Shown here piece by piece: positions 1-64,000 of a DNA stretch of 64,000 bases. This DNA comes from Bigelowiella natans CCMP2755 (taxonomy: Eukaryota; Protista; Cercozoa). The first letter of the stretch is position 1; the number at the start of each line of letters is the position of its first letter. Below the pieces are notes generated by a model. That model did not search any database, had not been told where the DNA came from, and saw only the letters and a program-made list of their open reading frames with translations. The stretch spans positions 1 through 64,000 of the forward strand of contig ADNK01002546.1 in assembly GCA_000320545.1 (NCBI GenBank). Direction: 5' to 3'. The translations under genes were made by a program, and so were the position numbers.

Positions 1-36
1 TGCTGTTACAAGTGAGCAAGCTTATTAAGAAGATGG

Positions 37-448
37 TTGATAGACAGACACCTGAAAAAGGCTCATGGATTTGCATCGCGCGCGCCCGGCACCACCATCC
101 GACCAATAACGGACCTACTGGACCAGACCCCCCCAGCTGATGATTGGGATATCGACAAAGGCAAAAAGTACATTAATAAAATATTAAACGAGAAGTACTC
201 TGACATCACCAAGCCGACGACGAAGCCCTCCAGCAAGCTTACCCCAGTAAAGATCGAGCTAAAGAAGGGATACGAAGAGTGCATCATCAATGACCCAGAA
301 CATAGGCGACCGGAAGCGGACTGGGAAAAGATAGAGTGGCAGATCAATGAATGGGCAAAGGAAGGGAAGATAGAGCCAAGCAACTCACCATGGAACGTGA
401 GACATGTGCTAGCTAAGAAACCTACTTACCCTTTCTTCCGCCTGGCGC
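37..448 (+). pseudogene. Truncated reverse transcriptase (N-terminal part of pol)
   Basis: KIEWQINEWAKEGKIEPSNSPWN matches the Gypsy RT 'G.IEPS.SPW' block. Homology breaks after LAHN at the 303-bp duplicated insert; no YxDD or RNase H is seen. Confidence 0.8.
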
Positions 449-1460
449 ACAACGACGACGATACCGAGAGCGAAGACGAGAAGGTCCCGTACGATGGCCG
501 AGTTCTAAAGGAAGGACAGTATGTTAGGGCCAAGGTAAATCTGAGATCGAGAAATAAACAAGACCCCTTCTGGGGTGGCGTTGCAAAGGTTACCGAGAGG
601 AAGGGGAGGAAGCAGTACTACATCTATGATGGGAACAGGGTCACCTTGCGCCACATCAGTCACCTAAAGAATTATGATATCGGTGAGAAGCTCCTAGAGG
701 ATGTTAAAGTAAACCCTACTGTGTGGGAGCGAGCAATGCCTTGTTTAGGACTACCTTACCTTCGTTGATGTGGCCACTGGAAAGTGCTGGGTTAAAAAGA
801 TTATCAAGGTCAACGTTGCTAAGAAGAACAAAGGCTTATATAAGCAGAGGCTTACTAACTGCTACCGTACCTGGGAGTCTGAGCTCCAGGCTATCCCTGA
901 TGAAGTTAGCATAAACAAGATACCAAAGAAGTTACATGTGGATAATGAGACCTCTCTTCTACAGCTACCACACCCTAATATTGATGCCTCACCTGTATAC
1001 TATGCCCAGTCCAACTCCAAGGTAGAGCGACTCCACCGCACCTTGGCCAACCTAAGCAGGATAAATAGCACCACACCAGACAAGATACAAGGGTTAGTAA
1101 ACGACACCTTCACGTCTGGGGGAGGTATCAAGGATAAGGAGAGGGAAGAAGGCGACGACAACGACGACGATACCGAGAGCGAAGACGAGAAGGTCCCGTA
1201 CGATGGCCGAGTTCTAAAGGAAGGACAGTATGTTAGGGCCAAGGTAAATCTGAGATCGAGAAATAAACAAGACCCCTTCTGGGGTGGCGTTGCAAAGGTT
1301 ACCGAGAGGAAGGGGAGGAAGCAGTACTACATCTATGATGGGAACAGGGTCACCTTGCGCCACATCAGTCACCTAAAGAATTATGATATCGGTGAGAAGC
1401 TCCTAGAGGATGTTAAAGTAAACCCTACTGTGTGGGAGCGAGCAATGCCTTGTTTAGGAC
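449..1460 (+). repeat. 303-bp direct duplication: 449-751 = 1158-1460
   Basis: Both copies run from ACAACGACGACGATACC to TGTTTAGGAC; no difference was found by eye, and the ORF track shows the identical peptide in both. Confidence 0.95.
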
Positions 1461-1789
1461 CCCGACCTAAGTTCGATGTGGAATATGGAAACAATAAGGT
1501 CAGGGTGAACGACGATTGGCGCATGAAGATTGTCTATCTAGGCTACCCTGGATTACGAAATATGGAGAGGGTAGCTATGAAAATAAAGGACGGAAAATAT
1601 CAGCTACTCTACCTAGCTGTTCCCGACTTACCCTTTGAGCACTGGTATAAGGTCCTGGGGGACCTTGATGCAGAGGGCTGGTATGGACACGAACCTAAGG
1701 ACGAAGGTGAGTTCTGGGTAAGCGACAAAGGAGATAAGGTTAGAGAGGAATCTATTACCTGGTGGTTGGTGAAGTTCCGAAAGCGATGA
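749..1789 (+). CDS. Retroviral-type integrase core plus SH3-like C-terminal region and a degenerate N6-adenine-methyltransferase-like tail (5'-truncated pol segment)
   Basis: Open frame DYLTFVDVATGK...KLHVDNE...QSNSKVERLHRT (second D and E of the DDE triad). KQDPFWGGVAKV resembles a GPY/F region. The C-terminus is DDWRMKIVYLGYPG...RVAMKIK...LYLAVPDLPFEHWYKVL. Confidence 0.8.
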   Translation, partial: DYLTFVDVATGKCWVKKIIKVNVAKKNKGLYKQRLTNCYRTWESELQAIPDEVSINKIPKKLHVDNETSLLQLPHPNIDASPVYYAQSNSKVERLHRTLANLSRINSTTPDKIQGLVNDTFTSGGGIKDKEREEGDDNDDDTESEDEKVPYDGRVLKEGQYVRAKVNLRSRNKQDPFWGGVAKVTERKGRKQYYIYDGNRVTLRHISHLKNYDIGEKLLEDVKVNPTVWERAMPCLGPRPKFDVEYGNNKVRVNDDWRMKIVYLGYPGLRNMERVAMKIKDGKYQLLYLAVPDLPFEHWYKVLGDLDAEGWYGHEPKDEGEFWVSDKGDKVREESITWWLVKFRKR

Positions 1790-1840
1790 AGGTCTAAGGG
1801 AATAAGGAAGGAAGGAAGGAGCAACGTGACTTGGGGGAGG

Positions 1841-2085
1841 TGTAGCGCGTACCACTACGCGGGCACAAGTCACGTGCGACAACAAAGGGGTTGTCGCGGA
1901 TATAGAATATAGATAACGTAGATATTAATACAGCATAGGCACGTGGGTTCCGGCGGGACTCATGGCAGCACACCGGAAGTGTGCTGCCCCACGTGCGGCG
2001 GCATTCGCGAAAGCTTCGCGAATGATTACGCAGTGCACGATTTAATAAAAATATAATCTTTAATAAAAATAAACACAACTCTTCA
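1841..2085 (+). repeat. 3' LTR (~245 bp), preceded by polypurine tract (~1798-1840)
   Basis: GGGAATAAGGAAGGAAGGAAGG...GGGGGAGG abuts TGTAG at 1841. Two AATAAA lie near 2044 and 2062, and the LTR likely ends at CTTCA (2085), an imperfect inverted match to TGTAG. Confidence 0.72.
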
Positions 2086-2157
2086 AAAGGAAGCAAACGT
2101 GCCTTTCCCCCCCCCTGCCTACTTGTGCACGTAGCGCCTCGGCCTGTGAACACCTTA

Positions 2158-3151
2158 CGCGCAACAGCTCCAGTGATCTGCGGTGTTTGGGTTGTTGGCG
2201 TCCAAAAGCTCAACAGATTCATTGAGACATCATTGTTGCACGATGTGTCTGGGGAGACGTGGAATGTGACCTGTTTTTGCCAGGCGTCATGGTCACACCA
2301 GATGCAATTCAAGAATTTCCCGCAGTTTGAACAAAAGTGTGTTGATGTGAGATGTGGCAATGACCGTTGAACAAACCACGTGTGAAGCCGTTTGGTGAAG
2401 ATGCTTGAAATGACGATGAAAAATGCAACAAACAAATGGCGTTTTGATCAAACTTCACACAAGATCACACAAGATGATGCTGAATCACCACAAGTCTCCC
2501 AATTTTTGAACAACGACTTGAAATCGAAGTCGTCCCTCATCATTGCAGGTGAACAGGGACGCTGCATTTGGAACATGCTCTGAAAAAAAGAGAGAATCAT
2601 TGGTTGTCGTTTGATTCAAATGCCATTCATTTTCGTTCACATGGAAATCAGCATCCCTTTGCGAAAACAATTGCACCTTTTTGGGAATGAATTAGATGAA
2701 AACGGCCATGGTTTTGGTCCCGGAAACATTGTGCCATTGTGCCCAAATGCCACAGCTACTGGGCGACTTTTTCACTTTTTCGAATTTCAAGCATTTGGGG
2801 TTTCAAGTCGCGCGACATGAGTGTGAACCACAGGCCCCAAGTTTGGCTCTCATCTGTCACCCCTGGTTGCACTTGATTCGCATTTTCTCCGAAATGGTTG
2901 CATGTCACCTGAATTTGAGATCGCCTGGGTTTGGTTGTCTGTGAATTTCTGAAGGAAAGTTGCCCATTGTGAACTGTCGTTGAAACGTTCTTTCCGAACT
3001 TTTCGCGTCATTTTTTTTTCTTGTTTTTGGGATGCAGAGCAGGGACACCGCAGGGACACCGCAGGGACAGAGGGACAGAGGGACAGGAAACATCGTGGGG
3101 ACACACAACCAGCTCTGGACAGTTTTTCTCTTGATGTTTCTCGGTTGAACT
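2158..3151. other. TpA-depleted tract, probably a hypermutated repeat or transposon relic
   Basis: Only 2 TA dinucleotides counted by eye in 994 bp (2693, 2757) despite AT-rich composition; TG/CA are abundant. Confidence 0.85.
3039..3087 (+). repeat. Short tandem array of AGGGACA-containing units (11-bp and 8-bp periods)
   Basis: GCAGGGACACC GCAGGGACACC GCAGGGACAG AGGGACAG AGGGACAG. Confidence 0.85.
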
Positions 3152-3473
3152 TAAGTCTGAACTTTGAAAGAAAAGGGCGAAATGCTCACAGATCGTAGCT
3201 GGTCTGAGCCAAACTCTGGGATAAGTAAATTGATCATAATCAAACGCCTCTGGTTTTTAAAAAATATTACCTTTTTTTATTGTATTTATTTAATATTGCA
3301 CTCTATTTTTCATAAAAAAATCTACGAATGTGTATTTGGAAAGCAGCATAACTATCGTAACTTTTACGGATAATTCTCTAGGGCCGCCCCCGAGGGAAAA
3401 CAATATACCTCCTTCCCACCTACTTTCCCCTGAATCAAGGAAATACGGATTTTCTTGCTACCGGTGAATAGAA

Positions 3474-4182
3474 ATGTCAACTACCATCGACAAGGTGGCT
3501 AAGATGAAGAGTAGATCGCAAAATTCCTTTCCTATTATTATGATGTGTCACTGCATTGTCGTAGCTCGTGTCAGAACTTACATATGTTCTGCCATTCTTG
3601 CGTGTGGTGCACAGCTCTCCAAGTATGGCGTGAGGACTATGTATGAGTTTGATAATGATCAACATACGAGCCTCAAGGCGGTACGTTACGTCTCACAGAT
3701 GCACGTTGATAAACAATCGCAAACAACCGAACTAACAACGGCGCTGCTCTATACCAGATACGCGACACAGTGAAGCTGCCGATCTGGAGTCCACAGTGGG
3801 CCTTTAGTTTTACGAAAGCTGAGAGAGAGTTTGAGCGATTAGAGGAGATTGGGTAAGTTGCGACGGGGGGCGGGCCTCCCAGCAAACGCAATGCGCTTAA
3901 AAGATACCATATCCATAAATTGCTCATATGATTTATGCAAACGATGAGAAGCAGGAAAAACTGCCTTTGGATTGAAACTAATGCTTTTCACCTCCTTTCG
4001 GGGGGCATTTTGTCACAGTTTCTTCGGGTCTTTATCGTCCATATTTTGCTGTGGAAAGGACTGCGACAGATGCACGCGTAAGCATGCACGGCATCATCCG
4101 TAGCTGTGATAACGTCGATTTCATACTCAAAAAGCGTGCGGGCATGAGATTATGCACGTGATTTTGTCTGTGTGGTGTATAC

Positions 4183-4219
<37 letters not shown>

Positions 4220-4283
4220 GATATGTGTGTGTGTGTGTGTGCGTGTGTGTGTGTGTGTGTTTGTGGTTTATAAATACATATTG

Positions 4284-4322
<39 letters not shown>

Positions 4323-5287
4323 GATGCAGTCCGATGCTGTTCTCGTGATGATGACGACGATGAAGATGACACGACCTCGGTACGTTCAACCCTTCTCGTT
4401 GTTGCAGAGCTGCTATAGAATAAAAAGTCGATAGATGTACGATTCACAGATAGATGCAGGGTATTTAACGCGTGTTACTGTGTTATTGTGTGCAATATAT
4501 ACAGCAGCGACAAACTCATGATAGGTAGTTCATCGATGCTAACGTCAGTGTTGATACGGGGAGCATTCTCGTTTTGCGGCGCGAAAGCGATCTTCTTGAA
4601 AATCGATTATACATACGACATAACTAATGTCCATTAAACTACTTCCGCGCGCACAATCTTGCAAGATCTGCGAGTACAACCCACTCATCTCGTCGTTCAA
4701 TAACCACAGCCTTGGGTACTTGGAGTCGGCGAACAGTGCAGTAAAACTCAAAAACCTCACTCTATACGAGGAGAGCAGACTGTCGGAGAAAAGGGTGCTT
4801 GTTTAATGTGATCAACCACGATTGTGTTTTCGTACAGAATAGAGCTCGTTTGATTTTCGAGCTTGAATAGTAGGCGGCATGATGATGACCTGGTTTGATG
4901 GCATGATGATGACGTGTTTGCAGACTTAGAAATGCGTGCGAATATTGTCATCGGTTTCATAAGGAAGAAGATGCTGTCACCGCTCGTAGCTCCTTTTTTT
5001 AGCTTTCTTCCACGCTTGTGAGTAGTAGTAGCTGCTCATATGCGGGGGGGTTTGCATCGTATGTATAAATCCACCGAGTAGGCTCATTTGCGACGTTTAT
5101 ATGGATTTGAAAACATGAAATTTAGATTCACAAAAGAATAAGCGAGAATGCAGGAAGGAACTCCGTGTTAGCATCCGTGCTACGACCTAAAATACCGTTT
5201 ATCAACCCATGGTAGTATTGATGATTTTTCCCTCAATGATTTCCTCTTTGTGCACTCCATTTCAAGTCAGTGCTTCTAGCTCTCATA

Positions 5288-5327
<40 letters not shown>

Positions 5328-5511
5328 ATGTAATATTCATAGTTTATGCGTGTTTGTTCTTGCCCTGCATATGTTGAAGTCGTCTCAGAATCTATTAATA
5401 ACAGTATCGTTTGTATTTATGCACTTACTACTGCAGGTATGTTCTCGGCTACATCTTTCACGTATTGGTATCTACATATTAACAATTTTAATGTAGAAAA
5501 TAAATAAATAA

Positions 5512-5547
<36 letters not shown>

Positions 5548-6354
5548 ACACTCTTGAGTTTGATTTTAGCAATTATAAGCATGATTTTGGTGTTTGCGGC
5601 TCACAGATACGACTTCCTCTGTATTACTTGAACATCTTTCTAATCGGTATAAATGCGGTGACGTTTCGGATTGCACGGTAGCAGTGCTCGCTATGCTGTA
5701 AAGCCCCGTAGAAAATGCTTTTTGGAGAGACCTTCAAGCCGATTATCAACACGAATTTCGGAGCGAAATGTTGGCGCGCGCGCGCACAACGAGAGCGGAT
5801 TTCCAATAACAGTTTATAGTTACTGCATCTGATGTTTTCGCATCTTCATAGTTGTGCATTCAAATGCTTATTACTGAGATCTAATTCCCAGGAGATTGAT
5901 GGTACGATTGTCAATTCAAGTTCGTGATTGCCCTGCTTGCATCCGTATGCCTATCAATTGGGCGATTTTCCCGGTATGTAACGATGATGCGTATGAACGT
6001 TTCTGGAAGGGTGGGTGAAGGGGGAGGGGGTGGGTGGGGGGCGGGGGGGTTAAATGTAGACTCGGAGATGACACGATTGTATTTGAGTGTTTGGATGAAT
6101 GGCTAGGTGAAACTGGCAGTTTATGTCAATAAGACGAGTGTGTTGCATATGTATTCTAGCTTCTGCGGATTTGCTATGCCTCAGCGCAAATCGTCACTGT
6201 GTGCTTGGTCTATTTCTTCGATCTGGTAGTGATTGGTGCTGATAGTAACTTACATGCTGCATGCGGCTGGCCAAAAACAAATATTCACACATACATATCA
6301 CATTACATGTAGATTTTCAACAATACATGTATGTAAATTTTAATATATTAATTA

Positions 6355-6390
<36 letters not shown>

Positions 6391-7082
6391 ATATTCGCAC
6401 AGCTTTCAAACATACTGCTCTTCCGACCGATCATGGCTATGGGCCTTGCGACGCAAGTAGCACTCAGAAATCAAGTTTCAGAACCAGTTCTTCTAAATCA
6501 CGATTTGAGGTGCCTCCTTCGCTTGCAAGCGAACGCGGTCTTAGAGAAAGGAGTGTTATGATGGTTTCGATCAATGCGGAGATAACGTGTATGAATGTCG
6601 GGCTTCAGAACGTCTCTCTCCTCTCTTCCTTGCTGAAATGGCATGCTGCACAGGGCAAAGATCGAAGAGATATTCGCCGACTGGGCATGGGCATCCAACA
6701 TGCTGCTCGATGATCCCAGAGGACTAGATGTAAGAGTATTGTAGCATTGGATTGCGCGTTCTTCCTCGCGCGTTTTTTCCATTTTCCTTTTCCATCTACC
6801 ATCTACGACGCTTTAGAGAGCTATGGTGCAGGGCTCTCGCTTTTGCTCGAAACATCACACACAACGCTGAGTGTGGCCAAGAATCGTGAGCACGAATACG
6901 TGCATATGCGAGCTGTTGAGAAAAACAGTGCTGCTGCCCTCTATTTGTACAGCTCGGTTCTACCATGCGCGTGCCGATTATACAGCCGAAGTTACTGCTG
7001 GCGTCCTTTACTATGGTAAAGAAGACATAAAAAAAAAGGGGGAAAAAGACAATACTGATCATATATGTGTACGTGTGTATAT

Positions 7083-7122
<40 letters not shown>

Positions 7123-7517
7123 TTTAAAAACACACATAAGTAACCCCTTTATTTTGTCTTGTGCAGATATCACCGATGGTGACTCAAACTCTAGCTTCTG
7201 AGGTGTGCGATCGCAGCGTCCATTGCTGCTCTGCCTGTGACCTGCAGTTTGCCAACATATTCAATTTCATTAGAAAAACTAGCCCTGTTGCGTGTGTCTC
7301 TCCCGCTGCAGTTTTCGTTTTTGCTGAATTTGGGCGCGGCGACTGATATTTTTGCCTGACGAGTGTGTGTGTTCTTCTACCAATGTGTGTGTGTGTGTTT
7401 TGGACGACCAGACGATAATACCGTTTATCATGCAGCTTATGATTGTTTGGGTCATCTTCTGGCAACTGTAAGTTGAGAGTTTTTTCAGGATCGCTCAGGC
7501 TGCTGCGTGTGATGCGT

Positions 7518-7560
<43 letters not shown>

Positions 7561-7946
7561 GTGTGTGTGTGTGTGTGTGCGTGTGTGTTTTCGTTCAAAA
7601 CCTATCGAGCTTTCCTACTGTTTGACCTTTTCTCGTCGTGTGATGGAGAAGGGGTGATGATGAGGTTGGAGAAGACACCAGTGAAACTGTTCGCTAAACA
7701 TGCTTTTTCCCCCCCGCTCCCCACCCCTCCACCCTCCCCCCCAAACACAGATGGTATACCACTTCGGGTTTCGAGGAGGGAGGGTACCAACCGCTTAATC
7801 GATGTTTGGTAATGATAAACAATCGTGTTTAAGGCGCGCTATTTATGATCGTTTTTCACCCTCCAATCCGGCTATGTAGCAGCGATACGATGCGAATACA
7901 ACGGGGCACAGAGACACGATGCACGGGGAGAGAGATAGAGAAAGAG

Positions 7947-7994
<48 letters not shown>

Positions 7995-9359
7995 GGGTGG
8001 GGGGATGAGAAGGAGAGAGTGAGAGTTAAATGAATATGGATAACCTGACCTCACCAATACACATGTAAGGATTATTGAGAATGCGTTTGGCCGAATTCAA
8101 TACAAAGATATATGGTGTATTTAGGCTACTGGAGCTTTTTTCTACTACGCACAGAAGGTAGCAATCACCCTCTTTGAGTCGCGAGTTTTTACTGCATAAT
8201 CACGAAGATTTACGGTGTTTTCGTCAAACTCCATGATGAGCATTCGTCAACAACAGGCATTTACTTTTTTACGCATTTAGGCATTTGAGAGTGCAGGGAA
8301 ATTCACGCTAATCTGCCGTGGTAAAGAATGCATGCAGACGGAATGTGTGTGTGTGTGTGTGTGTGGTGTGTGTGTACGTCAGCATTGTGTGTTGATCCGT
8401 AACTATATTTTCGTTGATATGTATTTGTATTTCCAAAATTGGTGAAAAACGCACCAAATCCGATTTGTCCCCGCTCGCATTTGCGTGCGCATATGCGTGC
8501 GTATGCATTGGTTCTGCTCACTAATTAGGGCATACAAACAACATATTCTTGATGCTCGATTTGGTAACGCCCAACATCTTCACGCGAGCCTAACTATTTA
8601 AGTCTTAGTTTGATGTGTTTCCGCCTTAGTTTTATGTGTATTTTTCCCTGTGGTTTTGGAACTCCTTTCCCATAGGTTTCAAACGTGATCTTCCCGTATT
8701 TCCTCCTTCCGTTGGCTGTGCAAAGTAGTAGGAAAGACTGTCGTGTGGTGGATATGCTGTGTGCGTCTGGGGGAGCGTATCAGTTAGCAAGTTTTAGCCA
8801 TTTGCAGCAAAGTGCATACATGTGTCGTATCGTGCATTGGAATTCGATACATATAAACCTGCCTCGTGTCTCATTGTATGTGTTGAAGAAGACTGCCGTC
8901 TCGACGCTGATGCGATGTGTTTGATGTGCAGTTGTCCTCGACTCAGAAGGCCTAGATTTAGTTCTGAACATGATCGCTATTGACTTCGTCACCAAAATCG
9001 ACGAAGACTTGCTCGACGAGTCTGTTAAGTTCAGGTTCTTTCACGTGTTGAAATTGCAGTAATGAAACGGCGTTTGCTCCTCTTCGATTGCATAGATATT
9101 CCAGGCCACTCGCGGGATTGTTATTGCTGTTGTTTGTTTTTGGACAAATAGGTGTCAACCTCCGTATTGCTTCGTCTTCAAAGTAGTAGAGTAGCACACC
9201 ACATACGTGCATTATCTCAATGGGTCTATGTACTACAGGTCAAGTTTCTGCCGTCTCGCACCATGGGGTTATGGAAAACAAAGGCTCTCGAGCCTGTTCT
9301 GCTCGTGGAAGTCTGGTAGTAGCACGTGTTTCGTACATGCCCATATTCAAATATTATAT

Positions 9360-9399
<40 letters not shown>

Positions 9400-10288
9400 C
9401 ACTCCTTTGAATCAGCTAAGAGAACAATCCACGTACACCTGATGGAATGAAAGACGCGTTACTAACAGCATCGGTGTCTAACATCGTTCGCAGGTCGGAA
9501 AAGACTGTACAGGAGCAGATTGATCCAGAAAAGCCTCCGGTGCAGACTCGATATTGGATGTAGTCTATATCAGCACAACGACGCCTCGATTGTCATTACT
9601 AACACGAGTAGCGCGCGCGTTGAAGATGGGGGCCTTATGGCACCGCATTGGTGTGTTTCCCCCCCCCCCCCCCCCTTCTGTAGAAAGACGAAGATCTCAG
9701 CCAATTCGAAGCGAAACTCCACGATACAAAGTAATAAGTCATAAGAACTAACAGTGCGGTAGCGAGGTGGCCGAGAGAGGTTGGTTGAGAGTGAAAAGCC
9801 ACGCAGTGCTGTTGGTGACCCCCCCACCCTAATCGGTTTGCTGCTCGAGCACTGGGTCACATCTTGATAAGTGAATTGCGGTTCCAGAGGTGACAGCGGG
9901 GCTCTACCGTGTAGCAGCGCATTCAGAAGCACCCGAGTCAGAGAGGAGGAGTAGTACTGGTTATGCTGGTCCGCGAGCCATTACATTATCTTGTGCTTCT
10001 TTGCGGGGATTCGTTGTTAGGTACCTTGAAATCATCGCTGAGAACATAAAGAGGTCGGAGTGGAATACGAACAACGGCTTTACGAGGGAGGTCGTTACCT
10101 TTGCTGCTTGCCGATCGGCGTACGAGTGTGTGTGTGTGTGTGTGTGTGAGTGTGTGTGTGCGACGGTGCTTGTGGAAAGATAGATTGCAAGGTAACGAAA
10201 CTTATGTCTTCAGGCCAAGAGAAACTTGACAAGGATTCGAAAAAAGTGAAAAATTATATTGTTGGATATAGATATAATATATTTATAT

Positions 10289-10331
<43 letters not shown>

Positions 10332-13300
10332 CATATATTGATATTTATGCGAGTTTATATTTGTGTGTATGTGCGTGTGCGTGTGCGTGTGTACTACACA
10401 CACGCACAGGTGTGCACCGGCCATCATCAATCACAACCCCCTCGCCCGAGCATGCGTTTGATCTCTGCGAATTCGCATGCGCTCTTGTGAAACGCGACCA
10501 TTTTTTGTTGGTAAAAGATCGGAGACCCGCCGACGCGCGCGTTCTCGAATGGCCCGATGGAGAGTGAAGGAGAAACAGGAGGTCTGTGCGTAGCACAAGC
10601 ACACAAAACATTGACCGCAGAAATCCACTGAACCCTCGTTCGCATGGCTCAGTGTGCGCACATGCAAACACATGCACACACGCGGGTAAAAGTGGGGAGA
10701 CGCAAAGCTGTGACCTCTCCTCATTACTATTGTGGCGAAATCTGAAATTGAGCCATGGATTTCTTGCACGCAACCCCCCCCTTCCTCTCGCCGCCCTCCT
10801 CCTCAGGAGTTCTATAAGAAACGAAGGCGAACAATGCATCTGCGCCTAACAAACATTCCTCCAGGAGCATCGAAGGTTGCTGAAAACAATCACCACCTCT
10901 CTCCTCTCACGTAAATCCTCAAAAGCCGATAAGAGTGTATACGAGGAGGTTTGCTCTCACCTGCGGCATTACTTTCGTCGCGGTCTGATCTGATATCCGT
11001 GCATTGTCAACTTGGGGGGGGAGGGGGGTGAGCAGTATTTTACTATTTTTGTGATCATCAGAGACATATAATGCAAGCTCTCGGAGATTGCGAGGAGCTC
11101 AAACCCTTGGGTAGGCCCCCCTCAATCGAATAGAGAATAGAAGCACACCGCTAAGTGATAGATGCATGTGTCGTGTGCTGCTTGTGGTGGGCCAGGGAAC
11201 TGTCTTTGGATATCCTATCTTGACCCTCCACGCACAGGACAGGTCAGCAAATAGCCGCAGTGTTTTACGCGACCACTCTTCAAGTCGAATGAATTGCATG
11301 GGCAAATGCGATGCTGGGTGTTGGGAGGAGGAGGAGTGGGAGGCGATGCTGGGTGTTGGGAGGAGGAGGAGTGGGAGGAGTAGGAAGCGGGTTTCGAGGG
11401 GCACACTGGAGGGGAGGGGGGGGGGAGGGTTGGAAGAGACTGAATATACCTTGTTGCCTCTCAATGAATCTGTGCAGCAAGCCAGAGGGTGCGGTCCAGC
11501 TTGGAAGGAAAAGATGGGGAGGTCAAACCAACAACGCAAAAGCAAAATATACTCATATGATGTATATATATTATATGAGGGAGAGGGGCGAGGGGGGGGG
11601 GGGAGGGGGGGGGTTATGCCCTGCTATTTTCATCTTACGTGCATAAAGACTTTACACGCTATATATCACTTTCTTCCCATGGTGCGATCTCCGTGTATAT
11701 TTGGCTGCGTCTTCGCAGAATATGTAGAAAACATGCTGTAGATCTCTCACGCTGACTTCGCTTCTTCGTCAGTGCCTCCGCCTTCTTTGAAAACCCAGAT
11801 GCCATTCCAACCGCAATCGCCAGATTTGACGCCAGGGGTACGAATACATGCGCCCGCATCACGATCAGTAGCTGTATTGATGGATCAATACACCGCAGCT
11901 CACTGTGCCTAAAATGTGCTGGAATCAAGACCTGAATTCACTTTATATGTGTGCAAATCCAAACCCTTCGCGACCCTGCGCGATATTGACATTTTTACAT
12001 CGGTGTTCCTGGTTTCTCATTTCTTCTATGTGCTATATGCAAAGGGGCAGAGCTCAGGATCACTCTCAAAGGCAATCGCCGCCAACGCAAAACAACTAGT
12101 CAAACATATTTGCTTCGGGCAGTGTAGGTCGTTGCGGTGCGAGTTGCTCACAAGACTTCTCCTTTGTTTTCCCTTCATGCCATCGCGCACAGATCGATCG
12201 AAACCCTACGAGTTAAACGTCTACCCAATGGTGCCAATCAAAATGGACAAGAAAAGCGGGATAGCGGACGCAAAAAGTAGAGCTCATGCGCGTATTGTAG
12301 GCTCGTTTTCGGGTAGAGGAGGGGGAGGGGGGGGATTAGGATCAGGTCTAGCTGATAGATGTGGTTATTATGGCATTCGTCGAGCTAATTTGCTAATGGT
12401 ATATCTTCCGGTGTGTTTTTAATTGGTGGTGTGATGAAGATTCTGGAGGGACCGATGACGACGACGATGAGGATGATAAGGATGAAATTGAGCATCAACA
12501 CCTAGATGATATGGAGGTGCGCTCGCGCCCCAACCGCACGCCATAGATGCAGCAATGTGCTGGTTGAGGGAGAAATTCCTTTTACACGAAGCTACACTCT
12601 TTTGATTCTCTGACGATTCATTCGTTTATGTTTCATATTGTGTTGGATTCGGTCTTTTAATAACAGACGCTTTGGCGCTACTTCGAGCCGATTCTGAAAT
12701 CAAACTACAAAGTGAGCCCAACAGAGCGTCCGTTGCGAGAGAATAGTCGTCGTCATCGTCAAAGTCTAACATTGGGTGTGCCTAAGTGTGTCTAGTCGGT
12801 GACGTAGATCGATGGTTGCACGCGCTGCTCGCTTTCCTGACGAGTTATATAATGTTACACAGACGAAGCACCAACTCTCCGCCCGGAATTTGCACATGAA
12901 ATGGTGAGCTGTTAGCCGTTGCCTTCAGCCTTACCGCGGAACTTCCAGTTGGATATTGCTGTAGAGTAGATTCTCACTCTTACACGATTACACAGTAGTC
13001 GAGAGAGATTTTCTGTGCGTTTGTATTTTGGATCTGCGCACGTGGGAGCCGGCGTTAAATCCATGCATGCACGCACGCCAGCATTTTCGTGACGAATTGC
13101 ATCTTTGACAGTTTAGGAAAGAAGATCCAAAATGAGGAAGATTCTCGCGTCATGGTGAGGCCTTCTTTTCTGTTCTCGCAGTTGCGGGCGATTGACGCTC
13201 GCTCTGTAAGAAAACTAGAGTCGTTTTTCTCGCAGTGCGAGCTCGTCTGCAATGATACGTGTGTTTTCCATCAGATCGTGTACGACTTTCCATTCGTCTT

Positions 13301-13954
13301 TGAAGGTGATGCGCGTTGTAATGCAAAATGTGTTTGGAATGGGATGCTTCGCGAGCACACACATACACACACACACACACACATACACACACACACACAC
13401 ATACACACACACACACAAACACATCGAGCGAATCCATTCGGCCGTCAGACTTCTTTGTCCATCTCTTCCCGCACAGGAGCTCTCGATAAAGACTGGCTAC
13501 GAGATCCTGCTTCGAATGAAGGCGATGTAAAGCAAGATGATGCCAAAGAGAAAGAAGGTTGGATGAGCGTCTCTTCTCTCGTCCTCCTTCCCTCCAATAT
13601 AATATATAGAGAAATATATTATGTATATCATATTTGTATATGTACTCGCCTAAGATCGTAATTTGTCGCAGATGACGATGAATTCTGGCAGGACAATAGC
13701 CAGGGTATGTAATGAAAAGCAATTTTCAATGATTGCCTAACTGTCATGGTATCTTCCTTTGTCGTTTCCTGGCCTTGATACACAATGTATTCCCATCGTC
13801 AGACATTGGCATGGCTGCTGCCTCAAAGCCGTCCTCAGAGACTCTGAGTAGTAAGAAAACTGTCCCGATACCCGCCAATAGTGACCAGAAGCAGGGTGGA
13901 ATTGAAATGAAAAGCTTGGAGAAAAACAAGCCGTACAGAACGATCGCGACGTGA
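3474..13954 (+). CDS. Intron-rich gene for an uncharacterized multipass membrane protein (could be two genes)
   Basis: Chain of AG/GT-bounded micro-exons: IRDTVKLPIWSPQWAFSF, LLRICYASAQIVTVCLVYFFDLVV, LSNILLFRPIMAMGLATQ, LMIVWVIFWQL, VVLDSEGLDLVLNMIAIDFVTKIDEDLLDES (8932-9023), an acidic exon near 12440, and terminal exon ...KNKPYRTIAT* at 13954. Confidence 0.65.
11308..11377 (+). repeat. 35-bp perfect tandem duplication (intronic)
   Basis: GCGATGCTGGGTGTTGGGAGGAGGAGGAGTGGGAG x2. Confidence 0.93.
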
Positions 13955-15416
13955 ATTGCTTTTGAAACAAATACGCACGATTTGCGTGTATTGTCAACGT
14001 GCTCTTAGTGACTGAGTTCTGTTTGTTCTTTCGATACCAACTTTTTAACACTGAAATATTTTCGGTATATAGTTGTACATTATGTCCAAATCAAAGTCCT
14101 GTGTTGCTGTGGGAAGGAAAGGATTTGGTGTGTGTGCATGGGGTTCCGGTGACTAACGGATGAGTTTTACTGTGCGCGTGTGGTCGATCTAATGCACGCG
14201 CGGCTGTGCGCCGTACTCCTGTATACATGCAGGCTGCGGTGTGCTTCCATGCATAGCACGTACATGTGTGCATCATGCGTACGTATGTGCATTGTTGCAT
14301 GCAAATGAGCCATGCATGCTGCATGCGCGCCTGCAGCAGCATCATGCACATTCTGTGCGGTGCAGACGCACGCACAGCTCCGTCAAATCCGGTAACGACG
14401 GGGTTGTGAACAGTGCAGCGCTTTGCAACGCGCTTTGAAGCAGCAGGCAGTTGCAGTTGGTCAAAGAAAAGTCATCAGAACTTGTCCGATGGCCAATGCG
14501 ATAAACCTCAAAAATGACCGAAATGTTGACCCAAATGTCCATTTTCAAGGCCTCGGTGAGCGCGCAAAGTGTGAAAATTCACACCCCTTGTGCAGAGGAT
14601 GCACGCTGTGCATTTGTTCTCTGCCACATTTTGTATGCTTTTGCGCGTGTGTTTGACCAATAAATGTGACATGCACGAAAAAATTCAAAGAAATGCGAGC
14701 AAATCCAATTACGTTACGCGTACACATGCCATCTAGCCATGCGCACGTTTCATATTTATTTCTAGTACGTACGTAGATCTGCAGCTGCATATGCATGTGC
14801 GATCGATGCGCATAGCTGCTAGTTAGATCTAGCTATACAGATGATACAACAAGGCTAGAAGGATTGGACTGCGATGGTGCTGCGAGGCTACGTATACATA
14901 GGTCGCGGCACATCTACACATAGCTCCAATGTGCGCCGAAAGCAAATGAACAAATGAATGAAATGTGGTCGAATTACGACGACAGCAGGCTGCGACACAT
15001 CTGCACGACGTGTTACTGGAACAATGTGATTCAAATTCCGCCGTCATTCTTCTATTGTTCATGCATTATGTTGCGTTACTCTGCGAGCTAGCACGGTGAC
15101 ACGGTGACGTCGCACAGCACATACAATGAATGAATGCTAGAATGAATAAATACGTTCTCATGCTTGACAAAACACATTTATTTATTTCGCTCGCATTGTC
15201 ATTCTCGCATGCATGAAAGCAGAAATACACAACACGCTTGAACGCGGGCGGATGCATGGAGTCTCCGCGAAGAAAAAGCTACTATTATTGTGAAGGAAAA
15301 CTTCGGTGCATGAACGCGCTCATCAAATGGCGAGCAAGCTCCGTGCTCAGAGAACGTAGAAAATAACAGACAACGAATAGCCGAGGGTCCTCCTAATTCT
15401 TCTTGTTTTTTCTCAA

Positions 15417-17555
15417 TTATTTTTTCTTTTTGCCGAATTTTGGAGGTTTTGCGAGCTCCTTCTTGATATCCTCCACTGATTTAAACAAAGTAATTCAATG
15501 CACAATTAACCAACGCCAGGCGAAAATGCTGACCATCGATGGCGAAATATTCCAAAACTGTCATGGTAGAGAATAGGATTTATTTTGTAAGAAACTACTA
15601 TGATTTGGGCCTACGTTTTTGTCGCCTCTTTTCTAAGTCTTCGGACATTCTTGACTCGAATTTCTCACTGTTCTCCTTCATTATCTTTTGAGACTTCTTT
15701 GAGATCTCGGGCTTGAACTTGCATTCTATCCGGGGAGAAGCGGAGACGAGCATAACCAACACACGAATCAATGAATATCCAACACATCCACTATTTTTCC
15801 ATCTCTAGTAGGAGTGTCAGAATTCTTCTAAATCAAAATACGCGGAAGAATTCTCTTGACGTAGCTGCTGCTGTGGCCATGACTATTGATAGCGTTATAT
15901 ATCGAGTGCATGTGTGTGCATGTGTGTATGTGAGAATATGTCGTTGTTACCTGGGTCTGTCTTATCGGCTGTGGTGCGGTTCTTCCGAGCCGCGACATCA
16001 GCGGCCACACGGTCCAGAAACGTCCCCTCGATCTACAGAACAAGGCAAACAATTATGGCGAAATGTGAGAACACAAGTGGCCATTGGCATAAATCAAGGA
16101 CATGCACGGGTAAGTTACGCACGCACACGCGCATTTTAAAGCTACTATTCAAAACAAGAATGGAGCTATTTGTTATTATGCTCAACGATGACGATGACAA
16201 TGCACACCTTGACGCCTGCCGGCGTATTCGACTTAGCCGGTTGGAAAGAGAAAGCTTTCAAAATCAACAAAGATGACAATCAGAAGGGACTAGTTTATAA
16301 AACGCATCTTCAAATACATATACGGTACGTGGCCATTCAAGCTACAGGGACAGACAGGGGAGAGAGGTGAGAGAGGTGAGAGAGGTGCTTACATAAGTGC
16401 GATAACTATTTGGGTAAAAGCTTTTCTTACCTGATGTTGCAGCCTTGTCTAATGCCGCCGCCTGATAAAAACGCACGGATTCGCATTGGAACAATAAACA
16501 AATAAAATAAATAAATGAATACACATATTTTTATTTATACATATAGTTCAATGTAAGTAGTAATAAGCGGCGTTAATCTACCTTCTTCTTTCGCGTTTCA
16601 ATATCGTTCTTAGCCCTTTCAAAGAAATCGCCCTAACCGTAAACAACACGTAGTTCCAATTGTCACTCAAAAAAAACAAAAACATACCAATCACAAACGC
16701 CGTTGCAACAATATCTGTGTGTTTTAATAAACCCTCCTGTCTGTGTTACGCCGTGTTCTTGGCGGTGTGATCTTCTTTTGTATTGCTGCAGTTGACAACC
16801 TTCTTTTCCAGCTTAGCCTGCAACTCTGGAGAGATTGGGGATATTGCTGGCTTAAAGCTGTACCTTGGCTTGGGCTGATGACAAATCGATCACAAAAATA
16901 GGGAGTGGACGTGAGCCTACGCATAGACGCTATGTGTTGTTTGTCCTTTTTTGTTGCACTATGCGAGACGGTTATGTGGAATTCGTTTTTGGCTGAATAT
17001 AAGAGAAATACATATGTGTTTTGTGCGTGTAACATCAGCATGGTACCGAAAGTCGCGCTTTCATCGCCTTTTCGTGGAGCTCTAGCATCTTATCCACGCG
17101 CTGGTGGAAACTGGAGTACGACGCCACGAAGTCAAACGTTATGTGGAGAGGACACACTCATATATGATTATATACACTAATGCATACGGCTTTATTGTGT
17201 GAAGGGCACTCGGGAGAGAGAATCGCGTATGGAGAGAAAAGCACCTCTCTGATTTTCCCTTAACCATCTCTCTCGAAGCTTCGCAGATATAAGGCGTGAA
17301 CGTGCAGTCTTTGTCCATATCTGTGGCGGTAAGTTCATGAGGCATATTTTCAAAAATACATTTGCAGCAGCGAAAGCAGCACGCAAGAGGAATGTAAATA
17401 CAGCATGCGTGGAAAAGCTGAAACCGCTCCCGATTCTGTCCGCAAGGAGTCTGTCCTGTTGTGGCATTGCGATTAGCTAAGGACTGCTTTATATTACCTT
17501 TGGGTTTCTTCTTTACAACAGGCTTGGTAAGCCTATCAAGCACCTCCTTGGACAT
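15417..17555 (-). CDS. Spliced gene for a lysine-rich coiled-coil protein with CxFxPxI repeats
   Basis: Exons MSKEVLDRLTKPVVKKKPK, DMDKDCTFTPYICEASREM, ECKFKPEISKKSQKIMKENSEKFESRMSEDLEKRRQK and EDIKKELAKPPKFGKKKK*, with canonical splice sites. Confidence 0.7.
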
Positions 17556-17857
17556 TCCTGTTGTGGTAAAATGAGTGCTTTTAGTGTATTGCCACAAAGC
17601 ACAGTCTGTATTGGAAAATACAGCATTATTCTCGATACAAATTAACCTATCGACTGAACGACCATATAAAAAATTGAAAAGTTGGGCGCTCTCACTCCCT
17701 GTTAGTAAATATCAGCTTCATCAACCTTTCTTAGGCGATTTTTTGGCTTCTGGCATGCTTTCGTCTTGGTCTTCTCACGCAAAGGTTTAGAACTTCTGAG
17801 GTATCAGCAGAATCATGTGTTTCATTATATTCGGGAGTAAATGGAATTATGACTTTC

Positions 17858-17899
<42 letters not shown>

Positions 17900-18955
17900 C
17901 ATGCGACAGGCAATTGGAAATAACTGCTGGCGCATGTAGACACGCATAAACCAGATGCATAAACGGTTATCCTATTCCCTAACAGCCTCAGGGGATATCG
18001 CACTATGCTATTGCTTCGTAATAACTTCTTTCTCTAACTAAGTCATCATGTTAATCACGTCCTGAACTCTACGAAACGAGAATCAGCACCGCACCTGGCA
18101 AGGAGGTGGGATGGAAACCCTTCGATTTGTGGAGAGGTAACTGTTCGATGCAGTAAGATCTAATATGCGTTTTTCTTACAGTCAAGCAAGAAGACAATTT
18201 CTACGAAAATAATTCTGTAAAATCATGTCGGCAAAGATTAAATACATGTATTTCTTACAAGATATTAAAACCCCATTCCTTTTTCCATTTGGGTTATGCT
18301 GCTAAATAATAATATAGAAATAACACTACGTAATTAGGAAGCGACATAATATTTTGTATGTTTTTGAATATTTGCAGATATCAACAATCTATTCGTTCAT
18401 GGGTGTTATTATTTTCAAAACCGGTATAAATTGATTAAAACGGGAATTTAGAGCAGTTTGAAAATATGAACTAAGTTCTATTTAAACGACAAATATTGAT
18501 TCCTATTATTTCTTTTTTTTAGTCCCTTAACTGTTTTCGTTTTGTACGATTTCAGTTCTCTTCTCTGGAAATCGGCGGTTTTGACATTCGATCCTGATTT
18601 GTCAAATATTCAGAATAATTAATAAAAAAATCAGAATATATTGTCGTAATGTATTTATGACCTACATTAGGGGATATAATAAAATTATTCGAGTTTCAAG
18701 TAGCCAATTGAAATTCACCACGTAAACACCAGGAAATATGATCTATTTAGCACTCAGGGATGTGCAATCTTTCAAATCGAATTTGCTTAGAATGGCGAAA
18801 ATAACAGAAAATAGAAAATTATTCAATCGGAAGAAAACTGATTTGCAATAGAATTAAAATTTACGTAAAATTCACCAAGTAAAATCCTAAAATACTTACA
18901 TATATCTTAGATACAAATTACAACACTAACAACACGAAAACCAGGACACGTTCCG
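17556..18955. promoter_or_regulatory. AT-rich divergent (head-to-head) intergenic region, putative bidirectional promoter
   Basis: Lies between the inferred start codons of the - strand CxFxPxI gene and the + strand antiporter; markedly AT-rich. Confidence 0.45.
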
Positions 18956-20867
18956 ATGATGACGATGCCGTTAGGGCGCTTCGTGTCATGGGCCCTTCTC
19001 CTGGTGTGATGGGGGATATTGCCTATTCCTTTGAAAACCTATGCAGTATCAGCATACATGATCGTCTGAACGTTTAAATTGCGGCGCGTCTTGGTATTAA
19101 AGCCGTTCAGTAGCTAATTGATTGTAATTGTGTTAATTCAAGGTATACTTGTTGGATGTTAAAACATCATTGGCCCATACCTCGGAGAGCTCGAAGGCTC
19201 CCTCGAGGACACCTCTCTCGTCAGTTTCCGTAAGTGATGACGGCATTGATGCCCGCCTCGAGAGTAGTGGAACCCAAACCCTTGCTGAAAGCACCGAGCT
19301 TCGGAAGAAGGCCGAACAGGTAATGCATGCTGCACGTTTAAGCAAACGTTGATGCGGGTAGAACATTGCGGTCTACCAAACACTCTAGCCCTTCTAACAA
19401 GCTTTAGAAAGCGAATTAGCGAGGATTCAAACATACAAATTGAGTCCGTGGTGGACGCTCTTTCTCCTGCTACTACATTACTATGCTGTCATTTTCCCCC
19501 GCCACAAGATGATCTCTTATAGTCTACCATGGCACGTACGTGCATTGTCTGCTTATAAATCACAACAATAAGGAGGAAGAAGACGCAAACCGGGAGATAA
19601 GTAAACTGCTCCGAAAGGTGCGTCTGTTAGATAGGTCAGGCATATCGTTCGCTCTCTTGCCCGCCTCTTCTTACAGAGGCAATCTGATGAAGGTCTTGAA
19701 TTTTGAGGCGCTATTTTCTTCATGTTTCATCTCCAAAGATTAATCGATTGAGAGAAGCTGGCTCGAAAGTCGTCGAAGCGGTTGGAAGATCACGAGCTTT
19801 CGTTCGCACTCGTGCCGATTATTTGAGCATTGAGCTCTAGACGCAACACTGCCTCTCCCTTCTCTCTCCTTCTTAATGCGCCATTTTCTTTTCCAGCACA
19901 CACAATTCTACAAAGGGAGAGAGGGCGAGAGAGAGAGAGCGAGAGCGAGAGAGACGAATATAAATACATCGCAACATAGCGTACTGACAAACGCGCTAGG
20001 ACCGCTTATACATGCGACTTGGTTGTTCAGATATTTGACATTGCAAAGCAAGTTGGAAGCGCCCACGTCCACGTCAACGTGTCCTCCATTCTCTGGTCAG
20101 AAATGCCACGCACCAAAGCGGAAGCACAAACACACGAAACTGCGCTTGTTTACAAGATGGCTAGGAAACGGCGTATTAGCTCTGAATTGCATCATGCGAT
20201 TGTACAATCCACCGACAAGACCAGAACATATATCACCTATTCAGCTGGGGAGGGGGGGCGGGGGGGGGGGGGGAGGGGGGAAGGTGAAATATACCCGTTG
20301 AAACCGCAAATTACAGGGACATGGATAGGAAGCAAGATCGAAGGGCCAAAGTAACGTCACTACCCTATTTACGATTTTCATACCCATTCTTTTATGGGCG
20401 ATGGTGGTGCTGCAGCACAGCGCTACTATATTCAGACGTTGATTGCTCGTTATTGATTGGTATTCCGACGGGGAACATCCCATTTATCTGTGAAACAGGT
20501 GATGGAGGCTGTTGCGAATACGACGCGACGAACTACGCATCTTATTGACTCCCAATCTCAAGCTAACGTCAGAACCGACACTCGCAAACACATACATACG
20601 CGACACCACGCTGTATAGAATACTGGATGAAATCGCTTGCATTTCGGATGGCATGTGTGTTGAAATCGGGTTCAGGCATGGTGGTGGGGGGGCGGCAGCT
20701 CCAACCGCGAAATGAAGGTAGTGAATCGAGCTTCTAAACAAGTCAGGTATGGAAGAACCACCACACTCTGCATATACAATAGCATGGTCACGCCTCTGCA
20801 TTGCACAGAAGATCCACCATGAAACAACATATCCTCGTGTTTGAGAGGAAGTCGATTCTTGTTGGCA

Positions 20868-20905
<38 letters not shown>

Positions 20906-21468
20906 TACCATTGTCAGTAATTTACTGGAACGAATCGTCGCGGAGCAGGAAGGGGTGCGTGTTAGCTTTTTTGTCCGTTTTTGCTCATTTTTGGTAGCTC
21001 TCATTTCTTCATTCATCCAAGCCCATCACTCAAATGATATCCTCTTTATTCAAACGGATTGTGTGGGTAAGTGTGTGTGCGTGTGTGTTGCGCAGGATAT
21101 AGATTCTCTCAAATCTGTGGTGAGGCGGCTTCATTTGAAATCTTTAAAGCACGCCTCTCTTATGCAGCAAGTACTCATTTCTTCACACAATACGATGCTG
21201 TATGCTACTTATCACGTGCAAAATAGAAGCCTTCATGTTTATTAAACGTCAATAAACTGTATGGGCAATAAAGAGAATTTCGGCGATACACGCAGTATTG
21301 GCGAGTGCGCTTCGTGCTAGCATTTCGCGCACTTTGTACTCACTAAAGATGTGGGTGTGTCGGTTGTGTGAAAGATACGTTCAAGTCTCACACGACTGGT
21401 GTCAAGACTGGACATTGCACATGATTCTCTTAATACGACGAATATACGGGTAAGTTACACGCAAGAAT

Positions 21469-21515
<47 letters not shown>

Positions 21516-21646
21516 CCTTGATCTCCTATTTTTATTCATCACACATACACACACGCACACGCACACGCACACACCAACTCAAGCTGAGAACAAATAAAGG
21601 ACTCTAAAATAAAACGGCTAAATAATAATGATAGAGAGACAGAAAC

Positions 21647-21693
<47 letters not shown>

Positions 21694-22056
21694 GGGTTGG
21701 GGGTGGGGGGGAAGAGAGACGCAGAGGAAAGATACCAAGAATTCTGGCGTTGTTATCCGCAAGTTCATCATTACTTCGTTTTCGAATATCATCATTTGCT
21801 GTAATAAGACCTCGCAGCATAGTTCGCAACATCTCTTTCTAAGGTTTCTCTCTTGCCCTCTTTCTCTCGCCCCACCCTCCTCCCCCCCCCCCCCTCTATC
21901 CTACTGCGCAGGTTGCAATGCTTGAGGCACTACGTGTTCGTGTAGATAAACGATCGGAATTGGAAAAAATGCTTCGGAACGCACAGGTTTGGTGCTCGCC
22001 ACAACAACGTGTTCTGACGTGGGGTGTTTTCACAGATGGACTTGAATATCACTCTC

Positions 22057-22093
<37 letters not shown>

Positions 22094-22175
22094 ATCTCTC
22101 TTCTCTCTTCTCTGTCTCTCTTCTCTCTTTTCTCTTCTCCCTTCTCCCTTCTCTCTCTCTTTCTCTATCTCTTCT

Positions 22176-22224
<49 letters not shown>

Positions 22225-22730
22225 ATTTATGATGAATCTCCTTCCCCCCCCTCCCTTCCGCCCGTTTTCTCTCTCTTCATCCTCACTTTCTTTGTGTGGG
22301 CGATGGTGGCGGGGAAAAGAGAGGGGGGGGGAGGCGTGTAATGGCGTAGGATTGGAAACCAACGATTGTATACTTTTTCTATTAGGTTGATTATGAGACT
22401 GGAATGCTCAGAACGAAGAATGGAAGTGCGATGATGAAAAAATAGTGATAATGATGATGCTGATGATGATAATGATGATGATGACGATTGGCAGGGAGGG
22501 AGCGCGTAATGATAACGAAGCTATCTATGCTACATTGCCTTCATCAAACAGTATACGCAAGTCTAGCGTAAAGAAATAAATATATTCATGATGCTGTTTA
22601 ACAATGCAAAGGTACAAACGTGTCCATCAACGATGTCGTGGGGTTAGGAGTGCTTGGCGTGAAGAACGCCGACGTGTTAAGCGACCCAGCTCAGATGTAA
22701 CGAATTCGATATGTATATTATGCATTATAT

Positions 22731-22763
<33 letters not shown>

Positions 22764-22822
22764 ATATACATATATTTATTGATAGATTCAAATAATTATT
22801 ACTACATAAATTTCTAAATAAA

Positions 22823-22856
<34 letters not shown>

Positions 22857-24049
22857 TTCATATGCTGAGTATACGCAAGCATGTATACAAATCTATGCAT
22901 GTAATTAACGTGCATCAACGCACATATACAAGAACGAAACTCCTGATATAAACTTCCCATTCGTCCAAATGTTGGTTTTTTGCGACGTTGCGGGTGTGAT
23001 GCTACATGCCGTTTGCAGGTACACGGACATTCCTCTCCTCTTGTCGATGATGTTTCTTATAGGAGCCGCAGCGGTAAGTCTTTCCAATCTTACACAAACA
23101 CACAAACACACACGCACTCACATATCGATCGTTGCGTGCTAGTGTGCATAATGCATACGTGAGCAATATGATGCGATTTCCTTTATTCCGACACTACCTT
23201 CATTAGACAGATCGAGCGGTTTTTGATGATTTCTCTTCACCAAAATAGATTCTAAAAGCTTTTTCTCCTTTACCTATGCTTGTCCCTCCTCCCCCTCTCC
23301 CCGCCCCCTCCCCCTTCATCTTCCTTCTCAATTTGGACGGATTTTACTGCTGGCAGGTTGGAGGAGCCCTTGTGAATATGCTCGGTTTGCCCGAGACTTT
23401 TGGGTAGTTTTCGATCTGTGGAATCCATCAAATGCGCGTACAACACACATTCGCGCACTACTCACACAAGCGCACGCATCCATACACATCCGCGCCAGGC
23501 GCATTGATCAACGCACATATATACGTTACCAGTACACTGCGTAGTCGTCACAGAGAGCGTACGCGTACGCGCATTCGGACACAGGAACACGTGCCTGATG
23601 GATAGCTGTGTTGGTTTTCTTTGCGTCTTTGCGCCGCTGTAATGTACCAAAGGTACATCTTGGGCGGCGTGGTCGTCGGGCCCTCGGGTCTAAACACGGT
23701 CGCGATAGCACACCTCTCCGGAATGCAAAACGGCGTTTTTTGCGGCGCAGCTAGCAATGGCCTCTAAAGGCGACGATGTCTTCTTGTTTTAACACCTTTC
23801 GAGTCCGGGTGTACACCACTGCGAGACTTATGTGATTTTGAATCGTGTGCTTTAGATGGCGGAGCTGCGAACGCTGCAAACGCTGGCGTCTATTGGTAAA
23901 TTGGGAAAAACATACGATCCATATTATAAATATATATATACTATATTTCTAATTTATGAGCGCGTGGCGCGTGTGGATGCATACAGTGCTAGAGTTAGTG
24001 GTATTATACATTATCGTGTTTCCCATCGTAATGATTTGTCTGTCAATGG

Positions 24050-24081
<32 letters not shown>

Positions 24082-26457
24082 TGTAAACATGCCTTCTACG
24101 GAGCGTAACATTGCAAATGAGTGCTGATTAGATGCTGAATATAAGCAATTGATACATACTCCTTTCATGCTGCATACTGTTTCATATATTATCACCGCAG
24201 GCTCGATTTTCATGTTCTTTCATCACGGGCTGAGGTGAGAAAAGCATAATAGACACGGCAATATATATATATATATATATATATATCATATTGCATGTCT
24301 ATCATAAGCCTGCATCTTAGCAAACATACATAGCCTCTCACGTGCGAGCGTGTGCGCGCATTATTAAGGAAACGAATATTCACCCAGGCATTTCGATACG
24401 TAGATATGTGTGTAGGCATTACGCATAATATTCATAAAAACCGCGATAAACCAGGCTGAGAAGGGACCTTATCACAGTGAAGGAGGTGAGCGCGTACTGC
24501 CGCATATATTGCATGGGGATGGGTAAGATATTCCGCGAAATAACCACCATGATACACTCGCCGCGTAAGTGCGGTTTGGGTAGTCTCACTTGAGTGCGAA
24601 ATCGATGAGATTTGTTTCTCTGCTAAGGAAAGCTTATCGACGATGTGCCGTTTGTGACTGTTTTTTCACGGTATATGCCGATGAATGCCCCCCCCCCCCC
24701 CCCCATCCCCCTTCCCGCCCCGTATTATCAGTCGAAACAATCGTTGAGTCTGGGGAAAACGCTTCTTTTGACAACGACGCAGATGGTAGATGACTGCCTT
24801 ATTCTTCGCGACGAAAACGATAGAGTCGAGGACAGATAGCGAGAAGGGAGAGGGAGGGGGTGGGTACACCTAGAAGCAGCAGGTGCTGCAAAGCTCTATC
24901 CACAACGTTCTTGAATTTCAAAGCAAGAGCGATTTGCCCCTCACTTTTTCACGTGTCTGCGGCCGAAATGCTTCCCATACTAAAGGCATTGACAAGTGCG
25001 ATATTTGCGATGGTGGCTTTTACCTCGGGTGCTACATCGCTCGTAGAAGGGTGAGCCGCTCCATTAGCAAACAACGATGGTTATGGAAGTCGCAAGCTGG
25101 GTGGTTTTATCCCACACTGAAATAATGCGCAATTGTGTTATCGCCAATGCCGTAGGCTCATAATCGGGATCGCCTTTGGAAGCTCTTCCTTGTCTATGGC
25201 GTCGGAGTTTACGAAGCCGTATGCTTTGAATAACATGCCGTTTCCCCCTCAATCGATGATGAGGCGCTTGACTGACAGCTGTAGCTACAGGCGATTGTCG
25301 CTGTTTTTTCCTTTTTAATTTTATCTGCGCGAAAAGCTCTCAGCGAGATTGCGTTCATGGAGACTAATGCGTCTTTTTTTCAATAGGCTGCAGACAGCCA
25401 AGCGTCATTATGTGAGAGAGATTCTGATCTCCACCCTCGCTACATCTCTGGGTAGGGTTAGTTATAAATTTTCCAACAATTTTGAACCCCGTGATGACAC
25501 TGTATTTCAGTGTGCGCGCGCGCGCGCACACTGAGTGTGCTTGCCTGTGTCGAGGCTTGTGAACAAGTCGGATTGCTGGTTGATCGGTAGCCTGACGTTC
25601 GCTCACGAAACATTGCTTTTGGACACATATTTAGCCGTTGCGAGCGACGGGGTTCTGTCCATATTGCTCTCTTTCCCAACCCAGCTGAATGCTGCTCTAC
25701 ACTCGATTGTACGTTCTAGCATAGGCTGTTTTTCTCGCTGTTGCTACCTCAGCGCGATGCGCGGTGGTTCTTCTAGATTTAGAATCGTTTCGGTAGATTT
25801 GTCGGTCTTCATTGCGTATTGGGCGTCGTGCGAATGTTGGTCATCACGTCGTGATTCGGCGACTCGTAGAACCCCACGCCTTCATACATGTTGGGTACAT
25901 AGCTGCTGCTGCGTATTGGCACTGCATGTAGAGTCAGATCACGCTATGGTTTTGATCCCGATTTGCCTTTTTCAAAGGTGGGATTTGGCACGGCGCTCGC
26001 CGCCGCGACAAGTATAGAGGTAACAGCTGCGAGCGAAGCGGCGATGATTTGACACCGTAGATACGCCAGCTGCGAGCGAAGCGGCGATGATTTGACACCG
26101 TAGATACGCCAGTGTGTACTGAAAAAGCTGTAAGTCTATTAGAGCAAAGTCGTTCATTGTTTTTGTTGTGTTAGAATAGTATCGTACAACATAAAAGCCA
26201 GCTGAAATTCTAGTTTATAGTGCATTTTACTACAATTGCTATTTGTAACCTAATCCACCCTTCCCCCCCCCCCCCCCCCTCCCCTTTCGTCTATCCTTTA
26301 TGTGTATTTAGCACTTTCGAATCTTTAGATTCCTCCCTTTCATCACGAAGCTTCCACCGAGCGGAGTCAAAGCAATCAATGATGCGGTGAATATCGAAGC
26401 TGCCATCGGTGGGCTCTTTTTTTGCACAGACAAACACACACATACACACACACAGAA

Positions 26458-26522
<65 letters not shown>

Positions 26523-27454
26523 AAGAGCGAGAGAGAGAGAAAAAGAGAGAGAGAGAGTAAAATGTTGATTTGCATCATTTCGAGGAAGATTTCAAAATTT
26601 TAAAATGAATGATATCATCTGCATTTCTATTATGCCTGCTTACACTTCAGATTATAAGCGAAAAGCCCTTGATGAACCAAGCGCTAAGACATCAAGAACT
26701 TATAGTAGCGGGGGGGGGCTGGAGATTTTGGTGGATACCCGCTGTTTTTTGCGTCGCATGTGTTTGCATCGGTCATTTCCTTTCAAGGCAAATTCTGAGA
26801 TTGATATCTGTTGTAGTTGAACCACGCATAAACGTCTATATACATCGATTGGAATAGGTCGTGGTGAGTAAACGTGTTTTGATTACGTTGTCTTTGCGCA
26901 GGTTCCCATTGCAATTTGCCTCGCGTCGTCATTTACCACACGTGTTATCCTCGGGTTCTAAACACTATAAATATATATATATATATATATATATAATATT
27001 GATATATGTTTTATCGATATCGATATGTGTGTGTGTGTGTGTGTGTGTATGCGCGCGCGCGCGCGTATGGAGAGAGAGAGTGGGACTACCCATATTTAGT
27101 TGTCTTTGCGGGCAATCACCAGCATTGCGGAATGAGCGTGTATTCTGGTAAAACCACGAATGTGATAACTCTTGTTGATTCAGGCTGTCGTTGGAAATCG
27201 GCGCGTTTATTGCGGGGGTACTAGTTGCCAAGTAAGTGTCGATAAATCTTAAGAATTAATACCGCACGGCGGGTCGCAATTTCAGCGAGCACTTGGCGAG
27301 TTGATTCTCCGCATAAACTATTACCCGTTTGAGAGTGGCTTGAGAAGAAAACCGATTTTGTGCATCTAAAGTATACCGAATATAATAAAAAATATTATGT
27401 ATATTATTGAATTTCTGTTTCTGAACAGTATATAAATATACATTAATATATATG

Positions 27455-27494
<40 letters not shown>

Positions 27495-27722
27495 AATAGT
27501 TGCATATGTGGGAAAACCGCGTTGAAGTGCAATCCTGTGTGTGCGTGTCCTTCTCCGTCGTTTTTGTAGGCACATTAGCGTCGATATGGGAACCCTGCGG
27601 ACGGTGTTTGGGGGCGTGTTATTCGCTTCGATTGGGACTATTGTAAATCCAAGGTAAGTGCTGCTGCTGTCTTGCTAGAAGCGCAATATTATACACCGTA
27701 ATCTATAATATGTATAATATCA

Positions 27723-27753
<31 letters not shown>

Positions 27754-28773
27754 TATTCATATACATTGCACACAAGATGTATTCGACTCTGCATTTTTCT
27801 CATCTCGCGACTGTGTGGAGCTGCCCTGCCCGTGCCCGACTAGTTGATGATGCTCTCTCCGGCTCTTTCTTAGATTTTTGCTGGCAAATAGCCACCTGGT
27901 TTTCTTGGCCTTGGTCGCGGTGTACTCGCTCAAGGTACGGAGTTGAGAGGAGAGAACGCGCCCTTGATGCCGACATATGTTCGTTTTTCCTCCTTTCTTC
28001 TTGCTCTTGCTTCGCTAGTTTACACCGTGTTGATCTACAATGCAAGATTTCTAACTTGGCTTTTACCTTGTCGAAAACGCCGATGCATGATTCCTTGACC
28101 GTGTGGGGATTGCAATAGCTCTTGAGCGGCTGCGTGGTACTTGGCATTTGCCGGGCAACGGTAGGAAGCACACACACTCACTCGCGCGCATACAACTTTG
28201 GACGACGAAGGGGGCATTTGATTTCAATATGTAGTTTATGAAAGTTTCGCGATATATTCCTACTTCGCAGCGCGCAAATGTTTTGAATAGTATTTGTTTC
28301 CTAACGCACCATCGCTTGTTGTTTTCAAAGTGAGAGGTTCCTCGGTGCTGCCGTTGTATTGGTATCTAGACTGTTCTAAAGGCGAAATCCCCGCCACCGG
28401 CCTTGGCGTCAAGCAGTTTCGGAGGAGCATCGTATAGCATTTTTCAAAGGCACACGGTGTACTTATCATCCGTTTTAACAGGTTTCAACTTATTGTTCGT
28501 CAAACACTTCAAAACGCGAACTTACGTGATATGCGCGCCTTCTAAACCACTGTGCGTAGAAGGAGTCTTAGATATGCAATATTCGGGTAGGTATTGGGGA
28601 ACTATCGCTGGTGTTTCTAGGCCAGGTTGCTGATGAAAGAATCAAGAAAAGACGCTGTTTTTAATTGAGCTATAGCATAGATTCATAAATACTCAATAGC
28701 TGATATTCGATGCCAACATTTGTGTGTTTGCGCCGTTGTACGCGTCTTTCGTAGGCCCAAGCTGCAAGACTAA
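18956..28773 (+). CDS. CPA2-family cation/H+ antiporter (KEA4-6/TMCO3-like) with signal peptide and N-terminal coiled coil
   Basis: Exons YILGGVVVGPSGLN (~23653), MAELRTLQTLASIG, LSLEIGAFIAGVLVA (27184-27231) and GTLRTVFGGVLFASIGTIVNP (27570-27653) match CPA2 signature segments. The N-terminus MPLGRFVSWALLL|VYLL is hydrophobic, and EEEDANREISKLLRK is a coiled-coil exon. The 3' end is approximate. Confidence 0.82.
26024..26112 (+). repeat. 43-bp perfect tandem duplication (intronic)
   Basis: CAGCTGCGAGCGAAGCGGCGATGATTTGACACCGTAGATACGC x2 plus CAG. Confidence 0.95.
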
Positions 28774-30121
28774 TCTCTCGACGCAAGTGCGGTGTTTGAT
28801 TGCGAAAGCAATCACATTTCAAAATCCATGCTGAGCACACTGATGGGCTTGTTCGTTAGAAAATATGCAATGTGTTAGCTCCCGGTGCATTTCCGGGTTC
28901 CTTTTCATGCATGATTGCATGCTGACGTATGAACGCACACAGCGTCACCTTTGTCATAACACCTTTGGACGATTATATATGGTCTTGTCGTTGTTCTCAG
29001 CTATCTGCTCTGCGTGGGGGTTGTTGTCGTGTCAAGTTTGTGCTTTCCGTTCCTTCACGTGCGACTGATGCAATCAAATCTCGACGGGATGGAGAGAGCT
29101 TGACACGCCATCCACTAGAATAGCAATGGTGTCCATCTGGTATTAGTGTGTATTCTTGCATGCTGGTATCACATAAGCCTTCAATACTGCCTCACAACAC
29201 GAAGGTTGTGTTTTCCTTTTTGTGGGACACTGCGTTGTCAATTTTTAGCAGCCTTAGCTGGCATTGTGCAAGTCGCAGAACATGCATTCTACTAGTCTAC
29301 GTGGCTTGCAAGACAAGCGCTTTGAAGACAATTCAGGAGTGTGATTGTGGGAAGGATGATTTTGCCCTCACGTGCAACTTTGATTGGTGCGTTGTTCGCG
29401 CCCATGAGCGACACGACCACTTTGATAATTTCAACAAGTGACTGCGCAACAAGATGCAATTCTGGAATTGTCTAGTCTAGTATAGTAGGTGAGTGGGACT
29501 CATTGCAATGAAAAGATGCAATGCTAGAATGTTTTCATTGAGATTTTGACTTGGATCGTCGATGTGCTGCACTAATGAAAAAACGCAAGTCTAGCAAGCT
29601 AAAAGGATGCGCGCTAAAAAGCCGCCATGCTAGCACGAGTGTTCTGTGCATCTACATTCAATCTGCATTTAGCACATGCACAACAAATAACCTTAGTCAT
29701 CATGCTAGCCTAGTAGCATGCATGCGCGCGCGCTCCCGACGAAATCTTCATTTTCTAAATGTACGCCAAGACACGTTTGAAATCTTGGCAAATGAAACGA
29801 CAGTAGGACAGCGCACATGCTAGCATACATGTGCATGTAGCTTGTGCATTTGCGCATGTAGCTGATGCATTGCATGTGCAAAAGCGCGCACCGCTGTAGA
29901 AATGTGGAAATTGGCACATACACAACCAAAAAAACAACAATTTAATGATTGTACCAAAACCAATAACATAATGCTGTATTCCGTAGATAGCAATTAGGTT
30001 GTGTATTATGATGGCCACGCACCACTTCACGCACTAAACACTGTGATTCATCTCATTGCAGACAAAAGGCAACTAAGTTAGCGTGACAGCACTCTTCTGA
30101 CGCTCCTTTCCATCAGATATA

Positions 30122-33100
30122 TTAAGATGCGCTTGTGGATTTTGGATGGAGTTTACATTTTCTAGTCCCTGTTTTTAATTCATTTGGACACCATGCCTCC
30201 TCTCCGGTAGTTGTTATATCTTCAATAATTTGTCAAAAACATCACACATTCTCTTATTATTTTTGCATCAAAAGACGAAACTCGCAAAGAAGTTATCACA
30301 TTCCGCGACCGTTTTACTATTTCCCTTGTTTTTATGATTCGTCCAGATTATGAGATGATGAGATGTTATAAAATTGGAATATGATGTATAATAGAGAGCA
30401 TTAATACCCAATTTTCTGCCGCCTATTTGCGATGCATTCATCTAAAGCAATCTTGAATTCGTCCTTATCGGCCTTTGCACATCCAACAACAGCAAATCTC
30501 AGTTTTTCCTTCAAGGAGTGGTAAAAAAGAGGTATGAGCGGCTCAATACTTGTCATTCAAATTAAGGAAATCCCACTCTTCCTTCTCTCGACATTTCCCA
30601 TAAGAACAATCATTATTAGGATGTATGAATAATAATACAAAAAACTCTCACATATATCGAAATGCCGGCTACCTTGCTTCGGAAGTGTACCATCATGTTG
30701 CGTGCTTGGGAGGCAATGTAGAGCGGATGGTCATCAGGCCTGAAGATGTGGTTGATCGCACTGTGAAATCGATAGCTCAGAGTGTCGCAGTCTTCATTAT
30801 ATTCAAGGTTGAGCCTCTTATAGAGTGCGATTATGCAGCCGATTGATGAGGGTGAGAAGAAATCGGATTTGTGCATTTAGATTGACGGTTGTGGAAACGG
30901 TTATAACGTATAAGGGGGTTGGTGTTAAAGGTGTTAGTAGTAATTCTACAACCCTGAAGGCCTCACATCATCTTCCACACGAAACAAACCGTTGATTTTC
31001 AGTGGATGCCGCAAACTGAGACATTCGTGCAAAGTAACTTTGAGCATAGATCTTGACTATATGTCATATTATCTTTCGTTTATATGCGCGTGCGTTTGCT
31101 TGTGTGATTGTTCCGACTACTTCAAAGACCAATTCATGAAAGGTAATCCTCATCATATACATGCCCACCTGAGCTTCCGTGAAAAGTTATTTTTGGCGCC
31201 ATACACGAGCATATCGGAGAAGAGAAACAGCTCTCTTGGCACCAAATCTCCGTGCGATGTTGTCTATTGAAAACGGTAAAACTGTCGTTACATCACCATA
31301 AGGTACATGGCGGAAACTGGCATTCAATCCACCTATCGTGTTTACTCTCTGTCTTCCATGCGAAAAAGTCGAATTTAGGAATCATAACCTTTTTCACAGT
31401 CTTCTGTAGAATGAAGCGTCTATGCGGAGCTAGGAGTGTGACCTACGATGCGTGATAAAGGGCCTTTGTAAACGCAGCTGTTCTTAAAAATATGAGTGTT
31501 GCAATGCGCATATTATTTGGACTATCAGCAATCTTTCATACTTAATGTTACACCATATACTTACATGCCACACAATATAACAACGACGATACGAACAGCA
31601 TGAAAGTGCACGCAGGTAGGAGGAGAAAGTACTACATTTCCAGTGAAGAGAGACTGAATAGCAAGGATCTTCTTGACTTCATCGCCCTCCCTATGGCAAA
31701 GAAATATTCCTATCAACTTCAAAATTGGAATGGAGCAAGGCTTGATCTTTGATGAAGGAAGTGTGAAAAGACAAGAAAAACTGCAAATAAGGCTGTAGTG
31801 CGTGTATTGATTGTCGCATTGTCTCGGAATCTAGGAAAAATATTTTCTTCAGTATTCGTATGTGACATGTTTATCTTCTGACTTCTTATAAATTCCCTCT
31901 CCCTCCCTCTTTTCATGCAACTGGTTCTTCCTCAACATCAGTGATTGTGATCGCGGAAATCCCTGTGCACGTCGTCGAGCACTAGTATGATAGTCGAAGC
32001 AGCGTTCGAAATTATGATTAAGTTGTTAATACCCCATTGCGTGGTTGATGTGCCTGGTAATGTCCGTTATCAGACGGAAGGAAACTGATAAATCCTACCG
32101 TGATATTCAAAAATAAAATCGACATAGATTAATACATTTGATAGCTCGAGCTGGCACGAATCTATCGACATGGATTAGTGGATAGGCGTGTATATATGAA
32201 TGAAAAATAAGACTTGAATGAAGTGTGTGTGCGTGAAACAGCTGGACACAAAGATCATATGAAGGTATGGGGCTAATAGTGTGTAGTACCTCTCTAGTTG
32301 TAAACTCTAAAGGAGGCGTACTTGCGATAATATTCTCCAGTAACAACTTGTAGCTATTCATCATATACAGAACAAAGCACAAGTGAAACATTGGTACTAA
32401 CACATAGAGCAAAATGCCTCTTCAAAGTTTCGCCTTAGGCTATTCTAAATACCATATTTATATTCTCTTTTATACCGGCAAATTCTTTGAATCGGTAGAA
32501 TGAGGAGAGATTGTATGGTGTTCTTAATCAGGCTCTCATGGCGCTTAACTGCTTTACGAAAGCAACGCTTCTCTTTTCTGTATACAATTACAAATCATAC
32601 GCATACAATGGCCAAAAACAATACCACAGTTAAAACAAGGCAACTACAATGCGTCTAGGTTTTTAGATTACAAAAGAAGCTTTTATTTTAGTGATAGATG
32701 CAAAAACTATTGCTCTTTTTCGATTCTATGTTTCTCAATCCCATATAACGCAGAGAATGTGTTAAACGTTAAATTATCGAACTTGAGTTTTTCTAGCGCC
32801 TTCAACGCCGAATCGTGATTTTGTATATAGCTCTTGTACATCTTGAAGAACCTTGTCAGGAAAACCGAGAGGAGGCAAAAACAAATGCAAAATGGAATGA
32901 GGGCAAGTTGGCAGAGAGAAGTTTATCTTAGAGTAAACTTTCACATGCTTATGGCACTTGTATTTGTTATTACTGAGCCATCTGCTTGAATGTATAGCAC
33001 ACGTCTCGGGACGAAAGAAGGATGTCGAGAAATTTCTAATTTATTACAAATTAATAAAACGACGATGGATTAGGAAGATGCTAAGTATTGTCGAAATGAA

Positions 33101-36098
33101 AAGTGTGGTGTTATGATCGTCAAATTGTAAGTCAAAAGGATAATTCCTTTGTAAGTTATTTGGGGGCTGTTACTCTACCATTCCCATATATATAAATATA
33201 TGTACATATATAGTATACGCTACAAGCACCTAACGTTTACTAATATATATTGAACACCTTATTGAGACCCAGAATCGGTTGAAGATATGTGAAAAGAGGG
33301 ATATTTTTCGTGAAATCTGCAACAGCGCTGTCCGTGGCGAAATGGTGAAGATGCTCTAACCTATCGGACGGATAGTTACGTTACTAGCAAGCTATTAAAC
33401 TGATTTTAACATGTGTAGACATTCAGATATGCATTCACCCCTTGATGTAGGTCTTTTCCGTACGAATAAGCTCGGATATCTCATTTGACGTCTGAAATCC
33501 CAAATTACAAGTAATGCGCGTTACCAAAATCAAACACACCGTTCTGAAAAGCACAGCAAGACAACTATTCTTGTTGTGATACTCATTACATATTGTTTAT
33601 ACATAACAGTTGAGCACGAACCTCTGCAACGTCATGTCGTGGCGTTTCTTGTGGAGTAAGAAGTTCTAGCATAACCTGCATATTGTTAGCAACATCAGTG
33701 TATACGCACCGCTTTATACGACAGTATATATAGTATCATATATATATTTCACAAGGAATTTGGAATGGAAGCTTACATTCGTAGGGTTATTAGCTGAATC
33801 GGAGTCCTACGTTTATTATATGAAATGTATTGATGTATTCAACACAAAAATATTTGAGTATAGAAGCAGGCCGATACAGACATCCCTCTCTCTCTCTTTC
33901 CATGTGTGTATGCGTGCGAATGTATATGTAAGTACTTATATAATATATTTAATATATTATAGTATCACATTTTCATTTAGATTTCCATTTCAAATGAAGT
34001 GTTGATAATGTATATCATGTATATCATTTCAAATGAGGATGGATATACCGAAGCGCAAGGGGCGTCTGCAACCCACCAAGACATATCTTTATCAATATTC
34101 ACGTTAAATATCAAATATCATCTTTCATGATGTTATCCAGATTGATAACGCTAATAAGTATTTGTATTCTCGACTAAACTAATATACAAAACCATAAACA
34201 CACACAAACACACACACACACACACACACACATACACTCTATACTCTCATACATGTTTATTAGAACGGATAGCATTCAGCCATAATCCTTCGATTTCACA
34301 CATACATTTACGTGGATGGCATTTATCCAATTAACCTCTATCTAAGGTTCATCGGGGAAAACGTACATCAACATTTTTATGTATATCAAACTGATTTTCC
34401 ACTTATTACCAGTCCAAAGAGACGAATTGCTGGTGGAGGCAGTGCCTATTCGCAACATATAATATAGTCAAGATAAATATTGCTAATCAAATGACAAGAG
34501 AACGGTTAGCATCATATTACTACAATAAGTAGATATTGACTCATTATACAAAATGTTATGAAATTATTAAAAAAAACCTTCTGATAAGTGTTGTTATATT
34601 ACTATTCTTAATGTAAACGATATTTTGTAGTTTATATTACTATTGCGGGATGGCGTTGGCGGTAGATCATCGCCCTTTTTATCTGGTCGTAGATTAATAT
34701 TTGCAGAACTATTACCACCCGATTCTCCTAAATCCAGAACAAACGCTTTTAAAATGTATATTAAACCTTTGCAAGATCGTCACTTCTACCTCTTAAATAA
34801 TCGGAGTGGTATTCATCAATCAACTCTCTGCTTTGTCTCTTCTCCTTTCCTCTATATCCTTGTTGCTTCTCGGATTGATTATCGACTTTAGTTGGTGGGA
34901 AGAAAGTGATATCGATATTTTCTTGCTTGTGTAGGGGCACTGTTGCCGGTTGGTCAATAGCACTTGCTCCTTGCATAAAGTCGATAATATCAATAGAGCA
35001 GTCTCCTGCGACACTGCGCCAGCTATTTATTCTAGATATTGATGCTGGGGATGAGGTAAATGACGAAGAATTATTTATTGGGACAGCAGCAAAACTCTTC
35101 GGTGCTGCCTTTTGTTTACTAAATTGAAGGGGTGGGATTTTAGACCGACTAGAACTAGACGAAGAGGGAGTAAGGCGTCTCCGACTGGTGTGATCTTTCA
35201 AAACCTGTATAAATATATGAATTTGCAAGACATTAACTTTGAGCCTAATTTTACTCTAATAGTTATACAGCGTATGCATAAGCGTCCTCTTCTCACCGTC
35301 TGTCGTAAGCCCCTTTGAAGCGTAAGCTTTGAAAATGCATCAACAGGAGTAGACGTACATGCTGCAACTGTATGTGGTTGACGAACCGCACCATCAGGAA
35401 GTAAGGGGCAAATAGGTTTTCTTTGGAGATACGGTTGCTTCTTTTGGCGTCTTATCAACGACGTATCCCTAATTGGACGAATCGTACTTTTGGAACTGAG
35501 TTTCAGCTCTAATTCTTCCATAATAGCTCGTCTTTCCTTTTGTTTCGGGTTATTTAGCTTAGTGGAGGCCGCATCTGGCTTTATAGTAGCAGTATATTTA
35601 GCAGAACGAAGCCTCTCAGGTACTGAAATTATTGTTTCCGGGGCACTTTTTCTGTGCAATTTCACAAGTTTCCTTGCAGGTCTTCTAAGAGAGGATGGAG
35701 GATCTGGGAGACTTACTCGACGAGCTCCGTTCACCCCTTGTCTTGGAATAGCTCCATCGATTTTTCGTGCTTTTGTTTCGACATTCCTGAATTGCTGCTG
35801 AAGAAAAGGATTCGGTCCTAGCTCGAGATACGAAAACGAGTTGGGTCTATCCTTTCCCTTGCTTCCTCTATTTAATGAATAAACGTCTGAAATATCCGCG
35901 CCCAAGCTTTCGTTGGACATTGTAACGATCGGCAAGGATCTGACGAAAGGAATAGTAGCAAAATAGAATAAAGAAAATGTTCATTTTGAGTAAGGGAAAC
36001 TTAAATGCACAGTTGATAGAATGGGAAGCTGATAAGTTGACTCTTTGAGCATCATGTTGAAATGGTTGAGATAGATAGTTTTTGACATCTTTCCCCAT
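30122..36098 (-). CDS. Dbl-family Rho guanine-nucleotide exchange factor (DH-PH) with long disordered N-terminus
   Basis: Spliced DH motifs ISELIRTEKTYIKG (~33439-33491), FFKMYKSYIQNHDSALKAL (~32790-32850), SLLILPIQRICR|YKLLLENIIASTP (~32477-32577, ~32290-32353) and ITRHINHAM. PH motifs are RFILQKTVKK and PRELFLFSDMLVY (~31170-31265). There is a large N-terminal exon at 35320-35940. Ends are approximate. Confidence 0.87.
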
Positions 36099-37090
36099 AT
36101 TTCCCAACCTCTATGTTTTAGGTACCTATATCTCTCGTGTATACTAAACGATCCGACGCAAGCCTTAGCTCACGTTAAGCTGGGGGGGAGGAGTCGAAGC
36201 TAACTTGCAGAAATTGTGACACCGGAAGTTTCCGAGTTTCGTAATGTGAGAATGCAGGCAAATATCTAAAATGCTGGACAGAAAGTATTTACGACAACGT
36301 ATTAATACGCAGTAAAAGCATAATTTTAGCGGGATTTCATTTATTCAGGACACCGATATCACTTACGCTAAAGTTATGTCGGAATACCAGCAAAACGAAG
36401 TCAAAGGATGTTTCCAAAGAACAGCAGTAGTTTTTTCTTGTCGCCTAGTCATAGTGGATTGGCACGCGCAGTCGTTGGTTGGCCCTTCACAAGTCAGATG
36501 GAATTTGGACCTAATAGCTTCATTTACGGAAAGAATGTGCAAAAATTTCTTTGAATTTTTATAATTTGACCGTAGATTATCAGCTTCCTTATAAAAATAG
36601 TAAGCATATGTCATATCTTTTTGAACTACTGTAAGGACTTATGCTACCGATAGTTTGACGGTTTGCTCTTCTGACATTTTTCAACAATTATATCTTTGAT
36701 GTCGCAGACCTGAATTCCAACGTATTTTGAAGACTAAATCAGATTGAGAATTTGGCTAGAAATTGAACCAGAACATACCAAAATAAACTACAAAGGGTCG
36801 AAATCAGAGAGTTAGAACTAGGGCCGACGAAATATTTTCGAATTATTTATTAATCGGTCAATGCACAGCGTCAACTGCCTTAGTCTCCTAGAAAAGTGCG
36901 TGTAGCTCCGTTCGCAGCATTCCGAAAAACATCTAAAATATTTGTTCTAAATTTACTATTTAACGATCAAACATTACATACCGTATATTTCTTAATTTTT
37001 TTTCCTAAAACCATCTCCCGGAACTGCCATTCCCACAAGTCTTCCGATGCGGCGGGGGGGGGCATAGCAAAGCCGAGTCTACTCTTACCA
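36099..37090. promoter_or_regulatory. Divergent intergenic region, putative bidirectional promoter
   Basis: Between inferred starts of the RhoGEF (-) and the unknown gene (+); AT-rich, microsatellite-free. Confidence 0.4.
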
Positions 37091-38180
37091 ATGAACAGGG
37101 ACATGCGGCGAAAGTCCCTGCTTCCTTGTGCGAGGGTGTCTCGTCGCGGATTCGTGGTGCTGGCCTCCACAGTTCTGGCCATTGTGCACCTTCTACACGC
37201 GCAAATGGTATTTGTGCTTTAGGCGGGATTGCCTTGATGATGTGCTTTTCTAAACTTTTGCGTTATAAAAATCATACGCAGAGTGACACTGGGCTGGTTG
37301 ACTATGAAGGGAACTCCTTTTTGTTTCCGAGCCGATTGAATCCTACTTCTGGCGGCGTGGAGAACTACAACATGCTTAGGGTAGCAAGCTTTGCGAAGAA
37401 CGTGTATGCGTGCGTGCGTGTGTGCGTGTGCTGTCTGCACGTCTATACGTGTATGATGAATTGTCGTTGAATTGCTACAGGCAAATATTGTTTTATCCTA
37501 TATCTATCTTCATTTTGCCGTGATCGTCTTTGCGAGTGCTGCCTGCTTACAATAAGTGAGGCATCTTCTATCCCTCCTCCTTTATTTTGATTATCACGTC
37601 GATTCTCTAGGCAGGTGCAACATCAACGAAGCATCCCTCTCATCCTGCGGTGATATCAACCGAACATTAGCATCGTATTTTGCAATGAGCTGAAACAGCC
37701 ATAAAGAAACGAAGAAGACTAAAAAATATATACCAAATCGTCGTTTTTCATGCTTTAGAATAGCGGAGTTATTCCTGGCTTTATTATCTTTCTACTGCCA
37801 AACAACCTAAGGCCCAACCTGTTATCAACCGAAGTGGAAGTGGGTCAAAGTCAATGAAATCGGTAAGTCGGCCAGCTGTATACACGCAAGCACAGCACGT
37901 GTAGATATCCAGACCCTGTCGTTAAAATACGAGCAATTGCCACTTTCGCTCCTATATTGCATCAGCCTTTACAATCGCAAATCAACCTATAATGTACTAA
38001 CAGTGTGATGAAATAAGTGTTTTGTTGGCAACTTCTTAGAGAGCACCTCATATCCCAGAACCGCGCGATTCGCAGAGAAGGACAACCTTGAATACCGTGC
38101 CCCGGGAAACTGAGTCAGAATGCACTTGCGTCACCTCAATATTTATTCATACCTGCACTTAATAAATCCCCCTCTTTCTC

Positions 38181-38224
<44 letters not shown>

Positions 38225-38464
38225 CCCCCTCACCTTTTTCTTGTACGTGTGCTCACACGTCGGGCAGGAAGGAGTGTGTCATTGAGCGCTTGGCCTGAAC
38301 GAGATAAGATGCATGTTGTTGTTGGTGGTGGTGGTAATAATACTGCTTTGTTTCATACAGCCGGGGCGCATCGTTTGCTGCCGCAACTGAGGCGAATTGT
38401 AATTCTAACAGGCCGAAAACGCCACTCTCTCTCTCTATTCTTTTGTATATGTCTGCGTGTATGC

Positions 38465-38495
<31 letters not shown>

Positions 38496-38897
38496 TGTGT
38501 GCATATGGTGCACTGCTAAGAGTCCTCCTTCCCATATATTATCTTAGATGAAGATGACGACGATGACGATGACTCTGAGCCTGCCTCTGACTCTACCTGC
38601 CCCCTCTCCTCGTCGGAAAAGGGCATATACAACAGCCTCAAGAACCTCAAGGAGAAAGTAAGTATCATGCGACTAAAGCGTCAGCATAATAACGGGGATT
38701 GTAGACTCGTGTACAATACCATATTCTCTCGTACATGTTTGATTAACGAAGTATTACTCCCCCCCCCGTCGGTTATATGTTGTGGTAAACGCGTGTTTTT
38801 TGTTTTGTACCAGTCCGGAAACGTGAAGAACTTCCAGATGTGCCTTGAGACCCTCAGTAAGTTTCCTCCATCGTAACATAACAGTTGTCACCCATAG

Positions 38898-38937
<40 letters not shown>

Positions 38938-39141
38938 GCTATCTATGATGCGAGATCTGCAGAGGCCATTGTATAGGCCTTTGCGTAATGGCTAGTAGCT
39001 GTAGCATTTGCCGTTGTTTTTAGCAATCTCTCTCATGCATGGTGGCAGTGCAATTGGAGAGGATCGATTTCGAATGATGCTATGTGAAGTTGCCCTTCAG
39101 CTTTCCTGACTATTTTATTGTTCTCTCTCTAATATACATAT

Positions 39142-39176
<35 letters not shown>

Positions 39177-41763
39177 CATATATTTCATTTTTTCTTTGGT
39201 TGGTTTCGATCGTTTGTGACTAAATGCCGATGTTCCGCACTAGGTGACGTCCTTACCCCAACGAAGCTACGATGGGTGAGCTATATATATATTATTTTTA
39301 TATCTTTTTATATAATATGAATATATATTGAGGAAGAATTAAGATACATTTCCTTTCTTGCCTCGTTAGAGGAGAGATTACTTACGAATAGAATATCTAG
39401 ATCGATATACACACACACGTATAAACACGACTAATTCCCTAGGTGTACGAGAATCTGGACATCGATGCAGATGCAGGAGGGGGTGGAGGCTTAGCAGCTC
39501 ACCCAGATGGTTCTCACTACAAAACTCAGGCCAAAAACGATGGGAATTTGGCCGATGCAGAGAAGCAGTGTGCAGATGAGAATGCGCTGAGCAGTAGCTC
39601 AAACGACGATCAAGACATTGGTAGGTTTTTTTGAGCTGTTATTCTTTTAGCATGATTAATAATTTATTACAATATACAATATATATATATATATATATAT
39701 ATTAAAATATAATATAGAAATATCCATTTTTAGTTTGCATTTGAATTCTTTCTTGAAGCAGAGGTTGGTTGGTAAGGGGGCCGGAGGGGGGTAGAGGCTC
39801 TTGGTATTTGTGCGAAGAAACAGAGCGATCTCTATCCTTCCAAACCGAAATTAAAGCGGGGAAAAAAGGGAAAGTTTGCCGTGAATTTGTTTGAACGAAC
39901 GTGCGACTGCTAACGCCACTTTCTCAAACCACCACCGTGTTGCGGAATATATGCGTGCAGATGACATCGAGGCGCGAGCACAGCTGGCCATCCAAAAATA
40001 CAAGGTTTGTTGCTTCGCAGCATGTTGTGAAAAAATACAAGCTCTCAATCCTGGAATCCCAACATGTAAAGATGAAGTCTCCCGCAACCTCGCGAATCCT
40101 CACTACGAGCAAATCGATTACTGAATATATATGCTCTGTTTGCCGTGCTGCAGAGGGGCGAGCAGCTGGATTATTTCGATATCGAGGCATTGGAGGAGAC
40201 AGGTTTGTGTGTGTTTCACGGTGCAGAGGCGTTTTGCGCACAGAAACAACCACGGCCGTCGCAAATGCGTATACGCGGACTCATTTTTCTGTGGAATAGA
40301 GAAGGCGATGAAGGGGGGGGGGGGGTTGGGAGAATGAGAGATAAAGTTGGGGAGAGAAAGATGGATTAATGCTTCCGACTACTGCGTGCAACCACGATGC
40401 GAAGAAACCAACTCTAATTAGCTTTGCTCTTGCTCGCGACAGGGCGACCGGTGGAGGACTACTTATCTCCGGTGCCTACTGATAACAAGAATACCCCTGC
40501 TGCCGCTAGGGAAGTAGACAAGACAAGTCGCAGCTTGCTTGAAATACAGGATGGAAGTTCCTCAACCTCGATAAAGCAGCAAAAACTACTATCACCTATA
40601 GCGAATGCATCTTTCAGCGCTGCTGCGACTGCTGCGGAGCCGGCACATTATGCACCGTCGAGTTCCTCCTCCTCCCTGGCCAACCAAGCTCTCATTGACG
40701 AAATGAAGGCCCGACTTTTCAAGCTGATCTCGGCTAATAGTAATGCTGACGCTGTTCCATAGTCTCGTGCGTGTTTGCCTTCTTTTTGTCGCGGTCTCGA
40801 TTTTTTTTTTTTTTGGGGAGAGAATCGTGTGTGAGTGTGAGTGTGTGTGTGTGTATGTGTGTGGGTGGTGGTTCTTTATGCACGAGGCTGTGGGACTTCG
40901 CGCAAACCCTGCTTGATAGCACGCGATCACAAGGATACCATATAAATACATGCGTGTATGAATATATACTATGCAACCGGTACGTGACTGACTACTCCTC
41001 ACATCTCGCGTTCGCAGAGTCGTTGATAAAGAACTGGCAAATGCACGGGTAAGTCATCGCCCACACGCAGACAGATCTCCAACATAAATCATCATGTGCG
41101 ACTGCCCCTCACAACGAAGCGAAACGCGTCTTGAGCGTGCGCCAGCGTCTGTTGTTGTAAGTTTATTGCTTAAGATGTACGAATCAGGTTTTGCGTGAAG
41201 TTAGCGAAAGCTGAGCTCGATGAAACGGGGAACATTGTAAGATACACTCTTTTTGCTAGCGCCCCCCTTTCCTCTCCCTCTAGACGGTGTCTTGCAGCAT
41301 TATTTTAACTCTTGCGGTGCCGAGCGCGGCATCGAGAGCGATATGTTATGAAACATCTGCCGCTCATACAATTACAGCTTGACACGGCACATCAAGTACG
41401 GCATTTCGCTATTCAAAAGGTAGAGTTGTGTGATGTGTACCATGCACGGTGTCTAAGGGTAGATTTCGCGCATCCCGGGGCTTGAGAATGCTAGTGCCGC
41501 GGCGTTTTTTTTAGCCAAAGCAAGTGATTCAAGCGTTGATGGGTTTTTTTTGTATGAATCTGTACAGTTGGGGAATTGGTCAAAATCAATGAGAGCAAAC
41601 ACCATAAACGGGGAGATCAGCTTACAAGGTTCGGTAGGGCAGAGAATGCCTCGTGAGTGCTGCTATGCATTTCAAGCAGAGCCTCAAACTGCACGCGAAT
41701 ACGTGATATTTCCATGCTGCAATGTATGTGCGCAAATACATATAAAAGAATAGCAATGTGTTT

Positions 41764-41797
<34 letters not shown>

Positions 41798-43556
41798 ATA
41801 TAATATTAGAACATGCTAGTGCAATCGTCAGGGATTGCTGCAAAAAAGAACTATATAACCGATGATATCGGTTATCATCTAACAATTCAATCATCCTTCA
41901 ATTTGCCGCCGCCTTAGGGTTCTGTGCGGGGTTGTTCAGTGAAGATACCGCCATTGAAGACGCTTTCACTCAATTAAAAGTACCGATGCAACGGCATGGC
42001 TAGCACACACGCACACACACACACACACACAATCACACACACACACACACACACACACACATTTACACTCGCATTTATTTCCAACGCAACGAGTAACCGT
42101 TTTTTAAAAGCCATTTGCGTGGGTTTTTCCGCTTGATCTACGAGTGAGATCCTCCTTGCCGCGCAGCGCATCCATATGCCTATTGCATCCGTCTCCTCCC
42201 TCGCCCTCACGCCAACTTCTCGTAGAACTACCTGTCGCTCTACAACGAGTCATACGTCAAGGGGCAGGGTGGTGACGAGGCCTCCGCCACTTCAACCCAG
42301 CCGCACTTGCTCGAAGAAGGTGAGATCGGCTTTGAGGGTTATGATGATGGCTCCGATTACGACGAGTCGCCTAATCAGCAAGAAGACCTTGCTTTCCCAG
42401 CCGTGAGAGAACAGCGCAGCGAGATTGCAATGTATGCTCCCCTGCCGCAGACAAAAGCTACGAACAGCGCTGTTCAAGGAAGTGCATACATGCAAACGGA
42501 GCCGCTTGGCAGCAGACAGCACAGGGGCGGGCGGGATTATGATGGCGACGATAGCCGTGGAAGGAGAGAGCGAATTGGGGCCGGGGAAGACGAAGAGGGC
42601 CGCGCCATAATGACGCCTTACTGGAAAGGGGACGACCGACAGGTGGGAAGCTTTAAATATCCCGTTTTTTCCCCTCTAAAATTCGTCAGGCGATAGTCTG
42701 TACAAGAGCGGTAAGAATGTGCCATATGTTCATTATGTGCTCGCATTACTTTGAGACTTAGCATAGTGTTAGTCTAGTACAGCCGCAGTATAGCCGGTGC
42801 ATATTCGTCGTAATAGCATTGTCCAACCGAGTGCGCCAAGCTCATACCAATAACCACCATTGGCAAGCCGTTCCTTCCAATGGCAGCTGCAGAGCAGAAT
42901 AGCTATCAACCTGCGGTGCGGGGAAGTGGCCGCGTTCTTTGCGACTCGGCGTATTACGCGCACAGTTGATGCTGAATCAACGAAACATTCACGTCCTTGC
43001 AGTCGAGCGTGCATCTTCACTGATATACTTGATATACTTGACGTTTGCATCAGGAGGAGGCAGGTCATGGTGAGAGAGCGTCGTCGCAGTTGATGATTCC
43101 AATTCCCTCTCCAAAGCTGATGATGTTTGATTATTCGGTAGTTCCTTGCAAAACAGTCGATCCCAGGCTTTAGCTGCACAGCAAACACACACAGAAAGCG
43201 AGAAGGGGGGAGGAGGGGAGGAGAGATGGAGAGCTGGGAAGAGAGAAAGAAATAGAGAGGAGAGAGAGAAATGAAGCGACAGAGAGAAGAGGGAAAAAAA
43301 CCGGAAGAGGGGGAGAGGGCGGGGACGAGAGAAGGTATATCCACGGCAATAGCGTCACCAAACACTCACCCCAGTGCTGCTGGGGGAGAGCTAGATCCTA
43401 ACATTGGCGGCGTGGCAAATACTTGAAGAAGCAAAGCAGCCTCTCACGAGTAGAATGCAATCATCTCTCAGGAACCGACGCCTGGTTTGCCAGCGAGCGG
43501 CTCGGAGATGCCTTCGATACCCATCTCCCAGCGGTATATATACTCACACACACACA

Positions 43557-43594
<38 letters not shown>

Positions 43595-43633
43595 GTTTTT
43601 TAATCAACCGGTCGCACCGGCCTTACTGAAAGA

Positions 43634-43671
<38 letters not shown>

Positions 43672-44437
43672 ATATATACATATATATATATTTGTATTTA
43701 TATAGTTTTGTGTATATAATATATACTATTTATATATATTTTACACTATATTTGTGCTAATATTGCAGCGCATGTTTTGTGGCCAATAACCCTGCATTAT
43801 TACTGCTTCGATGCACCGATGTATCTTTCAATAGAGAAAGTGACGACGAGGAGGCTGGGGAGAACAGCAGAGGACGCTCTGTGGTTAGTTCTTTTTTCAA
43901 GTTTAATCCTCGAAAGTGAAGGGATTCGCTTGCAAATGCAGACCCTGTTTGGTGTCCTTTTCAGCTGTTACACACACACACACACACACTCGAATGTGCG
44001 CGTGCGTTTTTGCCGTTTGTTCTGCGCCATAATACCGTTACGCCGCTGACTCTGTATGAATGTGTAATGCTTGCATGTAGATTCTCGATGAGGTACGTAA
44101 GCAGCTCTCTGCGCTTCGCTCAAAGGTGAATACTTCTACCGCGCGTACATATTGGAGAATCAAATAAGGAGAGCAATGGATTTACGATATTTATTTATCC
44201 ACGCGCGCACGCACGCACACACACACACACACACACACACTTAAAAAGGTTTATGTGTGCAAAGCTATATGCTTGCCTCTTTATTCTATGCTTGTATATC
44301 ATCTATGAGCGTTGGCAATGGTCTATTCTTCCAGTTGTACTGCCAACATGCACGTTTGCAGTGCCAATCAGATCTTAGACAGTTTTATGAGTTTTTGGAA
44401 ACACTCAGCTTGGAAACACTCTACTGTTATATCCATA

Positions 44438-44471
<34 letters not shown>

Positions 44472-47062
44472 CTAATTCAAGGTTAATGAGTTGAAACTCT
44501 CACGAAGTGGAGACGGGATGCGGGCTAGAAATGACCAGACTCTGCGGTAAGTAGTAATACCCGATTAAAAGACTTTGAGTTTTGCTCACCTCATTGTTTA
44601 CTCTTATGGAAATCAACAACGGCTTTATCCGCCCCTTGAAATGTCGAGCCTTTCCAAAATCAAACACGCGATCTACCCCCACGAATGGCCGTCATGTTAA
44701 GTTAGTATGCGCTGGACATCGTCATCTTTTTTCACATGTTACGATTTTCTGTTGTGATGATTTCTCAGCGGTCTTTACGAGCCACCGTCGCCCCAAGGTC
44801 CCTTGTACGCCTCGTCTCTTCCCATCGAGAGCAATCGCCTACCCTACCAACACGCCCAAGCAGGACACATCTCTCAAAGAGACTATCAACTCTCCCCACC
44901 GTATCCATACCAGCAGCAGCAGCAGCAGCAGCGGGTGTTCGGTGAATACGAGCAGGGGGGGGTGAGAAGTGGGGATGTACGAGGCGACGGCCGAGGGGCT
45001 CTTTACAATGTAAACAGTGCCTATTACCCACCGCCTTCTTCCCCCCACACTAACACTGCCCTCTTCTCCCCACACTAACACTGCACAAACAACGAAACGC
45101 GCACTCGCAAGCCTACACACAAACCGAAAAGACACACACACACACACACACACGCACACACACACACATATTTATCAACAACGGTGCGGTCACAAAAAGT
45201 GTTTCGTGCGAACATCTTCTTTCTCCCTGCCCTCTCCCCTCTCCCCCTCTCCCCACTTATAACATACGAACACTTATTCCGTCGAATCCAATTAGACCCA
45301 CATCCAGTCGTACTACTACCATCACCCATACCCGCACATGGCAAGTATGTTACCTCGAGCAGCTCCTCCAAGACAAGGGTGGGTATACACGCAAAGGAAT
45401 GCTCGCGGATATATCCCAATCCAAAATTGCGTGTAGTAATCGTGATGTTTATCGATCAATCAGCGCATACATATAAAATGAGTATTATGTATATATATAT
45501 ATATATAATATATATAATATATAGAACATTCTCAAGCCGCATAAAGAAGTTACAACTCCGTCCGTGTCGGCAGCTTATTATTTACGTTCGCAACAGGCCC
45601 TTCCCCCCCCCCCCACCCGCTTTCAGTGTGAAACATCCTGCCGCTCCTAGAATCTACGAGCATGCACAGACGCCTCCAAGGTTTGAATGCTGCACGAAGT
45701 CGTCTCTCACTAACAATTGACAATTAGACGCGCAGGGTATAGCAGGATATGTACTCTTTGTTATGATAGTGATGCACGTAAAGAAAATGTCTTTCACGAA
45801 AAAGCCATATCTGACTCACAACAGCTCCTAAGTGGGCATCAAGAAGTAGTAAAACTGGATGTGGTTTTTTAACTCGATTTAGTTATTATTCAAATGGAGG
45901 GGGAAACAGCTTCTACTACGCACAGCCGCCGTCAGAGCCCGGCCGCTACTACTACCACCACTCGTCTGCTGCTCCCCCTCTTCCTCCACAACAGACTCAG
46001 TATTATCAGCCCTCCGATTATCAGCAGTTGCATTACGGTTTTTCTCCATTTCAGCAAGGTTATCTTCACTGGTGTTGTTCGCATCAAACGAGCAGACGAT
46101 CAGTTTCGATAATCCAATGTCGGCCAGAGAATATGCGCCGCAATGTTGTTTGTATATTCATTCTTTCTCTTCGTCGTTCAGAGAGCGTCACCCCCCCGCT
46201 GTCTAGCTACAGCATGCCCCCGCCAACTCCTCTGGGTATTGAGACGGCATTACGCAACGAAAAGCCTAACAGATTTTTTTTTTAAAGCGATATATGGCAG
46301 CCATTACGAGCATAAACTGCGAAGATGTTTCCAACGCCAGTCGGCTTGTTTTTTTGCACTTCTAATCATCGTATATCGTATATCGGATACTCGTAAAGAA
46401 AAAAACAGCGTTTGTGTTTTCCGCAATCCAGCTTTGGTAACGTTTCGTGCAATAAGCATTGCGTGTTCTTTATCTTAATGCACACGCGGCTGGCTGCGTT
46501 TGCATGCGTGTCGGTCGGTATATCACAATCATCATGTTCAGATAACTTACCAAGCGACATGTACGGCGGTCCTTCTCCTACATTCAGCTCTGCGGACAAC
46601 CAGAATGTACGCTATTCAGCAAAGCTGATTTTCGCATTTGAACATGGGAAAATCGTGAGCTTGATATTTCTTTCATCCTTACAACATTTCTTTCGCTGAA
46701 ACATTTTAGTGTTATGTGTTTAAATTATTATGAATGAAAAATTATAATATACATATAAATATATGATATATATTTATTATATTTCTCAAAGAACAGCTTG
46801 ATTTAAAACTTTCCATATTTTTCCCTTCGTATAAGCTGTTATCATTATCCCCATGTTTAAGCGTAGTTATCTGTTTTTTCACCCGACAGAGCCTTCGCTA
46901 TGATTACGTTGACAAAGGAGGAGGAAACCCACAGCAAGAGAGCAGCTTCAACGATTCTGTGGATATCGTTCGTTTGCGGTTGGAGAACAGGTGCAATTAT
47001 GGCCATGTTCATATAGGCCTAATGTTTACTCTTTGTTTTGTAGAGCATTTTATTTAATAACG

Positions 47063-47098
<36 letters not shown>

Positions 47099-47150
47099 GG
47101 GAGAAGGAGGGTTACGATGATACTTCCCTATTTTCTCCAAGTTTTCTACT
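37091..47150 (+). CDS. Intron-rich gene for an unknown protein with hydrophobic N-terminus, acidic middle and P/Q/Y-rich C-terminus (may be two genes)
   Basis: Exons MNRDMRRKSLL...GFVVLASTVLAIVHLL, DEDDDDDDDSEPASD, VYENLDIDAD, DDIEARAQLAIQKYK, NYLSLYNESYVKG, GLYEPPSPQGPLY and DNLPSDMYGGPSP have AG/GT borders; no recognizable domain. Confidence 0.55.
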
Positions 47151-48724
47151 TGAGCTGTATTTTTCATGCCTACTTCAGGTTTTTGTCTTCAAGTGCCCGG
47201 ACCAACCTAAGGTATCTGTGCTAGTTGTTTCATCGGGTTCTTGTCACAATTCGCATGGCAGAGAAAATGCATGCTCATCGAGTGCGTTGTTTCTAGGCAA
47301 GTGTTTCCACTGATTTTTCTCTCTCAATGACACTCATCAGGCCATATATGGAATATGGGGATTGGGTGCCTTTGGCAGTGCTCATGAGGTAGTTGAGCAG
47401 TAATAACCGCAGCACGGATAAAGTAAAATTCAGCCAGCTCAATGGCCTACTGTTTTTCCCTTTCAGGATGATCGGAGTTGAGTTGGGAGACATCGGCCGA
47501 GTCCAAGCTGCTGGTAATTGATTGGTCATATCGGTTTTTCTGCTGCGGGTGTCGTTGTTTCTCTGCTTTCATTCACAGTCCATCCTGTTTGGATCATTAC
47601 GTTTGTTTACGGTTTTCCGATGCTTCTACCCCGTGATTTGCCCATTCGTGTCGGACAGTGATGAGTTCCAAGGAATTGGAGCTGTCGCACGATGGTTTCA
47701 GAGTTCGGTTGGAAAGCTCGGCGTCTCAATCCAGCGGGGGGGCATCGGCCAATGCGGACGGTCCTCCCAGCCTCTCGCAAGGCCCTGAATGAAGGCTACA
47801 CCATGCCATGGAGGATTTTGGTCAATGAGCTTCGAGGGAACTAGCATCGGTCATCAAACAGAACTCGCCGAGGAATAAAACCTTAGCGTTCGCAGTCAAC
47901 CATGAAAGTTGGTCAATTAACATGCGCCGGTGCACATTTCGTGGGCTTTAGCTGCTGTGGAAAGTCGGCGCCATTTGGCCACCATGCTAGCCACGTGCAT
48001 TGGTCCGATGAATTCCGATAAGTTTTGTTCGCGTCTAGTTCGCGTGTTTCCAATCGGTTGTTAGTTTGGCACTGCTCAAACTAGCACTCAAAATAATGCA
48101 ATGCCGATTGGACGTCAGCACGCTAGCCTACCTAGCTACTTGCGCTTCGAAACAATTATTCGGGTTGACGTTCATACCTGGTTATTGGTTAGAATGACAT
48201 GTAGGCATGATGATGGTTTGAGTGACTATGATAGATGGAAGTGGTGAATGCCAGCATGTGATGCATGCAACCATGTTCAGGAACAGTCACAGGGGACGAA
48301 ATGATGGGGAAAACACGTAGCACACATGTGGTCTTTTTACTGCTGCGACATACAAGAAAGCAGCCATATGCTAGCATGGTGAAGAACACAACTTAACATT
48401 ATTCACCTAGGCTAGTTTGTGCAGCAAAAGTGGGAGAGTGCAATGATTTTTTTTCATCCAAAAAATAAAAAATGGCATCACATGCATGATGCGTCGTAAT
48501 GCGAACGCTATTCCGGGATGATGGAACGACCTAGAGACACGAAGCTGGCCCGCAAAAAAGCCCAAGTCCCGCGCATGCTAGCGGCACAATGCTCCTAGCC
48601 TTATCATGGGGTTTCACATTTAGATATGCATTTCAAGCTTGCTAATATTGCCATTTCATCATCAGGGCTTCAGTTATAGAGTGCATCGTTTTCAAAAGCT
48701 TTTGTTGACGCAACGTGCTTTCTC

Positions 48725-48746
48725 AGTAAGAGACAAAGTATTCATA

Positions 48747-48778
<32 letters not shown>

Positions 48779-48838
48779 AGTGTCTCTAACTATACGAGTA
48801 AGAGACAAAGTATATATTTATATGTATGCGTGTCTCTA
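48725..48838. repeat. Two tandem units AGTAAGAGACAAAGTA-(TA-rich)-GTGTCTCTA, each a small hairpin
   Basis: An AGAGACA...TGTCTCT inverted pair flanks a TA run in both units (48725-48788, 48796-48838). Confidence 0.8.
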
Positions 48839-49416
48839 CCCTCATACCGAGCAAGCTGGTTACAGTGGCACTTAGTCATTGCTGTGCGAACAATTCGCTG
48901 TCACGAAGATGAGATGACATCGATTCGATCAAGAAATTGGCAAATTGCTTGCGCCCTTCGAGAAGTCTAAAATGCCTTCAAATGAAACAGTCTGCTTTCC
49001 CAGGAAGCACCAATGTCAATCAGGATTGATGAGGTCAATCTCACTATCACCTGGGTTGCGATGGCTGTTGTCCTGCGAAGCCTTAAGACAAAGAAACACC
49101 AATCAAAGTGCGAATTCATTCCGTTTCGTTTTCAATCCAAGTCAGCAAGAGCAATGCAATCTAGACACATCCGCATCTAGTATGCATGCATGCATGCATG
49201 CGTGCGTGTGCGTGTGCGTGTGTGTGCGTGTATGTGTGCACTATCTAGCTATGTTTGCGCAGCTACATTTGTACGAGTACGTGTCAGTTCTAGCTAATAT
49301 CCGTGCCACCACCTCCTTCTCTTCGTGCATGCCTGCTTTTGAATAATATCCCCTGGTGAAATCAAATGGAGGTCACGACACTGCCCATGTCGCATGGGCC
49401 CTCGTATGTGCACACA

Positions 49417-49458
<42 letters not shown>

Positions 49459-49543
49459 AATAATGAATATATACATATGTAGTACTTGTATAATTTACTA
49501 GGCTTATTTGCTCGCACAACGCACAAATCATCCAGCGCAACAG

Positions 49544-50956
49544 TTACCTCTCCCCATGCTGCCGCACACCCGATGCGGCATCTTCTTCGTCATCGAAAGG
49601 CAGCCCACTAGAAGGTGAGACTTTCATGGTGTCTAGCTGCTTAAAAGCTTTGAGCGCTTGAAGAACTGAAGTAGCCTGCACAGACAACTCATGTTCGCCA
49701 TACGATTCTAACCAAGGTAGCTTTGCGTCAGCGTATTTCTTAGATGTGACCGCTGAATGCGGCATTTTCTCCTTTGTCAATGCCGTATACACTGCAGCAT
49801 TCACCAAATGCACGAAGATCCTTGTTTTGCGCCTGGTGTCATACTCTCGCAGGTCACAGGTATCCTTGGGAAAGTTCTGTTTGATCTTGCCTCCCGCGGC
49901 TACTCCGGATCTAGGTACCACAGCTCTGTGCCGGTACCAGTATGGAGATTGAGCCCCCAGTCGGTGAAGAAAATTTACTGTTTTCCCCTCCAAATCTAAA
50001 GCAGGGTCGCTTGCCTTTACCTTCTCGCCAACTTTGAGACCCAACGCACGCGGTGATAGTAGCGGCGAAAGAGTTACAGGTTTCTCGTCCTTTTCTGCAG
50101 AGAACGTGGTTGCATCTTTAACCTTGAGCGGATAGTACACGAGCTGCATGCATCTTGTGTTATCTTTCCCAAGGATCTGTTTCTCAACGGATAGGCCGTT
50201 CTTTAGAGGCGGGCCAGTAAACTGCCGCACATAACCATTGCTACAGCTGAAGCCGTCGATCCAGCCATATTTGACATAATTCTGTTTCGTGTCCGGAGTT
50301 TCCTTCTTCAGACCGTCACTCTTCGTATATGTTTCGCCTGAAATAGCGTTTTTCGTTCCTGTAAAAATCTGCAGGGCAGCCCCGTCTTGTACACCCATCA
50401 CTTTTTTATTTAGTATTGCTAGCATGGCCTCGGATTGCCGGACGGGGATAACTACACCTCCTCGCGCCTTCATCAGTCGTGGAGCATTCTCGAGGCTATT
50501 GACCGAACGAGGCCGGAAGAAACCGAAACACGGAGGGAGAGGATATTCTTTCTCGGTGAGGGGAATACGCAGAGTTCTCATAAACTCAATAGTCATGTTA
50601 CCAATGGAAATCTTGCTGCCGTCCACCTCGAAAGCAGGGATATTCCTTTTCTTGTCCTGCAAGGCTTGCAGGTCTGCCCAGATGTCGTTGAGGGGCGTAT
50701 CCATCCCAACGACGTGGTTGCCTCCCTCAGGGTCGAGCTTGCTAGCTTCCCCCACCGTGAACGTGGCCTTCACAACAGGGATTTTACCGACGATTTCATT
50801 GCCTTCGAGAAGCTTACCCGCATAGATAAAGGGCGTCAGGTCAACAGGAACTTTCCGGTCCTCCTGTATTCGCTGCTTCACATCGTTGATGGTATCTCGG
50901 GGGTCTACGTCCAAGGTGATCTTCGCACCAACCAGAGATTTGAGGTGGATCTTCAT
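49544..50956 (-). CDS. Intronless 470-aa protein: N-terminal ubiquitin-like domain fused to a conserved uncharacterized domain (F.RTLRIP...YPLPP family)
   Basis: MKIHLKSLVGAKITLDVDPRDTINDVKQRIQ...IYAGKLLE aligns with ubiquitin and has no terminal GG. Downstream motifs FMRTLRIP..EYPLPP, RGGVVIPVRQSEAM, WIDG...VRQF, AAGGKIKQ, FVHLVN and LPW match a family I recall from fungi and bacteria. Confidence 0.88.
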   Translation of the reverse strand: MKIHLKSLVGAKITLDVDPRDTINDVKQRIQEDRKVPVDLTPFIYAGKLLEGNEIVGKIPVVKATFTVGEASKLDPEGGNHVVGMDTPLNDIWADLQALQDKKRNIPAFEVDGSKISIGNMTIEFMRTLRIPLTEKEYPLPPCFGFFRPRSVNSLENAPRLMKARGGVVIPVRQSEAMLAILNKKVMGVQDGAALQIFTGTKNAISGETYTKSDGLKKETPDTKQNYVKYGWIDGFSCSNGYVRQFTGPPLKNGLSVEKQILGKDNTRCMQLVYYPLKVKDATTFSAEKDEKPVTLSPLLSPRALGLKVGEKVKASDPALDLEGKTVNFLHRLGAQSPYWYRHRAVVPRSGVAAGGKIKQNFPKDTCDLREYDTRRKTRIFVHLVNAAVYTALTKEKMPHSAVTSKKYADAKLPWLESYGEHELSVQATSVLQALKAFKQLDTMKVSPSSGLPFDDEEDAASGVRQHGER

Positions 50957-51416
50957 CGTTTGTTAGATTCGAGCCGTCGTCCTTTTCAAAAAGCAGATTC
51001 GCCGTATGGCCGCCTTTATTTGAGGGCAGCGGCGCGAACTTCCTTTTCGAACAATGAACAATTTTAAAAACGTGAGATCCTGAGCACATCCTCCCTTCCT
51101 GCCCATCCCCCCAAAATCCTGCACACCGGCACCTTCGACAGATCCCAGCGCAATGGAAGCTTCGCCCGATCTAGATTTACTGCGACAAGTAATTTGACAT
51201 GTCTTTTGCTAAAAATCGCCTGTATTTACACAAATATCCGACTACCGGAACAATGTCTGGCCGGGATTATGTACTCGTAGAGTTCACTTGAAATTGATCG
51301 CGGGCCGGGCGTTCGCTGCTTAAATTTCTGTGTATGAGCTCGAATTCGAAGAAAACGGCCTACAAAAGCTAAAAATAGATCGAATTTCGAAACGGGAGGT
51401 TTCAGCCACAACTGCC
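50957..51416. promoter_or_regulatory. Short (~460 bp) divergent intergenic region
   Basis: Separates the ATG of the Ubl-fusion ORF (-) from the ATG of the SRCR gene (+). Confidence 0.45.
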
Positions 51417-52139
51417 ATGCGGGAGATAGCAACAATGGAGCTCTCAGCTGTGACTCTACTTCTGCAGCTCAACGTGAGTTGTCAAAGGAGAGAAGGAGGG
51501 GTTTGGGCTGCTCGCGTGATCTTGCCGCCTGCTGCTATTGCCTCCCCGTGTTTTCTTTGAATAATGTTTTTTTGAGTTCTTCAATGGTTGGCAATTATCA
51601 TTGCAGGTTGCATTGGCAACCCCTTACCCGACTTCCTACCCGACTCGCTTTCCGAGCTTGTATCCCTCTCGTTTCCCGACTCGCTACCCGACCTCGTATC
51701 CCTCTTCTTTCCCAACGATGTACCCAACGCCATCTTCAGGAAGTAATAGACCGAGCGAGCGTAGCTATGTGTAACCTGTTTATAGATTGTAGTTCGGGGA
51801 CAATAGATTTTAGATAATGAAAGAAGCTGACACGTCTTTGGACCCACCCAGAAAACTGAGATTAGTCGTTTATCTATGCGTCGTGTTGCCCTCATGCTAT
51901 TTGCCTCTCCTATTTGAATGGGTGAGTGTATCGATTCGTCGGTAGTGTTTATCCTCTCTTTCTCTTTCCAACCCACCACTCCAGAGCCCCCACCGTTGTG
52001 CGGCCACTGACTCGTTTGTGCATGTTACGCAACAAGACATCATGGTTACAAATGGCGATTATCGGCTGGTTCCTATTGGGCAGACGAATCATAGGCTCTT
52101 CCAGGTGAGTGCAAAAACGCGAAGAACAATAATATATAC

Positions 52140-52178
<39 letters not shown>

Positions 52179-52427
52179 TTTTGTATGCACGCCTTTTATA
52201 TTTTCGAACGGACGTGTGCTGTGCCCGAATTCCCCCGGTGTTTGCCTCTCACACAAAAGTAGAGCTCTATAAACGGGGCAAACACACGCGTATATGCACG
52301 CTGGGGGAGCGGCAGAGGAGAGCCTCAACTGAGCAGAAAAACTACCGATGCCATCACTTGCCGGCAATGCGTTTCGCTATTAATAACGAATTTATCAAGT
52401 GATATTCAAACAACCTCTATATTTATT

Positions 52428-52461
<34 letters not shown>

Positions 52462-53172
52462 GTTTATATCTCGAAATTTCCTGACGATATTTGTACACCA
52501 TAAAAACTCATATTGAAAAACATACGAAAAGGCGAAATATCAAGGCCAATGGGGAAGTGTTTGCTACTGTAAGAAATGAGAATGAAAATCACCGTTGAAG
52601 AATGACTAACGATTTCATGCCGATGCCTTTCGGAGAAGATGATGAATGTTTAAGTTGCCAAGAGACGTTGGCGAGCATTGTTACTGCTTCAACAAACCCT
52701 CAAATAACTATTTTGTATTTAATATGTCTGATCGCATACGTAATTGATGATGACTATGCGGTACTCTATCCTAACAGCTTTGCAGTTTTCTCGCAGATGT
52801 GCGCTGAGATATTCCAATGAAGTTTGTGTGTATTTCTCTCTCACATCAGCTGGCATGGGATCAAATGTGGCCTCAGTAATGTGTCGCTCAGTTGGTGCGT
52901 GAATGCGGCGCCTAATACTCAACAACATGCTGCCTACAGCACCAGCCATTCATGCAAATGAACACGAATACAACACATGCAGCAGCTCGAATGATGACAC
53001 CATTCTCTCTTCTAACCAGGTCTAGAAGGCAATAGTTGGGCGTCGTATTCTTACTCCTGTAATGACTGTAGAAGAGTAGAGAGATCAGTGCTGTCAGAAT
53101 TAAAAACACAATCAGAAATCCGTCGCCACACAAGACAATGCTCATCCGTGTACAGTTCGTCAAAGTTATATA

Positions 53173-53212
<40 letters not shown>

Positions 53213-54089
53213 TGTCCTAATTGTAATTTGTATAGTCTATCGTTAGAACTCTAGCTTGCCACCAGTACTTTTATGCTTTTTGCCGTGCGTCGCACGTCCA
53301 ACAGATTCGATCGCCAACGCATCTCGATTCAGCTACATGGATGTTGTCTGTAGCGGGTACTCGTCGCCCCAACCTTATCCCGTGTTGTGTATTGACGAAT
53401 AGACGTCTAAACCACTTTGCATATCACGAATGTCTCTCTCATTACGATTCGAGTCTGTTGCGCAAAGACCAATCCAATTCCTCATGTAACGTTTTTGGTG
53501 CGTTTGAAGACTTGAGAATGACCTCGGTGGCTGCTCGAAAATCCCGGTGGACAGCTCGAGCTGGAGCTCAAGCGTAATTCAATTTTATCCCAATGGAAAT
53601 CATTGGCTGTTTTTAACATCTCCTTCGTTCTTTGTTCCAAAGATCGGAATTGCTTTTTTTGTGTGCTAGTAGTGTATTGACACGAATGATTTGGTTTAAT
53701 ATTTAAAACGCAACACACAGAGCTGCTCAGTTCCGCAATCCAATAGCGTATCGGTCGCTTGTGAAGGTGTGCGGAATACGCAGCACAAAGAGAAGCATTT
53801 ACTACATCCGAGCATCTTCTTTTAGCATTAAGCTCTGATGCAATTCTTTCTCATCTTGCATTGTTTAGAACCTCTCAATATCACCTTCCGTCTCCAATAT
53901 GGTGGAAATTCCGGTAAGAATCGAGATTGTTTTCAAGTGCAAGAATTGTTGCGTTTCGAGTAGATTTGAATTCTAATGAAAAGGGATTAGTGAGCAATCA
54001 CGTAGGACGCGTGTGTTTTTGGTTGTTACGCCGTCAGTTATGTAATGGTGTTAAAAAATACCATATATGAATATCAATAACATACCAAC

Positions 54090-54173
<84 letters not shown>

Positions 54174-55241
54174 ACACTAAGGTGAATTTTGTACATTTTA
54201 GAATATGCTTCTTGCAAATCACACGCATAAGCGTTCCATCGTTATCGTGTAACTTGAATTTGATTCGAATTATCTTGCGTCCAGGGACCTTACTAGCAAC
54301 CGTCAATGGGCAGGAAGGGTGCTTTTAACAACAACATGGACACACTCCCCACCCAACAAGAATATGATGACACAGTTCCAAACCTGAAAAAAACTGAGAT
54401 TTCGATTGGACGGCTCTTGTTAAATGATGCATAAGTCGCCTCTACACAGCGATCGCCATTGATCGGAGGCAGCTGTTAGTTCGAAACGCACTGTTTGCAT
54501 ATAAAACGTCCTTGTGCGACGCCTTTGTGGATATTGCTACTTATATGTGCGTCAATGCCTTTGTTCGCCTTACATTTCGCCGCTATCATCCGTGTCAATT
54601 TTGTCCCCCAACGGACTCTGATATTTCGATAACACAGATACGTTTGCGACGACTTCTTTGATTCTTCCTCGGTACGTACTGCCCCAAAGAAAACCGCCGC
54701 TCGATGCTGCTGTTGGTGCCCGACAGCCTTGCTCTAGATTCGCATCCACCGAGCTCACACGCGCATGCTCAATTGGTTTCGTATATCGAAGTCGCAGGAT
54801 TAATGTTTGTAATTTTATCAGGCTGCTGTAGTGTGTCGCAGCATGGGATTGCCATGGTCAATGCCCATATGTACTTCTTACCGCACCCGTCGCAACGCCG
54901 TGTTTTTCCCCGGGGGAATTGGATATTCAGACCCCCCCCCCCCCCTTCTTCCCCTCGACGGGAAATATTTTAGTCTTAGCGTGTTTGCAATCCAGCGCGA
55001 GCGATCGATGGTGATAGAATGAGACTTCAGCAATTTGTAGGCTTCTATCTTGTTGATTTGAGATCATTGCCCCTTTTCAGGCAAAATGCACGCGAATACG
55101 ACGTCACAGCATATTCTTAGTAAGTTTCTGAGAGAATTCTTCATGTTAAAGCTATCTTAGTTCAATTTTAGGCCTTTGATGTTTGGTTTGTTTGGCACTA
55201 CCACAAATTCTTTTCGCGAGATTTTTCATGCGAATATATAC

Positions 55242-55280
<39 letters not shown>

Positions 55281-55737
55281 TATTTATATTTCAATATATG
55301 TAACATTTCGACGAGAAAGCCAGTGAGATAAGGAAGAGGGGGGGTAGAAGGGCTCGAGAGAGGAGGGGGGGTATGAATTGAAGAAGTGAAAGGCAACTGT
55401 GAGCACACACTTGGATGCATTTGCAGATTGACTTGCTTCTCTTGCACTATTGCTTTGTGTTTTTTCACACTATCATTCATCCAAATGAGTCATGTGCGAC
55501 TCTCAAATGCAGCAATGAACCTCACTGCTACTGTGCGTTCTACACAGCCCCTTTGTGCTCGATGATGTTCAGTGTACAGGACGCGAGTCGCAGTTTAAGC
55601 AATGTAATATGCGAAATTGGTGGGTGTGTTATCCGTACGTGTACATTGCTCGAGGAAGGCCACAGTCGCACACGCACGTGCACTTACACTCATATGTAGA
55701 GGAAACAGATATTTTTTAAATATATGTTATATATTTT

Positions 55738-55773
<36 letters not shown>

Positions 55774-55895
55774 AATTTATTGGTTATATATTTGCAATAT
55801 GTTTACATATATTATCCCAGGTTCATATTCTAGGGTACATAACTGCTATTCAGCCGAGGGTAGGCCGAGTTCTTTTGTTCCAATACGATATATAG

Positions 55896-55937
<42 letters not shown>

Positions 55938-56394
55938 TTGTGTGTGTGTGTAAGAGAGAGAGTCTTTCATATTAGAGATCAGTTCCAATTTACCTACGGT
56001 TTTGAGAATTGCTTTCGTACACCGCAGTGGTGGGATTGACCTGCTCCAATTCTACGAGTGGAGGGGGGGGGGGGAGCTCCAGTTATACGTCATCTGGAGT
56101 GAATATGGGTTTGGATATATAAAATAATTACTTCAAGTGTGACGATGCAAGAGATGTATTCTGCTAGCTTTGTGCTCGTTCTCTCGCTATCTCCTCCCCC
56201 GGCCCCCCCTCTGCTCTTTGTATTGCATAATGAATTCTTGCGTCTGGCTGCTCGTCTGGTAGCAGTGTGGACGTTGTGATGACGCGAATTCCCTTTCTGA
56301 TTTTACAAATCTACGTGATCTCAGATGCACTACTTGCCTTTGGAATCATCATACCCGTTTGCCTCTTTGGAGCGTATTTTGTGTGGTAATATAA

Positions 56395-56429
<35 letters not shown>

Positions 56430-58329
56430 ATTATATGCATTGAATGCATGTTTGTATAAAGTGTATGATTGCATTGAATATACTGCGGTTGCATACACTG
56501 GTGGCATTTATTTGGGAACCCTGACCGAATATTAGCATATTATGATTATATAGTATATATATATATAAATATATATATATATATTGGTGTGTGTGTGTGT
56601 GTTTGTGTGTGTTAAGATCTAGATTTATGCGTATTGCGCTCATACCCTCGTGTATGCTTTCGGTGTACCTATGTTTGGTTTGTGAAGTTAAGGCTTTGAT
56701 TTTCAACTTTTAGGAAACGCTGGAAACAAGGGCAAGAGACCGGTATTTAGAAGTAAATCTGCATGCATGTGGCGTGGTCTTTCCTCTAACTAGCTAGCTG
56801 GGGGTGTGACGTGGGCAATTTGCTGATTTCGACGGCGACTCGTATTCAGGCCAACGAAACAATGCAATTCGAATGGGTGGCACCAGCCCTGCGCCAGCTG
56901 TTAGGTTGTAAAGCGCGTTATTTTGAATTGAAATGAGGAGATTTCAATGTGCTGACATGGACGTCGCAATGCAATGCTCCTGGGGCCTTCATTGTCTAAC
57001 TCGCTGCCCTAACGCAGGCTGAGAAATTCCGTGTCAGTTGAGCAAAAAGCAAGGGTGGAGTTCCAACAGCCGAAACCCCAACGGATCCCGGTGACGCAAT
57101 TTTGATGCACCAAAGCGAGATTTTCAATGAAGTTTGGGATGAATTGCTTACTCTCCCTTATAGAAGCGCGTTTTTTTACTTGCTCTGCGTGCTGGCTTTG
57201 AGTTGAGTCCGGGTATGAATATCGCTGTTTTTTGTTGTTGTGGGATGATGCGGCAGGTGGCACAGCCTGTCATTCCGACTGCTCAAGTGGTAGTGATAGT
57301 CCGCATAGACACTTCTTTCTCGCACCCTTTTTCGCAACCGTAATGAACTTCTCGCCACTGCATTGCTGGCGTTTCTGGATAGATGCTTGAGTCACAGATA
57401 TTCCGACATTGCGTTTCTTTGTACACGACTAGGAGAAGTAATGAATTGCTTGACATAATTATCTGCTGTAGATATCCTCAGGAGGGCAGCCTATTCCTAC
57501 GGCACAAGTGGTAATTAACCGAATACGTGCGTGTTCTTAATCTTTTCTCCACGCATAGTTGGCCCATAGTTATGGATGTGCTCGAAACGCAGTGTGGTCC
57601 TACGATGGTTCCTTGCATAGGAAAGAAATGGAAGTGTAGATTTTTCTCTGTTGATGTTTTCGACATGCGAGTATGTTCTTGCGAGTTTGTTTTGTTGGAG
57701 GTTCTCGCGTGCTTTGACACGGTTCTATGATGGTAGGTGTCTGCACAAGGAGGTTATCCCGTTGCGCAACCACAGCACCCAGTAGCTCAGCCGGTTTATC
57801 ACGTAATATGAATTAATACTGAGTAGACTATGTTTCAAACATGTATGTGTGCGCCTTTGTGTGAGCGTGAGAGTGAGTGTGTGAGTGCTCGCGCTATGGT
57901 ATACTAGCGATGTATTATTCATTCCATGGAAAAACCGTAAAATTTTAATTTTTGATCGTATTTGATGTCTATCGATAACGGCACACTCTTCGAAAATAGC
58001 GGATTTCGTACAATCTTCACAATAGCCTAGGGAAGTATCATATCATGAGGAAATGTCCAAACGTGAGCGCGAGAACTCATATGTCCACGCGCTGTTTTGT
58101 GCATATATACTATCACAGCAACCTCTACCAGGATATTCGTCGCAGAATGCGGGATTAGGATACCCTAGTGCGCCACCAGCATATCAAGAGCAAGCCCCTC
58201 CGGCCTACTATGCGGTTGGTTGCTATTTCTTGCTTATCGTTTCTACATTTTCCGTGTACCCTTAACTCGCCAGAGCTCATTTCTGTGCAATGTGCGGTTT
58301 CGCAGGACGCCGATGAAAATCCAGAATAG
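51417..58329 (+). CDS. Type I membrane protein: signal peptide, PT/PS repeats, SRCR (scavenger receptor cysteine-rich) domain, TM helix, PPxY-bearing tail
   Basis: MELSAVTLLLQLN|VALATPYPTSYPTRFPSLYPS.... The SRCR is split over exons GTLLATVNGQEG|YVCDDFFDSSS|AAVVCRSMGLPW|...PFVLDDVQCTGRESQFKQ|CSYSRVHNCYSAE|VGLTC (54286-56057). TM is ALLAFGIIIPVCLFG, and the tail is YPSAPPAYQEQAPPAYYA|DADENPE*. Confidence 0.82.
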
Positions 58330-58769
58330 GCTTGTCCAAGCTATGAAGAACTTGCAAGAACTCGTTTTCCACCCTTTGAAAGGAGAGTTGAGTTGGATTT
58401 TTTTTGAGTCGATCTCGTCTCCGCTGCGATTTGTCGCGGCCATCTCCGCATCATCATCTGCATGACCTTGTCATTTGCGGTAGTAAAGCGGTGTTCACCA
58501 ACAGCCTTGTCGCGATCAATCATGCCGTCGATAGCGACTTCGACCCGAAACGCCTTTCCAAATGGCCCCTCCCCAAGGTCGTATTTGATTTACGAGAGAG
58601 CGCACAGTGATGCACAGGTTGAGCTAATGGATAGAAGAGCATACTGCAAGTTCCACAGATTAAAGCCTCAGTTTTGCATGATAGACATGCAATATGTTAT
58701 ATATATTTATTCGCGTAAATGAGTACGTGCACACATGCATCATACTATAATACAATCTAGTATGATGAG

Positions 58770-59220
58770 TGCTGCTATATCTTTCGCAATGCACACATGT
58801 TGGCTTTATTCTACATGTACGTGTCTGTTTGCTCGATCTCCCTCCGCGGAAGCAGCAGATGCACCACACTTGCTGTGAAATTCATCACACTAAGTGTTTC
58901 TTTAGAACGTGTTGATTGTGCATCACATGATGCATGAGAGCATGCAGCACTCTAATACTTACGTTTGCACACACGCATGACTGCTGCTACATCTTTGTTC
59001 GCAATGTGCTTTCTACTTGAACATTTCTGTTTGCTCTCCTGTTCCGTGGAAACAGCAGAGGCGTCGCACTATTGTCCTCACTGCGTTGGGCTGCATTGCT
59101 AGAATGCCTGTCACCAAACAAAATTCATCACACCGAGTGTTTTTCCAGAGCACATAATGACTGCGCTAGCTAGACTGTGCGTTATTTGCTCTACATTAGC
59201 ATGCGAGCATGCAGCGCGCA
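58770..59220 (+). repeat. Degenerate ~210-240 bp tandem duplication in convergent intergenic spacer
   Basis: Shared blocks TGCTGCTAYATCTTT (58770/58982), TCTGTTTGCTC, CAGCAGA, AAATTCATCACAC (58878/59121) and GAGCATGCAGC. Confidence 0.75.
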
Positions 59221-59508
59221 CTTCAGCGTTGAATGACAGACAAGCATTAGTATTTTATTTTTGCGATGATCATAGCAGGCACCACGAAGACGCACAATAA
59301 ATTTGTCCTGAGCAGTGATGTGTCAATATGCGGCAGTTTCTACTCATACAGGATTCACAATCGCGAAGCAAAAAAGCAAGAACTGAGCACGGTGTTTTGA
59401 TGACAATCCATACAACTGCATCGCTATGCGAGCACATCCGGACATTCATGCGGCTTATGTGGGAAAGAATTCCCTTGGCGCCTACTGGTTCAAATATTTA
59501 CATGCATG

Positions 59509-59991
59509 CTACGCCAAAGACGTGCGCCCCGTACTGATCTGCGATCGGACGCTATTCCTCAATCCAAAGAAAACCCGCACTTCGTCGGCCGTGTTTGCCT
59601 AGAGCGCCATCTTCAACTTCTGTGGTAATAGAGCTATTAAGCAAAATAGCTGTGCATCGAATGTAGTAGAACACTTATTCCGTAATCTCAGCGCTTACGC
59701 ACTTGCACAAACAACACACACACACACACGCACATGACCTAGACAGTAGTATGCATAGGCTGTGCTCACTAACGCGCACATCGCTCTTGTGCTAACGTAA
59801 GCGGACATGTCTACACTTGTGAAGATGACCAACGGGCAAAAGCATGTTATCAATCAAGCACCTCAAACTCCTCTATCTTGCTCCGAATTCGACTTACAAT
59901 TGGATCTAAGCTGCATCCTATGACCCCGAGCAATAAAACAACAATAAGTCCATCAAGGCAAAATCGCACATAAAAGATAAGTATATAATAA

Positions 59992-60028
<37 letters not shown>

Positions 60029-62907
60029 AATATATGTTATATTTATATATATACATATATTACATAGCATAATACATAAAATGTAATCGAATGATACTAG
60101 GAATGGAGCTGAATCAAACAGCAACCTTCCATTTCAGACGATGCTTTTCGAAAAGGAAAAAAACAATGAGATAACCGATCTACCCCCCCCCCCCCCCCCC
60201 CCCCCCTTCCTATTCACAATGCGAGACGCACGCCAAACAAATGACATCTCAATCGTACGTCTCGCACTATACACAGGAGGTGTGGGAAGGGAGTTAATCT
60301 CAATATTTTCCTTCAAAAAAAAAATCGTCTGAATTTGATGAAGTTTGCTGCGCCTAACAAATCCAACGGGGAGGAGAAAATCAGTGCGCCTATGCGCGAG
60401 TTCTAGTCGTGTTGTCTTCCTCACCAATCCCCCACTCTCTCAGCGCCATCTTTAGCAATCGCTGATAGATGTAATACGCAGGAAGATCCTATTCATATAG
60501 GGTTCAGGGAGGAGCAATCAATGTTAATCAATGGAGTCAAACAAAATGCGACGCGCTTCGTAATTCGTCATTACGTCTTTTTTGGCGGCAGTGCGGAGTT
60601 GCGCAATGACCATGAGCTTCCTAATCTTCAACCTAAAAAGCAAAAACGCGAAAAACCGTTAAGACCGTTTCAGATTCACTCTGCCCTCCAAAAGCGATAT
60701 CAATGCCAATCCCAGCTTTGGTTGCACAGCGCATGCATCCCGGCATTGCGTTAATGGGCCGAAATGCGTCGAGAGCATTACCGGAACGGTGTGTCCTCAA
60801 TAGCCGGCAGCTGTGCAAAAGCAGCAATTTTGTCGTTACAACGTGAATAATGGCACACGCGTGCGCGCCAACATCCATGCATTTGCAAAGCGCAAACTTT
60901 CGAACACGAAGAAGTCTGCTGTACTACTGGTTTTGATTGAAGGCCGGCCGTTTTCTTTTTCCCCGTCGCCTTCGCCGTCGCCCTCGATTTCTCCTGCGCG
61001 ACAACAACGCGTATCATCCACCGAGAGCTGCTGTGCCAAAGAAACGAAGAAAGAAAAGAGAGAGAAGGCCCCGAGGGGGAGAGATCGGCGATTCGAATAA
61101 AAGCAAACTTTCAAAGATGCTGCGCGAGGCCTCTCGTCAGCCCTTGTCTTCTTCGTGATGTTTCCGTCCTACCGAAACCAAACGGGCAAAGCATTTCCAA
61201 AAGTCAATGCGGCTCGTGAAATGGGAAGGGGAGGGGGGACGGAGGGAGGGGGGGGATTATGAGAACTGTGACCGACAACGACCGAAAAGGGGTACTGTTT
61301 TTCGATTCTTATGCTGTAGCTTTGATTGGCTCGCTCGTGTGTTTTACTTTTAGACTCCGTTTAAACTACACCTTATACACACGCCCCAAACTGTCCTCTA
61401 GCTCCACATCGATGGCAGAACCCTGCGAGCATTTATGCGGTGAGGAGGAGGTTTGCTACCTCATTTTTCGTCTGTCGTGGAGAGAGGGGGGGGGGGGGGG
61501 GGGGTTCCAAGCGATGCGTATGGAAATGAGGAAATACCTTTGACAGAATGGAGATATTGTTTCTTCGTGAGGCGCAATGACCGCATATCATGTACCTTGG
61601 TAACGACAATCTTCTCAGGATGATGATGACTACTACGACTACGATGGTGATGATGATGATGATGATGACGATGATGATGAAAATGTATAACTTCATATAT
61701 AAATCATATGTATATTTTGTGTATACACATAAAGAAACATATATACATCTCAAACGCTATTCGCGGGGCTCTATATGCGCTGGTGATGGATATATTACAT
61801 AAAGCTATTGGCTCGTGCCCATTTCGGCGTTTGCGGAGTTGATTCAGGATCAGAAAGATGCGTCGCGGATTCGAACGGATTCTATAATATTTATATTTAT
61901 ATATATATATATATATATATATTTATTTATAATACAATACATTTATAGATTATACATATGTGTAGTGGTTTCGATATTGGCGCTGAAACATATCCTAGCA
62001 CACACCTAGCAGCATGGCTAGATAAAATCAGCTCTAGTTTGAAACATGCAGGGATAGATGCTCACATACTGGAAAAGGCAGCATATCGAAGTTAGCTCCA
62101 AGAACCAAAGCTTGCACCTTAGGCGATGTTTTTCAGAGAAAATAAACAATCGAGGCGAGCAGAGGCAATTGCAAAGAAAATAACCCTGGCACCCGCGTGT
62201 AGCAGATACAACAATGATTCGTAACAGTTTCGGCACATGTCGCAGCTTATTATATTCCATGCGTTGTAGAATTGGATTGCAGCAATTTCCAGCAAGCGAA
62301 CCGACACTTACTTTGAACTCCCCGACCAGATCCGCATAGTCATTTGCGCACGTAAACAAACATCTAGGTTGCAAGAGTAACTTCAAAAACTATTGTTTTT
62401 CCCTCCCCCCCCCCCAATTCTCTTATATACTATACTATACTACACGGCTCTAGAGGCGGACTGCCAAAGCAATAGCTAACAAATTGCCAGAACAACAATT
62501 AACAAATTGCCACGAGGTAGAGCAATCATCTATATCGTTCCTACCTGAACTTCTTGTCGCTCAGGTATCTCAGGTCAGCCATCCACTCCTCCAGCAACCT
62601 AGCAATACGCACACAACGTCTGTTCTCGATGCGTTTGACAGCGCCCTTACATGCCAAGGCTGGCACAGACACACCGTGATAACATGAGCAAATACAACAA
62701 AAAACCCATCGGTAACAACACTACACCTTTTGTCTTTTGACTCCACGAAGTTCCCGTACCCAGTATTGAACCCCACGATGAGGGTGTTTTCGGGGAGAAT
62801 CTCCCTTTTTTACCAGGGCAATAATACAGAGTGCTCATTATTAGTATCTGTATTGGTGCGCTATACAAATAAATAATAGGTATATTTTATATCTGTTAAT
62901 ATAATCA

Positions 62908-62945
<38 letters not shown>

Positions 62946-63849
62946 TAATATATATATATATAATATTGTTTATGTGTGTCTGAATTCACAGTTGTTTTCT
63001 CAAGTATCAAGTATTGTTTTGCCGATGATTTTTCACCATCGAGAGATAGAACAATATTGCTATCTCAGTTCTCAATATGCAAAAATCTGACTAATATTAA
63101 CCTTTGCCGCTGTCGCAAGAAGGACCCTGTCGTTGATTTCGTCAATGAAACAACAGAGAAACCGGACGTTTTCTTGCCGCTTTTCGGCTAAGAGGGGGGA
63201 GGGGGGGGTTGATGGTTCCAAATGCGTATAAATCTTAACTTCCATGAATATCTAATGTGTGCGAGCGCGCGTATGTGTACAACTTTACAGATTTAGACAT
63301 TTACTGATATAGGATAGCCATAAAGCAGCGTTTGAGGTAACGAAAGGCATAAAACATTCAAAACGCTCTTATGCAGATGCCGATCACTCACGCCTATACC
63401 TTATCCTCAAACGTCGTAGGATGAGCAGGCAAGACCAATGGCGGAACCTGATAGCATATCCTTGCTTAAACTCGTTTCGCGCACCTTTTCCATAAGAATC
63501 GATCGATGCTTAGTTTTTGGGGAAAACACGTCGAAATGGATGGTGGGGAACAAGCACGCTCTGCGTGTGTCCATGTAGAAGAGGGTGGCGCGCTCTTGAT
63601 CCACCTCTTTGATGACAGGCTTCCGGAGCGCATGGCTGGGGGACCCTGTAACGATTAGCGACACCGAGCTGTTTATATCAAACCACCGGCCCTTTTCACT
63701 GCGCGACACAATGCGAGATTTGTACTGACCGGACTTAAACTTTCGAATCTCCACAGTGGAAAAACGCACGTGCTTCTGAACCGTGAGAAGTCAGTCAGAA
63801 GGCGCTTTACGCATCGCGGGGAGTGATCAGCAGCCCCTTCGCTTGCCCG

Positions 63850-63884
<35 letters not shown>

Positions 63885-64000
63885 GCACACATAGACACGC
63901 AAATACACTTTACACGCCTAAAGCAGCATTCTAAAGCTGTAGCCTCTAAGTCTACGATATTCCACGTTTAAATGTAGCTGCACGCCACCGCTCAGGGCAT
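59509..64000 (-). CDS. Spliced gene, 5' end likely outside window; MSS51/ZMYND15 C-terminal-like domain protein
   Basis: Exons ENTLIVGFNTGYGNF (~62726-62803), LRYLSDKKF, CLFTCANDYADLVGEFK (~62312-62363), VQALVLGANF and NPFESATH...WARAN reproduce the FN.G / FT..N / NPF motif order of that domain. The last exon is ...TGRTSLA*. Confidence 0.6.

Follow-up and report, generated by a model that had tools for sequence, protein, structure and literature searches.

The palindrome-rich DNA in four short spacers of the Bigelowiella natans CCMP2755 genome, which an earlier note had placed between converging genes, is a composite of insertion scars, mobile-element copies and the products of a TpA mutation process. 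The window, i.e. the whole stretch of DNA analysed, comprises 64,000 nt (contig ADNK01002546.1, positions 1-64,000), and the spacers make up 9.8% of it (Table 1). The note had explained their composition by a mutator that converts TA to TG or CA. That a TpA→TpG/CpA change has acted on spacer DNA is supported, as it is seen in MITE copies and at scar centres, but the palindrome richness is not simply its signature. As scars and jumping-gene copies also make up that signature, the mutator is only one contributor. The reading we favour, with a probability of roughly 0.55 for the whole, is that scar insertions, small mobile elements and the TpA mutation process accumulate together in the spacers between gene ends.

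Combined, CATG, TGCA, CTAG and GCGC occur at 39.2 per kb in the four spacers and at a mean of 17.0 per kb in the window, and none of 100,000 random placements reached as high a combined total (p ≤ 1e-5), confirming the enrichment that had been described by eye. The motif density of each spacer exceeds that of any non-overlapping window of equal length. The inside to outside ratios are 3.54 for CATG, 3.37 for CTAG, 2.51 for TGCA and 1.75 for GCGC, and the hexamers TGCATG and GCATGC are enriched approximately 10-fold. The contrast drawn with introns and divergent spacers holds in that verified introns have a rho TpA of 0.87 and the putative divergent spacers carry 9.5-12 motifs per kb, but intact (TA)n, said to be kept outside the convergent spacers, is also found within spacer 3. 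When the four spacers were compared with one another, no alignable sequence common to them was found, and spacers 2-4 are essentially single-copy in the genome, apart from microsatellites. A single inserted repeat family, the cause that the note itself had proposed as a way to overturn its claim, is therefore excluded. Double hits (TA→CG) were also ruled out as the source of GCGC, as CATG-CCGG-CATG occurs only nine times genome-wide. Alternating purine-pyrimidine tract occupies the same total length in islands of this DNA (117 bp per kb) as outside them (113 bp per kb), while the TA share of that tract is 39% outside and 18% inside.

Table 1. Features of the four spacers and of the control island (positions in the window)
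Feature	Position	Strand	Basis or remark
Convergent spacer 1	13955-15416	.	RNA joints, poly(A) end, motif enrichment
Truncated (3') copy of 416-bp MITE	14373-14709	+	read depth, copies, ends, TA count
Scar CCAT-CTAG-CCAT, spacer 1	14729-14740	.	
Scar with AAGG duplication, spacer 1	14851-14862		
Scar with AATG duplication, spacer 1	15133-15144		
Spacer 2, single-copy	28774-30121	.	no other genomic match; stop codons at both borders
Scars, spacer 2	29288-29299, 29520-29531, 29706-29717		
Edited scar AATT-CTGG-AATT, spacer 2	29458-29469		
Spacer 3	47230-49543	.	right neighbour is a minus-strand ubiquitin-family ORF
Scars, spacer 3	48028-48045, 48128-48139, 49241-49252		first has a 7-bp duplication
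Edited scar CCTC-CCAG-CCTC, spacer 3	47763-47774		
Degenerate (CATG)n/(TG)n tract, spacer 3	49180-49241		
Intact (TA)n, spacer 3	49403-49458		
Spacer 4	58330-59508	.	no exact scar
Scar with 1-mismatch duplication, spacer 4	59095-59106		
ACAT-CCGG-ACAT, spacer 4	59434-59445		
Diverged tandem copies, spacer 4	58765-58870 and 58977-59070		
TpA-poor block, spacer 4	58342-58580		67% like five other loci
TpA-erased island, positive control	2158-3151	.	rho TpA 0.03, no CTAG

The convergent layout was verified by RNA for spacer 1 only. There, introns of the left gene are GT..AG and its transcript (RNA contig) ends near 14067; those of the right gene are CT..AC, with a poly(A) tail (loose end) at 15272. 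This leaves an inter-transcript gap of approximately 14068-15271. In the approximately 6% of one RNA run that was read, no read covered 14801-15000, and transcripts of opposite strands did not overlap. For the other three spacers, convergence is suggested by borders that, as in spacer 1, all fall on stop codons of the assigned strand, by weak strand skews, and by one Pfam hit, to the ubiquitin-family ORF at 49544-50956; this was the sole match among 19 ORFs searched against Pfam. Neither a search for homologues of the 260-aa ORF 35201-35980 (minus strand) nor an exact-protein look-up returned a match. Ab initio tests of strand were underpowered for confirming convergence of spacers 2-4, and donor-motif counts (+37/-29 on the left, +28/-37 on the right) were not significant. 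A self-trained exon/intron parser was dropped when it drifted to antisense or microsatellite signals, as were k-mer strand-asymmetry scores, which track T/G-rich introns and called only 3 of 10 islands convergent at the geometry needed. Because that method recovered only 3 of the 10 islands on their own contig, the orientations obtained for 26 MITE loci elsewhere (4 convergent, 5 divergent, 8 tandem and 9 unclear) are uninformative either way.

CTAG, which had been counted as part of the TA→TG/CA signature, was not spared by a mutator but gained by insertion. Each scar adds 8 bp, made up of CTAG and a duplication of the 4 bp target, and approximately 20,000 are present genome-wide; all nine in the window (9/9) are inside the four spacers. 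Direct repeats on either side of CTAG have a length distribution with a peak at exactly 4 bp (27/303 sites, with approximately one expected; 5 sites have 3 bp and 3 sites have 5 bp), and 31 of the 32 sites with a flanking repeat of at least 4 bp lie within islands. In 57.7 kb of island DNA, a perfect 4 bp duplication surrounds 93/399 CTAG, where 1.6 are expected. Genome-wide, the direct form CAAG-CTAG-CAAG outnumbers the mirror form CAAG-CTAG-CTTG by approximately 150:1 (1815 versus 12), and CATG-CTAG-CATG is present 3828 times versus 7 for its control. The strand-symmetrised target consensus is C-A-T-G, and single sites have been hit repeatedly, as in CAAG-CTAG-CAAG-CTAG-CAAG. Seven of the 8 bp events are in MITE copies and absent from the majority of 28 copies. 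The scars are insertions that are derived relative to the empty site or to the MITE family majority.

Excision of Tc1/mariner-type elements leaves a footprint consisting of the target duplication and a few terminal letters from each element end. The scars share with such footprints a fixed-length duplication around a constant short remnant, derivation from an empty site, a palindromic target preference and repeat hits at one site, and they are most simply read as footprints left by insertion and subsequent excision of a cut-and-paste element. We infer a transposon origin for them. However, no element with a 4 bp duplication and matching ends (CT...AG or CTAG) was found beyond chance in 226 kb, a small sample that is biased towards islands, and approximately 20,000 excision footprints without a visible parent family would be unusual. 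Searching for inverted ends combined with a target duplication yielded approximately the chance number of matches, and X4-CTAG...CTAG-X4 pairs were accounted for by biased targets. One further candidate, at 87501-88886 of the contig, was rejected, as its inverted repeat is only 10 bp long and the 226 kb contain its end motif only three times. The readable part of the tables in the preprint of Mettrop et al. (bioRxiv 10.64898/2026.01.13.699255) lists no 8 bp CTAG insertion among de novo indels.

The mobile element recognised in spacer 1 is a 416 bp MITE with 14 bp terminal inverted repeats that start with CACAG, of which at least 143 candidate copies were found in the genome. Read depth over the copy in spacer 1 is approximately 100-400 times that of neighbouring DNA, and only four TA remain in its 337 bp. 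Among 28 copies, TG, CA and TA, with some CG, are split at at least nine dinucleotides, and these sites vary nearly independently of one another. Rho TpA rises from 0.09 in the MITE itself to 0.48 in DNA up to 100 bp away and to 0.73 at a distance of 1-1.4 kb. Thus, editing peaks at the MITE and fades over approximately 1 kb. An alternative origin for this gradient is that MITEs land in island cores, rather than that editing spreads from MITEs.

MITE copies and scars are both edited. In the 57.7 kb of island DNA, the 93 scars with a CTAG centre are accompanied by 38 with CTGG or CCAG, and every other one-letter variant was found at most eight times. Genome-wide, the 3828 intact CATG-flanked scars compare with 1013 that have CTGG/CCAG, 127 with TTAG/CTAA and 9 with CCGG, so that TpA-edited centres are approximately 8 times as frequent as those with C/G transitions. 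Both these counts and the MITE sites agree with A:T→G:C transitions confined to TpA, yielding TpG or CpA. The MITE is mobile DNA; single-copy spacer DNA and the 8 bp scars are also edited, more weakly, and edited scars are present in spacer 2, where no repeat was detected. Spacer rho TpA is only mildly depleted (0.63-0.80 versus 0.88 for the window), with 0.89 in the unique core of spacer 1, and rho CpA+TpG is 1.35-1.55. By our own arithmetic, non-CTAG TpA in ten islands is approximately 20-25% below the outside level. The contigs of two DNA runs from 2025 with coded identities, the only data used from them, had 0 differences in the unique parts of spacer 1 (pieces 13432-14418 and 14662-17849); approximately 4-5 would be expected over its approximately 1.1 kb if it diverged like the viral region, at 4.2e-3 per base (bioRxiv 10.64898/2026.01.13.699255). 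When TA conversion was simulated, it correlated with the observed k-mer shift at r of approximately 0.4, underpredicting CATG, TGCA and GCGC approximately 1.5-fold and CTAG 7-fold. Nor does random conversion predict that TGCATG is 2.7 times commoner than CATGTG.

In fungal RIP, duplicated DNA undergoes C→T mutation, for the most part at CpA. It resembles the process seen here in being aimed at repeated or mobile DNA, in hitting copies independently and in that flanks may be affected. However, the direction in B. natans is the opposite, at TpA, and non-repeated DNA is also touched; C→T change at CpA in duplicated DNA was not what the spacers showed. We know of no link between TpA editing in B. 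natans and a sexual cycle. The TpA mutator itself is already published: Mettrop et al. (bioRxiv 10.64898/2026.01.13.699255) described a hypermutation specific to TpA that affects integrated viral and mobile DNA of B. natans, targeting viral regions of 25-186 kb and 124 clusters of at least 3 kb with rho TpA ≤0.43, and make no mention of spacers between converging genes. They characterise it further by a raised mutation rate that continues in laboratory lines, and name an ADAT2-like candidate. The changes in MITE copies and scar centres match that mutator, as does mobile DNA being the strongest target. Unlike its published targets, the spacers are 1-2 kb long, mildly edited and include single-copy DNA; values below 0.43 are confined to 200 bp patches and the MITE, whereas the control island, at 0.03, lies far below it. 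Our literature search found no description of scars or special spacers in B. natans, nor any report that these spacers, or scars, are edited.

Under the favoured reading, the spacers would be DNA between gene ends, with a core that in the RNA-checked spacer 1 appears untranscribed and lies between two poly(A) ends. A putative insertion process would add 8 bp per event, consisting of CTAG and the duplicated 4 bp target, with a preference for CATG-like targets, and small mobile elements such as the 416 bp MITE would insert in the same places. The known TpA→TpG/CpA process would edit the spacers, almost to completion in MITE copies and by roughly 20-30% both in the unique DNA around them and in the scars. 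Jointly, the three processes would produce CA/TG-rich, palindrome-rich DNA with alternating purines and pyrimidines. The spacers could be preferred either through tolerance of insertions or through silent chromatin around mobile DNA.

The earlier note instead proposed that read-through dsRNA/siRNA or R-loops direct a TpA mutator to convergent termination zones, where it makes the palindromes from TA-rich sequence and (TA)n. The location of islands where modelled genes converge, the edited scars in repeat-free spacer 2, the retained amount of alternating tract with TA replaced by TG/CA, and the deficit of non-CTAG TpA in the ten islands are all consistent with this proposal, but we regard it as unlikely. 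The reads from spacer 1, taken from approximately 6% of one run, gave no sign of overlapping transcription, TpA is normal in its unique core, the MITE is edited far more strongly than its surroundings, simulated conversion fits poorly and is unable to create CTAG, and published work names viral inserts and mobile elements, rather than any class of spacer, as the targets. Targeting of mobile DNA would account for the editing pattern no less well than positioning by read-through dsRNA or R-loops. Less likely still is a version in which head-on termination zones carry a chromatin or RNA mark that recruits both a staggered-cutting activity, responsible for insertion and excision of CTAG plus 4 bp, and a TpA-editing enzyme. 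If it were true, gene architecture would steer two forms of DNA rewriting into one stretch of 1-2 kb.

We give a lower rating again to the idea that the palindromic words are selected functional sites (terminator, insulator or protein-binding) that read the same on both strands, with scars and editing incidental. The excess of CATG, TGCA and GCGC over the conversion model and of TGCATG over CATGTG would suit such sites, as would the position of GCATGC, TGCATG and CATG between both poly(A) ends of spacer 1. Against it, the spacers have no mutually alignable sequence and contain no Rfam family or tRNA gene, and CATG is the preferred insertion target, each insertion adding a CATG, yet only 14/163 island CATG touch a scar. 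Finally, that nothing specific is present, only microsatellites in decay and an oddity in the composition of non-coding DNA, has the long degenerate (TG)n/(CATG)n tracts of the islands in its favour but is very improbable, being already contradicted by the exact 4 bp peak, the direct to mirror ratio and the 8:1 excess of TpA edits at scar centres; the pattern is also absent from introns.

Approximately 20,000 uniform scars without a visible parent element are a problem of interest in their own right. While the mutator was previously reported only from large viral inserts and strongly depleted clusters, the same change is found here at lower intensity in short intergenic spacers, including single-copy DNA. 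The 8 bp scars constitute a built-in reporter, made up of thousands of identical, datable insertions with a central TA that is either intact or edited, so that one genome suffices to measure how far the mutator reaches, which contexts it prefers and what its history has been.

Insertion scars, mobile elements and mild TpA editing together make up the palindrome-rich DNA of the four spacers. An earlier note had made a real observation and guessed one true ingredient. The window covers the initial 64 kb of a contig of 128.9 kb (C1191), which belongs to a 91.4-Mb eukaryotic assembly. As that note had described, the spacers are rich in CATG, TGCA, GCGC and CTAG: together these motifs reach 39.2/kb versus a window mean of 17.0/kb, each spacer exceeds all non-overlapping windows of equal length within the 64 kb, and the observed total was reached in 0 of 100,000 random placements. 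Relative to the remaining window, the enrichments are 3.54-fold for CATG, 3.37-fold for CTAG, 2.51-fold for TGCA and 1.75-fold for GCGC, and the hexamers TGCATG and GCATGC are enriched approximately 10-fold. The putative divergent spacers (9.5–12 motifs/kb, at or below background) and RNA-verified introns (rho TpA 0.87) are, as claimed, ordinary. Six further islands of the same kind lie beyond the window on this contig.

Features of the window and the remainder of the contig
Feature	Position	Remark
TpA-erased island	2158-3151	positive control
Spacer 1	13955-15416	
MITE copy, 3'-truncated	14373-14709	full family length 416 bp
Spacer 2	28774-30121	
Spacer 3	47230-49543	
Ubiquitin-family ORF	49544-50956	minus strand, intronless
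Spacer 4	58330-59508	
TpA-poor segment	58342-58580	rho TpA 0.24
Weaker CATG/TGCA islands	C1191 70328-71376, 75222-76693	no scars, TpA near-normal
Bounded stretch (L003)	C1191 87501-88886	1.4 kb

The lengths of direct repeats flanking CTAG on the 129-kb contig (0, 1, 2, 3, 4, 5, 7 and 8 bp at 180, 64, 22, 5, 27, 3, 1 and 1 sites, respectively) peak sharply at exactly 4. CTAG sites with a repeat of at least 4 bp, here called scars, fall inside islands in 31 of 32 cases, and all nine in the window are within the four spacers. The duplicated 4-mers vary, with a strand-symmetrised preference for C-A-T-G. Genome-wide, CATG-CTAG-CATG occurs 3828 times (control 7), CAAG-CTAG-CAAG 1815 times (control 13) and AATG-CTAG-AATG 1117 times (control 6). 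As the mirror form CAAG-CTAG-CTTG occurs only 12 times, scars arise by direct duplication and not by palindrome building. Two estimates, from contig scaling and from the CATG share, agree on approximately 20,000 exact scars in the genome. The two weaker islands may belong to a different class or may not lie between converging genes. The bounded stretch, which is flanked by a 10-bp inverted repeat (TCTAGGCAGC) and a 4-bp repeat, AACA, and has CTAG in its ends, is probably due to chance.

A single inserted repeat family, which the earlier note had listed as an explanation that would undo its claim, was rejected as the source of the signal, because none of the four spacers can be aligned to another, and spacers 2–4 are single-copy outside one old 67% match and tracts resembling microsatellites. 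The old match, in the first 240 bp past the stop codon of the gene left of spacer 4, is 67% like five other loci; it may be either what is left of an old mobile element or a 3' region that paralogues share.

Read depth identified a high-copy repeat within spacer 1, a copy of a MITE with at least 143 candidate copies in the genome. The element has 14-bp inverted ends (CACAGCTCCGTCAA / TTGACGGAGCTGTG) starting CACAG, and by inspection 2-3 bp flanking repeats were seen at 21 of 28 copies. Sampled copies (L011-L039) are placed centrally in palindrome-rich islands. Seven 8-bp events, each CTAG plus a 4-bp duplicate (CTTT, TTTG, CGTT, CTTG, AAAT and a double event at CAAG), are extra relative to the majority of 28 copies, and scars are therefore insertions that occurred after the MITE had spread. 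CTTG-CTAG-CTTG is also present in another, degenerate copy of the element on this contig. Three copies (L026, L025 and L036) contain other small insertions that the family majority lacks: respectively, CTAG alone with no duplication, GATC alone, and the 8-bp sequence AATTTTAT adjoining AATTTTAA. RNA reads are heaped on the MITE at 14401-14600, nearly all with the first mate on the plus strand (21.9 versus 0.66); they probably stem from many copies, which would mean that transcription of the family runs in a single sense.

A TpA mutator in Bigelowiella natans has already been published (bioRxiv 10.64898/2026.01.13.699255); our literature search found no description of a link between scars and editing, of a scar polarity test or of the 416-bp MITE. 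Editing is evident in the MITE, the majority sequence of which retains only 2 TA. At nine or more dinucleotides, copies differ, carrying TG, CA or remaining TA and, in a few cases, CG (e.g. TA 12, TG 10, CA 6), with near-independence across sites (lowest p 0.015 among 36 pairs). As TG and CA are not interconvertible in one step, ancestral TA was edited separately in each copy. Around 28 genome-wide copies, rho TpA rises with distance, from 0.09 inside the element to 0.48 within the first 100 bp, 0.57 at 100-300 bp and 0.73 at 1-1.4 kb; in parallel, CATG, TGCA, CTAG and scars drop from 20, 22, 10.5 and 2-3/kb to background. Scar centres are edited too. Perfect 4-bp duplications in 57.7 kb of island DNA surround CTAG in 93 cases, CTGG or CCAG in 38 and any other one-letter variant in at most 8, while CATG-flanked scars genome-wide comprise 3828 intact CTAG, 1013 CTGG/CCAG, 127 TTAG/CTAA and 9 CCGG. 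TpA edits thus outnumber C/G transitions 8:1 at the centres of CATG duplications, so CTAG is not immune to editing; in the ordinary genome, GC->AT exceeds AT->GC by 2.65 (bioRxiv 10.64898/2026.01.13.699255). Site-level outcomes suggest that A before G is a poorer substrate.

The TA->TG/CA conversion proposed in the earlier note holds for MITE copies and scar centres, but accounts for the spacers only in part. Their TpA is mildly low (rho 0.63-0.80, versus 0.88 in the window and 0.03 in the erased island), and the unique core of spacer 1, with the repeat removed, has rho TpA 0.89, rho CpA+TpG 1.59 and rho GpC 1.71. CTAG is enriched (6.2/kb in spacers versus 1.8/kb) and is therefore not the product of a TA-destroying process. 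When conversion was simulated in non-island DNA, the predicted 4-mer shift correlated with that observed at only r ~0.4; at 40% conversion, predicted (observed) densities per kb were 6.2 (9.4) for CATG, 8.4 (12.0) for TGCA, 4.2 (6.4) for GCGC and 0.95 (6.7) for CTAG. TGCATG and CATGTG, expected at equal frequency from random (TA)n conversion, differ 2.7-fold. Alternating purine-pyrimidine tracts total 117 bp/kb in islands versus 113 outside, with mixed TG/CA/CG tracts in place of pure (TA)n, which fits microsatellite conversion by transitions. Contigs from two 2025 DNA runs show zero differences from the reference in the unique parts of spacer 1, where ~4-5 would be expected over ~1.1 kb at the viral-region divergence (bioRxiv 10.64898/2026.01.13.699255); this argues weakly against present-day hypermutation at that rate.

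The convergent orientation on which the architectural proposal was built is confirmed by RNA at spacer 1. Positions 12001-18000 were mapped with one RNA raw-read run, one RNA contig set and two DNA contig sets. On the left, the gene is marked by GT..AG joints at 12276-13111, and its RNA contig stops at 14067; on the right, the gene shows ten CT..AC joints at 15475-17725, with a poly(A) loose end at 15272. This establishes spacer 1 as truly convergent, its palindrome-rich DNA and three scars being enclosed by the ends of the two transcripts. In the ~6% of one run that was read, there was no overlap between opposite-strand RNA reads in the spacer and there were zero reads at 14801-15000. Verified genes here have exons of 30-110 nt, introns of 120-225 nt and weak splice signals (G|GTR, YAG), and for this reason ab initio strand calling failed; all such tests were low-power. 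For spacers 2–4, the orientation draws on a stop codon on the proposed strand, found at every spacer border, on the ubiquitin-family ORF right of spacer 3 and on compositional skews, which agree with a convergent arrangement in 6 of 10 islands. A DNA paralogue of the ORF, 64% identical, is on another contig (G000:C694:16385-17556). The site of the islands may be set by gene architecture, by insertion tolerance or by chromatin around mobile DNA; their association with converging gene ends is well founded at one spacer and plausible at the other three.
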